The position numbers and the translations under genes were made by a program. Positions 1-64,000 of a DNA stretch of 64,000 bases are shown here, in pieces. Under the pieces are notes generated by a model, which did no database searches, had not been told where the DNA came from, and saw nothing but the letters and a program-made list of their open reading frames with translations. Source of the stretch: a virus (lineage: Duplodnaviria; Caudoviricetes); the IMG/VR virus record IMGVR_UViG_3300011008_000999; one strand, 5' to 3'. How positions within the stretch are numbered: position 1 is the first letter of the stretch; every line of letters begins with the position of its first letter.

Positions 1-135
1 ATAACAATCGCCAACCTCATATAGTTCCTTATTAGGACTATTTTTTGTCATAAGTGTTGCAAATTCCTTCAAACTTTGATACTCTTCAGAATCTTCTTTA
101 AAGGTACATTGCATACCTTGATGGTATTTACCCAT
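1..135 (-). CDS. hypothetical protein, partial (runs off window start)
   Basis: ATG at 135 just after the upstream stop; frame MGKYHQGMQCTFKEDSEEY... stays open to position 1. Confidence 0.6.
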   Translation of the reverse strand, partial: MGKYHQGMQCTFKEDSEEYQSLKEFATLMTKNSPNKELYEVGDCY

Positions 136-137
136 TT

Positions 138-482
138 TTATTCCTCCACTACATCAAAGTACATATCAATAGGTTCATCTTCAAAATAAAGATCACACTC
201 AATATTTTTGTACTCTACTGTACAATCTAAATTAGGATTGCCAGGTTTTTTTAATGTACAACGAGCATTTCTTGGAATATATACATCAATTCTATCTCCA
301 GTTTCAACTAAGTCTAATCCATAAGAATCGTCAATATTATCCAATTCGAGATTATCATTGGTAAGATTATCCCAACATTCAGAATAAGAATTTGGAGTCT
401 TTGAGTAAATGCAAAGTGGTTGAGTTACAAATGCAGTTATTTTTCCTTTGTTATTGAGTTCGTCTAATAACATAATTATCAC
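138..482 (-). CDS. hypothetical protein
   Basis: ORF with AAAGGA SD, operonic packing. Confidence 0.7.
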   Translation of the reverse strand: MIIMLLDELNNKGKITAFVTQPLCIYSKTPNSYSECWDNLTNDNLELDNIDDSYGLDLVETGDRIDVYIPRNARCTLKKPGNPNLDCTVEYKNIECDLYFEDEPIDMYFDVVEE

Positions 483-503
483 TCCTTTCTAGTCTTCAAA
501 TTT

Positions 504-773
504 CTATAAAAACCATCCACACATCCACGTTTTATCTGACCAGTCGTAAATTGCTATGATATCTCCAGATTTATCCTTTCTATATACCATAGTTGCAAAT
601 GATTCTGCATCTTCATAATATCTAAATCGATCATCTAGATTTGACCATAACAATTCGTTTGTATGCTCAGTAAGAAATTGTTTTAGTGCTCTTTTTGAAG
701 ACTTATCAATTTCTTTAATCTCTTCAAAGAGATCTGCTTTGATATAGCATACAGAATATCGTTCATTACACAT
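504..773 (-). CDS. hypothetical protein, paralogue of 5006..5296
   Basis: shared C-terminal motif F-x(3)-D/E-x-A...SGD-x(3)-IYD-x(3)-K-x-W. Confidence 0.7.
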   Translation of the reverse strand: MCNERYSVCYIKADLFEEIKEIDKSSKRALKQFLTEHTNELLWSNLDDRFRYYEDAESFATMVYRKDKSGDIIAIYDWSDKTWMCGWFL

Positions 774-1123
774 TAAATTTTTACAAATTGGTCAGTTTCA
801 CTATCAAGTGTAAAACTTCCCCATGTCCCTTCATAGATTGTACTTTTATCTTTCTGGACGATGGAATTAATAGTTCCGGCAAGAAACTTGTTTTGATCTT
901 TAATAATTTCTGTAGGCGATGTAGAATTTTTAGCATAAAAGATCATTAAGTCATCACCAACTTCAATTTTCTGATCTCTTTTTCCGCTTTGTATGATTCT
1001 TGCTTGTATAACCATTTCGTTACAATTATCACAACAGCGGCTTTCATAGTCATCCTTATTACAAAGAGGAAATGGATTATTTCCCCATTGTCCTACTGGA
1101 TTTCCGCATATACAACATTTCAT
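773..1123 (-). CDS. Cys-rich (CCIC...CCDNC) hypothetical protein, putative zinc-binding
   Basis: ORF, GAGGAG SD, paired Cys motifs. Confidence 0.7.
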   Translation of the reverse strand: MKCCICGNPVGQWGNNPFPLCNKDDYESRCCDNCNEMVIQARIIQSGKRDQKIEVGDDLMIFYAKNSTSPTEIIKDQNKFLAGTINSIVQKDKSTIYEGTWGSFTLDSETDQFVKI

Positions 1124-1126
1124 AGT

Positions 1127-1558
1127 TTACTCCTCAAAATCTAAATAAATTATAAATGCAGCTTCAAAAGGTTGATGTTCAATACACTGTTCAAAGTCCC
1201 AATTTTCTCCCATAGTAGGATTAGGTCTATATTCAACCTTAAGTTTAAGACTCTCAAGCTTCTCTTTAATTGCAAGTGCTGCTTTATCCATTTTCTTAAT
1301 ATTGTCATTATGAAGATCTTCAGCTATTGTACGAGTATTAAAGATCATAGGTGAAGTTGAACCAATCTCAATTCTATTATGCGCTCTATCGCTATGAACT
1401 ACTCTAAGATATAATCTTGGTGCTTTATAACCAGTCTGCACAGCTTCTTCTAACATAGCTTGAAGTTCATCTTCAAATCGTTCATCTTCGAGAATTTTAT
1501 TTACTGCAACTTCAGCGTCAAAATACTGTCCTGTAACAGCATCTAAATTAAATGCCAT
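1127..1558 (-). CDS. hypothetical protein
   Basis: ORF with GGAGGA SD. Confidence 0.75.
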   Translation of the reverse strand: MAFNLDAVTGQYFDAEVAVNKILEDERFEDELQAMLEEAVQTGYKAPRLYLRVVHSDRAHNRIEIGSTSPMIFNTRTIAEDLHNDNIKKMDKAALAIKEKLESLKLKVEYRPNPTMGENWDFEQCIEHQPFEAAFIIYLDFEE

Positions 1559-1571
1559 TGTTTTATCCTCC

Positions 1572-2045
1572 TTAGCGTTTTACAAATACATGCTCAGATG
1601 TATAACAATCTTCATTAGATGGTTCAGTCTTTTCACTAATCTGATCATAACCAAACTCATCCATAAGCCATTTAAGTCTTAGGTGTTGATGTTTCCAATC
1701 ACCATTTGTAATGTATACATGAACTATTCTACCTTCAGTCCATACTTCATACATTCCTTCAAATTTCTGTTCTCTAAGATATTCATCTACAATCTGTTCA
1801 AGACTTTTCTCTTCTTCAGGTGGAGTCATTTCTTTAAGATCAAACTCTTTTAATTCTGAAGTATTAAGAACACCATCTAAACAAATGTATAGACCAATTG
1901 TACCTTTATCATTCTTACCTTCACGAGACTCTAATACATGAAGATCCTTAGGAATAGTGCCAGGACCTGTGCCATGTAAAGTAAAGTACCAATAACGTCT
2001 TTTCTCGTAAGGTACTTCATCTGAATATCTTTTAGGTGTGTCCAT
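1572..2045 (-). CDS. hypothetical protein, N-terminal domain resembling DarA_C (defence-against-restriction C-terminal) type
   Basis: YWYF...GPGTIPKD...LNTSELKEFDL resembles the Y-x-Y...G-x-x-P...L-x-x-x-E-x-x-x-Y/F-E/D-L pattern (by eye). Confidence 0.45.
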   Translation of the reverse strand: MDTPKRYSDEVPYEKRRYWYFTLHGTGPGTIPKDLHVLESREGKNDKGTIGLYICLDGVLNTSELKEFDLKEMTPPEEEKSLEQIVDEYLREQKFEGMYEVWTEGRIVHVYITNGDWKHQHLRLKWLMDEFGYDQISEKTEPSNEDCYTSEHVFVKR

Positions 2046-2401
2046 ATTGTATCTCCTTAAAGTTCTACTAAATCTACAATTTGTATACTATATTGAGTAT
2101 CTTTATATTCATCTTTAATTTTTACTACTTCATTAGCAGTTAATGGATTTGATTTACCATACATTAACCATTCACTAGTTTCATTATCTTCATCCACAAA
2201 TTCTTCGTCTTCACGCGCAAGTCTATCCATAAGTGTAGAATATTTATCACGAAATAAACTATATACTTCATCTAACACATCTGTGTCATCATACTCGTGT
2301 GTAAATTCTGAATGTTTAAATTTTTCATATATTGCAATATCAATTATAAATTTTTTATCAGTAACTGCTAAAATTTCAGTTGTAGGTATATCTTCTATAT
2401 A

Positions 2402-2600
2402 TACATTACCTATATTAGTGAACTACTCCGACTTATAGAAGTCGGAGCTTCCTGCTTCAACCACTACTGCGTTGGTTACGTTGATACGTAACTCAATGTC
2501 TTACACAGTGTCCACAGGCGTATAAGTTTGGGCTATTCCATCCCTACTGGATATTTAGTTTATGCTACCTCGGTGAGTAGCCGTAATCCCTCGTTTAGGA
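2402..2600 (-). ncRNA. predicted TnpB omegaRNA (right-end RNA) with guide from the flank
   Basis: known IS605 architecture: structured 3' region of tnpB to the right end, guide is adjacent flank 2417..~2402; 5' boundary approximate. Confidence 0.6.
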
Positions 2601-3699
2601 TATTGATAGCTGCGTTTTGGTCACGGCTTATTGTAAGTCCACACTCGCATGTCATTTTACGGATAGTTAAGTCCTTCATTTTGGGATGTAGCATTCCACA
2701 ACAATGGCATATCTGCGATGACGGAAACCACTTATCTACTTTTACAAGATACCTGTTCCTATCGGATAGCTTGTATTCAAGCATAGATAAAAACATACCA
2801 TATCCGTTATCAAGAGTGGCTTTGCCGTTACCAAAACCTTTATTTGACATAGATTTCATGTTCAGAGATTCTACGCATACAACATCATACTGATTGGCTA
2901 TCTCAGTAGATATTTTATGCAGATTATCTAATCTCTGATTAGCTATATGTCTATGGATTTTATTTACTTTACGTAATTGCTTTATATAATTATTGGACTT
3001 AGCTTCGTGTTTCTTAGACCCTTGCATACGTGATAGTTTGCGTTGAGCTTTTGCAAGTTTATCATGGCTTTCACGATAGTATTTGTGATTTGTACCAATG
3101 TTACCGTTACTATTTACATATAAGCCGTCAGATGCATAATCTAATCCAATAGCATTGTTTTTATCAGCCACGTAAGGATTTACGGCATTCTCAAACTCAA
3201 AAAGAACAGAGATATAATACTTACCATCTGATTCCTGTGATACTGTAGCTGATTTTATAATCCAATTGCTATCAGGAATGCGATGGATTACAGCCTTTAC
3301 CTTACCTATCTTAGGAAGCTTGATATATTTATTCTCTATGATAGCAACAGTGCCTTTTTGATTATTAGTAGTATAAGACTTACGGCTATGCTTGGCAGAC
3401 TTGAATTTAGGAAATCCGTTTTTCTTTTTACGGGATTTTCTAAATGTATTGTGAAATGCCGCTTGTAAATCCATCTGTTTATTGGCAAGAGCAAGACTAT
3501 CAACCTCTTTGAGATATGGATAGTCTTTCTTGTATTTAGCAGGTGTGACAGTAGGAAACTTGCCAGTTAGCTTATAGCCGTCAATCTTATCAGAAAGCAT
3601 AAGATTATAGACCTTACGGCAACAACCAAAGGTCTTAGCAAACATAACAGATTGTTCAGTTGTAGGATATACTCTGTACTTAATTGCCTTATTTGCCAT
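2560..3699 (-). CDS. tnpB: RNA-guided endonuclease TnpB
   Basis: N-terminal HTH (KYRVYPT...FGCCRKVYN), RuvC residues GLDY / VESL / RDQNAA, zinc ribbon CHCC...CEC. Confidence 0.95.
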   Translation of the reverse strand: MANKAIKYRVYPTTEQSVMFAKTFGCCRKVYNLMLSDKIDGYKLTGKFPTVTPAKYKKDYPYLKEVDSLALANKQMDLQAAFHNTFRKSRKKKNGFPKFKSAKHSRKSYTTNNQKGTVAIIENKYIKLPKIGKVKAVIHRIPDSNWIIKSATVSQESDGKYYISVLFEFENAVNPYVADKNNAIGLDYASDGLYVNSNGNIGTNHKYYRESHDKLAKAQRKLSRMQGSKKHEAKSNNYIKQLRKVNKIHRHIANQRLDNLHKISTEIANQYDVVCVESLNMKSMSNKGFGNGKATLDNGYGMFLSMLEYKLSDRNRYLVKVDKWFPSSQICHCCGMLHPKMKDLTIRKMTCECGLTISRDQNAAINILNEGLRLLTEVA

Positions 3700-4096
3700 C
3701 TTTCTTTCCTTGTGATTGAATGTATTGTTTTATAATATCTACAGTAGCTCCGCCTGTGGTTAACAGACAAAAACTCTGTGACCAGAACATCTCTTTCCAT
3801 AATGACTTACGAATTTGAGGATATTCTTTTTTGATAAGCCTACTGCTTGCAGATTTATAAGCATTGATAAATTTGCTTATTTCTGTATTGGGCTGTCCTC
3901 GAAATAGTATATGTACATGGTCTATATCGTGATTCCATTCCTCTAACGAGATGTTATAGGAAGGAGCTATCTTCTCAAATATCTCTTTGAGACGATTTGA
4001 GATTTTATCATTTATCACCTTATTGCGGTACTTCACGCACATGATAAGGTGATAGTGCAACATGAATACTGAATGATTATTTGTATCTAATTGCAT
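3689..4096 (-). CDS. tnpA: IS200/IS605 Y1 HUH transposase
   Basis: HUH motif DHVHIL, W-S-x-S-F, catalytic Tyr in KQYIQSQ. Confidence 0.95.
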   Translation of the reverse strand: MQLDTNNHSVFMLHYHLIMCVKYRNKVINDKISNRLKEIFEKIAPSYNISLEEWNHDIDHVHILFRGQPNTEISKFINAYKSASSRLIKKEYPQIRKSLWKEMFWSQSFCLLTTGGATVDIIKQYIQSQGKKDGK

Positions 4097-4311
4097 TGTA
4101 TTTATAACCTTTCTGATATATACGACTGATTTGTAATTAGATTATAATGCTATAAGATACAAAAGTCAAGAAAACGCCGTGTTTATCGCAATTCATCCCA
4201 CCACCTACGCTTTCGCTTAGAGGTGGGGGATTTCTTGCTCACAGCGTGTTAAAATATTTTTCAAATCTTTTCATATCTTCTGAGTGTTTCACTACAATTT
4301 CTCCTTATAAT

Positions 4312-4563
4312 TTATCTAAGTACTCGTCTTGTATAATCATAGTATTCATCTTCTGTAGCTTCTTCAATTTCAGCTACACTACTTCTTTTAATAAAACCAA
4401 TTTCATTAAACTTGTCAAACCAAGCCTTTGCATCAGCTTTACTATTTGCCTGAATTACACATACAATAGCTTTAGAAGTGAATAATTCTTCATTAGCATC
4501 AAATTCTGTTGTTTCAGTTAATTTGAAATACATGCTTTTTATCCTTTCCAAAACTTTCCGCAA
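4312..4563 (-). CDS. hypothetical protein (likely start MYFK at about 4533)
   Basis: ORF in operon, AAGGA SD before the internal ATG. Confidence 0.65.
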   Translation of the reverse strand: MRKVLERIKSMYFKLTETTEFDANEELFTSKAIVCVIQANSKADAKAWFDKFNEIGFIKRSSVAEIEEATEDEYYDYTRRVLR

Positions 4564-4991
4564 TATTTAGCATAAGCTACAAGTTCTGCTTCAGTTGCAG
4601 GTTCAAAGTCGTCTTCAATATACTGAATAGTACCGTGTTTATTGACAAATTCAAGAATTTCATCAATATCCTTACCAATCATAACTGGAATATGCTCAGT
4701 ATCAGGTGGAAGACCAATTCTTCCCCACTCAGTACGTTCATACTTAACTTTTCTAATGATCCAATCAGGTTGAGTATCAAGAAGATAATTGATATAGTCT
4801 ACAAAAGCTACATCTTCTTCTTTCCATTCTACTTTATCAAGATTGTCTACAATAGGAGCTCCACACATATCGCAGAATTTTGGCTTATAATTAGGACCAG
4901 CATTGATAATATGTCTACAATTATTACAATAAACATGAGTACAAATTGTAGGCGAATTTCCATACTTTAAGTAAACTTCATACTCAACCAT
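4539..4991 (-). CDS. zinc-ribbon-containing hypothetical protein
   Basis: CNNC...CDMCG. Confidence 0.7.
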   Translation of the reverse strand: MVEYEVYLKYGNSPTICTHVYCNNCRHIINAGPNYKPKFCDMCGAPIVDNLDKVEWKEEDVAFVDYINYLLDTQPDWIIRKVKYERTEWGRIGLPPDTEHIPVMIGKDIDEILEFVNKHGTIQYIEDDFEPATEAELVAYAKYCGKFWKG

Positions 4992-5005
4992 ATCGCTACC
5001 TCTCT

Positions 5006-5296
5006 CTAATTAAACCAGATTTTTTCCTCTCTGTCATAAATGGACGCATCATCACCACTTCTGTGCGAATCTACGTATTTTACTGCACATTCATTTGCTT
5101 CATCTTCTGAATCAAATTCACCAAGTTGTTCACCATAATCCATTGGATCACGACGACCAGATTCAAGAGCTTCAAACAATTCTATATCATAGTCTTGCAT
5201 ATAGTTCTCTTGACAATCTCTATCAAAACCATATACTACATAACGTTTTGTATTATTATCCATGACTCCAAACCTCCTTAGTTCATTTCCTGCCAA
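5006..5296 (-). CDS. hypothetical protein, paralogue of 504..773
   Basis: EFDSEDEA...SGDDASIYDREEKIW motif. Confidence 0.65.
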   Translation of the reverse strand: MAGNELRRFGVMDNNTKRYVVYGFDRDCQENYMQDYDIELFEALESGRRDPMDYGEQLGEFDSEDEANECAVKYVDSHRSGDDASIYDREEKIWFN

Positions 5297-5601
5297 CCAT
5301 AACTATCACAATACCACATACGAGAATCATCAAATATAACAATATCAGATGTACTCATAGAATGTGCTCTAAAGTCACTAGGTCTAGCAGTATTGAACTT
5401 AACGAACATTGCTTCGAGTATCTCCTCATCAGTATGATTCTCAAAATCTTCCTCATACTCATATACTTTTTCGTAATAATTCTTAAGATCTCTCTTAAGA
5501 TTAGGAATAACCTTAGTTACATACGAATAATCCATAAAGGAGATATCGTGACGTTCATCAATATCATTACGCACTTGATAAATTTCAACTTTAGTTGTCA
5601 T
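5278..5601 (-). CDS. YodL-like domain protein
   Basis: IYQ...FMDY...YEKVY...LEAMFVKFN..RPSDFRAHSMSTSDIV...WYCDSYGW matches the YodL pattern. Confidence 0.8.
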   Translation of the reverse strand: MTTKVEIYQVRNDIDERHDISFMDYSYVTKVIPNLKRDLKNYYEKVYEYEEDFENHTDEEILEAMFVKFNTARPSDFRAHSMSTSDIVIFDDSRMWYCDSYGWQEMN

Positions 5602-5670
5602 TTTTTAGCTCCTCCTTTGTTTGTTATTTGTATTTTTTAATTTCCATTCTATTATATATAAATAGCTTAA

Positions 5671-6168
5671 TCAAAATCTTGACTCAGCTATTTCTATAAG
5701 CTTGTCTAACTCTTTTTCTTCAAGAAGTTCGAATTCTTCTTCAGTTAATCCGATAATATAAGTCTTTCCACCCATTGGAACATCATGTGAAGATTCTCTA
5801 CATTTAATAGCATTTCTACCTTCTTCTTGTAAGTCAAGTGATATATCATAAGATCTTTCACAAGTTTTTGTGATTTCGTCAGTAAACATATATCCACTTG
5901 CACCATTATATTTACATCCACATGCAATTACAAGATAGTGAGGGAATTTACCAATCTTATCTGTAAGAATATAATTAAGTTCATTTTCGTCGAACTCACC
6001 TGATTCCCAATCTATTGCATCTTCTGAAATATCTGCATTTCTAATTTCTTCTAAACTAAGAATTAAAACACCTTCATCTGGTGAATCACCTACATAGTTA
6101 CGCATTTGTTCATCATTAAGCTTAGTTTGATCTACTTTATAAAAAGTACAAGAATCTAAAATATTCAT
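5671..6168 (-). CDS. hypothetical protein
   Basis: ORF with GGAGG SD. Confidence 0.7.
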   Translation of the reverse strand: MNILDSCTFYKVDQTKLNDEQMRNYVGDSPDEGVLILSLEEIRNADISEDAIDWESGEFDENELNYILTDKIGKFPHYLVIACGCKYNGASGYMFTDEITKTCERSYDISLDLQEEGRNAIKCRESSHDVPMGGKTYIIGLTEEEFELLEEKELDKLIEIAESRF

Positions 6169-6170
6169 AA

Positions 6171-6371
6171 TTATACCTCCAAACAGATCTTAATATAGCC
6201 ACCACATCTATAGACTTTTTCAGTATTATCCCATTTCCAATCAGTATCTTTCATGGGTTCATAATCTTCAATTCCTTTATAGATTTGATTTTCATTTTCA
6301 TCATATACGATTACAATGTCATCTTCAAACTCTATTTGTTTTCTTGCGTATGTCTTATATCCTCTTTTCAT
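6171..6371 (-). CDS. hypothetical protein
   Basis: ORF with GGAGG SD. Confidence 0.7.
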   Translation of the reverse strand: MKRGYKTYARKQIEFEDDIVIVYDENENQIYKGIEDYEPMKDTDWKWDNTEKVYRCGGYIKICLEV

Positions 6372-6382
6372 AACATACCTCC

Positions 6383-6634
6383 TTAGTCGTGCCAGATAGT
6401 ATCTGGAATTCGATACTTAAGCTGCTTAGCAAGCTCTCTAAGCTCTTCTAACTCACGCTTATCAAATTCAGATTCTACAGGAGATTCATAGGAGTCACCG
6501 TAAGCTTTCAAGGTAAACTCTAACGTATCATTTTTTCCAGATCTATTTATACAGTCATTTACATCTTCAAAACACCATAAATAGTGCTTTTCTAAGATTT
6601 CTACAAATCTTTCAGCTACAATTCTAGCATTCAT
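6383..6634 (-). CDS. hypothetical protein
   Basis: ORF with GGAGG SD. Confidence 0.7.
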   Translation of the reverse strand: MNARIVAERFVEILEKHYLWCFEDVNDCINRSGKNDTLEFTLKAYGDSYESPVESEFDKRELEELRELAKQLKYRIPDTIWHD

Positions 6635-6645
6635 AGTAATACCTC

Positions 6646-6972
6646 CTATTCTTCTACACTTAAGAGTCTAGGATTATAAATATAATAGTTATCAGAATAT
6701 GATGAAGGTGGTACAAAATAACCAGTAATTCTAACCATCTTTCCTTCTTCAAATGCAAGATCCTTTGCAATCTTTGAATCATATTCTGTCATATCTGCAT
6801 TTAGAGAAGCATCATAGATATATGTATTACCTTCACCATCAGCAAATCTAAACGCATCATGATTCTTACCTTTATAATAATCTGAGTTATTTACTGAGTC
6901 TAACTTAAGTGTTTTAGTTTCGTGTTCAAGTTCGATTCTCTGTCCATCAGGACTTCTAAAAGTTTTAGCCAT
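6646..6972 (-). CDS. hypothetical protein
   Basis: ORF with GGAGG SD. Confidence 0.7.
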   Translation of the reverse strand: MAKTFRSPDGQRIELEHETKTLKLDSVNNSDYYKGKNHDAFRFADGEGNTYIYDASLNADMTEYDSKIAKDLAFEEGKMVRITGYFVPPSSYSDNYYIYNPRLLSVEE

Positions 6973-6982
6973 AATGTCCTCC

Positions 6983-7291
6983 TTAATGTCCAGTCATTGC
7001 TCCAACATCCCAAGGTTCAAAATAATATTTGCTTTCAGCATCATCTGAACTCCAAAATTCAGTTTGCATAAGTTCTACTTCTACTGGAATCTTAATTCCG
7101 TGTGCTTCAGCTTCAACACCTTCATAGATCTTCATCATTACTTCATACCAAATAGCTCCATCTTCAAAGACATACGTCTTACGATAGTATTCAGCAGAAT
7201 TTCCTTGAGTATCACACTGAAAGTCATTATTATGTTTACTAAAGAATTTCTTCTTTTCTTCTTCATATTCATGATATTTGACAGTATTCAT
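6983..7291 (-). CDS. hypothetical protein
   Basis: ORF with AGGAG SD. Confidence 0.7.
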   Translation of the reverse strand: MNTVKYHEYEEEKKKFFSKHNNDFQCDTQGNSAEYYRKTYVFEDGAIWYEVMMKIYEGVEAEAHGIKIPVEVELMQTEFWSSDDAESKYYFEPWDVGAMTGH

Positions 7292-7302
7292 AATATAACT
7301 CC

Positions 7303-7605
7303 TTAAAAAATGTCGATTTTGTCTAAAGTAAATTCATTTAATTCTGGATGTGTTTTAAGTAAATCTCTAATATTATTATTAAGTTTATCTTTTAATTCAT
7401 CTAGATCTATATCATTTTTACATGAACATGACCATTGACATTTGTAATTATCCATTACTTTAACAGGTTCACTATATCCGCTAATTAAAATAATTCCAAA
7501 ATCTCTAAGAATTTCATTATACTCAAACTTAGTGTCCCATTTAACAAAACTTATATAATCACCATTAAGTGTAAATATTATATGACTCATTCTATATTCC
7601 TCCAT
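7303..7605 (-). CDS. hypothetical protein (start may be MSH at about 7590)
   Basis: ORF directly downstream of a sigma-A promoter. Confidence 0.65.
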   Translation of the reverse strand: MEEYRMSHIIFTLNGDYISFVKWDTKFEYNEILRDFGIILISGYSEPVKVMDNYKCQWSCSCKNDIDLDELKDKLNNNIRDLLKTHPELNEFTLDKIDIF

Positions 7606-7611
7606 AAAGTT

Positions 7612-7640
7612 ATTATATCATGTAATCACAGAAATGTAAA
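7612..7640 (-). promoter_or_regulatory. sigma-A-type promoter
   Basis: TTTACA-17 nt-TATAAT with extended TG. Confidence 0.75.
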
Positions 7641-7705
7641 CTCTTTAAAACAAAATGCTAACCTATTTTCATAGATTGGCATTTTTCACATTCTTACGTT
7701 ATTTT

Positions 7706-7737
7706 ATTATAATTAAATAGCTCTTAAATGTAAATAG
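7706..7737 (-). promoter_or_regulatory. sigma-A-type promoter with a nested GAGCTATTTA box
   Basis: CTA-TTTACA-17 nt-TATAAT; GAGCTATTTA at 7714-7723. Confidence 0.7.
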
Positions 7738-7744
7738 CTGTACA

Positions 7745-7778
7745 AAAAGAATGCTTAGCCTATTTCTAGACTAAGCAT
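7745..7778 (-). terminator. intrinsic terminator
   Basis: AATGCTTAG...CTAAGCATT stem followed by a U-tract on the minus strand. Confidence 0.75.
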
Positions 7779-7800
7779 TGTTATACTTCTACATCTTGTT

Positions 7801-8835
7801 CTATATAATTTCTTTTAAGTAGCTAATATAGAACTCTATTTCTTGTCTGGACCATAATACTACATAATTAAGATTATTCTTTTGTGCAGTATCTCTCTTT
7901 TTTAGATCACTTTTTGTCCAAACATTAATAGCATTAGTGTATTGTTTATGTCCATTTTTTGCTTTATCTTTCCATATAGATAAAGTATCTAGATCGGCTT
8001 GACTATTTTTATCAAAGAAGTGATTATTATGTGACCAATATATATTAAGCTCTATATAAATATCATAGTCGATTAAATAAAAATCACAATAAAATGGATA
8101 TTTTGCTGAACTATATTGTGTCGTAAATCTTATACCAAGATTTGTTAATTCTTTCTCAAAATAATCTTCATCACTAGAATAATTACCATTCTGTCTCATA
8201 GTAGCATTAGCTTTTATTCTTGCATCTCTACTATTACCTGGATTAGTTGTTCCATATTTTTTCATTGATGTAGATATAATCTTATCTTTTACTGATGGAA
8301 GTTGATAAACATTAGTATATTGTTCACCATATTTATGTTTGATCGTATTAACTATACTCTCTTTATGAGAAGCTGATTTATTATAGCAAGTCATACAACC
8401 AATTCCAATTAAATGTTTTGTAGTTTGCTGACAAGTTTTACACCATTTTATAGTATCTTTTTCATGAGCTTTTTTCATATTTACTGAACCAGTTTTTAAT
8501 CCTACTTTACTAGAACTTATTCTAGCTTTTTCAGACTTATTTCGTTCAATCATGTGTTGTCTAGCTTGTTCTATATTTTTAGGATTACTTCTAAAAGTTT
8601 GATTCTGTTTTTCTATTTTGTCTGAATCTTTATTGGAACATTTACTACTACAATATGTATGAAAGCCGTTTGCAAGATTTATAAATTTAGTATCATTTCC
8701 GCAAACTTTACAAGTATGGTTACTATCAATATACTGTATATAGTACAAATCAGATGAAAGTTTATGAGCTTGTCTAATATGTGAACTTAGTGCTTTATAA
8801 CGTATAAAGTCTTTTTCACAAATTCTACATTTCAT
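7801..8835 (-). CDS. free-standing homing endonuclease, Vsr-like/PD-(D/E)xK C-terminal domain with N-terminal zinc motifs
   Basis: CRIC..H..H, CKVC, YCS..C, KYG repeats, then YPFYCDFY...IELN..WSH...VWT..D..K...LNYVVLW shared with 17295 and 35605. Confidence 0.8.
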   Translation of the reverse strand: MKCRICEKDFIRYKALSSHIRQAHKLSSDLYYIQYIDSNHTCKVCGNDTKFINLANGFHTYCSSKCSNKDSDKIEKQNQTFRSNPKNIEQARQHMIERNKSEKARISSSKVGLKTGSVNMKKAHEKDTIKWCKTCQQTTKHLIGIGCMTCYNKSASHKESIVNTIKHKYGEQYTNVYQLPSVKDKIISTSMKKYGTTNPGNSRDARIKANATMRQNGNYSSDEDYFEKELTNLGIRFTTQYSSAKYPFYCDFYLIDYDIYIELNIYWSHNNHFFDKNSQADLDTLSIWKDKAKNGHKQYTNAINVWTKSDLKKRDTAQKNNLNYVVLWSRQEIEFYISYLKEII

Positions 8836-8872
8836 CTGATTGTACCTCCACAGATTGATCTATATAGATAGC
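8825..8872 (-). other. putative very short split-intein N-fragment (AIYIDQSVEVQSDEM)
   Basis: starts right after Walker A GK, a classic intein insertion site; fits the block-A pattern A/C-h-x-x-D-x-x-V; conserved duplicate YIEQDVEV* at 7781-7807. Confidence 0.6.
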
Positions 8873-10117
8873 CTTTCCACCGCCAGTTTGATAAATATAT
8901 GCTGCATCAAATGGATATGATTCTCCTCCATTCCATTTATTATTCCTAGTATCGGTAAATAAGAATAAATGGTTATCAGAGTTAATCATAAAACAACGTA
9001 CTGGTTTATTCTTAACTACTTTTACATCTGAAATTAAGTAATCTGTAAGATTTCCAGGAATAATATCACCAGATTTAACCTCTGATGCAGTTATTGGGCA
9101 TATTTTATCTTTTCGTAAAATTGCTAATTTGTGTACATCATCTGCATATAAAACTATACTGTCATCATTATACTGACTCAGTGCATCTAATGTAAACTTA
9201 TACAGTTTATTAGATTCGTGAATTTCATATACTGCAAGTACTTTGACTGGTTTATTTCCATATCCAAATACTTCATCACCGACTTCAATAGTCTTTATAG
9301 TTTTATATCCTTTAGTAGTAGGTACTATTGTATTTAATCCTAAAGGTGATCCAACGCATAAGGCCTGAGGAGCAGATGGTGTATCAACTGTTTTAGCAAT
9401 TTTTCCATCATCATAGATATAATTAGATCTACCTTCATTCTTGATCGAGTTCAAATTCCAGGAAACTTCTCCAAGTCCTGAAAGACCAATAGGAATAAAT
9501 TCTGGTGGTCTTAACCAACTTCCTTTATATTTTGCAATATGAGGTGGAAGTGGTGTTCCTACGAAAGCACATTCTCTTGCAGCAAAGTCAAATTCATTAA
9601 CCCACTCATAATTAGGCAGATACTTATTAAGTGATAAACACAAGTTAACTGCAACTTGTTCCTTGAATGTGTTAGGATTGATTTTAATCGTAATTCTGTT
9701 TATCTTAGTACCTTCATATCCTAATTGGAAAGGTGGATTGTTAATATCCTTTAATTCAAATTCGCCAGTTTCTTTATTTTTAACCTTCGAATCGTTAGAA
9801 ATAACTGGCTCAAGAACTCCAAATACAGCTAATAATTCTTCTCTTTGTTTAGTGACTATTACTTTTTTAATGGTAGCGAGAATTACCATTGTAATCAATA
9901 AACCAAAAGCGTATAAGCCGAGCAATACCCAAAAGATCTTATGACCTTTGAGTGGTAAAATCTGGAATAGTACACCTAAACCAAGAAGACCAACAAGTAT
10001 AAGAGCATCTCTTTTTGAATAAGAATATCCGACGCTATTGCCATCGCCGATGTTCAATATTTTATTTGTTACAAACTGAGCTACGGCGACGACTAAGAAA
10101 AATACAAATATAAACAT
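8825..10117 (-). CDS. N-terminal half of a membrane-anchored FtsK/SpoIIIE (TcpA-like) ATPase, interrupted by an intein and ending in a split-intein N-fragment
   Basis: 3 TM segments; IPIGLSG..VSWNL...PQALCVGS[intein]TGGGK reconstructs Walker A GSTGGGK; ORF stops 15 aa later. Confidence 0.75.
   Translation of the reverse strand: MFIFVFFLVVAVAQFVTNKILNIGDGNSVGYSYSKRDALILVGLLGLGVLFQILPLKGHKIFWVLLGLYAFGLLITMVILATIKKVIVTKQREELLAVFGVLEPVISNDSKVKNKETGEFELKDINNPPFQLGYEGTKINRITIKINPNTFKEQVAVNLCLSLNKYLPNYEWVNEFDFAARECAFVGTPLPPHIAKYKGSWLRPPEFIPIGLSGLGEVSWNLNSIKNEGRSNYIYDDGKIAKTVDTPSAPQALCVGSPLGLNTIVPTTKGYKTIKTIEVGDEVFGYGNKPVKVLAVYEIHESNKLYKFTLDALSQYNDDSIVLYADDVHKLAILRKDKICPITASEVKSGDIIPGNLTDYLISDVKVVKNKPVRCFMINSDNHLFLFTDTRNNKWNGGESYPFDAAYIYQTGGGKAIYIDQSVEVQSDEM
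8888..9346 (-). other. mini-intein (153 aa, Pro1...Gln153, +1 Thr), class-3-like
   Basis: block A PLGLNTIVPTTKGYKTIKTIEVGDEVFG, block B ADDVH, block F PVRCFMINSDNHLFL; removal restores the Walker A motif. Confidence 0.8.
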
Positions 10118-10195
10118 CGTCTGCCTCCTTATACTATTATTTGAAGTTCAGTATATAAAGTTTTACGTTTATTCGATTTTTCATAAGTCTTACCT

Positions 10196-10705
10196 CTACA
10201 TATCTTCTGAATCTACTGAGAGAATTTTACCTGTTTTTGTATCGATAATTCGCTGGTTAGAAGATCCTCTAAAGGCAAGTGTAGTATCTTTGAGGTCTAC
10301 TCTAAATTCACCATCAACTACTACATCTACATACTTCATTACTTCTAAGTCTTTTGAGTCTCTATATAAGTTTCCAGTATAAAGCCAAATAGTCTTATTA
10401 GGAAATCTTTCCTTAAACTCCTTACATAATTCAGTTACTTCAGGTAAGTTTTTCTTGTACAATGGATCACCACCTGAAAGAGTTAATCCATCAATCTGAT
10501 CTGTTATACAGCTAAATAAATATTCTTTTACTTCTTTTGTGAATGGTTGTCCAGCATTAGGATTCCAAGATTCCTTGTTATGACATTCCTTGCAATGATG
10601 ATGGCAGCCTGCAACAAACAGAACAGTTCTCCAACCTTCACCATCAGCTAAGCTGGTACGATAAATAGTCATATAATTCATAATTTGCCTCCATTGATAG
10701 GTCAC
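10196..10705 (-). CDS. nrdG: anaerobic ribonucleotide reductase activating protein (likely start MNYM at about 10681)
   Basis: DGEGWRTVLFVAGC, radical-SAM CxxxCxxC (CHHHCKEC), GLTLSGGDPL, FRGSSNQR. Confidence 0.95.
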   Translation of the reverse strand: MTYQWRQIMNYMTIYRTSLADGEGWRTVLFVAGCHHHCKECHNKESWNPNAGQPFTKEVKEYLFSCITDQIDGLTLSGGDPLYKKNLPEVTELCKEFKERFPNKTIWLYTGNLYRDSKDLEVMKYVDVVVDGEFRVDLKDTTLAFRGSSNQRIIDTKTGKILSVDSEDM

Positions 10706-10743
10706 CTTTTACCTATCAATTTCTTTTCCGTGGTTTTATAAGG

Positions 10744-12489
10744 TTACTTTATTCGTCTAAGCATTTGCTTTGCAAATAATATTAGACTTAATATAAATGC
10801 TATGATCGATCCGACTATACTATAAATAGATATGCCAAATACAAGTGGTTCAATTCTAGCAGCACATAAGATAGCTGAACCTATAATAAAAGAACAAATA
10901 ACAAGTGCTAAAAACAGACCTGATAATGAGTGTTTGAACTCTTTCACTACAGTATCAGTATTATCAATATTCAAATTGATCTTAGCTTGTCCTCTTAAAA
11001 TAGCTCTTAACATATCATTTGTTAATGCCGGTAATTCGATTCCTTTTTGTAGAGATGTAACTGCATTCTGAACATTCTCGCCAATTATTTGTTTGATTTT
11101 ATCAGTTTCAAAAATATCTCTTAAAATGAAATCACGTAGAATTGTCATAAGATTAAGTTCATCAGTTAAACCTATAAGTACACCTTCAAGTGTTACTAAT
11201 CCTCTTGCTAATATGTTTATCGTTGATGAAAGCTGTAATCCATTAGCATTAACTGCTGATAGGATGTCACTTAACATAACACTTATATTTATCTCTTTTA
11301 AGTCGACTGAACTATACTTAGTTACAAGATAGTCTACGTCTGTATATAATTTTGCCTGATCTATTGGTTTATTTGTAGTAGTTAGACTCATTAGTGCAAA
11401 TATCAAAGCATGTGTATCTCTTTGAGTAATTGCAGTAATTGCCTTTTTTAAGGCCGCTTGTTCTGATCTAGGTACATGATGTACCATACCAAAATCAATC
11501 CAAACTATTTCAGGTATATCGTCATTCATTCTTATAAATATATTACCTTGATGTGGATCAGCGTGAAAAAATTCTTCGTTCAAAACCAGTGCAATAAAAT
11601 TCTGCGCAAGTCTATTACCGAGTTCTTTACAATCAATCTCAGGTTTATTAGGTGCTTCATCAATACCGAAACCATCTATAAACTCCATAGTAAGAACTTT
11701 TTATGTAGTGTACTCTTCATAAATCTTAGGACACGTAACATTTTTGTAGTGAGACATTGCATTTCTAAATTTTATTGTATTTGTGGCTTCAACGAAGAAG
11801 TTTAATTCTTGCTGTGTAATCTTCCATAAGTCATCTAATAACTTATATAGATCCACTCCACCAAGACCAGGAGCAAGTTTAAGTGGTCTTAAAACCATTC
11901 TAAATAACATAATATCCTGACGCATGATTATATCAATATCAGGTCTTTGGATTTTTACTACCACTTTTTGATTATTGCTTTTGAGAATTGCTTTATGAAC
12001 TTGACCAATACTAGCAGAACCTATAGGTTTTCTATTGAATGATGAAAACACTTCATCTACTGGTTTACCAAGTTCATGTTCAACAATAGAAGAAATAACT
12101 TCATACTCTAAAACGTTTGAATCAGAACAGAGTTTCTCTAATTCTTTACAATATGTTTTAGGCAGAAGTTCATTTCTTTTAGACATGATTTGACCTAATT
12201 TAACAAATGTAGGTCCTAAATCTTCTAATAACATTCTTAACTTTGTAGGTGTTAAACCGTCTTTAGTTAGTTTATGCTTTCTAATTACTTTTAGAATTTT
12301 CCAAGCTCTTTGACGTTTTTCCTTTAGTGTAGCGCCAGGAATATCTTCTTGAGTTTTAAAAATTCGGTTCACGATCTTATTGTTGTCATCCAGACCATAA
12401 ACCTTATACTCGTAAGTTTCTACGTCAATATCACTAAGTTTTATAGGAGTGGATGTAGACAATAATTCAGGATTATTTGACTTTTTCAT
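10744..12489 (-). pseudogene. UbiB/ABC1 (AarF) atypical kinase split by one in-frame TAA at 11701-11703
   Basis: LGPTFVKLGQ, SASIGQVH, VVVKIQRP, then YTT*KVLTMEF, FFHADPHQGN, IDFGM, two C-terminal TMs; both ORFs share one frame. Confidence 0.85.
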
Positions 12490-12536
12490 CTAAATCTCCT
12501 ATAAGTCTTATTGTTTAATTTCCACACGACTAAGTA

Positions 12537-12737
12537 TTAAGAAATAATCTCAAATACATTAAGTTCTGCTTCTCCGTACTCAGTCAATTTATCAATCGCC
12601 TTCTGAGCTGATTCTACTGAAACAAATTTCTTTGCTTCGCCTTCATTGAAAGTATTTACAAAATGTTTGTTTTTATAATCAATGTACTTTACAAATCCAT
12701 TCTCATGACTATAAGTATTTGTCCACTTAATTTTCAT
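12537..12737 (-). CDS. hypothetical protein
   Basis: ORF with AAAGGA SD. Confidence 0.65.
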   Translation of the reverse strand: MKIKWTNTYSHENGFVKYIDYKNKHFVNTFNEGEAKKFVSVESAQKAIDKLTEYGEAELNVFEIIS

Positions 12738-12764
12738 ACTTTGTAATTTCCTTTCTTTAGATTT

Positions 12765-13067
12765 TTACTCTCTAGCATCTTCATACATAGTTGTAATACG
12801 AGCTTCTAATTCACTATCATTTTCATTAATATCAACATCAAGTATTACATCTCTTGGATTATCTCCAAATTTCTGCTTATTACATTCGCCACACATTTTA
12901 GAGACAAAAATCTCACGATATGTAGAAGGGAAAAATTGCGGATTAAAAATCTCCTGAATAGGTCTGCTTCTACGCATAGATTCCTCTAATTTTGATCTAG
13001 TAACAAATGTAGCTCTTTCTTTATAACAAAATGCGCAAGTAAATTCGTGTCTTTCTAAACGTTCCAT
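12765..13067 (-). CDS. hypothetical protein with two CxxC pairs
   Basis: CAFC...CGEC, GGAGG SD. Confidence 0.7.
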   Translation of the reverse strand: MERLERHEFTCAFCYKERATFVTRSKLEESMRRSRPIQEIFNPQFFPSTYREIFVSKMCGECNKQKFGDNPRDVILDVDINENDSELEARITTMYEDARE

Positions 13068-13268
13068 GATTATTTCCTCCTATAGTCTTAAATTGACTAT
13101 CTAGTTACTTAATTTCTTTAATATATAAACTATAAACTGCATAAAAAGATGTTCCCAGATGTCATTCTAGGAACCTCTAGAGACAATAAAATGAGTGCAA
13201 TAGTTATTACCTCCATTGCACTCATCCATACTTTAATTATATAATTAAATAGCTCTTATTTAAGCTTT

Positions 13269-14567
13269 TTAATCAGCAAGCTCAACAAGATATCTGCAAG
13301 CTACCTGAGCTTTATCATATACGATAACTTCATCTCTTCGAATATATGAAGCAGAATTCGCATGAGCATGTACTGACTGATAACCCATCTTTCTGAATTT
13401 CTCAAACTTCTTACCATCAAGATCACAAACACGGATTTCTCCATTAATTCGATCATAGTTATTAGTGCAATCGAATGAATTGCCTTTAATAACTGCATTT
13501 ACAAACATCCATCTGGATCTACGATCTGAATCTCTTCTTGTATAGTTCCATGATTTATTAGGACTCGGTGCGCTATAGATACCATCACCGAATGCAGATC
13601 CACAATAAGCAGCGTTTGCAGGTCGAATGATAAGACCATTTGCCATGATCGAAAGAACGTTCTCAGCACCAGTACCATGCCAGTACAACTTAATGTTTGT
13701 ATCACAATCTTCAAGACCATTGGTCTTAAGATACTCAGCAAACTCAGTATCTCTTACCGGATTTGCCACTTTATACACATTCTTAACTCTGAAAGATCCA
13801 GAATCAGATTCTTTCTTGAGTTTATCTTCGATCATCTTAACTTCCTTAGCAGTTGCAGTAGTAAAACCAAAACCAAATGCCTGCGAAATAGTATTTACAC
13901 CGTCTGCATTATTAGTTGCTTTACTCTGAAGGACAATGTTATCCAACAGTGACTGCTCATTACTAATATACTTATCGAGGTCTTCTGCTTTAGGAAGCTG
14001 TGTAGGATTATAGACTGCATCTCGTACATTCTTGATCTTTCTAGGAATGATCGTCCAAATCTTCAACAGCGCCTTATTAAACTGATCAGCACAGTCCTTA
14101 ATGAAGCTTGCCTTTGTCTGAGAATTATCTGTAACTCCCTTTTTCTTACACCAGTCTTTATAGCTATCAGGTGTAGCGAAGTCATTCTTAATAGTAGTAA
14201 GTGTATTGATAAGGTCCTGAACTTCTGCAATAGTAGCAGCATTCAACGTACCAATGTCAGTCTGATTAGAGACGTACTGTCTCGAAATGGCAAGTAGATG
14301 ATTGAGCAACTTCTCAATTTCCGGATCATTCTCAGGTTTGTAACCTTTCGTAACTGTCGTCGTCTTAGAAATGTCCTGATAACCTTTCTTCACCTTTGAA
14401 TTGTACTTAGATGACCAATCCTTAATAGGATAAGTAGTCTTAGTTCCATCAGTACCAACTCTTCCCCATGTTACAGTAAATGTTCCATCATTATTATCAT
14501 GCATGTGATAGAACTTGTTATGATTATCAGCGGTTACCATAATGAGCTTTACATCTGCGTTTGCCAT
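13269..14567 (-). CDS. WGR-domain PARP-like ADP-ribosyltransferase
   Basis: NKFY...VTWGRVG (WGR domain), helical region, YWHGT...FGDGIYSA...DEVIVY (H-Y-E triad). Confidence 0.9.
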   Translation of the reverse strand: MANADVKLIMVTADNHNKFYHMHDNNDGTFTVTWGRVGTDGTKTTYPIKDWSSKYNSKVKKGYQDISKTTTVTKGYKPENDPEIEKLLNHLLAISRQYVSNQTDIGTLNAATIAEVQDLINTLTTIKNDFATPDSYKDWCKKKGVTDNSQTKASFIKDCADQFNKALLKIWTIIPRKIKNVRDAVYNPTQLPKAEDLDKYISNEQSLLDNIVLQSKATNNADGVNTISQAFGFGFTTATAKEVKMIEDKLKKESDSGSFRVKNVYKVANPVRDTEFAEYLKTNGLEDCDTNIKLYWHGTGAENVLSIMANGLIIRPANAAYCGSAFGDGIYSAPSPNKSWNYTRRDSDRRSRWMFVNAVIKGNSFDCTNNYDRINGEIRVCDLDGKKFEKFRKMGYQSVHAHANSASYIRRDEVIVYDKAQVACRYLVELAD

Positions 14568-14639
14568 GCTTTTTACCTCTTTTCTTATATCTTACGTTGT
14601 GTGTTGTTGGTATAACCAACCTTATTAGATCTTAAATTT

Positions 14640-14679
14640 ATTATATCAAGAAATAGTATAATAGTATAAATGTAAATAG
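14640..14679 (-). promoter_or_regulatory. sigma-A-type promoter of the PARP gene, spacer lengthened by an 8-bp tandem duplication
   Basis: TTTACA-25 nt-TATAAT; ATAGTATA repeated at 14653-14660 and 14661-14668. Confidence 0.6.
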
Positions 14680-14701
14680 TTTAGTTAAAATATTTTTAGC
14701 T

Positions 14702-14905
14702 TTATACTTCAGGAATTTTTACTCCAAGTTCCTTAGCAATAACTGCAAATGCAAAAGCTACTTCTCTGCGCTGTGATTCTGGAAATTTCTCTGCAATATT
14801 TGCAGTATCACTATCGCTGTCCAACGTATCATTGACAGTTTTAACTAACTGCTCAATAGGGTACATTTTTTCTTTAATATAATAAGCTGAAATATGTTTA
14901 TCCAT
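14702..14905 (-). CDS. hypothetical protein
   Basis: ORF with AAGGAG SD. Confidence 0.65.
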   Translation of the reverse strand: MDKHISAYYIKEKMYPIEQLVKTVNDTLDSDSDTANIAEKFPESQRREVAFAFAVIAKELGVKIPEV

Positions 14906-14923
14906 ATAATGATCTCCTTTCTT

Positions 14924-15292
14924 TTATATATGTATTCCTGAGAACTTGCCTAATGATCTAAAATATTCAGCAACTTTCTTATAATGTTTAGGATAGTATT
15001 CAGAACTTACACTATGAATATAAGTTGATTTATCATCGATTGATATCGATACTTCAGGTCCATCACACAATCCAGGCTGATCATAATAATCTTTCCATTT
15101 ACTAACTATTTTTGCAATTTTATTTATTTTTGACCTATCAAATTTTGTTATTTCTCTTGATACAGAATTAATAGTTTCGTCATTAAATTTATATTCTTTA
15201 ACATCAATACGGTTGTCTGCACAATCAATTGTAACCTCAGTTGTATTAGATCCATATCCACCATTAGAAAATGTAAGTTTAGTAAATTCCAT
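14924..15292 (-). CDS. hypothetical protein
   Basis: ORF with AAGGAG SD. Confidence 0.7.
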   Translation of the reverse strand: MEFTKLTFSNGGYGSNTTEVTIDCADNRIDVKEYKFNDETINSVSREITKFDRSKINKIAKIVSKWKDYYDQPGLCDGPEVSISIDDKSTYIHSVSSEYYPKHYKKVAEYFRSLGKFSGIHI

Positions 15293-15306
15293 ACATAATA
15301 CTCCTT

Positions 15307-15579
15307 TTAATCATCTAAATCCTGGAAGATTTTAATTTCACTAGAATCACCTAGTTCTTCTACTAAATCTGGAAGATGATCATCACAGTATGCATCATGT
15401 TCTTTTACTTTTTCTCCATGTTGTTTATAATATACTTCAAATACGTGTGCATTATACTTATCAGTTCTATGACCGATAATATTACAGCATTCTTCTGGAT
15501 CTCTTCCAATATAACGTCCCAATATTACTGCTCCATCAAGACGTCTATATCTATACCAATGATTAAGTTCAAATCTCAT
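15307..15579 (-). CDS. hypothetical protein
   Basis: ORF with GAGG SD. Confidence 0.65.
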   Translation of the reverse strand: MRFELNHWYRYRRLDGAVILGRYIGRDPEECCNIIGHRTDKYNAHVFEVYYKQHGEKVKEHDAYCDDHLPDLVEELGDSSEIKIFQDLDD

Positions 15580-15581
15580 AA

Positions 15582-15938
15582 CTACACCTCTTCAAAATAA
15601 TATGAATTAGGTAATTGACCACCTACTTCTAGAAAGTCACTATACTTTTTATCTATAATAATATCTTGGCCAAACTTTGACATTTGATTTACACAATGTT
15701 GATGATAACTAGGACTATTATCACCATAACATTCAGGTTCAAGATCAAACGTTAATATAAATTCATGCTTAACTTCATCAGTATATTCTTCTTCATGGTA
15801 TCTAGTATCGATATTAGTAATTATTACTAAATAATCTCTTTTTAACCATTCATGTGAATTAAACTTTATTCGACCTTCTATAGTTCGCATTTGATCATGT
15901 GTCATTTTATCTGGATAATTAAGTACAAACTTAAACAT
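15582..15938 (-). CDS. hypothetical protein
   Basis: ORF with GGAGG SD. Confidence 0.7.
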   Translation of the reverse strand: MFKFVLNYPDKMTHDQMRTIEGRIKFNSHEWLKRDYLVIITNIDTRYHEEEYTDEVKHEFILTFDLEPECYGDNSPSYHQHCVNQMSKFGQDIIIDKKYSDFLEVGGQLPNSYYFEEV

Positions 15939-15939
15939 A

Positions 15940-16260
15940 TTAAACCTCCTTCAAATATCCAATAGACTGTGCAAAATTTATGAATAACTCATTAAGTCTA
16001 TCAATATTTTTATCAATAAAATTCTGCTGTTCTTCAGTACGTTCTCTTTCAATAAATCCCCAAACCGGTTCAGTAAATACAAACCTAGTTTGTTTAGAAC
16101 GTTTAGGTTTATAATCCATAACTGCAATAGCAAATCTATCTTCTGAATTGATTTCATCAGTTAATATCCACACATACGTACAATAATGGTCTCTAGATAA
16201 TTTGCTGATATATGCAGGAAGTTGTATATGTTCACTTGACATTCCAGTAAATTTAATCAT
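15940..16260 (-). CDS. hypothetical protein
   Basis: ORF with GAGGAG SD. Confidence 0.7.
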   Translation of the reverse strand: MIKFTGMSSEHIQLPAYISKLSRDHYCTYVWILTDEINSEDRFAIAVMDYKPKRSKQTRFVFTEPVWGFIERERTEEQQNFIDKNIDRLNELFINFAQSIGYLKEV

Positions 16261-16263
16261 ATA

Positions 16264-16491
16264 TTACTCCTCAATAAGAATATCTAAATGGTTATCAACT
16301 ACATTAACATTAATTACATTAAAACTCTTAAAATTATTATCTGGCCACTGTTCATTTAAGTAATTAGAATAACCATAAAGCTTTCCACTATATAATAGCT
16401 GTCCACCTACACCAATTCGACTATTATTATATAACTTTATAACAACTAGTGTGTCATTGCAAAATACTTTAGTTAATTCTCCAAGTGTCAT
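16264..16491 (-). CDS. hypothetical protein
   Basis: ORF with GGAGG SD. Confidence 0.65.
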   Translation of the reverse strand: MTLGELTKVFCNDTLVVIKLYNNSRIGVGGQLLYSGKLYGYSNYLNEQWPDNNFKSFNVINVNVVDNHLDILIEE

Positions 16492-16506
16492 ATCTATACC
16501 TCCTTA

Positions 16507-16548
16507 AAAAACAAATGCCAACACTCAATTAAGAGCATTGGCATTTTT
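16507..16548. terminator. intrinsic terminator, possibly bidirectional
   Basis: AAATGCCAA...TTGGCATTT stem with A and T tracts on either side. Confidence 0.7.
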
Positions 16549-16555
16549 CTCATTC

Positions 16556-17110
16556 TTACATAATCTCTTCAGGTGTTCCGATAGGTCTTACATATTTACC
16601 ACCAGCAGAGCCAGATTCAATCTTATAATCGTCAATCCAGTACTTAATATTGTTTCTCTTTGCATTAAGTCTGCTTGCTTTATCAAATGTACTACGAAGG
16701 ATTCCATCCTTAGGTGTCTGAATATATGCGTGAATAGATTTATCATCACTGGCTTTATCACGATCCATATAGATAGTGTGATAAGACTCATATTCCTGAA
16801 CATTCTCAAGGAATCCATCAATTGTATCGTCAATAGTTTCGTTTTTCTTAAGTTTAAAAGTCTTAAGAACACTTCTATGTCTGAAACTATAATCATCAGT
16901 AATATTAAGACTATCAGTTACACCTGCAAGTGCGATCTGTACAGTTTCGATCATCTCAAGCATCTGAGAGTTCTTCATATATTTTCCAGCATCTAAATCT
17001 TCCATACATACATCAGGAAGATCAAGCACTTTACTAGAACTACTATCCTCAATTTCCCATCCACTAAGCGAAGTCTGTGATCTCTGAACCTTAAAAATTC
17101 TCTGTACCAT
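16556..17110 (-). CDS. hypothetical protein (own promoter and terminator)
   Basis: ORF with AAGGAG SD. Confidence 0.75.
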   Translation of the reverse strand: MVQRIFKVQRSQTSLSGWEIEDSSSSKVLDLPDVCMEDLDAGKYMKNSQMLEMIETVQIALAGVTDSLNITDDYSFRHRSVLKTFKLKKNETIDDTIDGFLENVQEYESYHTIYMDRDKASDDKSIHAYIQTPKDGILRSTFDKASRLNAKRNNIKYWIDDYKIESGSAGGKYVRPIGTPEEIM

Positions 17111-17179
17111 AATAATTTGTCTCCTTTTAATAAATTCTATTTTTCGATCTTTATAAAAGTAAGTTCATTACTATATAAA

Positions 17180-17236
17180 TAAATAGCTCTTTAACTATAA
17201 TCTTATTATAACACAGTTGTTATAAAAAGTAAATAG
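17180..17236 (-). promoter_or_regulatory. sigma-A-type promoter followed by a GAGCTATTTA box
   Basis: TTTACT (17228-33)-17 nt-TATAAT (17205-10); GAGCTATTTA at 17180-89. Confidence 0.7.
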
Positions 17237-17245
17237 TATTACAAT

Positions 17246-17286
17246 AAAAAGATATAGCCTTTAATTAAAAAAGACTATATCTTTTT
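17246..17286. terminator. intrinsic terminator after the nrdD/endonuclease unit
   Basis: AAAAGATATAG...CTATATCTTTT. Confidence 0.7.
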
Positions 17287-17294
17287 GTTATTTT

Positions 17295-18197
17295 TTAGCA
17301 AGTAGTACAAGCTGCACGAATATCTTCTACTGCTCCATGATGTTTTACACGATGCTGAACTTCATCAATCTTTCCATCATTAAATGCTGTGAGAAAATCC
17401 TCTATCATACTAGATTGATTCCATAATACAATATAGTTTAGTTGTTTACTATATTCTTTTTTACGTATATCTAGACTTGTCCATACATTTATAGCAATTT
17501 TGTAGTACTTACTATTTTTACTTTTCCACATATTTAATTTTTCTATATCTTGTTCATTAGTTTCATCAAAATAATGATTATTATGCGTCCAATGGAAATT
17601 ACATTCTATAAATAAATCTAATGACTTAATATAAAAATCACAATTAAATGGATAACGTTCATCAGAATATTGTCTTACTATATCAGTTTCTTCAAATATG
17701 GTTAACAAATACTCATAAAATTTATCTTCAGCTTTAGATGAACAAAATGTATTATTTTTACGTTTTGTGTCATTTTGACGTTGAATCATTTCTTTCGAAT
17801 GAACTTTTTCAATAACATTAGGTTGGTTAAATGGATTTTTTACACCATATTTTAATAAACATGTTTGTTCAACTTTTTGTTTATACTTAGTTGTTTTATG
17901 TCCTTTACTAATATTATTACACCAGTCTTCAGTAAAGACTCTACCTTTTAAAGCTTTAGATAGATTTTGTTTATGCTCTTCAGAATCAGGTAATTTTCCA
18001 TATCTAAAACCATCAGGTAATGGTTCAGAAGCTTTTATACACTTCTGAACCATACCATTAGTTATCCATTTAGTTCCTTTAGTAAAAGAACCATAGTTTG
18101 TTCTACCTCTAATAAAACCTTCTGGAATAGTATCAGTATCATAAAATTTTTTATCTATAATACCATTTGTATACCAATGTTTTATCATTATGAACAT
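17295..18197 (-). CDS. homing endonuclease (NUMOD3-like and Vsr-like domains) fused to a duplicate NrdD C-terminal tail; likely start 18188
   Basis: W-x-TNG repeats, SEEHKQNLSKALKG, RYPFNCDFYIKSLDLFIECN; ends AFNDGKIDEVQHRVKHHG...CTTC. Confidence 0.8.
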   Translation of the reverse strand: MFIMIKHWYTNGIIDKKFYDTDTIPEGFIRGRTNYGSFTKGTKWITNGMVQKCIKASEPLPDGFRYGKLPDSEEHKQNLSKALKGRVFTEDWCNNISKGHKTTKYKQKVEQTCLLKYGVKNPFNQPNVIEKVHSKEMIQRQNDTKRKNNTFCSSKAEDKFYEYLLTIFEETDIVRQYSDERYPFNCDFYIKSLDLFIECNFHWTHNNHYFDETNEQDIEKLNMWKSKNSKYYKIAINVWTSLDIRKKEYSKQLNYIVLWNQSSMIEDFLTAFNDGKIDEVQHRVKHHGAVEDIRAACTTC

Positions 18198-19273
18198 CCT
18201 TTACATACATTAGCAAAATTGTCTGCATTAACTGTACCATGGTGTTTTACTCTATGTTGAACTTCATCAATCTTTCCGTCATTAAACGCATCAAGATAAG
18301 ATTCAGTAATATAACCAGTAACTCTTCTAAGTCTCTGGATATTTGTGCTCTTGCATGCAGGACACTCATTTCCGATCTCACCTGACCAACCACAATCACG
18401 ACATGTATCAAGACTAAGGTTGATTCCAAGATAAGGAATATCTTTAGCCATAGCATACTGAACAAGCTTTCTAAGAGCTTTAATATTCTTGCTAGCTGCA
18501 GTATCGATTTCAACATAAGTGATACATCCAGCATTAGAATATCCAGTAAGTTGTGCTTCAAGATCAATCTTCTCGAATGGAGTCATATCACGCCATACAG
18601 GAATATGTATAGAGTTGGTAAAGAACTCTTTATCAGAAACATTCTTAATTACTCCATACTTCTCTCTAAACTTCTTGAGTGCAGTATGGCAAAGAGACTC
18701 TGCAGGTGTGTAATATACACCAAAATTAATATGAATAGTCTGTCCCTGAATAGTATAAGTATCAGCTTTATATTCTGCACACTTCTTATTAAAGAGAGCT
18801 TCAATTCGTTTTGCTAACTCCATACCTTCTTCAGTAGTTTGATCTTTACCAATAAGAATCTGAAGAGTTTCAGCTACGCCTAACTGACCAATAGCAAGTG
18901 TACCATGTTTAAGAGCTGAAATGATTCCTTCCTTAGGAATATAACCAAGCATTGTTCTATTCTGATACATAAATGCTGCAGAAGCTGGACTCTGACTTGC
19001 AATAAGTTTAAATCTTTCAACAAGACCGTCTTTACACTCTTCAATCTTTCTAGTAAGAATCTCAAAGAAATCTTCAATATTCTTCTCACCAATACGACCT
19101 TTAGCTTTCATAGCAAGAGTAGGAAGAATAATAGTAGCAGGAGCTAAGTTACCTCTACCATCTTTCTGATTTCCTGAATAGAAATAATCCTTAGGTGGCT
19201 TACCATACTTAACGATCTCATCTACAATATAACCGAAATTAAAATTAGCATCATAACCATTGTATGTTCTACA
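18188..19273 (-). CDS. nrdD: anaerobic ribonucleoside-triphosphate reductase, exon 2
   Basis: CRT..., GRGNL, TPAESLC, FTNSIH, CxxC...CxxC zinc site, glycyl-radical motif RRVTGY. Confidence 0.95.
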   Translation of the reverse strand, partial: CRTYNGYDANFNFGYIVDEIVKYGKPPKDYFYSGNQKDGRGNLAPATIILPTLAMKAKGRIGEKNIEDFFEILTRKIEECKDGLVERFKLIASQSPASAAFMYQNRTMLGYIPKEGIISALKHGTLAIGQLGVAETLQILIGKDQTTEEGMELAKRIEALFNKKCAEYKADTYTIQGQTIHINFGVYYTPAESLCHTALKKFREKYGVIKNVSDKEFFTNSIHIPVWRDMTPFEKIDLEAQLTGYSNAGCITYVEIDTAASKNIKALRKLVQYAMAKDIPYLGINLSLDTCRDCGWSGEIGNECPACKSTNIQRLRRVTGYITESYLDAFNDGKIDEVQHRVKHHGTVNADNFANVCKGCS

Positions 19274-20387
19274 CGTTTTATCTAATGTTACCATTAGCAC
19301 TGACTATATCTTCTACTTAAATGTTAATTCATTTAATCACAATTTGCACATGTGAGGATTTCTCCGTAGTCTTCCGCTTCGGTTCTCAGGTGGGTCTTGT
19401 TTCCTTCTTCCACCGACGGTGCTTATCTCCGTCCCTACTCCCTTACATTCATCGGGGATAGTCGATACACTTTTTATTTTAAGAGTTCTAATTTATAGTT
19501 GTCATAATAGATAATATTTGTTGGAAAGTTTAGTCTATTTTTAAGACCTAAATGCTTATATAAAGCATTTCTACTTCCAAATATGAGTTCTGTACCATCA
19601 GCTAAGTTGGTCATCTTAACTTTAGTACCTCTGCTATGTTCATTTGGCATAGCATAATTTTGATATTCATCATCTTCAAATGCAATTAACCATTCTTTTC
19701 TAAATAAAGTATTATCAGAATGAGATGCTTTAGCCATTAACATACCTCTACTTTTTATATTAAAAAAGTTAGCTGTTTCACCTAAAGTATCAAAATGATG
19801 TTCTTCACCAGTAATAATAGATTTAACTTTTAATTGGTTACTATTACCATTATTTTTACCTTTATTGGCATTTGAAATTTTAGAATGTATAATTGTCATT
19901 TCTTTGTCTGATTTGCATAAGTATGTATTTCCACCTTCTCCACCAGGTGTAAGATTATATCCTATACTACCATTAGTAGAATTGTAGTATGCTATCCAAA
20001 ATTGTTCTCTTTCATTAAGTTCCTTTACTGAATAACATTCTTCAATTTGTTCATATTTGAAATTGTTTTTACCATACTTATGAATAGCTCTAGCTAAATA
20101 ACTTTTAGATGTTGCACTAGCACCATCGCAATGTCTAATAAATCTAGCTTCTATACTCTTATTATAAACTTGACCAATATAAATTTTGCCATTTATAAGA
20201 TTAGTTATCTTATAAATATATCCGTATTTGAACTCATACATTTTTATAACCTCTTAAAATAACTTAGCACGGTCTCATCAATCATTCATTACACATACAA
20301 ATAATGAAGGACCTAACCGTTAGCCACATTTCTGTGACACCCTCGAGCGAGGTTCAAAAGATTTTAGATGAGCTGCAGTTTACACTT
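19274..20387 (-). ncRNA. group I intron in nrdD (1114 nt)
   Basis: 5' exon ends in U (ATG GGT), intron ends in G before TGT AGA ACA, restoring MGCRT; core motifs GACUA (~19458) and AAGAUAUAGUC (~19302-19312); ACCGUGCUAAG near 20263. Confidence 0.9.
19474..20241 (-). CDS. intron-encoded GIY-YIG homing endonuclease
   Basis: GYIYKITNLINGKIYIGQ...R...H...E...GYN. Confidence 0.9.
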   Translation of the reverse strand: MYEFKYGYIYKITNLINGKIYIGQVYNKSIEARFIRHCDGASATSKSYLARAIHKYGKNNFKYEQIEECYSVKELNEREQFWIAYYNSTNGSIGYNLTPGGEGGNTYLCKSDKEMTIIHSKISNANKGKNNGNSNQLKVKSIITGEEHHFDTLGETANFFNIKSRGMLMAKASHSDNTLFRKEWLIAFEDDEYQNYAMPNEHSRGTKVKMTNLADGTELIFGSRNALYKHLGLKNRLNFPTNIIYYDNYKLELLK

Positions 20388-21761
20388 ACCCATCGTGCTC
20401 ATAATTTCTACAGGATCAATAATAGTCTCATCGATTTCAACTACATCTCCGTTAAGAACCATTTTGTAATGTCTAGCTTCATTCTTATTTTCATTTACCC
20501 AAGCTGCAAGTTTAGCCATCTTCTCTTTCGAGATCTTAGCGAGAACTGCTCTCTTGTGTTCTATATCTTTCATTCTACCAGCAGTATCAATTGACCACTG
20601 TGCATTTGTGTAGTTAGGATAAAATCTCTTTGCAGTACATCTAAGTGCCTTAAGGAAAATATCATAGTTAGGTGTGCCTGGCATACCATTGATTTCTGTA
20701 TGATACTGGAAAATTCCACAAGGGAAAATAGGTGTCTTATGAAGAGGACCAGTTCCATCAAGAGTCGCATCAAGAATAGCATGAGAAACCATTCTACCTT
20801 CAGTAAGTGTACAAGTACCATAGTTAATAGAACTAAACGGTAACTGCTGACCACTTCTTGATTGAAGAGAGTTGAGGTTATGTACAAGAGCTTCTGCACC
20901 CTGATGCACTTCTCTAACAGTTAAATCATAAGCATACTGGAAACAAGGATCATCCTTATAGTCGTCAATAGAAAGATCTGCACAATTAGCAGGTACCTTC
21001 CAATCTTCATGCTGAATATACTTTTTACCATCTCTAAGATGTTTAAAGAATGACCATCTAACACTAGGTACAGCTGACCAATCTAAGTGAGTATATGAAA
21101 CTCCACCAAACTGCTGAAGTGACTGAACCTGCATATAAACTGCAGCCTGTTGAAGAAATGTACTAGCAGATCTTGCAGGTCTAATATCAGTCTGCTTAAT
21201 ATGCACACCATCTTTATTCATGTTATCTACAGGAATTGATAAACAGTTATGCATTCCTGATGAATAAGAATCAAGATCATGTGTATAAACTTCATTATTG
21301 TTATGATTATCACGAGCTGTTTTGCTCATTATTTTAAGTGCATTATCTTTAAGAAGGATTCTAGCTGCTTCATTCATTCTTCCTGAGAATGATCTTTCAT
21401 CACAGTTAGCATTAGAGTTCTCTATATTAGAACCACTAAGTTTCTTTTCAAAAGCTTTAATGATATCTGACTGATAGACATGCTCCTTCTGTCTATCATA
21501 GTGATAAGTAATATAGCTTTTAGCTACTTCTTTATATGCAGTCTGCATCAGACGATTTTCTACCATATCTGAGATGTTTTCTGCATCTACAATATTTACG
21601 TTTTTCTTATTAAGTTCTTCTTCAATCTGATCGGCTATTCTGTTAGCCATAAATTCAGGCACATTTTCTTCTTCAGTAGCATTAGACGCTAATCGTATGG
21701 AGTTTACGACTTTTGATTTGTCGAAATCTTCCAATTTCTTATTATATTTTCTAACTCGCAT
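20388..21761 (-). CDS. nrdD: anaerobic ribonucleoside-triphosphate reductase, exon 1 (ATP cone); spliced product 819 aa
   Basis: ATP cone, ENSNAN, HDLD, NC, QFGG, LQSRSGQQLPFSSINYG, TPIFP, YPN, TMG. Confidence 0.95.
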
Positions 21762-21771
21762 AATTGTCTCC

Positions 21772-23346
21772 TTATAAGTACTGATCTACATTATCAATAG
21801 GCAGTGTTAAGTCTAATTCTTCAATAGGCTTAACTGCATCATATTCCTCTTCTTCAGTTTCAGTTACATCCTCTTCTTCTTGAGGCTTAAACTTAACCTT
21901 CTTTAAAATTTCAGAATATGGTGCAATACGATATACTTCTTGAGTACCTTTTTTATTGAAGATAGGATATTTTGTAATAAATAATGCAGTAGGTTTAAAT
22001 GTACCTATAGCGCCTTTATAAGGTTTTCTCAAGCTCATAATATCGTAGCTCTTATCAAATTTACATACACCTGCAAGCAACTCTGCAGTTTGTTGTGTGG
22101 CACCAGCATGAATAATATAGTTGTTAATCGTACCAAGAATAGCTTGAACAAAATACTCACCTGCATTCATGGCAATCTGATTTACGTCAAGAATAGAGAA
22201 TACCGTCTGTACACCACCAGATCTACCTTTTTCAAGTAAGTCTTTAATAAGTATAGATGATTCAAGTGTACCAAACTCATCTACACAAAGTAATAATTTA
22301 TCTGGATAATGTCTTCTTGTACCTCTGTCCATTATATCAGTAAACACAAAAGAGCTTAACTGATTGGCCAGTGCTTTATTTGAACTAGTGAAACTAAAGC
22401 AAATTACAAATGGAGAGTCGATCTCAAATGTAAAGCTTGGATCATCACCAAACAGAAGTTCTGCTTTAGAAGTTAATAAGATTTTCAGTGACTTTTGTAA
22501 GTTATTGAAACCATCTCGTTCGTTCTGTTGTGGATGATATGATTTAGCAAATCTATATAAACCTGCTATATAGTTTGTTGTTTCACTATTCGTATCACGA
22601 TAACTGTCATAATCTCTAATAAGATTTTGTATAGCTAACTGCATGGACGTTTTATAATGCTCATCAGCACCATCTGTAGACCACCTACGAGTGTTCATCA
22701 GCGCTTCAACCTTACCTGTTTCATCGAGATTTATAAATGGATCATAAGTGAAGTTGCAATCTCTAGCACTAAATTCATAATAAGGAAGACCTGCGGCGGA
22801 TGCAAATCCTTTCATCTCATCAAGAATATCTTCTTCACCTTTATAATCGAAAAATACAACTGGTTTGCCTTCATCTATTCGTTGCTTAAGTATAGTCTTC
22901 ATAGTAGTAGTTTTACCAGAACCAGTAGATCCAGTAATGAATGTTTCACCAGATAGAATAGTATTATCTAATTCTATTGCGCGCATATTATATTTGATCT
23001 CATTATGATTTACTGGTAGAACTCGTCCAATAGCAAGTTCTTTAGGTCTACGAAGTTTGTTGAAAACGGCGCTAACACTAAATATCCTTCCGGAATAATC
23101 TAGGTCAGCGCCGTCACTCACATGATTTCTATACTTTATAAACATGAGGAATGCAATTAGCAGTACTGAGTATATAATGGTAAACCAACCAAAAACAAAG
23201 TAGCATACTATTCCAAAGAATCCCTGATCCAATAAAATAACTGGAACTGTCTTTTTCCTGCATAGCAACATGTTTTCACAGGCAATTACAAGAAGAACTA
23301 CCAAACCAATTAATGATTTAGTTAGCATTTCTTGTACTGTTGTCAT
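21772..23346 (-). CDS. VirD4/TraD-like type IV coupling ATPase
   Basis: N-terminal TMs, Walker A GSTGSGKTT, FFDYKG, Walker B LCVDEFG, KGRSGG. Confidence 0.75.
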   Translation of the reverse strand: MTTVQEMLTKSLIGLVVLLVIACENMLLCRKKTVPVILLDQGFFGIVCYFVFGWFTIIYSVLLIAFLMFIKYRNHVSDGADLDYSGRIFSVSAVFNKLRRPKELAIGRVLPVNHNEIKYNMRAIELDNTILSGETFITGSTGSGKTTTMKTILKQRIDEGKPVVFFDYKGEEDILDEMKGFASAAGLPYYEFSARDCNFTYDPFINLDETGKVEALMNTRRWSTDGADEHYKTSMQLAIQNLIRDYDSYRDTNSETTNYIAGLYRFAKSYHPQQNERDGFNNLQKSLKILLTSKAELLFGDDPSFTFEIDSPFVICFSFTSSNKALANQLSSFVFTDIMDRGTRRHYPDKLLLCVDEFGTLESSILIKDLLEKGRSGGVQTVFSILDVNQIAMNAGEYFVQAILGTINNYIIHAGATQQTAELLAGVCKFDKSYDIMSLRKPYKGAIGTFKPTALFITKYPIFNKKGTQEVYRIAPYSEILKKVKFKPQEEEDVTETEEEEYDAVKPIEELDLTLPIDNVDQYL

Positions 23347-23831
23347 TCGTTTTGTACCTCACTATTTTGTGAATTTTCTGAATTTTCTAAATCTTCTGAT
23401 GAATCTGCATCCTCTCCAGAGTCGTCTTCAGAACCACCACCATGCGTTTCTTTCTCGATCTCATCACCTATATTAATTACCTCAGGTGCATTTTCATCTT
23501 TTATTTTCTCTCCAGTTTGACCAGTTGGATCCCAATAAATACCATCTTCATTGGTTATGACACTTGTGCCTTCAAGCCAATTAGAAATAGTTTCACCAAC
23601 ATTATGTGACCAATTGAAGAAAAATTTAAGGACACCAGTCTGGCTAACTCCGCCCATAATAACAAACAAGAAGAAAGCTATACCTAAAATGACACCTGCA
23701 GCTTTCCAAATGTCATCATAATTTGCTCTAGCCTGAGCAGTTTCATTTCTATGCTTCAAGCTTTGCCAAGCTTTTGGAAGTACAACTGTAGTCTTCTCTT
23801 TCTTCTTACCATCTTTAGCCATGACATTCAC
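23343..23831 (-). CDS. single-TM hypothetical protein with acidic tail
   Basis: hydrophobic segment AAGVILGIAFFLFVIM. Confidence 0.7.
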   Translation of the reverse strand: MNVMAKDGKKKEKTTVVLPKAWQSLKHRNETAQARANYDDIWKAAGVILGIAFFLFVIMGGVSQTGVLKFFFNWSHNVGETISNWLEGTSVITNEDGIYWDPTGQTGEKIKDENAPEVINIGDEIEKETHGGGSEDDSGEDADSSEDLENSENSQNSEVQNE

Positions 23832-23839
23832 TCCTTTCC

Positions 23840-24424
23840 TTAATTATTTGTACTACTATCAAATTTGTTTCGTATGTCAGCAACACTTATATGCTGTTTA
23901 CCTTGAATCTTTGCGAAGATCTCATCTTCATCAAAATCTCCATACGATCTAGAATCAGCTGAATTAGTTCTATTATCACCTAAACAATAATAGCTTTCAT
24001 TGTCTAAAGTAACACAGAAATCATTAGTTCCACCATAGTTATATCGGTCTTCTATCAACTCTCCATTTATATATAAATAGCCATCCTTGTACTCTATAGT
24101 CTCTCCAGGTAAACCAATTACTCTTTTAATAAGAGTCTTTTGCGCTACTTCTGAATAGATGACTACTACATCAAATCTCTGAAGATATTGATAGTTACGC
24201 TGTCCTATTACTAAGTTAGCGTCATAATAACTAGGTTCCATAGATGGACCTACAACCATTACTATCGTATAGTTAAAATTAAAGAAAAGCAGAATAACAA
24301 TCAGTATCATCATAATGATACATTTCTTCTGCTTATACCAAGGTACTTTTTGTACAGTTTCATCAGTTGATTCTATCTGCTCTTCATCTGAATTAACTGT
24401 TTCTGATTTATCTTTACTGTGCAT
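23840..24424 (-). CDS. lepB: signal peptidase I (S26)
   Basis: TM, GPSMEP (catalytic Ser), IKRVIGLPGE (Lys), GDNRTNSADSR. Confidence 0.92.
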   Translation of the reverse strand: MHSKDKSETVNSDEEQIESTDETVQKVPWYKQKKCIIMMILIVILLFFNFNYTIVMVVGPSMEPSYYDANLVIGQRNYQYLQRFDVVVIYSEVAQKTLIKRVIGLPGETIEYKDGYLYINGELIEDRYNYGGTNDFCVTLDNESYYCLGDNRTNSADSRSYGDFDEDEIFAKIQGKQHISVADIRNKFDSSTNN

Positions 24425-25499
24425 TTTTCTCTTCCTCGCATTTTGTACTTCTTACTGTAGAATCAAGTAACATCTTATATGCAACTTCTTCCTTAGCTGT
24501 ATAGTTAGTTATACGCTGAGCTGGAGCCGTCCAAGGCGCTACAAATAATCTACAAGTTCCTAAGCCTCCAGCCTCTTTATATGCCTTTTTAACTTGTTCT
24601 ACAATATAATTATTTCCGCATAAATAAAGTAAATAACCAAAGACCATATTATTTCTATAAGACTTCATAATCTTATCATAACGATTACCAGTTTTAGCAG
24701 AAAGTTCCATTTCAATTGCCCAACTTTGTGGTTTACCATCAGGTGTTCTAAAAGCTGGAATAACTAAATCAGGACGTTGTGTATAAATACCATCTTTATT
24801 CTTTTCAGGATCTTCAGTTGCTAATGTGAATAGTGAATAATCTTGAAATTCTGCGGTAAATTTCTGCTTACTTCTAATTGACTGAATCAGTTTATCTTGT
24901 CCAGCTCTTATTGAAGTTGCATCTAATTTTCCACGGTATTCTTCTTCAATAAAGATAGGTACACCAACTTTTTGTTGTGATGTGATATTTAATGGATGAT
25001 ATGTAGGTAGACATTGTGCTTTACTCTCTTGAATAAAGTACCAAATCTCAGAACTAGGATTTCCCATCATAACATCAAATACAATCTGCATTTCTGCGCA
25101 TGTATGATTTAATAAGTTGAATGGAATATCAGAATACCATGTTTCTTTAACATCCATCAGCTCAAATAAAAAATAGGTAGGTCGAATGAATACACCAGTT
25201 GAACCAGTCTGTGCCCAAACTAAACCTACTCTAATAAATCTTTCTATTTGATTATATCCATTAGTAGCATATACTTCATACCACTGCTGAACTAACCATG
25301 CGGGAGCCCATCTAAAACGAGCTATAATATAAAGTACTACTTCATCCAAGGTATAAACAGAGGCCACATCATCAATTGTTTTGACTTCGATGTGGTCTGC
25401 ATATACATTAACATGAGGTGTAACTTTAGGATATCTGAAATACGTATTTTTGACTGCTTCTTGATCTTGTATCTCTAATAACTCTAATTGACTTCTCAT
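24414..25499 (-). CDS. replication-relaxation (Replic_Relax)-like PD-(D/E)xK protein
   Basis: wHTH-like N-terminus, LNH, RPDLVI...WAIEMELSAK..RY..IM..Y. Confidence 0.65.
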   Translation of the reverse strand: MRSQLELLEIQDQEAVKNTYFRYPKVTPHVNVYADHIEVKTIDDVASVYTLDEVVLYIIARFRWAPAWLVQQWYEVYATNGYNQIERFIRVGLVWAQTGSTGVFIRPTYFLFELMDVKETWYSDIPFNLLNHTCAEMQIVFDVMMGNPSSEIWYFIQESKAQCLPTYHPLNITSQQKVGVPIFIEEEYRGKLDATSIRAGQDKLIQSIRSKQKFTAEFQDYSLFTLATEDPEKNKDGIYTQRPDLVIPAFRTPDGKPQSWAIEMELSAKTGNRYDKIMKSYRNNMVFGYLLYLCGNNYIVEQVKKAYKEAGGLGTCRLFVAPWTAPAQRITNYTAKEEVAYKMLLDSTVRSTKCEEEKNAQ

Positions 25500-26038
25500 T
25501 CTTTAATCTCGACTTTCTGAGTAGTGTATCTCTTACCATCTTTAGATACAAAATCAGAAATCGCAGTGAAGTATACATAAGGAATTACAGGTATGACCGC
25601 CCATAATACAATCCACCAAGGATTCTTTTTGTGCGCCATTGTAAATTTCCACATCATCATACACCATAAAACCAATGTTACTACAGCAAAAGCAATCAAA
25701 ACATACTTCGATCCTACAGCAATATTTGCTACTACTTCAGGTACTTCAACCATAACTCGGCTAAAATCACCTTCATTTGTAGGCATTTGTATTGCATAAG
25801 CATAATTCTGCATAATCCATATTTCGTATCCAAAACATAATGCAAAATATACCCAAAATACTGTATGTGCAATTCCATTAGCTACTGCAAGCTTCTTACA
25901 ACCAACAGTGTGTCCTAATTCATACTTATTTAATCCAGGTATAAATGCATGCCAAACCTTCAAATCTCTTTTATAGAACATAATAGCTCTGCATATTGCA
26001 CATATTAGTGTCAATAATAATACTGCGCCAAATGTCAT
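25496..26038 (-). CDS. membrane protein (DUF5684-like)
   Basis: W-x-A-F-IP motif, several TMs. Confidence 0.55.
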   Translation of the reverse strand: MTFGAVLLLTLICAICRAIMFYKRDLKVWHAFIPGLNKYELGHTVGCKKLAVANGIAHTVFWVYFALCFGYEIWIMQNYAYAIQMPTNEGDFSRVMVEVPEVVANIAVGSKYVLIAFAVVTLVLWCMMMWKFTMAHKKNPWWIVLWAVIPVIPYVYFTAISDFVSKDGKRYTTQKVEIKE

Positions 26039-26107
26039 TTTTCTAACTTCCTTTCAAAAAAACTAATATCTAATAGCTACTTAAAGTATATTATTATTAA
26101 ATAGTCT

Positions 26108-26278
26108 TTAGTTGGACTCTTTTTCTTTGAGTCTCTCAGCTAAAGCTATTAAACTTTTCTTTGTTATAGTATAAAAGCCACAGTCTTCACATTTGAAGTC
26201 TCTGCGGCATTCATTTGGACATGAACAATCAAAGTCTACATCTTCGATAAATTTCTTAATTTCTTCTACTTTATCCAT
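26108..26278 (-). CDS. small Cys-rich hypothetical protein (56 aa, below the track cutoff)
   Basis: MDKVEEIKKFIEDVDFDCSCPNECRRDFKCEDC... Confidence 0.5.
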   Translation of the reverse strand: MDKVEEIKKFIEDVDFDCSCPNECRRDFKCEDCGFYTITKKSLIALAERLKEKESN

Positions 26279-26322
26279 ACTATGTATTTATAAATATCCT
26301 TTCATTGAGATAAAAACACTCC

Positions 26323-27699
26323 TTAAGCGAGCGTTTTAGCTAACTCAAGGAGTGCGTTTCTTTCATTTTCGACCTGCTCATCAATAACAGCTTCAAACAG
26401 ATCTTTAAGAATCTGACCAACAATAGGACCAGGTTTAATATTAAGTAGATCAATAATATCCTTACCGCCAACAGCGAGGTCAGTGATTTTGAATGCATTT
26501 TCTTGTTCTACTACAATATCAATATTCTTCTTAAAGAGTTCAAATCTCTGAAGCATATCATTCCAAGTATCTTCTTCACCTGCAGGACATCTATGATCCA
26601 TAATATCAGCTTCTTTAAGAAAGATCCAGTCTCTCACAAGATCTTCACTTGTATTAACAATGAATCTTCTAATATGCTTGTACTCAGGACTGATATGATC
26701 GTCATGATGAAGAATAAGACCAAGAACTCTTTCACGTTCTCTAGTAGAAATTCTAAGATCCTTTGCAATTACATCTCTAGCAATTTCTACACTAACAAGC
26801 TGATGATCGTAAAAATGATCACAGTTGTATTCATTATCATGTACTCTACTAAACGGTTTACCAATATCATGAAGCAGTGCTGCAAGCTTAATTTCAAACT
26901 TATTAGACTTACAACCATCTACAACATGAAGAATATGATCGTAAATATCATGAGGATGCCATCTACTATTGTGAGGTGCACCAATACAAGGAATCATCTC
27001 AGGAATGATCACACCTACAATATCAGAGAACTCCATGAAAATATCTCTAATAGGATTACCACAAGTAAGCATCTTACGAAGTTCATCAGTAATTCTTTCC
27101 TTAGAAATACATTCATCAAGCTTAGCAAGAACGTCTGTATCATGCATAGCAGTTTTAGTAGAATCTTCAATAGTGAAACCATACTTAATAGCAAATCTCA
27201 TTGCGCGGAGAACTCTAAGAGGATCTTCCATAAATCTCTGTTTTGCATCACCTACACAACGAACAATCTTGCTCTGAATATCATCATATCCATGAAAAGG
27301 ATCAGTAAGACTACAATCAAGAGGGTTCATTGCGATAGCATTCATGGTAAAATCTCTTCTAGCAAGATCTTCTTCTAGTGAAGGAGTGAAAGTTACTTCA
27401 CTAGGATGTCTACCATCATCATACTTACCATCTACTCTATAAGTAGTTACTTCGAAAAGTTCAGAATCTTTATTAGGTCTAACAGATACTGTACCATGCT
27501 GGAGACCAGTATCTACATGTGACTTGAAAATCTTCTGAATCTGTTCAGGAAGTGCATTAGTTGTAATATCAATATCTTTTGGATCTTTATGCATAAGGAA
27601 GTCACGAACATATCCTCCAACGAAATATGCCTCAAAGTGTTCATCTCTAATCATTTTTACAACTTCCATTGCGTTTTCTAACATTGTCATTTTCATCAC
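26323..27699 (-). CDS. cca: CCA tRNA nucleotidyltransferase (class II) with HD domain
   Basis: VGGYVRD, DIDITT, EDLARRDFTMNA, EDPLRVLRAMRF, LLHDIGKP. Confidence 0.88.
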   Translation of the reverse strand: MMKMTMLENAMEVVKMIRDEHFEAYFVGGYVRDFLMHKDPKDIDITTNALPEQIQKIFKSHVDTGLQHGTVSVRPNKDSELFEVTTYRVDGKYDDGRHPSEVTFTPSLEEDLARRDFTMNAIAMNPLDCSLTDPFHGYDDIQSKIVRCVGDAKQRFMEDPLRVLRAMRFAIKYGFTIEDSTKTAMHDTDVLAKLDECISKERITDELRKMLTCGNPIRDIFMEFSDIVGVIIPEMIPCIGAPHNSRWHPHDIYDHILHVVDGCKSNKFEIKLAALLHDIGKPFSRVHDNEYNCDHFYDHQLVSVEIARDVIAKDLRISTRERERVLGLILHHDDHISPEYKHIRRFIVNTSEDLVRDWIFLKEADIMDHRCPAGEEDTWNDMLQRFELFKKNIDIVVEQENAFKITDLAVGGKDIIDLLNIKPGPIVGQILKDLFEAVIDEQVENERNALLELAKTLA

Positions 27700-27716
27700 C
27701 TCTTTAACTTGTTTTT

Positions 27717-27748
27717 ATTATAACACGAAGTTGAGGTAATGTAAATAG
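27717..27748 (-). promoter_or_regulatory. sigma-A-type promoter of cca
   Basis: CTA-TTTACA-17 nt-TATAAT with extended TG. Confidence 0.8.
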
Positions 27749-27854
27749 TTTATTCAAAATTTTCGTCAGAATAATCTTCACGGTCATCATCACATCCGTC
27801 ATCACAACCATTACTATTTATTAAGATTTCTTTTTCATCCATAATAGATTCTCC

Positions 27855-28070
27855 TTATTTCTTCAGCTTTTCATAAACTTCATCCATAATATCTTTTACA
27901 TATTGATCCTGATTGATACCTAAAATAGTAGCTCCTGCTTTTATCTTATAAACTATATCATCAGCAACAATAGAAGGTAAATATTTTGGAGTGCCTGTAG
28001 CACAACAAGTAAAATCCATTGTTTTATATGCATCACAATATTTTGTATTTTTACAATCTACACATTTCAT
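27855..28070 (-). CDS. Cys-rich hypothetical protein
   Basis: CVDC...YC...CC. Confidence 0.6.
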   Translation of the reverse strand: MKCVDCKNTKYCDAYKTMDFTCCATGTPKYLPSIVADDIVYKIKAGATILGINQDQYVKDIMDEVYEKLKK

Positions 28071-28079
28071 AACTTTTCC

Positions 28080-28250
28080 TTAAATATCTAAATCATCCAT
28101 CTCAACATCAGAGTCTAATGAGGTATCACCAGAGGTCTCTGGAGATAACTTTGCTTTTCTATTATTTATATATTTAATTATTATAATAGTAGCAACTGTG
28201 AGACCACTGAGAACTACTAAGATAGATCCTATACCTACTAATTTCTTCAT
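28080..28250 (-). CDS. small single-TM protein (56 aa, below the track cutoff)
   Basis: MKKLVGIGSILVVLSGLTVATIIIIK...; ATGA overlap with the upstream stop. Confidence 0.6.
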   Translation of the reverse strand: MKKLVGIGSILVVLSGLTVATIIIIKYINNRKAKLSPETSGDTSLDSDVEMDDLDI

Positions 28251-28924
28251 TTCTTTTTACCTCTTCTTAAATTTTCTTTTCTTGACGGTCTAGCTGCTAT
28301 ATGATTAAATTTAGGCTGATATGATTCTATCATAGCCTGTTCAGCGTATGTCAATAACTCATTAAACTCAAATTCATCCTTAAGTTTAGGTAATTTGAAT
28401 AAAGTCTTATATGATAAATCTGGCAAATTATAATTCTTAGCCATCTCATAATACTTAAATTCTACCTTATGAGGCATCTTACTAATAGAGATTCTTTGCT
28501 TATGAAGTTTAGTTCCCTGAATCTGGAATTTAGCTTTCTTAAAATTCTCTTTATGTTGTTTGATTCTCATAGAAATATTGACGCTCTGACCTACATATAA
28601 ACAAGTAGATCCACAAAAGATTCCATAGATTCCAGCGGTATTAGAAATTCTATGCTGAAACTGTGACTGGTATCTACGATTAAGATGAGTTAATCTTTTC
28701 CTATAAGGATATAAGAAATGATCTTTAGTTATCTTATCTCCAAATCTATCTTTGTTATCTTTTACAAGATATATTGCTGTTTTCAATTCTAAACATTTCA
28801 GACATTGTCGATTAATAAACCAAGTCTTGCCGTGTATTTTACAAGTATCTTTGTATTTGGTGTCTTTATGATCCCAACATACAACATACTTACCACTGTT
28901 GCATCCACATACTTTACATTTCAT
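28247..28924 (-). CDS. GIY-YIG nuclease with N-terminal Cys/His motifs
   Basis: GIYGIF...LYVGQS.N...R...H...AEQ..I. Confidence 0.8.
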   Translation of the reverse strand: MKCKVCGCNSGKYVVCWDHKDTKYKDTCKIHGKTWFINRQCLKCLELKTAIYLVKDNKDRFGDKITKDHFLYPYRKRLTHLNRRYQSQFQHRISNTAGIYGIFCGSTCLYVGQSVNISMRIKQHKENFKKAKFQIQGTKLHKQRISISKMPHKVEFKYYEMAKNYNLPDLSYKTLFKLPKLKDEFEFNELLTYAEQAMIESYQPKFNHIAARPSRKENLRRGKKK

Positions 28925-28939
28925 TAGGCACCCTCCTTA

Positions 28940-29224
28940 CTAGAAAATATATAACGACTTCTTTACCTCTGGCCATGCAGCTTTTAAGTGTTTTTCTATT
29001 TCTGGTAAGTTAGACTTAGAACAATAATAATCTGTATATGTAGCAGTAATTCCATTTCCACCTAAATACAGTGCTAAATTAAGATCAGATTTTTCTGTAG
29101 TAAAATATTGCCATGTACTATCCCACGTCTTGTCACTTAATTCTCTGTAAATCAATAAAGAATGGTTCCTATATAATTGATATCCATGCTTTTTGACACC
29201 ACTATATTGATCAAATAATCCCAT
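28940..29224 (-). CDS. hypothetical protein
   Basis: ORF with SD. Confidence 0.65.
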   Translation of the reverse strand: MGLFDQYSGVKKHGYQLYRNHSLLIYRELSDKTWDSTWQYFTTEKSDLNLALYLGGNGITATYTDYYCSKSNLPEIEKHLKAAWPEVKKSLYIF

Positions 29225-29244
29225 TGTCTAACTTCCCTCTTTCG

Positions 29245-29445
29245 TTACTTATTTTCCTCTAGTTTTTTGAGTGCACTTTGATACACCTGTGGAATGTACT
29301 CATAAATCATCCCTTTATCATTACATACTTGTACACCAGTAATACTACTAATAGTCTGACAAAACTTCTTGATACGCTCTATATCCTGAGATTTAGGTCT
29401 AAAGCGATCATCAAATAATGCTTCACGTTCCTCTTGTATATTCAT
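29245..29445 (-). CDS. hypothetical protein
   Basis: ORF with GAGG SD. Confidence 0.6.
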   Translation of the reverse strand: MNIQEEREALFDDRFRPKSQDIERIKKFCQTISSITGVQVCNDKGMIYEYIPQVYQSALKKLEENK

Positions 29446-29534
29446 TGGTTTACCTCTCCTTTATATAGATTTGACTTTCGTCAATTATTTTCAAATTCAA
29501 AGAGGGCCTAACTTAATAGACCCTCTAAATAGTA

Positions 29535-30434
29535 TTACTCTTCTTCAGTCTGAACTACAGCCTGAACTGGTTCGGATTCATCAATAGTACTACTATCTAC
29601 AATAACAAACTGTCTAGGTTCATATAACTCAGGATGTTTCTTTCTATGCTTGTACATCATCTTTCTAAATACTTTATAGAATAAACATACATTAAAGAAG
29701 AATACCCAAGCAATAAATAAAAGAACTAATATAATCTGAACACTTTCTCCAAATGCATCCCAAAATGATCTAAGTGCATCTCCTACACCTATAAAGAATT
29801 TCTCAAATGCATTAAAATCAGTATAATAATTAAGCTGAACATTTATATCTGCATATTTAAGTCTCTGCTCAAGTTCTGTTCTAGAAATAGTATCATAATC
29901 ATAATAGTCTGGATCATAATCGACTATTTTCTTACCTTCATAATTAGTAATTCTCTGTGTATATGTAGTTACTTCTAAGTTATTCTGTTTGCAAATCTCG
30001 TCTAACTTATCGATAACTTCATCTACATAGGCTTTATTAACCTGAATAGTAAATGATAATCTTCCAGAAGTTTTATATAAATCACTATAATATCTTCTAT
30101 CTTTATCATAAACATTGTATGAATTATTGACATCCTCAATGTAACCATCTCTGTCTTTTACAAAAGCTTGAATGTCTTCATAATCCTTAAGCATTTCATT
30201 TTTAGACTTTTTATGTTCTCCACTTGCATAGAAGGTATAACTATAATCTGCATAGCTACTATCTATATAAGTAGAACTATAATCCATATCATAATCATCT
30301 AACATAAAACTTGCTTCGCTACTATTAGTTATAGCATCACCTAATCCTTTAGATGAATAACTGTTACCACATCCTGTTAACATACTTACAGTAAGAACTC
30401 CAAGTAATGCTAAACAACCTAATTTTTTTCTCAT
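29535..30434 (-). CDS. lipoprotein with C-terminal TM (DUF4349-like)
   Basis: lipobox LTGC, GYIE...SGRLSFTI, C-terminal hydrophobic segment. Confidence 0.6.
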   Translation of the reverse strand: MRKKLGCLALLGVLTVSMLTGCGNSYSSKGLGDAITNSSEASFMLDDYDMDYSSTYIDSSYADYSYTFYASGEHKKSKNEMLKDYEDIQAFVKDRDGYIEDVNNSYNVYDKDRRYYSDLYKTSGRLSFTIQVNKAYVDEVIDKLDEICKQNNLEVTTYTQRITNYEGKKIVDYDPDYYDYDTISRTELEQRLKYADINVQLNYYTDFNAFEKFFIGVGDALRSFWDAFGESVQIILVLLFIAWVFFFNVCLFYKVFRKMMYKHRKKHPELYEPRQFVIVDSSTIDESEPVQAVVQTEEE

Positions 30435-30446
30435 GACTTAGTCTCC

Positions 30447-31118
30447 TTACTCTGTTATTGTTATGTAACTCGTTGCAGTTGCTCCATCAGTTGATGTCCA
30501 ATAAACTGGAAATGTTCCAAGTCCAGTAATTGCACTAGGATCACACATGACAGTTCCTGAACTTGCATCTACTGCACTTTTAAGCGCCACTTCAATTGCA
30601 TCATTTCCTCCGCTCATAGACGCACTTACATCATGTACTTTAATATAAGGTGTAGTTTTAGGTGATTCGGTTTTTTCACCGCTATTGTTATTTCCACTAT
30701 TATTATCAGAATTTCCATTGTTATTAGATGGTTTTGTTGTAGTTTGCTGAGTTTGTGGTTCAGTATTTTTAGATGTTTCTTCAGTATCTTTAACAGTCTC
30801 TTTCTCTGCTGCTTGTTGTTCAGCTTCAAGCTCAGCTAATTTTTCATCGAGACTTGCTTCTACATCTGTCATAGCTTGATTATAAATCTCGTCATAGAGT
30901 TCTTTTCTTACTTCTTCTTTGACCTCTTCACGAAGCTCTGCTTTAATAGTTTCTACATTAGTAGTAGCAACTTCAGTAGTTTCTTCTAAAGGATTAGTCG
31001 CAACTTGTGTAGTATCTTGTTTATGTGATTTTGAACCAATATAGTAACCAGTAAAACCAACTAAAATCATACATACAACGGCTGCTATACAAAGAAGAAT
31101 AATTGTCGTCTTTTTCAT
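30447..31118 (-). CDS. membrane-anchored protein with C-terminal Ig-like domain
   Basis: N-terminal TM, coiled coil, low-complexity linker, GTFPVYWTSTDG motif shared with neighbours. Confidence 0.7.
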   Translation of the reverse strand: MKKTTIILLCIAAVVCMILVGFTGYYIGSKSHKQDTTQVATNPLEETTEVATTNVETIKAELREEVKEEVRKELYDEIYNQAMTDVEASLDEKLAELEAEQQAAEKETVKDTEETSKNTEPQTQQTTTKPSNNNGNSDNNSGNNNSGEKTESPKTTPYIKVHDVSASMSGGNDAIEVALKSAVDASSGTVMCDPSAITGLGTFPVYWTSTDGATATSYITITE

Positions 31119-31131
31119 GTGATATTCCTCC

Positions 31132-32427
31132 TTATTCAGTTAAATATACAGTTTGATCACAGGATAAACCATTTTCTGCTTCCCAATGAATAGAATATGT
31201 ACCAGGTCCATCAGGCTGAAATGATATAAATGGCCCAGACGTCATTTGTGCTTTTACTCCATCGTAATTATAATAGTGCACATTATTTGCTGCTCGTATT
31301 ACAAAAGCTTGACCAAATGGTCCATCTGTAGAAACAGACCATGTAAATGCATCAGCAACTATTTGAGGATTTCTACCTGTATGTGTACCATCTTCATTAG
31401 TTGGTGTATTTTGCCAATCTTCCGCTCTCCATTCATCATCTCTAGAATGATCATTATAATCAATCTGATCATTTGTTACACCAGGATCATTTGCACTACC
31501 ATTACCACCTCCACCAGGTTTATTATTGTTATCATGTTCAGTTTGTGCAATCTGCTGAATTTTATCATCAAATTTTCTTGCAACATCTGTAGTATTGCCA
31601 GAATCTTCAGCTAAATCAACGTCATTAAGCTTAATATTACCATCAGCTAATTCAGCTATCTGAGTGTCAGTTAATGTTACTACATATAACGGTAAAATTA
31701 GTTCAGTCTTGTTACCAGATTCATCAGCAAATGTATAAATGCATTCTCTATACTCTATAGAATTTCCTACCCAATCTGGTTTATCTGGATATGTAATAGT
31801 AACATCAGAATAATTATCTGAATAGTCTAATATGAAATCTTTTACATTCCAACTAAGTGTACCATAATATTCTGAAGTTGTTGTATGATTTCGAACTATA
31901 TACATTGGTTTATACTGACCATCTATACTTTTCTTTAATTCTTCTTGAGTAATAGGATCTTTTAATCTAGCAACTGGTGCGACAAAATCAATTACATTTA
32001 CGGTAAGTGCAATTTGTTTCTTATTAGCACTATTACTAGAATAATATGTAACTAAATAAGATCCAATAACTTCTGTATTTACTTCACCTTCAATTGAGTA
32101 TGTGTATACTGAATTATCTGGATTCATAAATGCTTCATATTCTTTTGTATTTACCTCATCAATAAATTTTTCAGCACTAAAATCAAATTGATAAGGAATA
32201 TCTACTGAAAATCCATCATCAGTTTTATTTACGTATTTTAACACTAATTGAGGATTTACAAACATGTCATATAAATAATCTCTAAAAACAAAGCCTGAAG
32301 TACAAGCAATTATAATAAGAGAAATTATTGTTGCAAGTGCAATTTTAGGCAAAGGATTGATGTGAACCTCTTTACCTAAAGTAATATCAGCAGTACCAGC
32401 GTATCGCCATGTCATTACTTTACTCAT
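31132..32427 (-). CDS. membrane-anchored Ig-like repeat (DUF5011/HYR-like) protein
   Basis: TM, GEVNTEVIGSYLVTY...VNVIDFVAP, ADESGN. Confidence 0.75.
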   Translation of the reverse strand: MSKVMTWRYAGTADITLGKEVHINPLPKIALATIISLIIIACTSGFVFRDYLYDMFVNPQLVLKYVNKTDDGFSVDIPYQFDFSAEKFIDEVNTKEYEAFMNPDNSVYTYSIEGEVNTEVIGSYLVTYYSSNSANKKQIALTVNVIDFVAPVARLKDPITQEELKKSIDGQYKPMYIVRNHTTTSEYYGTLSWNVKDFILDYSDNYSDVTITYPDKPDWVGNSIEYRECIYTFADESGNKTELILPLYVVTLTDTQIAELADGNIKLNDVDLAEDSGNTTDVARKFDDKIQQIAQTEHDNNNKPGGGGNGSANDPGVTNDQIDYNDHSRDDEWRAEDWQNTPTNEDGTHTGRNPQIVADAFTWSVSTDGPFGQAFVIRAANNVHYYNYDGVKAQMTSGPFISFQPDGPGTYSIHWEAENGLSCDQTVYLTE

Positions 32428-32452
32428 GACAGCTCATCATCTCCTTTCGTCT

Positions 32453-33535
32453 TTAATCTCCCCACATTCCAGTACCATCATCATATATATTAACACCGCT
32501 ACCTCCATTAGTGTTTTGATTATTATTAGCGTCATTATTAGTAGGTTGAGTTTGTGTAGGAGTAGTATTCTGATTATTATTTCCACTGGGCTTAGCAGTA
32601 GAAATTTTGGTATCAGGATGCTCCTTATTAAATTCATTTACAAGTGGTTGTAATTCAGCTAAGTCATTATTTAATGTAGTTACTATAATATTTTCATCAA
32701 ATGTTATAACTAATTCAACACTTGCAGAATCTTTAAGAGCGTTTTCTCGATTCTCTGCCACAATATATTCAATTCTATAATTACGAACTGGTTCAATATG
32801 TAATGGTAAAATATCTTCTTTATATTTTGTATCAGCTGTAATATGATTATCTACCCATTCAGATAGATCATCTGATTTTAGATCATTTAACCAAGATATG
32901 TCTTTATACATATTTCTAATATCAGATAATGAAATTTCTGCACCGTCGTCATCATAGATAGTCCAACTAGTAGATACATCATAGTAGTTATCACTTACAT
33001 TTTTAATGTAGCTGTCTGGACTAAATGTTTTTATAGCTTCATCTGTACAGGCTATAGTTTCAACATTTTTAGTAAGTTCAATTAAAGGTTTTTCATTATC
33101 AGATATTCTAATTGTTACCGGAATTTCTTGCGAATTTATTCTATTTGAGGATCTATATACAATAGTATATTCACCACAAACATCTGTATTGACATCTCCT
33201 TCTATATCACATTTATATCGTGAATTTTCAGATATAAATTTGTCATATCTAAGAGTTCTATTTTCATCAATATATGCATACTTGTCAAATTTAGAATTTA
33301 CTTCTATATCGATAAAATAAGTTCCATTTTCAGATTTTACTAAATTGTTTAGTTCAATATGAGGATTAAATATTACATCATATAGATAATTTCTGAGAAG
33401 GAAGCCAGCCATACAAGCAACTGCAATTAAGCCTATAATAGAAAATAAAATAATTTTAGGGGCTTTACTCTCCTTAATTTCACCAAACACAATGTCTGGT
33501 TTGCCCTTATATTTCCACTTCATTACTTTACTCAT
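32453..33535 (-). CDS. membrane-anchored Ig-like repeat protein (paralogue)
   Basis: TM, GDVNTDVCGEYTIVY...ISDNEKP, VSDNY. Confidence 0.75.
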   Translation of the reverse strand: MSKVMKWKYKGKPDIVFGEIKESKAPKIILFSIIGLIAVACMAGFLLRNYLYDVIFNPHIELNNLVKSENGTYFIDIEVNSKFDKYAYIDENRTLRYDKFISENSRYKCDIEGDVNTDVCGEYTIVYRSSNRINSQEIPVTIRISDNEKPLIELTKNVETIACTDEAIKTFSPDSYIKNVSDNYYDVSTSWTIYDDDGAEISLSDIRNMYKDISWLNDLKSDDLSEWVDNHITADTKYKEDILPLHIEPVRNYRIEYIVAENRENALKDSASVELVITFDENIIVTTLNNDLAELQPLVNEFNKEHPDTKISTAKPSGNNNQNTTPTQTQPTNNDANNNQNTNGGSGVNIYDDGTGMWGD

Positions 33536-33578
33536 ATTGTTTAGCTTCCTTTCAGAAATTCATAGTATTTCCTCTTTC

Positions 33579-34736
33579 TTATTTAGATTCTTCTTCAGTA
33601 GTTTCAGTTTCTTCTGTTGTTTCTTCAGATGGCTCTTCTGTATTTTCTGTAGGTAGTTCACCTTCTACAATAATAGTCTGAGTACATGTTTGTCCATCTG
33701 TAGTAAACCAAACTACATGATAAGTGCCTGGTTCTGTAACAGGTTCGGTAATAAATGCTCCAGAGACTGGATATAACACAACTTCTCCATAGTAAGTTAC
33801 ATTATTCATTGCACTTTTAACAAATTCAGAAGGATCATTAGAAAGAGACCAAGTAAAGTCTTTTGCACTCATTTCAGGTATAACCACTATTTCTGGTTCA
33901 CCTTCTTTTTGTTTCCAGTTACCTACGAGAATATTAAGTTCTCTTTCCATTTCTGCAATACGTTCTTTTTGAGCGTCTGCAATAGCATCATATTTATCCA
34001 TAACAATAATTGGAAGAATAGTGACACTAGAATTTCCAGCTTTATCTACTGCTGTATAGATAACTTCGAAGTTTTTAGTTCCAGTTCCGTCTTCAAGATC
34101 TATATCTTGACCTGTATTTTCAAGTTTAATATTTTTTTCTTCGTCAAAGTCGTCAGTAACTTCTAGAATATATTTGTTTGCATTAAAGTCTAAAGTACCT
34201 AATGACGAACCTTCATTATGAACACCTCTTACTAAAACGATTGGATCATATTCACCACCTTCATTAAGAGTAGCATCTAATTTAATTACAGGTGCAGTAA
34301 GATCTTTTACATGGACTAATACTTGTACACTTCTCTTATTCATTTTATTTGCAGATGAATAAGTAAGAGTATAGTCACCAAGAGTATTAGTATCTACTGA
34401 ACCTTCAATAGAATAAGTATAATCCTTATTGTTAGGATCCATAAAGTCGTTATATTTAAGTGTGTTATTTTCATCAATATAATTTTCTGGTTTAAAGTCA
34501 TATCTATACGGAATATTTAGATAGTAACCAGCTTCACTGTAATTTGCATATACATTTACTTGTGGATTATAAACAACGTCATAAATGTAATCTCTTAAAA
34601 TGAAGCCAGCGCCGCATAGAGTTAAAATAACGAAAGCCGATATTATTGCTATGATAGTAGGCAAAGGGCTATTCGCTTTGGCGCCGAATGACTCGGATGC
34701 ACGACCCTTATAATACCATTCTTGTATTTGACTCAT
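33579..34736 (-). CDS. membrane-anchored Ig-like repeat protein (paralogue); true start MSQIQEW at 34736
   Basis: GAGGAG SD, ATGA overlap, GSVDTNTLGDYTLTY...VKDLTAP, AVDKAGN. Confidence 0.75.
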   Translation of the reverse strand: MSQIQEWYYKGRASESFGAKANSPLPTIIAIISAFVILTLCGAGFILRDYIYDVVYNPQVNVYANYSEAGYYLNIPYRYDFKPENYIDENNTLKYNDFMDPNNKDYTYSIEGSVDTNTLGDYTLTYSSANKMNKRSVQVLVHVKDLTAPVIKLDATLNEGGEYDPIVLVRGVHNEGSSLGTLDFNANKYILEVTDDFDEEKNIKLENTGQDIDLEDGTGTKNFEVIYTAVDKAGNSSVTILPIIVMDKYDAIADAQKERIAEMERELNILVGNWKQKEGEPEIVVIPEMSAKDFTWSLSNDPSEFVKSAMNNVTYYGEVVLYPVSGAFITEPVTEPGTYHVVWFTTDGQTCTQTIIVEGELPTENTEEPSEETTEETETTEEESK

Positions 34737-35608
34737 ACAACTCCTCTTCCTTTCAAGAATATTAGTGCAATTAAACCTATGTCTATTGCTAAAACTACTA
34801 TATCTAATATAGTATTTATCAATCCACCAGTAGTGCAAGTTACTAAGAAATGACATTTATACCAACAATGTCCGCCAATTGGAATTGGCCACAATAAAGG
34901 CACTCCACCGTCTGCGAAGAAATCCTCCAGACAGTGAAATAAATAGCCAAAACCTATACATAGACCTAAGATCCTTAAATGATTATAATCTAATGTAAAT
35001 GTATAGATCAGAACAAGTACTGGAAGAATATAACTAATTAGTTTAGGCAGTTTGAACCATTTTACTAATCTATATAAGATCATATCACTACCACAAAGAA
35101 CTGCCATAAAGAGAACTATAATGAAGAATAAAATTGCTACATTATTTTGTAAGAATCTGCCAAATGTTTCTTCTCGTATTCCACCAAAAATTGTTGTTTC
35201 TCCAGTAGGCATTCCAAACCAAAATAGACATATTATTCCTGCACTCGCAACTAATGTGTGCCAAAAATATCTATGTGGAGTCATCGGCATTCTTTCTCTT
35301 CTTGTATGAACTAATGTCCATATAACAGAGCTTGTAGACTGCATAAAAATAGTAATGATGCTTCCCATGAATCCTAATGTGGATCCAGCAGAACTAGAAC
35401 AGTTATCTAGGTCAGGAAGTAGGGCACCACCTACTAAAACTGTTAAGCCTACAATAAAGAATAAGATGTTATCTTTCAATAGCCAAAGAGTTTCTTCGAA
35501 GACATTTACAGGAATAAGCAAACAAATGCATAGGAACATTACGCTTAGGAGAGCGTGAGTTTTTCCCATCCAACCATATACGTTGGAATTCACTATAAAT
35601 TTTCTCAT
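34733..35608 (-). CDS. membrane-bound metal-dependent hydrolase (YdjM-like)
   Basis: MGKTH, LLPDLD, HRYFWHTL, H-x-x-ED, GVPLLWP. Confidence 0.8.
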   Translation of the reverse strand: MRKFIVNSNVYGWMGKTHALLSVMFLCICLLIPVNVFEETLWLLKDNILFFIVGLTVLVGGALLPDLDNCSSSAGSTLGFMGSIITIFMQSTSSVIWTLVHTRRERMPMTPHRYFWHTLVASAGIICLFWFGMPTGETTIFGGIREETFGRFLQNNVAILFFIIVLFMAVLCGSDMILYRLVKWFKLPKLISYILPVLVLIYTFTLDYNHLRILGLCIGFGYLFHCLEDFFADGGVPLLWPIPIGGHCWYKCHFLVTCTTGGLINTILDIVVLAIDIGLIALIFLKGRGVV

Positions 35609-36561
35609 TTTTTAATTTTCCCTTCGATTTCTTGTTTGAACTGTATAATATCTTGATTATTCCAAAGCACTATATAATTCAAATTATACTTAATTGCGCT
35701 ATTATGTTTTAATACGTCACTATTTGACCAAACTTTAACTGCAGCTTTATACTGTTTATGCCCTAATTTAGCTTTTTCTTGCCATTTACATAATTTAGCT
35801 ACATCATTTGGATTATTTTCATTAAACCAATGGAAACCATGCATCCAATATAAATTAAGTTCAATAAACATATCTGATGATTTTATATAAAAATTACACA
35901 TATACGGATATCTGTTATCAGATGAATAATTTCTAAATACATCTTGTTTATCAAATATAGTTAACAACCATTCATAAAAATCATTTTCTGGTTTAGACGT
36001 ACTTAATGTACCATTTTGTCGTTTAATTTCTCTTACTTTATAATAAAAGCCATCTTTTTCTGTTTGAGATCTATTTAACATATACTCTCTAGTAGATTTA
36101 CTAATTTTATTACGTACTTCTTGTAATTTAACTGGTTCTTCTACACCATATTTTTCTAAATTATTTTTATGTCTAGTGTTAATAACTCTATCAGATATTT
36201 CTTTAGATTTTTGACAATTATCTACACCATAATGTTTTATTAAGGTTTGTTTCATTTTATTTTTAACTATATCTGATTGATTTGAACTTTCAACTCCATA
36301 TCTTTTCAAACATGTAGATTTAATTTTATCTTGTGTAGTTTTATCTAATTGTGCATGACTAATACAACAATGATTTTGATAACCTTTAAACAAACCATAA
36401 AAAGGTGTTTCATTATTGCATGTATCTAACTTACATATTCCTTCGTTATCAGTTCTTATATATAAATCATAATATTGTTTAGCTGATAAATTATGTTTAT
36501 GTAAATGAGATCCCATACCTCTAGAAGTTGTTGCATTAAAGCCACATATTGCACAAATCAT
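35605..36561 (-). CDS. homing endonuclease of the same Vsr-like family (CDFY changed to CNFY)
   Basis: CAIC..H..H, YGV repeats, RYPYMCNFYIKSSDMFIELN..WMH. Confidence 0.75.
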   Translation of the reverse strand: MICAICGFNATTSRGMGSHLHKHNLSAKQYYDLYIRTDNEGICKLDTCNNETPFYGLFKGYQNHCCISHAQLDKTTQDKIKSTCLKRYGVESSNQSDIVKNKMKQTLIKHYGVDNCQKSKEISDRVINTRHKNNLEKYGVEEPVKLQEVRNKISKSTREYMLNRSQTEKDGFYYKVREIKRQNGTLSTSKPENDFYEWLLTIFDKQDVFRNYSSDNRYPYMCNFYIKSSDMFIELNLYWMHGFHWFNENNPNDVAKLCKWQEKAKLGHKQYKAAVKVWSNSDVLKHNSAIKYNLNYIVLWNNQDIIQFKQEIEGKIKK

Positions 36562-36595
36562 TTCTACACCTCCATTGTCTTAATTTCCTTTCTTA

Positions 36596-36640
36596 TAAAA
36601 TAGATAGGCGGCCATATAAAGAACTATATGACCGCCATCT
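36596..36640 (-). terminator. terminator-like hairpin
   Basis: GGCGGCCATATA...TATATGACCGCC. Confidence 0.65.
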
Positions 36641-36650
36641 TATAATAGTT

Positions 36651-39600
36651 TTACTGTCTTCCACCATTATTTGTAGATTCACCGTAAATTCCTTTAATCA
36701 TACGACGATCTTGATTCATCGCATCCATCTTTTGCTCATCAACAACATAATCTGCTCTAGTAGCTTCAGCTCCATGTGATATAGACTGAGTCTGTGATTC
36801 AATCACACTAGCCATCTGTTGCTGTTGTGCTCTAGCTTCACCTTGTCTTGCTTCAGCTGCTGATACAGCTTCTCTCTGATTAATTACAGAACTCATATCA
36901 GGCTGAGGTCTAGCTTGAGCTGGATTAGTGTACATATTATGTCCTGCATTCTGCTGAGGATTTCTAGCAGGAGCAGCCTGTGGCTGAGGCTGTGCATTTT
37001 GCTGAGGTCTAGCCTGTGGCTGAGGTCTAGCTTGTGGTTGCACAGGAATATCACCAGGAATAGGTCCAACATCAAGATTATTTACTGCATTATTAGATGC
37101 ATTTGATCTTGACTGAGGCTGTGTTGGCGCAGGATTACTGTACATATTAGGTGCAGGTTGTGCCTGAGGTTGAGACTTAGCTTGAGCCTGTTGTTGTGGC
37201 TGAGGTTTAGGCTGCGCCTGTGGCTGAGGCTGTGTTGCATGTGTAGTAGTCTTAGGTGCATTTGCTTCTGCTGCATTAACTACTGCAGACATATTAGGTG
37301 TTTCATTAGAATCTGCTGTAGGAGTTGGAGTAGCACCATTAGATCTATTATTAATTGCACTCTGAAGTTGTTCTTGAACAGAAGCTCTTTCAAGACCTCT
37401 CTTACCTGCATCTGCTTTAGCAGTCTTATACTGATCTTTAACTGCTGCTTTCTGCTTACCATGTTCTTCAGCTTGGCGTTTCATCTCAGTATCAAGTGCG
37501 GCTTTAGCTGCATCATATTTCTCTTGAGTATCAGCTTCTTCAACTCTTGCCTGTAAATGTTCTCTAACATGTGCATCTGCTGAGTGCTTATCACCATCAT
37601 AGTGCTGAGATACTTTATCAACAATATCTCTAACTGCTTGTTTAGCTTCGCTGTCTTTACCTTCAGCTTTCATAATATCTTCGCCATTCTGAAGCTGACT
37701 TAACTGAAGCATAGCGGCTGCTTGAGCTTCAGCTGCTGCTTTATTAAGTTTCTGAGTAGAATCACGACCGATTTTACCTTGTGCTGAAGTATTATTAACT
37801 TCTTTAGACATAGCGGCAATAGCAGTATTAAGAGTTGCTTCCATCTCATCTCTATGTTTCTCGATAGCTGCTTTCTTTGTAGCGTTTTCAATCTTAGAAT
37901 CAAGATCTCCACCTTCAGCTGCATCATAATCAAGACCACGTTTAGCCATAGCTTCTCTAGCTGCACGTTCCTTAATTGCTTCAGTAATCTTACCTTTTTC
38001 AGCTTTGATCTGATTCTTCTTAGCTTCAATCTTAGACTTATAAGCAGCAAGTCTAGCTGCATCTTCAGTAGACATTGTACGCGCTTCTTCGCCTTCTTTA
38101 AGTTTAGCATTTTCTCTCTGAAGGTCTGCTTTCATCTTAAGAAGATCCTGGTAATCTGCATTATTCTCAAGCTCCTCAAGTTCATCTCTATGAGCTCTAC
38201 GATCTGCAACCATTCTTCTTTCTTCTTCTGAAAGTTTAGCATCATCATAAGTATCTTCACCAAATTCATCTTTACCAGTAACAGCATCAGTTACAGTAGT
38301 ATCAATTTCATGGTGAATACCTCTGTCTTCATGATCTGCTTCATTATAAATAGCTGCACGCTTACGTTCAACTTCAAGCTCAGCATTTTCACGAATCTGT
38401 CTAGCAGAATCTGCCTTATTCTTCTGACGATCTTTATTAAGCTTAGTATGCATTCCAATAAGACCTTCATGCTCATTACCTTCTGCAAATACTGCATTTG
38501 CACCAGTATGCATGAGTTTAGATAATGCATCACCACCGTGTTTCTCGTAAATAGGTTGACCATCTGCATCGTATCCAACGATTTTACCATTACCTTTATC
38601 GTAAGCTTCAATACCTTGTCTAGCTTTAGCTTTAGCCCAGTTCTTAGCTGCTCTTCTACCATTAACAAGTTCAGGAGCAATCTGTCTTTCAGTTTGTTCC
38701 ATAATCTGTTTGATCTTCTGAGCAATCATTGGATTAAAGTAAAGTAATAAGATAAGTAAAGCCATAGTAGCTAACAGTGGTAAAATATCAGGTTTGAACA
38801 TTGCACATACTGTATAGATAATAATATCAAAGATAATTGAATATACAGTAATCTCTAAGAATGATACTACTAACATACCAAGAATTGCTTTACCAGTCTT
38901 AACCAATTTCTGATTAGATGTAAGAATTAATGGACCTGCAAGAGTCATTCCTAATAGTGAAATGAACATCTGAATTTTAGCAATTACTACATTAAGTGCA
39001 TACTTAAATAACACAATTGCTAAGAGAATAAGTACAATTGCAAATACAAGTAAGCATAAGAATCTTGGACCACCACCAGGACTAGCAAAAGATCTAGTAG
39101 TATTTTCGATCAATTCTGTTACTGCAGCATTACTAGCATTAGCATTATGTTGTACCTGTAAGTACGTCATTATAGATGACAATTTATTGTGAACTGACTG
39201 TGTATCAGTATCAGGGAAAGTTGCATTAAGACTAGTTTTCTGTGTAGCACTAGAATTAGCAAACCAATAATAATAACCTAAGTTGTCATTAAAGTCATCA
39301 TGCATATCAGCTGAATCTACACCAGCTAAATATGTTGCTGCAACTGATCCACCCGAATCACCAAATTTATCAAATTTAAGTTCATCTACACTTGATACAT
39401 CAAACTGTGAACATAACTGTAAATCAATAAATGCCTTATTGACAAGAGACATTTCGCACATTTGAATAATCTCTGTTTCATGTTCAGCGTCTGTAATATC
39501 AATTTCAAAGGCATGTCCATCACCACCGACTGATAGTGATTCTGCAACGGTGTACATAACTTTACTTGCTAAAGTAGAAATACTTGAACCAAGTGAAGAA

Positions 39601-40475
39601 ATACGACCAGTTAAACACATACCAATAATAATTAAACCGATACCAATAGTACCAAGAATTTCCCAAATACCTTGAGTTTTAGTACCACCTTTTGCCCATT
39701 TAATTGCAAAAGCTGCGATAGTGAAAATCAAAATTAAGATACAAAAACCAGTGAATGCCGATAATTTAAGATGATCTCCATCCCAAATAAAGTTCTTAGT
39801 CATTACATCATTCAAACCATCAAGATTAAGAATATCCATTATGATTTTAAGACTGATATTCTTAGCTCTTACAATAAGGCTAATAATAAGAACTGCAACC
39901 CATGCAAGTCCTTTAACTACCCAATATAATGCACCACCTATCCATTTAGTAAAACCAGTTTTAGTCATAGTTGATGCGTAAAGTCTTAATGATTTTACAT
40001 TACCAGCATTAATCTGTTCTGCAGTAGGAACATTTTCGAAACTATCTGAATCTACACCAGAACCCCAATAAGACGCTGCATCTACACCACCACAAGCAGC
40101 GCCATATCCAGGATTAGTTCCACCTGCATCAGTACCATCTTCTGCATAATATCCTTCCCAACCATCTCTATACTCTTCATCTTCATCATCATAAATCTGA
40201 GCATAAGGAAATTCGCCATGATACCATACTAATGATCTAGTAGTTCCGTATAAAACATCCATACTAACCATACTTATAGTAGCAGTAGATGAATCATAAG
40301 GATATGTATCAATTTTAGAAGCATCAATAGAATTTGAATAATCTTCCCAATTCGAGTCTGCTTCATGGAAACTAACTGAAGCATTAGCTGCTTTAAATGT
40401 AAAGAGGACACCAATTAGTAATATTACAGCTAATGATATAATTGGCAAAAGATTTTGTCTTATTGCTTTATTCAT
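36651..40475 (-). CDS. VirB6/TcpH-like polytopic conjugation membrane protein with long coiled-coil and Gln/Pro tail
   Basis: signal peptide, about 7-8 TMs in two clusters, long charged cytoplasmic tail, conjugation gene context. Confidence 0.6.
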   Translation of the reverse strand: MNKAIRQNLLPIISLAVILLIGVLFTFKAANASVSFHEADSNWEDYSNSIDASKIDTYPYDSSTATISMVSMDVLYGTTRSLVWYHGEFPYAQIYDDEDEEYRDGWEGYYAEDGTDAGGTNPGYGAACGGVDAASYWGSGVDSDSFENVPTAEQINAGNVKSLRLYASTMTKTGFTKWIGGALYWVVKGLAWVAVLIISLIVRAKNISLKIIMDILNLDGLNDVMTKNFIWDGDHLKLSAFTGFCILILIFTIAAFAIKWAKGGTKTQGIWEILGTIGIGLIIIGMCLTGRISSLGSSISTLASKVMYTVAESLSVGGDGHAFEIDITDAEHETEIIQMCEMSLVNKAFIDLQLCSQFDVSSVDELKFDKFGDSGGSVAATYLAGVDSADMHDDFNDNLGYYYWFANSSATQKTSLNATFPDTDTQSVHNKLSSIMTYLQVQHNANASNAAVTELIENTTRSFASPGGGPRFLCLLVFAIVLILLAIVLFKYALNVVIAKIQMFISLLGMTLAGPLILTSNQKLVKTGKAILGMLVVSFLEITVYSIIFDIIIYTVCAMFKPDILPLLATMALLILLLYFNPMIAQKIKQIMEQTERQIAPELVNGRRAAKNWAKAKARQGIEAYDKGNGKIVGYDADGQPIYEKHGGDALSKLMHTGANAVFAEGNEHEGLIGMHTKLNKDRQKNKADSARQIRENAELEVERKRAAIYNEADHEDRGIHHEIDTTVTDAVTGKDEFGEDTYDDAKLSEEERRMVADRRAHRDELEELENNADYQDLLKMKADLQRENAKLKEGEEARTMSTEDAARLAAYKSKIEAKKNQIKAEKGKITEAIKERAAREAMAKRGLDYDAAEGGDLDSKIENATKKAAIEKHRDEMEATLNTAIAAMSKEVNNTSAQGKIGRDSTQKLNKAAAEAQAAAMLQLSQLQNGEDIMKAEGKDSEAKQAVRDIVDKVSQHYDGDKHSADAHVREHLQARVEEADTQEKYDAAKAALDTEMKRQAEEHGKQKAAVKDQYKTAKADAGKRGLERASVQEQLQSAINNRSNGATPTPTADSNETPNMSAVVNAAEANAPKTTTHATQPQPQAQPKPQPQQQAQAKSQPQAQPAPNMYSNPAPTQPQSRSNASNNAVNNLDVGPIPGDIPVQPQARPQPQARPQQNAQPQPQAAPARNPQQNAGHNMYTNPAQARPQPDMSSVINQREAVSAAEARQGEARAQQQQMASVIESQTQSISHGAEATRADYVVDEQKMDAMNQDRRMIKGIYGESTNNGGRQ

Positions 40476-40492
40476 TTACTAATTTTCCTCCT

Positions 40493-41035
40493 TTATCCAG
40501 CATTATCTCCATTCTGTATTGATTCCCATTCTTCTATTGATACGCATCTTAAGAAACTATGCATACTCTTTGGATCATAAGTACAAATATATCTAAGCTT
40601 TGCACCATCAGCGTATGAGACATCAATATAAACATGTGATTCATCAGTTATGTCAGCTATTTCTTCTAATATAACTTTTCCATGATCTTCGACATCGTAT
40701 TTAGTACGATTATCTAATTTAGTAACCATTGCAGATTTATCTGCTGACTGTTCTGGTGTTAATCTCTCGATATGATTGATATTAACATCATTAATAGTCA
40801 AAATCTTATTTTCAACAGGAGTTGGTTCTTCAATTGGTTCTTCCTCCTGTTCATGTGTTTCATTATATGCATAATTATGCTCTTGTTCAACCGGAGTTTC
40901 TTCTTCCGGTTTAGGCCTAAATATTGCAATTAAAATTAGAGTGATTACAAAAACAGAAAGAAGAATACTCAATAGAATAATCCTCGCTTTTTTACTCATT
41001 GCTATATTCTCCTTTACATATTTGCTATCCAGCAA
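40493..41035 (-). CDS. single-TM extracytoplasmic protein
   Basis: N-terminal TM. Confidence 0.7.
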   Translation of the reverse strand: MLDSKYVKENIAMSKKARIILLSILLSVFVITLILIAIFRPKPEEETPVEQEHNYAYNETHEQEEEPIEEPTPVENKILTINDVNINHIERLTPEQSADKSAMVTKLDNRTKYDVEDHGKVILEEIADITDESHVYIDVSYADGAKLRYICTYDPKSMHSFLRCVSIEEWESIQNGDNAG

Positions 41036-42384
41036 ATTCTTAAAATTTTTAATCCGCCTGCAGAATTAGATCCGGAATTAAGAAGTGTATTTAATTCAGA
41101 AGCTTTCCAAGCAAATGTATCTGAAATAGGTCCTTCAAAACCACCAGCTAATCCCATAGCAGAGTCGATTATATACCATTCACCACCATCATATTTGGTG
41201 AGTAATACTGCATGCTGTCCGTCACCATAATCAAAGTACATTAAGATTCCGGCTTCTGCACAAACTGCACTATTACTAAAGAGATCTTTAATATAATCTC
41301 CAGTAATTGCAGAACCTTCAGCAGTAGTTTCCTGACATACCATATCTGCTACAGTAGTTGTACCAGTCCAATAAACAGCCCAAGATGAACCGGGAGCTCT
41401 ATTAGCTACCGATAAATCGAAAACCCAATTTTCATTTGCACTATTATCGGCATAAAAATCACTAGTCATTTCGTAAGATTCATAATCAATTGAATCATCA
41501 CGTAAATAACCCCAATTAGACATTGTCCAACTACTTATACCATTCTTTAATGCAAATTTACAAGCACCATTAGGTTTATTTCTATTTGCAGGTTTAATAA
41601 GACTAGTAGTTCTGACAGTTGTAGTACCATTAATACAGTGTCTAATAGTCGTAGGAGTAGCTAAATGATCTGTTACTAATACTTGACCTGGAGGACTATA
41701 TTGTCCGTCTTCTTTCCATAAATAATCAAAGAAGTTAAGATCTTTCATAGTATAATAACGCATCATCATATTAGCAGTAGCGCAGTCAGTGCATGGACCA
41801 GAACCATCTTGAATGATGTAATGTCCATTCAATTCTTCAAGTTCGAACAGACCTTTATCACCACAATATTGCTGATATACTGCAGTTTTCTTTAATGAAC
41901 CATCTGCTTCAGTATCACAATAATAATGCGGTGTAGGAGTTGCAGCTTGAGCTACACTAATAATGAATATCGTAGCAAATGAACCAACTAATACTACAGC
42001 TGATGCAATAGCTAATGGATATGCATGTGCAGCGATCCAAGATGCCATTTTCTGCAATTTGAGAAAAAGTTCCTTTAATTTCTTATAAAAGTCAGTACCC
42101 TTAAATTTTTGACCTGCTTTATTGCCTAATAATTGTGCTTTAGCTTTAAGACCTTTAGCGTTGGCTAAATCTTTACCGAGTGCAGCTGCGCCTTTAATTG
42201 GTTTAGCGGCATTATCAATACCTTGTTTAATTTGTCTTCCAGTATGTGCAACACTGTCTCCGGCAAATTTGCCTTTTTGTTTTATTCCATCGGCAGCATT
42301 CTTTGAAATATTATTGACACGTCTTTCAACGGTCTTGGCAAATCTCTGCCCCCATTTATCAGCGCCACCATCTTTAAGTCCCAT
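41014..42384 (-). CDS. membrane-anchored papain-like (C39-like) peptidase
   Basis: Q-x(5)-C (QDGSGPC), QHAVLL, YIIDS give a Cys-His-Asp triad. Confidence 0.65.
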   Translation of the reverse strand: MGLKDGGADKWGQRFAKTVERRVNNISKNAADGIKQKGKFAGDSVAHTGRQIKQGIDNAAKPIKGAAALGKDLANAKGLKAKAQLLGNKAGQKFKGTDFYKKLKELFLKLQKMASWIAAHAYPLAIASAVVLVGSFATIFIISVAQAATPTPHYYCDTEADGSLKKTAVYQQYCGDKGLFELEELNGHYIIQDGSGPCTDCATANMMMRYYTMKDLNFFDYLWKEDGQYSPPGQVLVTDHLATPTTIRHCINGTTTVRTTSLIKPANRNKPNGACKFALKNGISSWTMSNWGYLRDDSIDYESYEMTSDFYADNSANENWVFDLSVANRAPGSSWAVYWTGTTTVADMVCQETTAEGSAITGDYIKDLFSNSAVCAEAGILMYFDYGDGQHAVLLTKYDGGEWYIIDSAMGLAGGFEGPISDTFAWKASELNTLLNSGSNSAGGLKILRICWIANM

Positions 42385-42389
42385 AGGAC

Positions 42390-42692
42390 TTACTCCTCGC
42401 CTCTAAGAACTGATAAAATACTGTCCTGCTGCTTCTTATTAAGACCAGCTGAGAGTGAAGAGATAAATCCCTTAATTTTCTCCTGATTAGCCTTAATAGA
42501 AAATTCAGTATTATTCTTGTCGACTGTTCCAGATATATCAATATAATTGATACCTTTTTCCTGTCTTACTGCAATAGCTGCATTGTCGAGAACGTGGCAA
42601 CATCTTTTCTTACCAACATTCTCGTCAGATGCACGACATAAACTACAGCCGCCATCTTTGCGAGTACGCATCATTGCTGTCATTGTAATCAC
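42390..42692 (-). CDS. Cys-rich hypothetical protein
   Basis: CSLCRA...RCCH. Confidence 0.65.
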   Translation of the reverse strand: MITMTAMMRTRKDGGCSLCRASDENVGKKRCCHVLDNAAIAVRQEKGINYIDISGTVDKNNTEFSIKANQEKIKGFISSLSAGLNKKQQDSILSVLRGEE

Positions 42693-42704
42693 CTCCTATA
42701 TTAT

Positions 42705-44039
42705 TTACATAAATTCTTTAATTACCCAAGTTCCACCATTTTGTTCAACTAACATATAAGTTTCAAGTTTATACTTAAATCCAGTTGAAGTGATAATTGA
42801 ATACTCAACATATACATTATATCCTAACTGGTTAGGCTCAGTATATGCGCTAAACTTATTTATTTCTACAAACTGTGCGTTGTAGTTATTAAACTGACGG
42901 AAGTTCTGGAAATCCTGTGATGTGTCCATTGTACCATCATAAAGCGCTTTAAGAGTATTATTTACCTTAGTGCGCATCTTAGCTTCAGTATCTTCATCTA
43001 CTTTCTTCTCTTCATCAAATGCAAATACTGGATCTATAGTGATTTCATCAAAATTAGTCATATCAGTTTCAACTAATGAGTAAAGATTCATATTACCAAC
43101 AACTGCATAACCAGTAGTAACAACAGTTACACCATCAGCATCATACTGATATGCAAGTTTAACTGGTACATAGAAACTATATCTCTCACGAATAATATCA
43201 CCAGACTGCATAACTATTCCGTTTGCTGTCATATAATAATGTTTAGTTTCACCAGTTTTAGTTGTCTGATAATCAATAGATGTATTAGGAATATCAGAAG
43301 GCTCTTCTTCCTCAACTTCTACTTCCTGTTCTACCTGTTTGATAACTGGATTACCATCTTCATCTAAAATTGGATTACCATCTTCATCAGTCTCAGGTAC
43401 TGGATTACCGTCTTCATCTAACAAATCAACCATAACTGTTTCAGTTTCTGTCTGTGGTTTAGTTGATTCTGTAGTTGTATTTAAGTCTGCACCAAATCCA
43501 CTTCTCTTTAACTGTTCAAGAATGTTAGGATCAGTAATCATAACATCATTCTTAGTAGTAACAATATCTACTGAGAAATAAACTTGTGCTAAAGTAGGAC
43601 TAAGTTTTCTTACCTTAAAGATATAGCAAGAATCCTGATCTACTTCTACAGACTGAATATCTTTACCCTGATTTGCTTTATTATCATTATAGTATTTCTT
43701 AAATAAAGTAGCACAATTATCTCGAATATAACCATCAAGACCTTCACTAGGATAAATATCTGTATATCTAGCTTGTCCTATTGCGTTATATACATCGTCC
43801 ATTGTCAAACCTTTTTTGAAGAAAGTATTGTAGGTACCAAATGTAATTAAAATACCTGCAATTACTACAATAATCAAAATAATTATGACTTTATTTACTT
43901 TTTGCTTACTATGTAAAGCTTGTATTTTTCTCTGTCTTTCTAAAATTTGCTGCTGAATTTCAGCTTCTTGTTCACGCTCTTTTTGCGCGCGTTCTTCTTC
44001 AAGCTGCTCAGGCGTTTTTCCTAATACTACCTTTGGCAT
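42705..44039 (-). CDS. TcpC/VirB8-like conjugal transfer protein
   Basis: cytoplasmic coiled coil, TM, two NTF2-like segments ending YMLVEQNGGTWVIK. Confidence 0.55.
   Translation of the reverse strand: MPKVVLGKTPEQLEEERAQKEREQEAEIQQQILERQRKIQALHSKQKVNKVIIILIIVVIAGILITFGTYNTFFKKGLTMDDVYNAIGQARYTDIYPSEGLDGYIRDNCATLFKKYYNDNKANQGKDIQSVEVDQDSCYIFKVRKLSPTLAQVYFSVDIVTTKNDVMITDPNILEQLKRSGFGADLNTTTESTKPQTETETVMVDLLDEDGNPVPETDEDGNPILDEDGNPVIKQVEQEVEVEEEEPSDIPNTSIDYQTTKTGETKHYYMTANGIVMQSGDIIRERYSFYVPVKLAYQYDADGVTVVTTGYAVVGNMNLYSLVETDMTNFDEITIDPVFAFDEEKKVDEDTEAKMRTKVNNTLKALYDGTMDTSQDFQNFRQFNNYNAQFVEINKFSAYTEPNQLGYNVYVEYSIITSTGFKYKLETYMLVEQNGGTWVIKEFM
43347..43419 (-). repeat. 3x DEDGNP coding repeat
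   Basis: GATGAAGA(C/T)GGTAATCCA three times. Confidence 0.9.
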
Positions 44040-44162
44040 TTTGTAATTTCCTCCTGTTATAGAATATCAGTTATAGAATATCGACTAGTTAGTCTATCCA
44101 ACTAGTCGTTGGATTTGACGTTTTTGTATATAAATTAAATAGCTCTTCATAAATGTATTCTA

Positions 44163-44191
44163 TTTACTTCATAGAGGATTTCTGTTATAAT
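44163..44191 (+). promoter_or_regulatory. plus-strand sigma-A promoter with no downstream ORF
   Basis: CTA-TTTACT-17 nt-TATAAT with extended TG. Confidence 0.65.
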
Positions 44192-44256
44192 AAATATAGA
44201 AACTATAATACTCGTAATTAAAGTTCCTTCTGAGTCAATCTGGTTAATTGTAGATA

Positions 44257-44302
44257 TAAAAAAGGAAACCCGATAGAGGTTTTTATTCCTCTACCGGGTT
44301 TC
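44257..44302. terminator. intrinsic terminator of the giant adhesin gene
   Basis: GAAACCCG.TAGAGG...CCTCTA.CGGGTTTC with U-tract on the minus strand. Confidence 0.8.
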
Positions 44303-44339
44303 GTCATAAGATGAGTTTGAGAACTAAAACAGTTCTATA

Positions 44340-47300
44340 TTAGAATCCAGAGTCGTTGTGACCATCGCCATCAATTTCCTCTGTCATCATACCAGTAATT
44401 GCATCCTCAACTGCTTCCTCATCCATCTCCTCTACATTATCTGTAGTATCATCGACGTCTGTTACTACCTTCTTTCTCTTGGTCGCGAAGAAAGCTCCAA
44501 CGCAAAGTAAACCAATGAGTGCAAGGATCGTAATAGGAAGTATAGGCAAGTTATCGCCAGTCTTAGGTGGAATGATTATAATCTTATCGAACATCTTAAG
44601 ATTAATTGCACATACACCATCAGATTCACGAGACATATCATTATCTGTGAATGTAGTCTTAGTGTTAGTAGCTCCATCGTAGTATGCAGTTCCCTTAATA
44701 GGAATTACATCCTCACAAAGCTTATATCCGAAAGGTGCTTTGGTTTCCTTAGCATAGAAGAGCTGGTTCTCATCATAAGTAATAATTATGAATTCTACCT
44801 CACCCTTTTCGTTAGTCTTACCAACGCAATCATTACCATTAATATCCTTTGCCAACTGTGTGCACTTTTCGTCTACATAGATTGAAATCTCTGCATTCTT
44901 AAGTACATATACGTGGTTATCAAAGTCAGACTTAACGAGCTTAACATGAAGTTTCATGACTGTATCGAATGTCTGGTTCTCATCATTAATATCAGAGTGT
45001 GTTCCAACTCTTACCTTCTCGAGATAAAGATCCTCGAATACAACTACTCTTCTACCTGCAGTAAGTGCTGCATTGAACTCAAACTTAACTTCTACAGTAC
45101 CAGAAGCTAATCCATCTTTGATGGTTGAGTTAGATTCGTCAGGTTTGAATGTTGTACTAGCTGTAATCTTGTTACCATTAGCATCCTTTACGTACTCATA
45201 ATCCTTACTATCACCATAATCTCTCTTGAATACGAGTGTACCAGTTACGGTATACTCTTTTCCAGGAATGAGATTCTCGTAAGTTACAGTATCAATAATA
45301 GTCTGTGTCTTGGTACCATCAAGTTGTACATTAGTATTTCCATTTGCATCCTTGACAGTAGTTCTAATCTTAGGACAATAAATTGTCTGATCTTCGTCCT
45401 CGATATCTTTGTGTTCAGCTACGGCTTCCTTATTTGCAGTACCATCTTTCTTAGCACCAACATATAAGCATTCTTCGAATACTACTAATGTTTTGCCTTC
45501 AAGTCCTGTGGTATCGAGTGTGAAGATAACTTCAACTTTACCAGAAGATTCAGCAGGTAAGAATCTGGTTGTAGCTGTAACAGCCTTACCATCTTTATCT
45601 GTGATTGCTTTTCCGGTTGCCTTGTCCATAATAGTACCAGACATCTCGTACCATACACCAGGAAGTAACTTGTTATATTCAACAACATCAATAAGCTGTG
45701 CTGTCTCGCTATAAGGTACTACCTTTTCACGATACTCAGCATTACCATCTGTTGCTTTTACATAACCGTTTGCTGTGGTACCAATTTCAGGAACGAACAT
45801 CCACTGCCACTGGTCGTCAATCTCTGCATGTGTTGCTACTTTAATTTCACCATATTTGCAATCCTCAAATGCAACTACGTGAGTTCCTTTGAGTGCGGTA
45901 GAATCAAAAGTAAATACAAGATCTACGTTACCAGATGCAATTAATTTACCATTACTAATAGATACCTGAGTATCAGGTAATGTATTAGGAGTAAATGTCT
46001 TTGTAGCAGTAACTCTAACGTCCTCGCCATTAGCATCTTTTACTAAAATAGGTTCTCCAGTATCAACGTTTACAAGGTAACCTTCGATTGTATATTCCTT
46101 ATCTGCCTGCAAACTTACGAATGTAACAGTATCGGTAATAGTCTCGGTAGTATTCCAACGTGATACGTGATCACCAATAACAGTGTCAGTCAAGTGTGTG
46201 AAGATTCTAGGAACAAGAATTGTCTGATCTTCATCCTCGATATCTGCATGAACTGCGTATACACGACTGTTCTCTTCATCAGAGATGCATCTTTCGAATG
46301 CAACGATCTGTGTACTCTTGGTAACATTGATCTTCTCTTCATCAGAGATACCACGCTCTGCACGAGCTTCTTCTCCAGTGTATTCATTTGTAATAACTCT
46401 AGTATCGTCATTACCAGATACATCTGTAGGCTCTACGACAAGATTTCCATCTACATCCACTTCAGGAGCAGTACCAGTATCGGTTACTGTTCTATTAATG
46501 TTGAGATGATCTTTGTCGAGATATTCGTCAAAATCGTGTAACTGATCTGCAGGAATTGTGAATGAAATTTCTACATAACCTTCACCAGTTTCAGAAGCAG
46601 TAAAGCTCTTATCCTCAGTGATCTTAGTGAGAACTGTATTTCCTTCATCATCAGTAGATGTTAAGTAATAAGGTTCACCAGTAGTCTTGTTCATCAATAC
46701 ACACTGCATAATATAGTTCTTACCAGGAACAAGTCCCTTGTAGTGTATAGTATCAATAACAGTAGCATCTTCCTCAAGAGGAACCACATGAGTTTCAGTA
46801 TGAGATTCAATGAACTCAGTATGAAGCTCAGGGATAACGATGGTCTGCTCTTCATCTGTAATGTCATTATGATATGCATAGCAATCATTAGGAACAGCTA
46901 CAGATTCGTCAGGAACATAAGTGTTATTTGTACCAAGAAGCATGTACTCATAAACTACAAATGTACCACCATTACGTGCATCTGTCTTGTTGAGTTTGAG
47001 ATCTATATCGAGCTCACTATCAACTGCGATTACGTCTACACAACCATCTTTTCCACATTCGCACTTATACTCAGCAGCTGCACCAGTAGCTACGCCAGCA
47101 GGTGAGTGATATGGAGTATACTGTACAAACTTAGATCCATCTGTAAGGTTAGTAACAGCCTTACCAGTATCTTTGTTTACTACAATAGTAACTAATGTGT
47201 AATCAGTGTCAGGTGTAATCTTGTTCATGCTTACAGTATCTTTAATCTTCCAATCGTAGTTCTCAAGATCAGAAGCATTGAGATACCATTCATCACTAGT

Positions 47301-50300
47301 AGCGTTACCACTTACAGTGATTGTATGTTCTCCAGTTTCAGCATCAATAGCAGTAGTATGAAGGTCAGGTACAGTTACCTGCTGCTCTACCTTAGTAAAG
47401 TCATTCTCAATGAGAACTTCATGTCCTTCTGTATCAAATTCACCGAAGTACAGTCTTTCCTCGAACATGATGGTCTTACCCTTGTACTCAGTTGCATCAA
47501 GAGTGAGATCGATGTCTACAAGAATAGGATTTGCGTCAGTACCAAAGAGTAACTGATTGAAATCTGTTCCGTTTCCATCATTGTGCTTAGCAAAGAATGC
47601 TTCACCACTATTATCAACACCATTGATTGTAGTAACATAAGGAGTAATTACCTTACCATCAGTGTCGCGTTTAACGTCAACAACAACCTTCTTAGTAGCT
47701 GTGAACTGCTTACCGTTTGCATCAACAATAGGCTCGCCATTTTCAGCATCTACTGCAGCAATTCTTAAAGTAAATGTGCTAGGAATAATATCAGTAATAG
47801 TAAGGTCTGTGTTCTCAAGATCGCTCTTGATTACAGTATCGAGACCTACGTTCTTGATCTCAACAGTATCAGTTACAGTCTGGTTAGGAGCTGCCTGAAT
47901 CTGTCTATCATTCGCACTAACTGCGGCTGTGTTTGCAGGATCTGCAACTGTAGAAGTTACAGTTGTTCTGAATGTAGGAAGATGTACAGTCTGTCTCTCA
48001 TCATAAATATTGTTGTGAACTGCATACTTAAAGTCAGTATGGCCTTCATCACCAAAGCTTAATGATTCGAAGCATACCCATGAAGGGTCACTCTCCCAAT
48101 CCAGTGCAGTTAATACCTGCTTAAATGTAATAGGAACCTCACATGTACCATAAGCTCTTCCAGTGACAGGGTCAATAGTTGAGTTGCCAGCAGTAGGAGT
48201 GAATGTCTTTACTGCTACTACAGGATTTCCTTCAGCATCCAATACAGGAAGCTTAGTTTCCTGATCCATAAGTTCTGCAGTAAATGTCCAAGGCTTACCT
48301 ACAATAAGGTTTCTATAAGTTACAGTATCGTATACAGTTACGTCTGCATACTGTCTATTTACTACCTTGTACTCAGTTCCCTCATGTTTATTAACGAGAT
48401 GTGTTTCAATTTCAGGAATAGAAACTGTCTGCTTCTCATCGTTAATATCTTCATGAAGTGCGATAAGTACTTCAGTATCACCATCATCATGGAGTACATA
48501 CTTACTAACGTATAAAGTACCATAAGCAATTTCCTGTACAAAATGATGTCCAGTAGCCTGCTGATGAATCGTAGCTTTACCATAAGTATTAAAGCGTTCT
48601 CCACAATTTGGATCTGTACAAATATAAATCATAGATCTTGAATCCATAGATGCATTTTCAGGTACGTATTTACCATCTGCATGTACACCTGCATGACCAG
48701 GAAGATCCATATAAACTCTTTCACATACTACAAGCTCGCGCTTAGCGTACTGTCCAGAGTCTTTTACTGTGTACTGCATCTCTACACTACCTTCAGGAAC
48801 ATCAGTAAGTGTAAAGTTCTTAGATGAATATGCTACGTAAGGCGTATCAAGACCATTGTTTGTATCAATAAATCTCTTACCTTCTTCATCATATCCAACA
48901 AGGTATACATAACCTTCAACTCTAATATCTACAGATTCTGCAAGATTACTATAATCAATTCTATCTCTAAGAACTACATCGCCCTTAATCATATTTCCGT
49001 CAAGATCCCAAGATCTACCATTAGGAAGAACTCCTTCATCTCCAGCTTCTGACATAGCAGTAGTTTTGATCTGAAGCCATCTAATGTTCTCATCTTCTTC
49101 ATCAAGATCGTAATTATGATGTTTGAGACAAATATTACGTTTGTTGTAAAGTTCAACTCTTACAAATACTGAAATAGTATCTTCAGGATTGTTAGGAATT
49201 ACCCAATCCATCATACCTAAGTCACTAAATGTAAATTCACCGTCACAAGGACCTTCGAGTGAACCCTGAACTAATACATCATCTGATTCATCATCAGGTG
49301 TACCGTTTTCATCAATAATATCTGTACCATGTAATACATGATCGAGATCTTTATCAATATAAATTGATACTCTAGTCTTGCATTCATTACCATAAATGTC
49401 TTTAACGACGAAGGTTTCACCTGCACTGTTAACACCTATAAGTTCTGCTCTGAAACTATAGTTCTGCTTATCTCCAAGATTGCTATAAACAATCTTATCA
49501 TCAACAAGAGTATAACCTACAATTTCACCATCAGCATTGTAAACAAGCTGACCAGAAGTAGCAACATTATTAACAAGAGGCATTCCCTTTTCGCCATAAG
49601 CATATCTACCAAGTCCAGCTACTCTTGTACGAGTAGTTTTATCAGTAGATTCAGTTACAAACTTAATAATACCAACATACTGAGTCTTTTCATTAAGCTC
49701 TGCATTATGCTGTTTTACTAAGCTCCATCCTGATGCACCCATGCTCTTATAAAGATCAACTGCAAAGGCAATCTTTTCACCTTCCTGACACATAGAAGTA
49801 TCAACGTTGAAATCCTGAATGATGCTCAAATTATAAAGAACATTGAATCTATCATTTGTAGGATCATTATTAGGAGCAGATTCACGAGTAAAGTTACCAT
49901 CATGATCTCTGAATACTACGTAGTTATTATCTATAATAGTATATGAACCAGTATCATCTGTAAATGTACCAGAAACAACAGATGTAAAGTTAGGATCAGC
50001 ATTTCTAAGAGTATTGTACTTTCTATTGTTGGTAGGATTTGTGTACTTGCTTCCAGTGAAGTCAAGTGTGCACATATCTGTTTCCTGGAGTAACTCTATA
50101 GGATTGCCGTCTTCATCACATCTCCAGATATAAGTCTTGTAACCATATCTCTGTGAAGTATTAAGTCCACCGAATGTGACCGTATCACGAAGTAAACCAT
50201 GATCACTAGGAATAGTTGAATTGGTTTCGTCTATAGCATCTAATGCTTCAGACTGAATAGTAAGAGGATCATCTACACCGATATCTAAATCATCGGGAAG

Positions 50301-53300
50301 AAGTACAGGATTAGGATTATCATGTACTACTCTGAGAGTAGAACTAATCATATCATAATCTTCTGTATTCCATATAATTGTTCTAACTTTACCATTTCCA
50401 AGATTTACTTCTTCAATTGCGTCTTCAGGATTTACACCTGGATCATTAAATTTAGGATAACCATATTTAGATACACGAGGAATCTCCTGAATTACGTATG
50501 TACCAGCAAGTAAAGCACCTCTTTCTTTAATAACGTACTTACTATTAGGATTCTCAAGTTCAATATCACCGAACCAAATATTACCAGTTGCAGCTGCTTT
50601 AAGATCCTCTTTTGAGCCAGTCCATACTAACTTATTAAGGTCTGGATCGAATTCTACATAATCATCATACTTGTTAAGATTATCGACAGTCTTAGGACGT
50701 GCATCCCAGTTTCTAGAATCGAACATTGCATCAAAATCAAGTACAAATACATGCTCTTCGATTACATTATAGCTACCATCTTCATTCTGAATAGGATCAC
50801 CATTCGCATCAGACTCTACAAGTGAAATTAACCAAGGAACATAATGCATAAAATCACCATCAATGTTAGCTTTCTGCATCTTAAAATCACCACGAACAGG
50901 TAAATCGCTCCAAGTGAAATGATATTCCTGTGGCTCATAAGTAGATCCAGTCTGCTTATTGGTAGTAGTTCCAACATATCCACGAATAGTTCTATCGTCT
51001 TCAGTGTGAACATCGTAACCTGAACCAATTTCATGTCTCCACTCAGGCTGAACTACAAAATACTTATTAATGTATTCATTCCAAGTGTACCATTCATTAG
51101 CTCTATCATCAGTACCAAAATACTGACCTTCCTGACCAGCAACACCATTTACAGCTGTAGTAGCTTTATGAGCTGCATAATCTTTCTGCCAATCCTTATA
51201 TGCTTCCATAGCAGCATCATTCCATACGAAGTGAGGCTTAATAGTGTTACCATAACAAGTAACTTCTACAAGCTGACCGCTATTGTTAGGAAGATTGATT
51301 GTTCTCTGCTGTGTATTATAAGAATCATTGATACGAAGCTCATATACTTCATAAGTACCATAAGGTAAATGATCTATACGGCATGTACCAGTGTCATCAG
51401 TCTCAAGAACTGCGATTACTTCATCAGGTTCAAAATATCTATCCTCAGCATTTTCAAGATCCTCAGTATAAGGATAGCATACAGACCAATAAGATCTGTT
51501 TACAACCGCAAACTGAACGTGAGCAAGACTATTTGCACCCTGATTATAGTCAGGAATCTTGGTTTCATCATCCTGCTTAGTAATTATAATATTACCATAT
51601 ACAGTTTCATTATCCCAAGTATTTTCGTTGTTGTCATCTACTTCATGTAAATTACCCATCATTATAAGGCGTCCATTGTTAGTATATCCAGTATGGAGAT
51701 CTGAACCATCTTCAGCCTTAGTATCTTCGAGTGTGTAATAGAAGTAAATGTCATCTCTATAAAGCATTGAAGGATTATTAGCAATATCTGTACGTAATCC
51801 AATAAGATCGCTGTTTACTCTATAGTTAGCAAATACACTAGAACCTAACTTAGTAGACTCATAGTAGTTATCACCAACCTGAATAGTAGCATCAGCTCTT
51901 AACTCACGGATTTCATACTGACCATAAGGAAGTCCCCATAAAGCCACGTAACCCTGCTCATATCCTTTAACTAACTCATCATCGTCATTACCTGACTTCT
52001 GGTGAGAAGTTATAATAGCAACTACACAATTAGGTGCAATTGCAACATCATTCTTAATTTCAACATAAGGCTGATCTGCTGCAGGCATCTGCTGTGTATA
52101 CTTGTCAAACATCTTTACATTATCATCAGACTTATTGATAACAACATATCTAATGTCATTCCAAGTTGAATCACCTTGAGGATGATCTAAGAATCCGTCT
52201 TCATTTGGAGCATAACAATATACTAAATCTCTCTTCCAGAATGAGAAACCATCACGGAAGACATCATCCTTATATCTACTTGTACCAGTTGAATAAAGAT
52301 CTTTATGTACGTCAAATGCACCATTTACACTGTGTGCATGGCTGTTGTAATCGGTTAAGTTATATGTAAAGTGAGTATCATTCCAATAGAATGAGTCATT
52401 TGCATAAATACTATTTCCTTTATCAGCAGTTTCCCATACATCACCAGGATGAATGTTTGCATCACGCTTTAACTCGACAACTTCATAAGTACCATAAGGT
52501 AAACCATAGATAGCAAAGTAACCATCTACCTGCTGACCTGCATAAGTACCTTCTTTTACTGCTTCAGGACCATTGTGAGTAGTAATAACGGCTACTACTT
52601 CACCAGGAGCAATCTGTCCATCAGTATTACCAACACCGTATGCAGTATTACCACCAGGGATAAACTCTACATAAGATGCCCAATTAGGATCAATTAAACC
52701 AAGCTGATCAATATCAGACTGAAGAATTTCCATAGTACGAGTTGAACGGTTAATTACTGCAAACTTAATATCATTTGCACTTGAATTACCTTCAGTAACC
52801 TCAAGATACTCTTCATCTAACTTGTAAGCCTGGAAACCATCTACCATAATCTTATCCTGATAAATATGATCTCCATCCTGTCCTGCATAAGCATAAGTGA
52901 AGTGATCAATGTTTCCAGCACCGTAGTACTGTTTATTATCTTCTGTAGTATAGTCAAATGAATATACTGTATCATCAGTTCTAAGATATGAAGGATTTGC
53001 CATATCACTTGAACCCTGATCAGTAAATGCTGCACCAATAAGTGCATCATCAGTACCAGCATCAATCTTTAACTCAACTACATCGTATTTACCATAAGGT
53101 AAACCATACATTCTGAGACAACCTTGTACACCATCTACAGTATGAGTTGTAACAATAGCACAAATACGATCTGTTCCAATTTCTACACCGTCTTTAATAG
53201 CACAGTAAGAACCATCAACAACATTGTAATTGTTTCTCATTACTACATGATGATTAGATCTGTTAATAACAGCATATCTAATTCCATCAAGTGAACCACT

Positions 53301-56300
53301 ACCCTGAGTATTGCCAAGTGTGTCATTAGAATTAGTTAAATCCTTCTTCCACATAGCAAAACCGTATCTATAGATTGCATCATCAACAGCTCCGTCTCTG
53401 TTAGACGTTTCCGAAACTTTAACAACATCATGATCCGTTCCGTTATAATCGTTTAACATAAGATGATCGGCAGTATTTCCGTCTAACCAATCCTTTTCAG
53501 AGATTGTATAACCATAAGTATTTACTGCATAACCGGTTGGAGCAGTAACTTCATATAACACATAATTATCGTCGAATGGGAACGTAATGTTTCCTGTATC
53601 ACCGTATCCATTGCTGATTGTGATATATATTGGCTTGCCATTACACAGAACAGGCTTAGCATTTACGCTATAAGAAACATCTCTTCCAAGTCCATCAGTC
53701 GCATTTATAGAATATGGACTGCTTCCAAGCGTTAAGATATTCCCATCTCCATTAGGATTATGATATGTAACATTAAACAACTCAGCATTTGACTTAGTAC
53801 TTGTGGAGAATACCTGATATACTGCTCCGTCATAAGCTCCACTACCTTCCGGAACTTTCAAAACACTATCTGCATATCCCAGCTGATCCATATCGAGGTC
53901 TGCTTTAAGAATACCTAAAGGTCTCCAAGACTCTACTTCTTTCTGATCAAAGAATACATCATTGACTGCAATTCTTCCATCAATATTGTAGTTTGTATTA
54001 GGAATGGATTGTTTTTCCTGACGACGCCAAATCTCTATATCGCCATCCCACATCCAAGCATTAGTATAATTAGCGGTTGAATAACTACCACTGGTATCAG
54101 GTGAAACTCCATCTGGTAAAACCTTGGCGGTGTATGTCTTATCACTTAAGTATAAACCCGTATCCTGATTACCGTTTCTGGGGACAACTACTTCTCTGAT
54201 TGTATAGTAACCAATCGGCCAAGCTAATATCGTGGTCTGCCCTGGGACATAAAAAGGATTTCCATCTACGAAGTACTTACCACCTATATTATTATAATAG
54301 CAAACACCGTCATTATCCGTTTTCATTCTCCATGACCGAACAACATCTCCGGTAGGATTACCATTAGTATCTATATTGTAGTAATTAATCTCATATATAG
54401 CATTTACTGCATAAATATCCGCATTGAAATCAGGAGTACCCGTAGTATCACTTACTTTTCTGACCCCTAAATAAGGAGGGTCAAACATAGGTATGTTGGT
54501 TATATTAAAACTAGTTGGATTGTTAATATTATACGAGTTTACTTTATGCGTATCCGTTCTTTCTGATAAAGTTCTATATTGAAATCCAAATCCAACTTTT
54601 GTTTCCGTACAGGTTATGTATTTATCATAAGCATCTGTATACCACAAAGTATATTCCTGAGACTGCCCGGAATATGTAGGATAGAATATAACCGGATTAC
54701 CTGATATATCATATACCTGACGTCCATCAGCATAAGTTGCAACAATTTCTGTTCCGTCTATATGATATGAACCCGTTATTAATCCGGTATATGTAGTGTT
54801 TTTGGTAATTGACATATATACATAATTCCAGCACCATGCATCCGCAGATCCTTTATATACCTGACGTTGATTAGTAGTCTCGTATGTTTGAGTCAATCCA
54901 TTTACATTTATAGTACCGGTAAGAGCACTAGCATTTCTTATTCCACCGTAATCTGTAACCGTTACAATATTTTCAGATGCCTTTGCTGCAGCATTACGGT
55001 ATGCGTCTTGCTTAGCTCCATCTATATAACTACTAACTTCGTTTGTAGATGTTGTAAACGTTTCAGTTTTATTTGATTTACCGGTATATGTAGCTTTAAC
55101 TGTACCATCTGTTGACTTTGTAAGTGTCCAGTCAACCGTTACAAATATTTGATTGCTTGTTTTACCATCTGGCGAGAGTCCGCCAGTTTCATTAGTCCAA
55201 TCTGTCCAAGATCCATTTGCAAGTTGATGGCGAGTCTTATATGTATAAGTTGTAGTCAATTTCCAAGTATCAGTATGACTTGTCCATGTACGTGCTCCAA
55301 AACCATCATTACTGAATAAAACATTAAAATTTACAATCCTTTTAGATCCATCTGAAGTATCAGCAATACTAGAAACAGTTGCCTGATAGTTAACGGTAGG
55401 TCCGACAAGACATGTTGCATATTTAGACTGTGTACTATTAGCGCCGTGACCTTCACAATCAACATCAATTGTTTTTCCATTAAATAACTGTTCAAACGTA
55501 TTTCCATTTCCGGTAATAGTTGCAGTTCCATATCCGGGTTTGCTTTCTGAAAATGCGCAGGTTCCTGTAAATGTAGAACCTGCAGACATAGTATCAACTA
55601 TATCTCTAGTAGTTTCTATACCTGTAGCAGTTCCCTGAGGTACAAAGCCATCAAGTTCATGCTCATCATAATCTACTTCCGGCACATAAATACTAACATT
55701 ACCATCAGCATCTATTACATAGTCATAACCGGTCTCTTCAATAAAAGCCTTTATGAAAAGATTTCCGTCAAGATCAGATAAATCTCTTTCTTCAGGCTCG
55801 ACCGGTTCTTCAATAATAGTAGGCTGAAAATCACTACTAAACAACTTAGAAGATTCCGTAATACCTGCAGAGTATAATCCGGTAAAGATAGCAGTAGCTT
55901 CAGAAGTAGAATCTGCTATAACATAATAATCTACATTATAGTTAGAATTAGCCCTCTTTGTACCATCTTCATTAGCTGCACCGATAATGATTGCACTCTC
56001 AATACATCCCGGAATAAACTTATTTGCAGGAAGATTATAGTTACCTGCCGCACCAATAACAACAATACCCCTAACTATTGCTTCCTGAATTACCTCTTTG
56101 ACGATAGCATTCTTTTCTACGTCAGAACCAACAAGAGAAAGGTTAATTATTTTAACATTGTTTGCTATTGCTAACTTAATACCGGCATATACAGATGCAG
56201 CATCAGTTGTAGAACCATCAAATACTCTGATAGACATTACCTTAGCATCAGGATTCTCATTCTTTATGAGTTCTAACATCCTTGAACCGTGTCCATTGGA

Positions 56301-57476
56301 ATCGCCGGTATCATCACCAACAACTGAGAAATTTACATCAGCATTAGCACCGGTATCAATAAGTGCAATATAGTCTGAATAGTCAATATCTTTAGTATCT
56401 TCAACAGTGTCATTTAACTGAGCGAGAACATCATTTCCATCGTTAAGATCGTCAAGATCAGCTACGTCTTCATTATTCTCATCAGTTGCGATAGAAATTA
56501 CCTTAGACAAGTCAGAGATAGAATCTACCTTATCAACATAGTAAGAATAAACGTATCTTGCTTCTTCAACAGATGCGCACTCGATAATATAAACGTCGTC
56601 GAAATTAGATACTACGTTTGTGTTCTTTGTAAATACAGAAGAGTCATCAGTCTTTACAAGTAAATCAGACGTCTCTACAAGAGATTCATCAATTTCAGTA
56701 AAGTAATGATCAAACACTACGACAGGATTTACTTTTACAGTCATCTCATCAGAAGCAACTTCTTCACCTTCTACAATTAACTTACCGACAATAGTATATT
56801 CACCTGCATTATTGAAAGTAATTGCAGCACCTGTTGCAGTAGTTGTAGTGATTTCAACTCCTTCACCGGAGAATTCAAATGTATAATCCACATCTGAAGT
56901 TTCATCATCAACAGTTACCTTTGCGACAACCCCTGCTTCGATATCAAGTGTGTCACCCTCACTTACAGTTTTGTTATCAGGCAAAGTAACGCTGTATTCA
57001 TAAACTGGTTCAGCAGTCTCTTCTTCAGCTTCTTCAGTCTGATCTTCTGTTTCAGTTTCTTCAGTAGGTTCAGCATCCTCATCAGAATCTTCATCAGAAT
57101 TCTCTTCATCTTGATCAATAACTATTACAGTTTCTTCATCATCTGCGGTTCCACTATTAGAACCATCATCAATATTTGGCGGATTATCAACATCCTGAGT
57201 ATTCTGATCCTCAGTGTCATCATCCGCAGGAAGTGAGTCGTTGTTTTCATCATTAGACTCATCCTCTACAATGATAGTATAGCTATTATTATCCTCCCCG
57301 TCAGTGTGTACTCCAGTTTCGTCTACTACAATAGTAGTGGTAGTAGTTTCTACAGGAGTATTGTCGACATTACCATCTGCTAAAGCAGATACAGGACATG
57401 CAGATACTACCATTAAGAGAGAAAGAAATCCTGAAAGGACTCTTGCCCCAATCGAATTAGTTTTAATTCTTCTCAT
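44340..57476 (-). CDS. giant (4378 aa) sortase-anchored surface adhesin: S8 subtilase-like domain, SpaA/Cna-B-like repeats, VaFE (Thr-Gln ester) repeats
   Basis: signal peptide; ALIDTG / NGHG / AAGN / STSEA; GLPYG.Y...E repeats; D.V.Y.NL..G..Y...V(A/V)FE...H.D..D..QT repeats; PPKTG + TM + KRKK. Confidence 0.9.
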   Translation of the reverse strand: MRRIKTNSIGARVLSGFLSLLMVVSACPVSALADGNVDNTPVETTTTTIVVDETGVHTDGEDNNSYTIIVEDESNDENNDSLPADDDTEDQNTQDVDNPPNIDDGSNSGTADDEETVIVIDQDEENSDEDSDEDAEPTEETETEDQTEEAEEETAEPVYEYSVTLPDNKTVSEGDTLDIEAGVVAKVTVDDETSDVDYTFEFSGEGVEITTTTATGAAITFNNAGEYTIVGKLIVEGEEVASDEMTVKVNPVVVFDHYFTEIDESLVETSDLLVKTDDSSVFTKNTNVVSNFDDVYIIECASVEEARYVYSYYVDKVDSISDLSKVISIATDENNEDVADLDDLNDGNDVLAQLNDTVEDTKDIDYSDYIALIDTGANADVNFSVVGDDTGDSNGHGSRMLELIKNENPDAKVMSIRVFDGSTTDAASVYAGIKLAIANNVKIINLSLVGSDVEKNAIVKEVIQEAIVRGIVVIGAAGNYNLPANKFIPGCIESAIIIGAANEDGTKRANSNYNVDYYVIADSTSEATAIFTGLYSAGITESSKLFSSDFQPTIIEEPVEPEERDLSDLDGNLFIKAFIEETGYDYVIDADGNVSIYVPEVDYDEHELDGFVPQGTATGIETTRDIVDTMSAGSTFTGTCAFSESKPGYGTATITGNGNTFEQLFNGKTIDVDCEGHGANSTQSKYATCLVGPTVNYQATVSSIADTSDGSKRIVNFNVLFSNDGFGARTWTSHTDTWKLTTTYTYKTRHQLANGSWTDWTNETGGLSPDGKTSNQIFVTVDWTLTKSTDGTVKATYTGKSNKTETFTTSTNEVSSYIDGAKQDAYRNAAAKASENIVTVTDYGGIRNASALTGTINVNGLTQTYETTNQRQVYKGSADAWCWNYVYMSITKNTTYTGLITGSYHIDGTEIVATYADGRQVYDISGNPVIFYPTYSGQSQEYTLWYTDAYDKYITCTETKVGFGFQYRTLSERTDTHKVNSYNINNPTSFNITNIPMFDPPYLGVRKVSDTTGTPDFNADIYAVNAIYEINYYNIDTNGNPTGDVVRSWRMKTDNDGVCYYNNIGGKYFVDGNPFYVPGQTTILAWPIGYYTIREVVVPRNGNQDTGLYLSDKTYTAKVLPDGVSPDTSGSYSTANYTNAWMWDGDIEIWRRQEKQSIPNTNYNIDGRIAVNDVFFDQKEVESWRPLGILKADLDMDQLGYADSVLKVPEGSGAYDGAVYQVFSTSTKSNAELFNVTYHNPNGDGNILTLGSSPYSINATDGLGRDVSYSVNAKPVLCNGKPIYITISNGYGDTGNITFPFDDNYVLYEVTAPTGYAVNTYGYTISEKDWLDGNTADHLMLNDYNGTDHDVVKVSETSNRDGAVDDAIYRYGFAMWKKDLTNSNDTLGNTQGSGSLDGIRYAVINRSNHHVVMRNNYNVVDGSYCAIKDGVEIGTDRICAIVTTHTVDGVQGCLRMYGLPYGKYDVVELKIDAGTDDALIGAAFTDQGSSDMANPSYLRTDDTVYSFDYTTEDNKQYYGAGNIDHFTYAYAGQDGDHIYQDKIMVDGFQAYKLDEEYLEVTEGNSSANDIKFAVINRSTRTMEILQSDIDQLGLIDPNWASYVEFIPGGNTAYGVGNTDGQIAPGEVVAVITTHNGPEAVKEGTYAGQQVDGYFAIYGLPYGTYEVVELKRDANIHPGDVWETADKGNSIYANDSFYWNDTHFTYNLTDYNSHAHSVNGAFDVHKDLYSTGTSRYKDDVFRDGFSFWKRDLVYCYAPNEDGFLDHPQGDSTWNDIRYVVINKSDDNVKMFDKYTQQMPAADQPYVEIKNDVAIAPNCVVAIITSHQKSGNDDDELVKGYEQGYVALWGLPYGQYEIRELRADATIQVGDNYYESTKLGSSVFANYRVNSDLIGLRTDIANNPSMLYRDDIYFYYTLEDTKAEDGSDLHTGYTNNGRLIMMGNLHEVDDNNENTWDNETVYGNIIITKQDDETKIPDYNQGANSLAHVQFAVVNRSYWSVCYPYTEDLENAEDRYFEPDEVIAVLETDDTGTCRIDHLPYGTYEVYELRINDSYNTQQRTINLPNNSGQLVEVTCYGNTIKPHFVWNDAAMEAYKDWQKDYAAHKATTAVNGVAGQEGQYFGTDDRANEWYTWNEYINKYFVVQPEWRHEIGSGYDVHTEDDRTIRGYVGTTTNKQTGSTYEPQEYHFTWSDLPVRGDFKMQKANIDGDFMHYVPWLISLVESDANGDPIQNEDGSYNVIEEHVFVLDFDAMFDSRNWDARPKTVDNLNKYDDYVEFDPDLNKLVWTGSKEDLKAAATGNIWFGDIELENPNSKYVIKERGALLAGTYVIQEIPRVSKYGYPKFNDPGVNPEDAIEEVNLGNGKVRTIIWNTEDYDMISSTLRVVHDNPNPVLLPDDLDIGVDDPLTIQSEALDAIDETNSTIPSDHGLLRDTVTFGGLNTSQRYGYKTYIWRCDEDGNPIELLQETDMCTLDFTGSKYTNPTNNRKYNTLRNADPNFTSVVSGTFTDDTGSYTIIDNNYVVFRDHDGNFTRESAPNNDPTNDRFNVLYNLSIIQDFNVDTSMCQEGEKIAFAVDLYKSMGASGWSLVKQHNAELNEKTQYVGIIKFVTESTDKTTRTRVAGLGRYAYGEKGMPLVNNVATSGQLVYNADGEIVGYTLVDDKIVYSNLGDKQNYSFRAELIGVNSAGETFVVKDIYGNECKTRVSIYIDKDLDHVLHGTDIIDENGTPDDESDDVLVQGSLEGPCDGEFTFSDLGMMDWVIPNNPEDTISVFVRVELYNKRNICLKHHNYDLDEEDENIRWLQIKTTAMSEAGDEGVLPNGRSWDLDGNMIKGDVVLRDRIDYSNLAESVDIRVEGYVYLVGYDEEGKRFIDTNNGLDTPYVAYSSKNFTLTDVPEGSVEMQYTVKDSGQYAKRELVVCERVYMDLPGHAGVHADGKYVPENASMDSRSMIYICTDPNCGERFNTYGKATIHQQATGHHFVQEIAYGTLYVSKYVLHDDGDTEVLIALHEDINDEKQTVSIPEIETHLVNKHEGTEYKVVNRQYADVTVYDTVTYRNLIVGKPWTFTAELMDQETKLPVLDAEGNPVVAVKTFTPTAGNSTIDPVTGRAYGTCEVPITFKQVLTALDWESDPSWVCFESLSFGDEGHTDFKYAVHNNIYDERQTVHLPTFRTTVTSTVADPANTAAVSANDRQIQAAPNQTVTDTVEIKNVGLDTVIKSDLENTDLTITDIIPSTFTLRIAAVDAENGEPIVDANGKQFTATKKVVVDVKRDTDGKVITPYVTTINGVDNSGEAFFAKHNDGNGTDFNQLLFGTDANPILVDIDLTLDATEYKGKTIMFEERLYFGEFDTEGHEVLIENDFTKVEQQVTVPDLHTTAIDAETGEHTITVSGNATSDEWYLNASDLENYDWKIKDTVSMNKITPDTDYTLVTIVVNKDTGKAVTNLTDGSKFVQYTPYHSPAGVATGAAAEYKCECGKDGCVDVIAVDSELDIDLKLNKTDARNGGTFVVYEYMLLGTNNTYVPDESVAVPNDCYAYHNDITDEEQTIVIPELHTEFIESHTETHVVPLEEDATVIDTIHYKGLVPGKNYIMQCVLMNKTTGEPYYLTSTDDEGNTVLTKITEDKSFTASETGEGYVEISFTIPADQLHDFDEYLDKDHLNINRTVTDTGTAPEVDVDGNLVVEPTDVSGNDDTRVITNEYTGEEARAERGISDEEKINVTKSTQIVAFERCISDEENSRVYAVHADIEDEDQTILVPRIFTHLTDTVIGDHVSRWNTTETITDTVTFVSLQADKEYTIEGYLVNVDTGEPILVKDANGEDVRVTATKTFTPNTLPDTQVSISNGKLIASGNVDLVFTFDSTALKGTHVVAFEDCKYGEIKVATHAEIDDQWQWMFVPEIGTTANGYVKATDGNAEYREKVVPYSETAQLIDVVEYNKLLPGVWYEMSGTIMDKATGKAITDKDGKAVTATTRFLPAESSGKVEVIFTLDTTGLEGKTLVVFEECLYVGAKKDGTANKEAVAEHKDIEDEDQTIYCPKIRTTVKDANGNTNVQLDGTKTQTIIDTVTYENLIPGKEYTVTGTLVFKRDYGDSKDYEYVKDANGNKITASTTFKPDESNSTIKDGLASGTVEVKFEFNAALTAGRRVVVFEDLYLEKVRVGTHSDINDENQTFDTVMKLHVKLVKSDFDNHVYVLKNAEISIYVDEKCTQLAKDINGNDCVGKTNEKGEVEFIIITYDENQLFYAKETKAPFGYKLCEDVIPIKGTAYYDGATNTKTTFTDNDMSRESDGVCAINLKMFDKIIIIPPKTGDNLPILPITILALIGLLCVGAFFATKRKKVVTDVDDTTDNVEEMDEEAVEDAITGMMTEEIDGDGHNDSGF

Positions 57477-57511
57477 CTTAATGCTCCTTTGGTTATTTTA
57501 ATTTGCATACT

Positions 57512-57545
57512 AAAAAGGTTATGTGTCGCTGATAACACATAACCT
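57512..57545 (-). terminator. terminator-like hairpin in the leader of the giant adhesin gene
   Basis: AGGTTATGTGT...ACACATAACCT followed by TTTT on the minus strand. Confidence 0.7.
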
Positions 57546-57641
57546 GGTGACCTAATTAAATTATTCATTTTTCTAACATCCTTCCAAATTTATTGTGTTT
57601 CCACTTTATAATAATAAATAGCTCTTCGTTGCAAAAAACTA

Positions 57642-57670
57642 TTTACGATTACAACCCCGCAGTATATAAT
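57642..57670 (+). promoter_or_regulatory. plus-strand sigma-A promoter with no downstream ORF
   Basis: CTA-TTTACG-17 nt-TATAAT. Confidence 0.55.
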
Positions 57671-57901
57671 ATAACTATAATAAAACAAACGTTCGATCCT
57701 TGAAAAACTCATATTTCTCAAATTTCTTCTTCGATTCCTACCCAAATCGAAAAAATGAAATAAATAATCATTACCCAGGTTATATATTTCTATTTCATAT
57801 TTATTAACGAACGTTTATCTATTATTTTTCCGTACTAAATTATTATCTACACGTAACAAAAGAGTATACGATTGTCTCTTACATCATTTTATTTTTTGCG
57901 C

Positions 57902-57933
57902 AAAAAAAGAGACCTCAGAAAACCTAAGGTCTC
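57902..57933 (-). terminator. intrinsic terminator
   Basis: GAGACCT...AGGTCTC with U-tract on the minus strand. Confidence 0.7.
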
Positions 57934-57954
57934 AATAATCTCAAATTTAATTAT

Positions 57955-58680
57955 TTACTTTTTCTCTTCACCACATTCTGTGCATCTTTCAACTGTATGA
58001 GGTACCTGAACTTCGACTTCTTCATCGTATGCAGCAATTGTTTCTGTATGAGTCTGCGCTTCGTGGTGGATTATCTGCGTTTCTGTGGTGTAGGTAGTTT
58101 CATCATAAGCCGTCTGATCAACTACTGTTTCATCCCAAGCATCACTTATCTTTCCATAAATTGTACCATTGGAAGATGTGCCGCCATGACATACAGGGCA
58201 ATCAAAATAATAGACCGGTTCAAAATGTCCGCAGTCACATTGAAAACCAGACGCTTCAATATTACCCCACTGTTCTTCATGATGCACAACGTGCGTAACG
58301 GCTTCATGGTGTGTTATATGAGGAACCTGTATTTTTACTTCCTCATCCCACGCTTCTTTATCAACTATAGTTTTTGTTTCTTCATCATGGTGAACCAGCT
58401 GTATTTCTGTAGTATATTCAGTTACTGTTTCCCATGTATGCTCACATGTATTCTCTTTATCGGTCTGTGTTGTTTCGTTAGGCGCCTCTTCTTTTTTCGA
58501 AGTCTGTGTTGTTGCATCAGTTGTCTCAGAAGATCCATCCTCTTCAACCATCTGCTCAATCTGTGTAGGATTTGTAAGAGGATCATTTGAAGTTGTCGCC
58601 TGATGTGCTCCGCATCCAGTTAAAATTCCAAGTGAAATTGCTGTAACTACTGTAAATGTAACGATAAGATTCTTTTTCAT
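57955..58680 (-). CDS. lipoprotein with His-rich HH(D/E)...A(W/Y)DE repeats and Cys pairs
   Basis: lipobox LTGC; CEH, CDCG, CPVC, CTECG. Confidence 0.8.
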   Translation of the reverse strand: MKKNLIVTFTVVTAISLGILTGCGAHQATTSNDPLTNPTQIEQMVEEDGSSETTDATTQTSKKEEAPNETTQTDKENTCEHTWETVTEYTTEIQLVHHDEETKTIVDKEAWDEEVKIQVPHITHHEAVTHVVHHEEQWGNIEASGFQCDCGHFEPVYYFDCPVCHGGTSSNGTIYGKISDAWDETVVDQTAYDETTYTTETQIIHHEAQTHTETIAAYDEEVEVQVPHTVERCTECGEEKK

Positions 58681-58764
58681 GGTAAATACCTCCGTTTTTT
58701 GATATAAGTTAAAACTAACATTTCAGTTAGTTTGATTTGAAAATATTTTATATTTTTTAATTAT

Positions 58765-58927
58765 ATTATAACAAGTTTCTATTAAAATGTAAATAGTTTT
58801 TTGAAACTTTTCGAAAATTTTTATAAAATATTTTCTTTCTTCTAATCAAATATTTTCGATTTACCCTTTCGAAATATCTGATTTATTATGAGTATATTAT
58901 AACAAGAATTTTTGTATTTGTAAATAG
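58765..58927 (-). promoter_or_regulatory. two tandem sigma-A promoters with A/T-rich UP-like elements
   Basis: TTTACA-17-TATAAT at 58765-58793 and at 58896-58924. Confidence 0.75.
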
Positions 58928-58991
58928 TTTTTTGAAAAAGTTGAAAAATTTTTTCTAAAATTTTTTATACTGTATTTAATTTTTTCTACTT

Positions 58992-59715
58992 TTACTTAAC
59001 TAATACTGGAACAGTATTTCCGAAGTACTCAAAGAGTGTATTGATCTCATCATCAGTAAACTGAGCTACGTTATAGAATATTACATCAACTACAACATCA
59101 TCAACTTCGTATTCAACTATATAAGTAACATCTACATAGTCATATGGATATGCCTGAGAAATAGTATAAATAGTATTGGTATAAGTGGTATTTTCTTCAA
59201 CTGTTACATTAATAGTATTTCCATTGGCGTCTTCATATGAAGTATTTGTCTTATACCATGAAATTGTTTTTTCAGGATTAACTGAATACTGAACATTTGC
59301 ACCAAAAATATTAGGCTCAGCAGTAGTGAACAGTGTCAAAGTATTACAATCCTTCGCATAATCTGCATAGGTATAATTTGTATACATATCAGCATCAGCG
59401 AAAAAATTCAGATCCGCATTTTCTGCGATATATACTTCTTTATCACCTGCAGTAAGAGGATAATCTGCTAAATATCCAGTAAGATCAACTTCTCCGCTCT
59501 CCGGATTTTCTTCTGATCTTAAATCTGGAGTATCGAGTTTTTCAGGTGCTTCGGTAAGTTCAACAGTTTCAGTAGGTTCAACTGTTTCGGTAGGCTGTTC
59601 CGCAACTACGGTAGGCTCATTAGATGTTTCTGACTTTTCGCTCGTCTTTCCGCATCCAACGAGTGTGGTTAAGGTAAGTGCGGATATTGTGAAGATTGTG
59701 AGTAACTTTTTTCAT
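58992..59715 (-). pseudogene. lipoprotein (240 aa if restored) with a +1 frameshift in the A6 run after the ATG
   Basis: GAAAGGA SD and ATG at 59715; deleting one A gives MKKLLTIFTISALTLTTLVGCG... in frame with 58992..59387. Confidence 0.8.
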
Positions 59716-59758
59716 ATGATTTTTCCTTTCATATAAATATTATTTATTTTATGGTTAT

Positions 59759-59980
59759 ATTATAACACGATATAGTTTAATTGTAAATAGTTTTTTCAAA
59801 AAATTAAAAAATTTTTGAAAAAAATTTTTAAGATCTTTTATTTAATTGTACTATTTACTTTTTCTCTAATATCTTGTCCTCCTCTATATCGTTTAATCAA
59901 CTTAGATTTTCGTTTACCCAGACGAATCTCTTTATTGATTATGATATAATTATATCACAAGAGTTGATATTTGTAAATAG
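59759..59980 (-). promoter_or_regulatory. two tandem sigma-A promoters
   Basis: TTTACA-17-TATAAT at 59759-59787 and at 59949-59977. Confidence 0.75.
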
Positions 59981-60013
59981 CAAAATTAAAAAATTTTATA
60001 TTTTTATAAAAAC

Positions 60014-60049
60014 AAAAGCGAGCAGACTTTATTATATCTACTCGCTTTT
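60014..60049. terminator. intrinsic terminator
   Basis: AAAAGCGAG...CTCGCTTTT. Confidence 0.7.
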
Positions 60050-60122
60050 AGTAATTTTCACACTCAAAGAATCGTACTTCGCTCAATTATTAGAGTTTCC
60101 GTACAATTCCAAGTTAAATTGG

Positions 60123-60878
60123 CTAGAACCATTTATCCTTTAGCACATCATCAGGATCTTTACCTACAATATCGTAGTCAGGAAGAAGTAGAACTTTATT
60201 ATCAGGTGTGATAGTAAATCTACCTACTTTCATTCGATCTACGATTGGGTTAGATTTCCTGCTATTTTTCGCTTTTTCAAAATATTCCATCCATAATGTC
60301 TTCTTACTATACTCAGTACCTGTACTATTGAATATGTCATCATCAGTCAATTCTCTAGGTTCCTGTGGAGGAATATCCGATTGAAGAACTGTACTAATAT
60401 CTTCATCATCAGGTGGAGTATAAGTAGGAATAACTTCCTGCTGTCGCTGTACAATAGGTTTTTGTACTTGAACCTGTTGCTGAGGCTGTTGAACTACTTG
60501 TGGTTGTTCAATTTGCTCAACTGGCTTTGATACAGGCTGAAGTTTAGGTTTATCAGGTTCTCTATTTACTGGTTGTAAAATAGATTGCTGAGGTTTTTGC
60601 TGTACAGGTTGAAGAACTTGCTGTTGTACTGGTTGTGTTTGCTGAACTGGTGCAACAGATTCTGCAGGTTTTTGTTTGATTTTTAACTTAATTACCTTAG
60701 GTGTAGGATCTAAAACTGCACTTTCAGGCGGAATTATTTTTATGCACTGATTCTCAGGCGGAATAACTCTAATAGAAGGCTGAGGCGGAGTACTATATAC
60801 AATATCCTGTTCTTGCAGTGATTGTATAAAGTCTTGTAATGCCATAGTTTGCAATCTCCTATCTTTGTGCGATATCAA
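60123..60878 (-). CDS. Gln/Pro-rich hypothetical protein (likely start MALQ at about 60846)
   Basis: AGGAG SD before the internal ATG. Confidence 0.7.
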   Translation of the reverse strand: MISHKDRRLQTMALQDFIQSLQEQDIVYSTPPQPSIRVIPPENQCIKIIPPESAVLDPTPKVIKLKIKQKPAESVAPVQQTQPVQQQVLQPVQQKPQQSILQPVNREPDKPKLQPVSKPVEQIEQPQVVQQPQQQVQVQKPIVQRQQEVIPTYTPPDDEDISTVLQSDIPPQEPRELTDDDIFNSTGTEYSKKTLWMEYFEKAKNSRKSNPIVDRMKVGRFTITPDNKVLLLPDYDIVGKDPDDVLKDKWF

Positions 60879-60989
60879 AAGATTCTCCTAGAAAATTAAC
60901 TGAATCTAAACATTATGTGAACGATCCATTAGTGTTAACATCTAGAAGAATCTTTGTTTTCATTCATTTAGTTTTCTAAATGCCTATCT

Positions 60990-61346
60990 TTATTTAAGAA
61001 TAACGTTGGCTTCGTTATTCACAGTATTGATTACCTTATTTCCAATTGACTCAGCCTTGTGTCCAAGGTCACTGTAGTTAACCGCAAGGAAAATAAGACC
61101 AATTATAAGAATAAGGAATAATGCCTTACCAATAATCTTAAAGATAGATGACGAACCCTGACCTTTTGCAAATTCTACACCATCTTTAACGAGAGAGTAG
61201 ATAAGGAAAAGTGCAACAAGACCACCACCAATACCTGCACCCCAAGCAACGGCATTGCTCATGAAAGAGGTACCTCCATCACCATCAGCAAAAGCCATTA
61301 CAAAAGGCAAATATTTAGCAATAGCGGCTACAAATGCTGTAATCAT
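60990..61346 (-). CDS. TcpD/VirB2 pilin-like small membrane protein
   Basis: leader ending AFA, two hydrophobic helices joined by a short charged loop. Confidence 0.5.
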   Translation of the reverse strand: MITAFVAAIAKYLPFVMAFADGDGGTSFMSNAVAWGAGIGGGLVALFLIYSLVKDGVEFAKGQGSSSIFKIIGKALFLILIIGLIFLAVNYSDLGHKAESIGNKVINTVNNEANVILK

Positions 61347-61363
61347 CTTTCAAATCCTCCTTT

Positions 61364-61861
61364 TTAGAATTTACTATACATGTAATCAAAGATCATTGCC
61401 ATAGACTTGTCATCAAACCTACTGATCTTATAATTACGTTTCTTAAGATCATCAATCAAGTCCTTGGCTACCTGATCAAATACTGGATTTGACGCATTGT
61501 CTTTTGTTTCAACAACTGTCTTAACGCTAGTATCTTCAGATTTATTTCTGCGTTCGTATTTGCGCTTAGGTTTGTTGTTATTATTAAATAGCTCTTCAGA
61601 TTCCTCAGAAGGCTTCTCAGGAGTTTCTGGAATATCAATCTCACCTTCTAAATTATCATCTTCTGTATTTAATTGTTCATCGTCATCAAGAGTTACTTCT
61701 TCAACTAAGTGACTCATCTGACTTTTAGCTGCAAGAGACATACTATCAAGAAACTCATCAGTAGAAACAGAATCCATCTGCTCTTCAAGAGTATATTCTC
61801 TCTCTTCTGACGGAGTATTTAACTTACTAAGTCTATCTAAAGCATTTTCGTTCTCTGCCAT
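61364..61861 (-). CDS. acidic hypothetical protein
   Basis: ORF with GGAGG SD. Confidence 0.7.
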   Translation of the reverse strand: MAENENALDRLSKLNTPSEEREYTLEEQMDSVSTDEFLDSMSLAAKSQMSHLVEEVTLDDDEQLNTEDDNLEGEIDIPETPEKPSEESEELFNNNNKPKRKYERRNKSEDTSVKTVVETKDNASNPVFDQVAKDLIDDLKKRNYKISRFDDKSMAMIFDYMYSKF

Positions 61862-61872
61862 ATTGCACCTCC

Positions 61873-62460
61873 TTACTGTGGCTTCTTAGGCAATTTAAGA
61901 TTTATTTTAGGTTTTGCCGGAGCAGTAGGCTGCTGATATGACTGCTGCTGTTGAGCCAATTTCATGTCTGCAACTGACTCACTATCATAATTACCAGTTA
62001 TAGAACCTATCCTGCCTAACATAGTAAATCCTTCTTCTGCAGAAATATCTGGCACTTCCATAAGAGACATCTGCATCTTCAGCTGACTAAGTTCACTCTG
62101 AACAGCTTTAAGTTTGTTCTGAGTATCATTTAATTCTTCTGAAAATTGTTTATTCTCTTTTGTAAGATCAGATACTTCTTTCTGAAGTCCTGCAATAATA
62201 GGATCTACGTCTTCAGGATAATATCCATAAGGACTGGACACCCTAATACCTAAATCTTTTGCTAACTGAGAAAGTTCATGTTCAATCTTAGAACCACGTC
62301 TGTCTTTCTTCTGCTTAGGCTCCTTTTCTTTAGGAGCCTTAGGCTGTTTAACAGGTTTTTCTTTTACTGGTTTCTCTTTAGCCGGTTTTTCGGTTTTAGG
62401 TGCGCTATTATCCTTTTTAAACATATTACAGCACCTCCACGTATTCTTGAATATCCTCAT
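61873..62460 (-). CDS. DivIVA-domain coiled-coil protein (likely start MFKK at about 62424)
   Basis: GYYPEDVDPII followed by a heptad coiled coil. Confidence 0.6.
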   Translation of the reverse strand: MRIFKNTWRCCNMFKKDNSAPKTEKPAKEKPVKEKPVKQPKAPKEKEPKQKKDRRGSKIEHELSQLAKDLGIRVSSPYGYYPEDVDPIIAGLQKEVSDLTKENKQFSEELNDTQNKLKAVQSELSQLKMQMSLMEVPDISAEEGFTMLGRIGSITGNYDSESVADMKLAQQQQSYQQPTAPAKPKINLKLPKKPQ

Positions 62461-62767
62461 TAAATCTGATTCTTACAATCTTTTCTGCACAAAGAATTTT
62501 ATTGTACACAACTTTATTACTAGATGTGACGTACTGTTCAGAGTCTATTTTTCCATAGACTCTGATCATTGCGCCTTGCTGAAGAATATCTTCTAATCTT
62601 TCATCTACTTCACCAGGATAGATTACTCTAATATAAGTAAATCTATTCTTGACTGTATTGTCCATACAAGTATACTTACCTGTGATGGCTGACACATTGA
62701 AATTTGCTATCTCTTCAAAGAGTTTCACATCTTTTTGGACACAGCAATCTAAAATTACTTTATTCAT
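62426..62767 (-). CDS. single-stranded DNA-binding (OB-fold)-like protein
   Basis: MNKVIL...LQQGAMIRVYGKIDSEQY...ILCAEKI; no acidic tail. Confidence 0.65.
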   Translation of the reverse strand: MNKVILDCCVQKDVKLFEEIANFNVSAITGKYTCMDNTVKNRFTYIRVIYPGEVDERLEDILQQGAMIRVYGKIDSEQYVTSSNKVVYNKILCAEKIVRIRFNEDIQEYVEVL

Positions 62768-62778
62768 ACGCTATCTCC

Positions 62779-64000
62779 TTAAAATGCGATAATCTGATTG
62801 AGCTGCTCTGTAATTTCATCATTAGTATCAATAGTAATCCACTGCTGGTACCACTGAACCTGCTTAATTACTTTATCAATCTGTCCAAACTGTGCTACAA
62901 TAGGAACATACTTATTGATGTTCTGTTCAACAATCTTATTAATGTCATCATCGTCCTTATCAATACGAGTAAGAACTACTCCGATCTTTTCAAGAATGTT
63001 ATCACCAGGTCTAAAAGTATTATTCTGTCTTGTACCAGATAAAGTCTTAAACTGTTTAATAACAGACTTAACAGCATTAATTGAAGGGTTACATGTGATA
63101 ATGATCTTATCAGCAATCTTATAAAGATTACTAATAGGAAGCTTACCAATATAATCAATACCACTATCAAAGAAGACTACATCGTAATTCTTAATGAGTT
63201 TATCGAAAATATCAGTCCAGAACTCATTATCGTTCGTAATCGTAGGAATATCCTGCGAAGGTGCAAGATAAAAGTCAATATTAGGACTAAAGTGATCAGA
63301 CTTAACCTTACAGTTTTCAAGATAACTAAAGTCTTTACGCTCATTTCTATAAAGCTTGTAGTAATCCTGCATGGTAGGTGTAAGTTTGTTGATAGTAATA
63401 CCAACCTGACCATCAATAATATCAAAGTCTGCTAATGCAATTCTCTCAGTTGGATGAGTCTTAGCGTACCAATAAGCACTAATCAAACAAGTGAAAGTCT
63501 TACCAGTACCACCTTTAGAAGATCCAAATAAGATAACTTTTGCAGGAGCAGCTTTTCTACTTCTACTTCTATCACCTGCATCATAATCATCATACTGAAG
63601 CATATTACCTAAACTTGTCTGCATCTGCTGCTGTGTAAGCTGCTGCATCTGTGACTGAGTCATAGGCTTAGGCTGTGCCTGAGGCTGTACAGGAGGAGCT
63701 TGCTGTACCTGAGGCTGATAAACAGGCTGCTGATACATTTGCTGATCCTGGTATGGATTCTGATAAGGTTGCTGATATGGCTGCTGATACTGCTGAGGCT
63801 GAGGTGCAACTGGTTGCTGCATCTGAGGCATCGGCTGAATCTGCTGCGTTTGTGGTTGCACAGGTTCTGGCTGAACATAAGGTTCAGGTTCTGGCTCCTC
63901 ATTAAACTCAGGTTCTGGTTCAGGTACATAAGTAGAATATACTTTAATTTCCTGAGTAATAGTAAATGTAGGAGCTGGACGATCATCAAATCTGTAGTAG
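62779..64000 (-). CDS. ParA/MinD-family ATPase with Gln/Pro-rich linker; 5' end lies beyond the window
   Basis: deviant Walker A SKGGTGKT, LADFD, YDVVFFDS; frame is open to 64000. Confidence 0.85.
   Translation of the reverse strand, partial: YYRFDDRPAPTFTITQEIKVYSTYVPEPEPEFNEEPEPEPYVQPEPVQPQTQQIQPMPQMQQPVAPQPQQYQQPYQQPYQNPYQDQQMYQQPVYQPQVQQAPPVQPQAQPKPMTQSQMQQLTQQQMQTSLGNMLQYDDYDAGDRSRSRKAAPAKVILFGSSKGGTGKTFTCLISAYWYAKTHPTERIALADFDIIDGQVGITINKLTPTMQDYYKLYRNERKDFSYLENCKVKSDHFSPNIDFYLAPSQDIPTITNDNEFWTDIFDKLIKNYDVVFFDSGIDYIGKLPISNLYKIADKIIITCNPSINAVKSVIKQFKTLSGTRQNNTFRPGDNILEKIGVVLTRIDKDDDDINKIVEQNINKYVPIVAQFGQIDKVIKQVQWYQQWITIDTNDEITEQLNQIIAF

Follow-up and report, generated by a model that had tools for sequence, protein, structure and literature searches.

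Three paralogous Vsr-like endonuclease genes of a rumen jumbo phage lie at the ends of conserved genes and probably entered them with substitute gene ends

RESULTS

Three endonuclease genes are each flanked by two copies of a gene end

The window analyzed here, the whole 64,000-nt stretch of the viral record IMGVR_UViG_3300011008_000999, is part of a jumbo phage from the ruminant gut (rumen). It contains three paralogous free-standing endonuclease genes, all on the minus strand, at positions 17295 to 18188 (endonuclease 1), 7801 to 8835 (endonuclease 2), and 35605 to 36561 (endonuclease 3). Each of these probably invaded a conserved phage gene at its very end, in the form of a cassette consisting of the endonuclease gene and a substitute gene end. 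An earlier note, made from the sequence alone, had placed the three open reading frames (ORFs) at these positions and had taken them for paralogues sharing a motif-bearing C-terminal domain, which the paralogue alignment confirmed. The two copies of the target-gene terminus that it described around each ORF were found at all three sites, and its claim that the upstream copy also gives endonucleases 1 and 2 their Shine-Dalgarno sequence held for both genes. Its cassette reading, insertion within a gene end with a replacement end brought along and the old end left stranded, is supported. The note had also proposed a search for alleles without the endonuclease. Such empty alleles are present for all three sites, so that the endonuclease is polymorphic for presence or absence at the same site in related genomes at all three loci, and the lone terminus of the empty alleles agrees with the stranded copy (in nrdD chiefly by tail type).

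Over their whole length the three paralogues are 28 to 36% identical, conservation being strong in the C-terminal domain, and they combine N-terminal DUF7487 modules with a C-terminal Vsr-like fold. Structure comparison at moderate Z values predicts that this C-terminal domain has a Vsr-type PD-(D/E)xK nuclease fold. In VIA-align, residues 187 to 317 of the endonuclease 3 model (AlphaFold, pLDDT 93) matched Vsr (1cw0_A) with a Z of 8.5 and an rmsd of 3.3 over 107 residues, and the model matched I-Bth0305I (3r3p_B) with a Z of 7.1 over 92/98 residues. Foldseek with the whole model returned only rows with E > 1, Vsr and 3r3p among them, a profile search of PDB sequences gave no match to 3r3p, and the nuclease domain had no Pfam match. 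The candidate catalytic columns Glu192, Asp223, His241, and Asp282 were invariant or nearly so in 33 sequences. However, endonuclease 3 of the window has Asn at 223, where 32/33 relatives have Asp, and because of this replacement it may no longer cut. The family is large: at E <= 1e-10 it has ~5,900 representatives of clusters. Ten very long members carry extra DUF7487 repeats only and no host-gene domains. A search of INPHARED phages found no close relative, only endonuclease matches of ~69% to Lak megaphages.

The nrdD gene has a working end and a stranded end

Endonuclease 1 adjoins the second exon of nrdD (positions 18188 to 19273, minus strand), which encodes the glycyl-radical part of the anaerobic ribonucleotide reductase (Pfam NRDD, 3.9e-71, and Gly_radical); its start at 19273 was set by an RNA contig joint, whereas the listed ORF begins at 19300. 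The last part of this exon, from just past the Gly-Tyr codons to the stop (18188 to 18310; tail A), is the putative imported replacement end. It is 99.3% identical to that of the 394-kb relative G001 and is of a tail type unlike that of the empty alleles. The tail A stop overlaps the endonuclease 1 ATG at 18188, and the AAGGA ribosome site of endonuclease 1 lies 8 nt before this ATG, within the last nrdD codons. The endonuclease gene proper, as delimited by the paralogue alignment, spans 17406 to 18188, and the stranded native nrdD tail (tail B, 17295 to 17405) follows in frame and forms the end of the endonuclease 1 ORF. An 18-residue nrdD end at 18236 to 18289 is repeated identically at 17334 to 17387, the two copies having 6 synonymous differences in 54 nt, and the likeness reaches six more codons upstream. 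The duplication score at this locus was 119, compared to a null 99th percentile of 44.

The nrdD site holds the endonuclease in the window, G001, and L120, and is empty in the metagenome alleles L108, L109, and L110 and likewise in the more distant G002. The L110 nrdD end is of the tail B type, with equal length and a Cys-x-x-Cys end, whereas the tail A type differs; the ends of L108 and L109 have only the proximal part in common with tail B. At the nucleotide level, the stranded copy matched the empty alleles at 80 to 86 of ~108 nt compared to 76 to 83 for the working copy, a modest difference because the empty alleles stem from diverged relatives. The stranded copy and not the working copy thus appears to match the ORF-less relatives, clearly by tail type and modestly by nucleotides. 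When IMG/VR was scanned for the exact pattern of the nrdD tail, G001 was the sole match.

Identity between the window and G001 changes abruptly along this locus. It is 90.6% in the nrdD body, reaches 99.3% in tail A and 98.4% in endonuclease 1, with a sharp boundary of the high-identity tract at ~18338, and drops to 74%, the local background, in the distal (3′) part of tail B and 77% beyond. In L120, tail B has decayed through one stop and one frameshift, which argues that the stranded end is dispensable. RNA contigs span nrdD exon 2 but barely reach the tail junctions.

The FtsK-like gene has probably exchanged its short tail

The target of endonuclease 2 is the N-terminal piece of an FtsK-like gene (8825 to 10117, minus strand). 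This piece has membrane segments, a P-loop that contains a mini-intein, and a tail that is short and conserved; PF01580 (FtsK_SpoIIIE) is present in longer homologues, and alleles without the intein exist. The putative imported tail (8825 to 8863) overlaps the endonuclease 2 ATG at 8835 and contains GGAGG (8845 to 8849) 8 nt before it. The empty alleles have GTAGAA-type codons at that position and no GGAGG, and the imported tail, as judged from these alleles, creates the ribosome site of endonuclease 2. The endonuclease gene (7801 to 8835; paralogue alignment, PHROG homing endonuclease) is followed by the stranded native tail (7781 to 7807), which is out of frame, overlaps the endonuclease stop, and is collinear with the tail of the empty allele L113. 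Directly beyond is a terminator hairpin (7750 to 7779, terminator scan) that formerly served the native gene end; the same hairpin follows L113. The two tail copies, eight codons at 8843 to 8866 and the out-of-frame copy at 7781 to 7807, agree at 6/8 residues, with an empirical p of ~0.003 to 0.01 in an anchored test against cross-locus pairs.

This site is empty in L112, L113, and G002. The stranded 8 to 11 codons in the window and in G001 match different empty alleles, each with its own phage's downstream context: collinearity with L113 covers the stranded tail and terminator of the window, and collinearity with L112 covers the stranded tail and downstream genes of G001. However, the contrast between endonuclease (94%) and host gene (92%) in the window and G001 is weak here, so that a single old insertion followed by downstream recombination is as likely as two homing events.

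The hydrolase gene has a probable substitute start

The third cassette, unlike the other two, replaces a 5′ end. The target of endonuclease 3 (35605 to 36561, minus strand; Pfam DUF7487, 6.9e-11) is a YdjM-type membrane hydrolase gene (34733 to 35608, minus strand; Pfam YdjM, 1.4e-14). The native ribosome site and ATG from which the hydrolase once started lie stranded at 36573 to 36592, in the same arrangement, up to ATGG, as in the empty G001 and the occupied L119, and the stranded ATG-G now belongs to the GGAGG site of endonuclease 3. A comparison of homologue starts points to an imported ribosome site, ATG, and 13 N-terminal codons at 35570 to 35625, the imported ATG overlapping the endonuclease 3 stop (ATGA). 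The two copies of ribosome site plus ATG, at 36573 to 36592 and 35606 to 35625, are by our reading alike at 16/20 nt.

Endonuclease 3 is missing from G001 (blastn gap), whose hydrolase has the short native start, whereas L119 carries the endonuclease and shares the left junction of the window. Most hydrolase homologues have the short native start type. The long type was found only with the endonuclease, or its 3′ remnant, upstream; for example, in L116 ~150 nt of a decayed endonuclease 3′ end precede a long-type start. The duplicate at this site spans 20 nt around a ribosome site, in DNA that is rich in AT, and in principle an older natural allele could account for the long start type.

Endonuclease genes are more similar between phages than their host genes

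In sequence comparisons, the endonuclease genes were more conserved between phages than the host genes, the pattern expected of a homing element. The identities were 98% versus 91% (nucleotides) for endonuclease 1 and nrdD in G001, 94% versus 78% (nucleotides) for the same pair in L120, and 85% versus 61% (amino acids) for endonuclease 3 and the hydrolase in L119.

The earlier note had also suggested searching the flanks of endonuclease homologues for duplicated gene ends. Among 57 homologous IMG/VR loci, coding-end duplication was found only at the G001 orthologues of the nrdD and FtsK-like loci of the window (L042 and L051) and nowhere else, so the trait may not extend to the whole protein family. 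Three other high survey scores (L058, L085, and L094) came from noncoding repeats; at L058 and L085 the repeats are group I introns present in duplicate, and these two loci represent members of the endonuclease family associated with introns.

DISCUSSION

Other explanations of the repeated gene ends

The three genes could sit in self-splicing group I introns, the mRNA being spliced from copy 1 to copy 2 with the downstream copy as the real exon. Phage nrdD genes do bear such introns, the window nrdD itself contains one, 1 kb upstream, whose splicing is seen in a contig of a metatranscriptome, and both I-Bth0305I (PMC3239194) and the family members at L085 and L058 are intron-associated. Rfam scans of positions 7000 to 37000 and 17150 to 20450 found no intron at the three sites, yet they also missed the real nrdD intron, whose ORF-less form in G001 scored only 20 bits, so this silence is weak evidence. 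The layout of the loci speaks against splicing. Endonuclease 1 starts on the tail A stop and runs into tail B, which leaves no noncoding room for a ribozyme core, whereas ~290 nt of core lie outside the ORF in the real nrdD intron. In three phages tail A keeps an intact, conserved reading frame, splicing to tail B in L120 would destroy NrdD because of the stop and frameshift, and at the FtsK-like locus the downstream copy is truncated and lies in another frame. Tails A and B are not connected by any RNA contig, but RNA coverage of endonuclease 1 is almost nil, too thin to count either way. Splicing at these sites is very unlikely. A fractured gene, in which a split intein accompanies an endonuclease (PMC2677866), was rejected as well, as Pfam found no Hint-type domain at nrdD tails A and B or at the hydrolase start and the flanks are duplicated host-gene ends; the empty FtsK-like alleles end at the same place, and therefore endonuclease 2 did not fracture that gene.

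That ordinary intergenic endonucleases came to lie beside gene ends repeated by unrelated local duplication or illegitimate recombination, with no mobile cassette, is improbable, if less so than splicing. Jumbo phage genomes recombine a lot, and most homologues in other phages lie between genes with no detectable duplication. However, the same layout recurs at three unrelated genes adjoining three paralogues, and the ribosome site of the endonuclease is carried on the imported tails. The high-identity tract shared with G001 starts inside nrdD at the glycyl-radical codons and stops inside the stranded tail, so tail A and the endonuclease fall within it as a single unit, and the difference in tail type means that the two nrdD ends came from different alleles and not from tandem duplication. 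The least probable alternative, and a very remote one, is that the NrdD-like tail of endonuclease 1 is a functional part of the protein, e.g., a mimic that docks on NrdD partners, and not a remnant. The tail is read in frame, and the window and G001 agree in all of its first 18 residues, but in L120 it is broken while the endonuclease is otherwise 91% identical, the distal part of the tail has diverged to the neutral background level (74%), and the other two paralogues have no such tail.

Relation to known mobile endonuclease genes

The earlier note could not confirm that this arrangement was undescribed, and the same mechanism has in fact been published for mobile endonuclease ORFs (mORFs) of fungal mitochondria, which make gene hybrids in Glomus atp6, atp9, cox2, and nad3 (PMC3630166); an atp6 mORF hybrid in Allomyces macrogynus is cited there from Paquin et al. 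1994. The mechanism is therefore not new in principle. Both systems have a free-standing endonuclease ORF near the 3′ end of a conserved gene with a foreign in-phase C-terminal piece ahead of it, and a native C terminus downstream that agrees with the ORF-less relative; in both, the ORF is sometimes in phase with the neighboring pieces. The window differs in that the host is a phage and not an organelle, the nuclease is Vsr-like and not LAGLIDADG or GIY-YIG, the imported gene end also supplies the endonuclease ribosome site, and in one cassette the replaced end is the 5′ one, comprising the ribosome site, the ATG, and the first codons. When the literature was searched for this gene-end-replacing layout in phages, only organelle papers were returned, and we found no published phage case. 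The earlier phrase "recoded replacement end" stands as to replacement, whereas the end looks less like a purpose-made recoding than like a foreign natural allele.

The EDxHD endonucleases, I-Bth0305I (PMC3239194) and the fractured-gene ORFs (PMC2677866), likewise have a C-terminal Vsr fold and a modular DNA-binding N-terminal region, lie in phage DNA-metabolism genes, and show short overlaps with their neighbors. In the window, however, the N-terminal part consists of DUF7487 repeats, there is no sequence-level match to the EDxHD family, and the host gene is mended by a duplicated gene end instead of a split intein or an intron at the insertion site. In the "intronless homing" of the T4-like free-standing endonucleases Seg and Mob, a phage endonuclease gene also adjoins its target. 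Such enzymes (SegF, SegG, and MobE) spread through the repair of double-strand breaks, during which the flanks are co-converted, and sequence differences protect the donor. The T4 Seg and Mob genes occupy intergenic positions and are not known to leave a duplicated gene end. In the MobA-gene 60 bypass cassette, MobA travels with additional sequence by which the split host gene remains functional; this cassette depends on translational bypass (bioRxiv 10.1101/2022.08.31.505936), whereas the window cassettes depend on a substitute terminus.

Proposed mechanism and significance

In the proposed mechanism, the nrdD and FtsK-like cassettes would consist of a new 3′ end with stop and ribosome site followed by the endonuclease, inserted from a few to ~35 codons ahead of the native stop. 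The hydrolase cassette would consist of a ribosome site and endonuclease followed by a new ribosome site, ATG, and 13 codons, inserted directly after the native ATG. In each case the native end would remain on the far side as a nonfunctional remnant, and since the cassette brings a substitute end, the host gene would stay whole without an intron or intein. The enzyme would cut the empty allele within or near the replaced stretch, and the imported end would differ enough to evade cutting. The stranded native end may act as the distal homology arm in repair, so that the cassette could home into any genome with the target gene, whatever lies beyond it.

A broader reading, which we hold tentatively and with slightly more doubt than confidence, is that bringing a substitute gene end gives free-standing homing endonucleases a general third route, next to introns and inteins, into the coding sequence of large phages. 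The end would be selected both to escape cutting and to supply the translation signals of the endonuclease, the stranded end would be a portable homology arm, and the termini of essential phage genes would be continually swapped between lineages.

Together, the occupied and empty alleles show how a selfish nuclease gene can settle in essential phage genes without splicing machinery. Stray gene-end fragments and odd in-frame fusions beside endonuclease genes in phage annotations may often be remnants of this kind, and phage genes such as nrdD can have mosaic termini imported from other lineages. The three sites also provide three natural candidate pairs of target and immune sequences for a large uncharacterized nuclease family, which could serve to map its specificity and perhaps to use it.

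Paralogous endonucleases with a Vsr-like nuclease domain

The endonuclease ORFs at 17295-18188 (endonuclease 1, at nrdD), 7801-8835 (endonuclease 2, at an FtsK-like gene), and 35605-36561 (endonuclease 3, at a hydrolase gene) lie, like all genes of the window, on the minus strand. The earlier note had described them as paralogues with a common C-terminal domain, each bracketed by a duplicated gene end; the relationship was confirmed, and all of the duplications were found where it had placed them. Pfam detected DUF7487 in the N-terminal parts and gave no match for the C-terminal domain, and PHROGs called two of the three homing endonucleases. In an AlphaFold model of endonuclease 3 (mean pLDDT, 93; alignment of 33 sequences), residues 187 to 317 matched Vsr best (Z = 8.5), followed by the catalytic domain of I-Bth0305I (Z = 7.1) and then by other PD-(D/E)xK nucleases. 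The family is large, with 5,939 cluster representatives at an E value of ≤1e-10. Codon 223 of endonuclease 3 (35893-35895, minus strand) encodes Asn, whereas 32 of 33 aligned relatives, the orthologue at locus L119 among them, have Asp as part of a Cys-Asp-Phe-Tyr motif. Given this substitution, the endonuclease 3 of the window may be inactive.

The window stretch is present in sequencing runs from bovine and sheep gut metagenomes. Two related IMG/VR phage genomes were available for comparison: G001 (394 kb, with terminal repeats), about 90 to 95% identical to the window in shared genes, and G002 (290 kb), 60 to 74% identical at the protein level. Additional paralogues occur in G001 (L009, 727-2541; L011, 846-2532; L021, 1233-2274; all minus strand). 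Of these three, one is joined in frame to the start of a DNA methyltransferase, one sits immediately upstream of an ORF for an FtsK-like ATPase half with Walker B, and one is disrupted by a frameshift within the nuclease motif. The window also contains a single ORF of 4378 codons (44340-57476, minus strand) and an ABC1/UbiB-type kinase gene (10744-12489, minus strand) that consists of two adjacent ORFs (262 and 314 codons) and forms one 580-codon gene in two related contigs, L112 and L113.

A probable imported end at nrdD

The nrdD ORF ends in the working copy of the terminus, tail A, whose stop codon overlaps the ATG of endonuclease 1. An AAGGA ribosome site inside the last nrdD codons bears out the claim that the upstream copy supplies the Shine-Dalgarno sequence of the endonuclease gene. 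Lacking its own stop, the endonuclease ORF continues into the stranded copy, tail B, beyond which lie a hairpin and a run of T. The G001 site has the same layout. A degenerate-pattern scan of metagenome contigs yielded three empty alleles, i.e., sites without the endonuclease gene, each with a single nrdD tail (L108, L109, and L110). L110 carries a tail of the B type, so that an empty allele with a terminus of the stranded type exists, as had been predicted: the L110 tail and tail B are equal in length, have identical residues before the repeat, and both end in Cys-x-x-Cys. L108 and L109 have the proximal part of tail B in common and differ at the distal end, and tail A is three residues longer than the tail B type, with a different end. 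Tail B and the empty alleles are homologous from directly 3′ of the Gly-Tyr codons in the glycyl-radical motif onward, which places the insertion point there. Over the first 24 nt past these codons, tail A and the empty allele differ at 8 positions.

Nucleotide identity between the window and G001 was 90.6% in the nrdD body, with the last upstream mismatch cluster ending at 18338, 99.3% in tail A, and 98.4% in the endonuclease gene, compared to 95% in proximal tail B, 74% in distal tail B, 77% in the intergenic region beyond, and 82% in the next gene. This profile means that tail A and the endonuclease gene form one recently shared unit, set in two diverged backgrounds that have each kept their native distal tail. 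In a third occupied allele (L120), the endonuclease gene is 94% identical at the nucleotide level compared to 78% for nrdD, and tail B is interrupted by both a stop and a frameshift, which argues that the stranded copy is dispensable and that its in-frame fusion to the endonuclease is incidental. The earlier note had proposed a recoded replacement end. Tail A-like ends occur in other nrdD alleles, and tail A looks more like a natural foreign allele than like a special recoding.

Stranded tails at the FtsK-like gene

The FtsK-like product (8825-10117, minus strand) has 430 residues, with membrane segments, a mini-intein, and a short conserved tail. The mini-intein (∼153 residues) lies between the two halves of the P-loop, with Pro as its first residue and, as its last, Gln in the window and Asn in most relatives; the close relatives P0035 and P0040 are without it. 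The protein stops ∼15 residues past the P-loop in all relatives, and longer homologues carry an FtsK_SpoIIIE domain. Here, too, the working tail supplies the ribosome site of the endonuclease gene, a GGAGG 8 nt before the ATG. The stranded tail, in a different frame, overlaps the stop of endonuclease 2, and a terminator lies beyond it.

The empty alleles match the stranded copies, as anticipated. L113 has the tail of the window with its terminator hairpin. The stranded tail of G001 is longer and different, with genes beyond it unrelated to those of the window, and L112 has exactly this tail followed by the downstream genes of G001. The G002 site is also empty. When upstream-gene tails were compared with the sequence past the endonuclease in an anchored test, the duplication had a P value of 0.003 to 0.01. 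The host genes of the window and G001 are 92% identical and the endonuclease genes 94%, values that fit two homing events and one event plus later recombination equally.

A probable replaced start at the hydrolase gene

The predicted empty hydrolase allele was found in G001, which is without endonuclease 3 and has a short N terminus behind a ribosome site. This site and its ATG-G persist in the window, running into GGAGG and the endonuclease ATG. On the 3′ side of endonuclease 3, a similar ribosome-site stretch occurs again, and a new ATG, overlapping the stop as ATGA, adds 13 codons ahead of the point where the shared sequence continues. Among the starts read in the closest 74 of 115 homologues, the short type is the usual one.

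Four long-start alleles were inspected in their genomic surroundings. In L119 the endonuclease is present, and its left junction is that of the window (amino acid identity, 85% for the endonuclease versus 61% for the hydrolase). L116 retains ∼150 nt of a decayed endonuclease 3′ end with stops (2300-2500) before the imported long-type start, and L117 and L118 retain only the last 20 nt. These alleles fit the usual cycle in which such a gene invades, decays, and is lost, which would leave the imported start behind. L116 is an end stage of this cycle at the hydrolase site.

Introns and the wider family

A rival, unlikely reading places the three endonuclease genes within introns that are spliced from the mRNA. 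Rfam gave no match at the three sites, which is weak evidence because the same scan missed a real intron in nrdD. This group I-type intron (19274-20387, minus strand) contains a GIY-YIG endonuclease gene (19474-20241, minus strand), and in a metatranscriptome contig that differs from the window at no more than one position, 20388 is joined to 19273; the 1114 nt thereby removed take in the GIY-YIG gene, and the canonical NrdD sequence is restored. The same intron without an ORF was found in a DNA run, and the ORF-less G001 version reaches 20 bits in Rfam as Intron_gpI; in G002 a LAGLIDADG-like ORF occupies the intron position, and at the same codon the metagenome locus L121 combines a split intein with an endonuclease. 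The layout of the three sites argues against splicing: they leave no noncoding room for an intron, the working gene ends are intact and conserved, and the stranded end is disrupted in L120 and lies in a different frame at the FtsK-like gene.

The earlier note had expected flanking end duplications among homologues as well. Of 77 IMG/VR loci with endonuclease homologues, 57 with an intact ORF were analyzed by comparing flanks in all frames, with cross-locus pairs as the null. L042, the G001 orthologue at nrdD, gave the sole high score that reflects a coding duplication; the other three high scores were noncoding repeats with stop codons inside. Of the 31 loci whose upstream gene terminates where the endonuclease begins, only the two of the window and their G001 counterparts had a significant tail duplicate. 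Short or decayed remnants are invisible to this survey, which therefore limits a family-wide claim and does not refute it. In two of the noncoding cases, from unrelated phage contigs, the repeats are two group I intron copies, one on each side of a family member (L085, 2004-3606; L058, 2046-4157); those of L085, in a capsid-gene region, are 195 nt long and ∼95% identical. This may be the same logic of duplicating the target, applied to an intron.

A phage counterpart of organellar mobile ORFs

The interpretation that the endonuclease gene brings a substitute gene end is strongly backed at nrdD, well backed at the FtsK-like gene, and reasonably backed at the hydrolase start. The endonuclease would cleave the empty allele, the occupied allele would be immune, and the stranded native end could act as a homology arm. 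Vsr-like homing endonucleases are known in phage introns and fractured genes (PMC3239194, PMC2677866). We found no description of the gene-end-replacing layout in phages in a literature search with limited coverage of subscription journals, so that this absence is no proof. In fungal mitochondria, a mobile endonuclease ORF brings along foreign coding sequence for a C terminus, in phase with atp6, atp9, cox2, or nad3, and the native C terminus stays downstream and matches the ORF-less relative (PMC3630166; related remarks in PMC6279837 and PMC7487136). The phage cassettes have the same overall layout, whereas their nuclease family is different and one is a 5′-end variant. The mechanism is a phage version of one already described in organelles.
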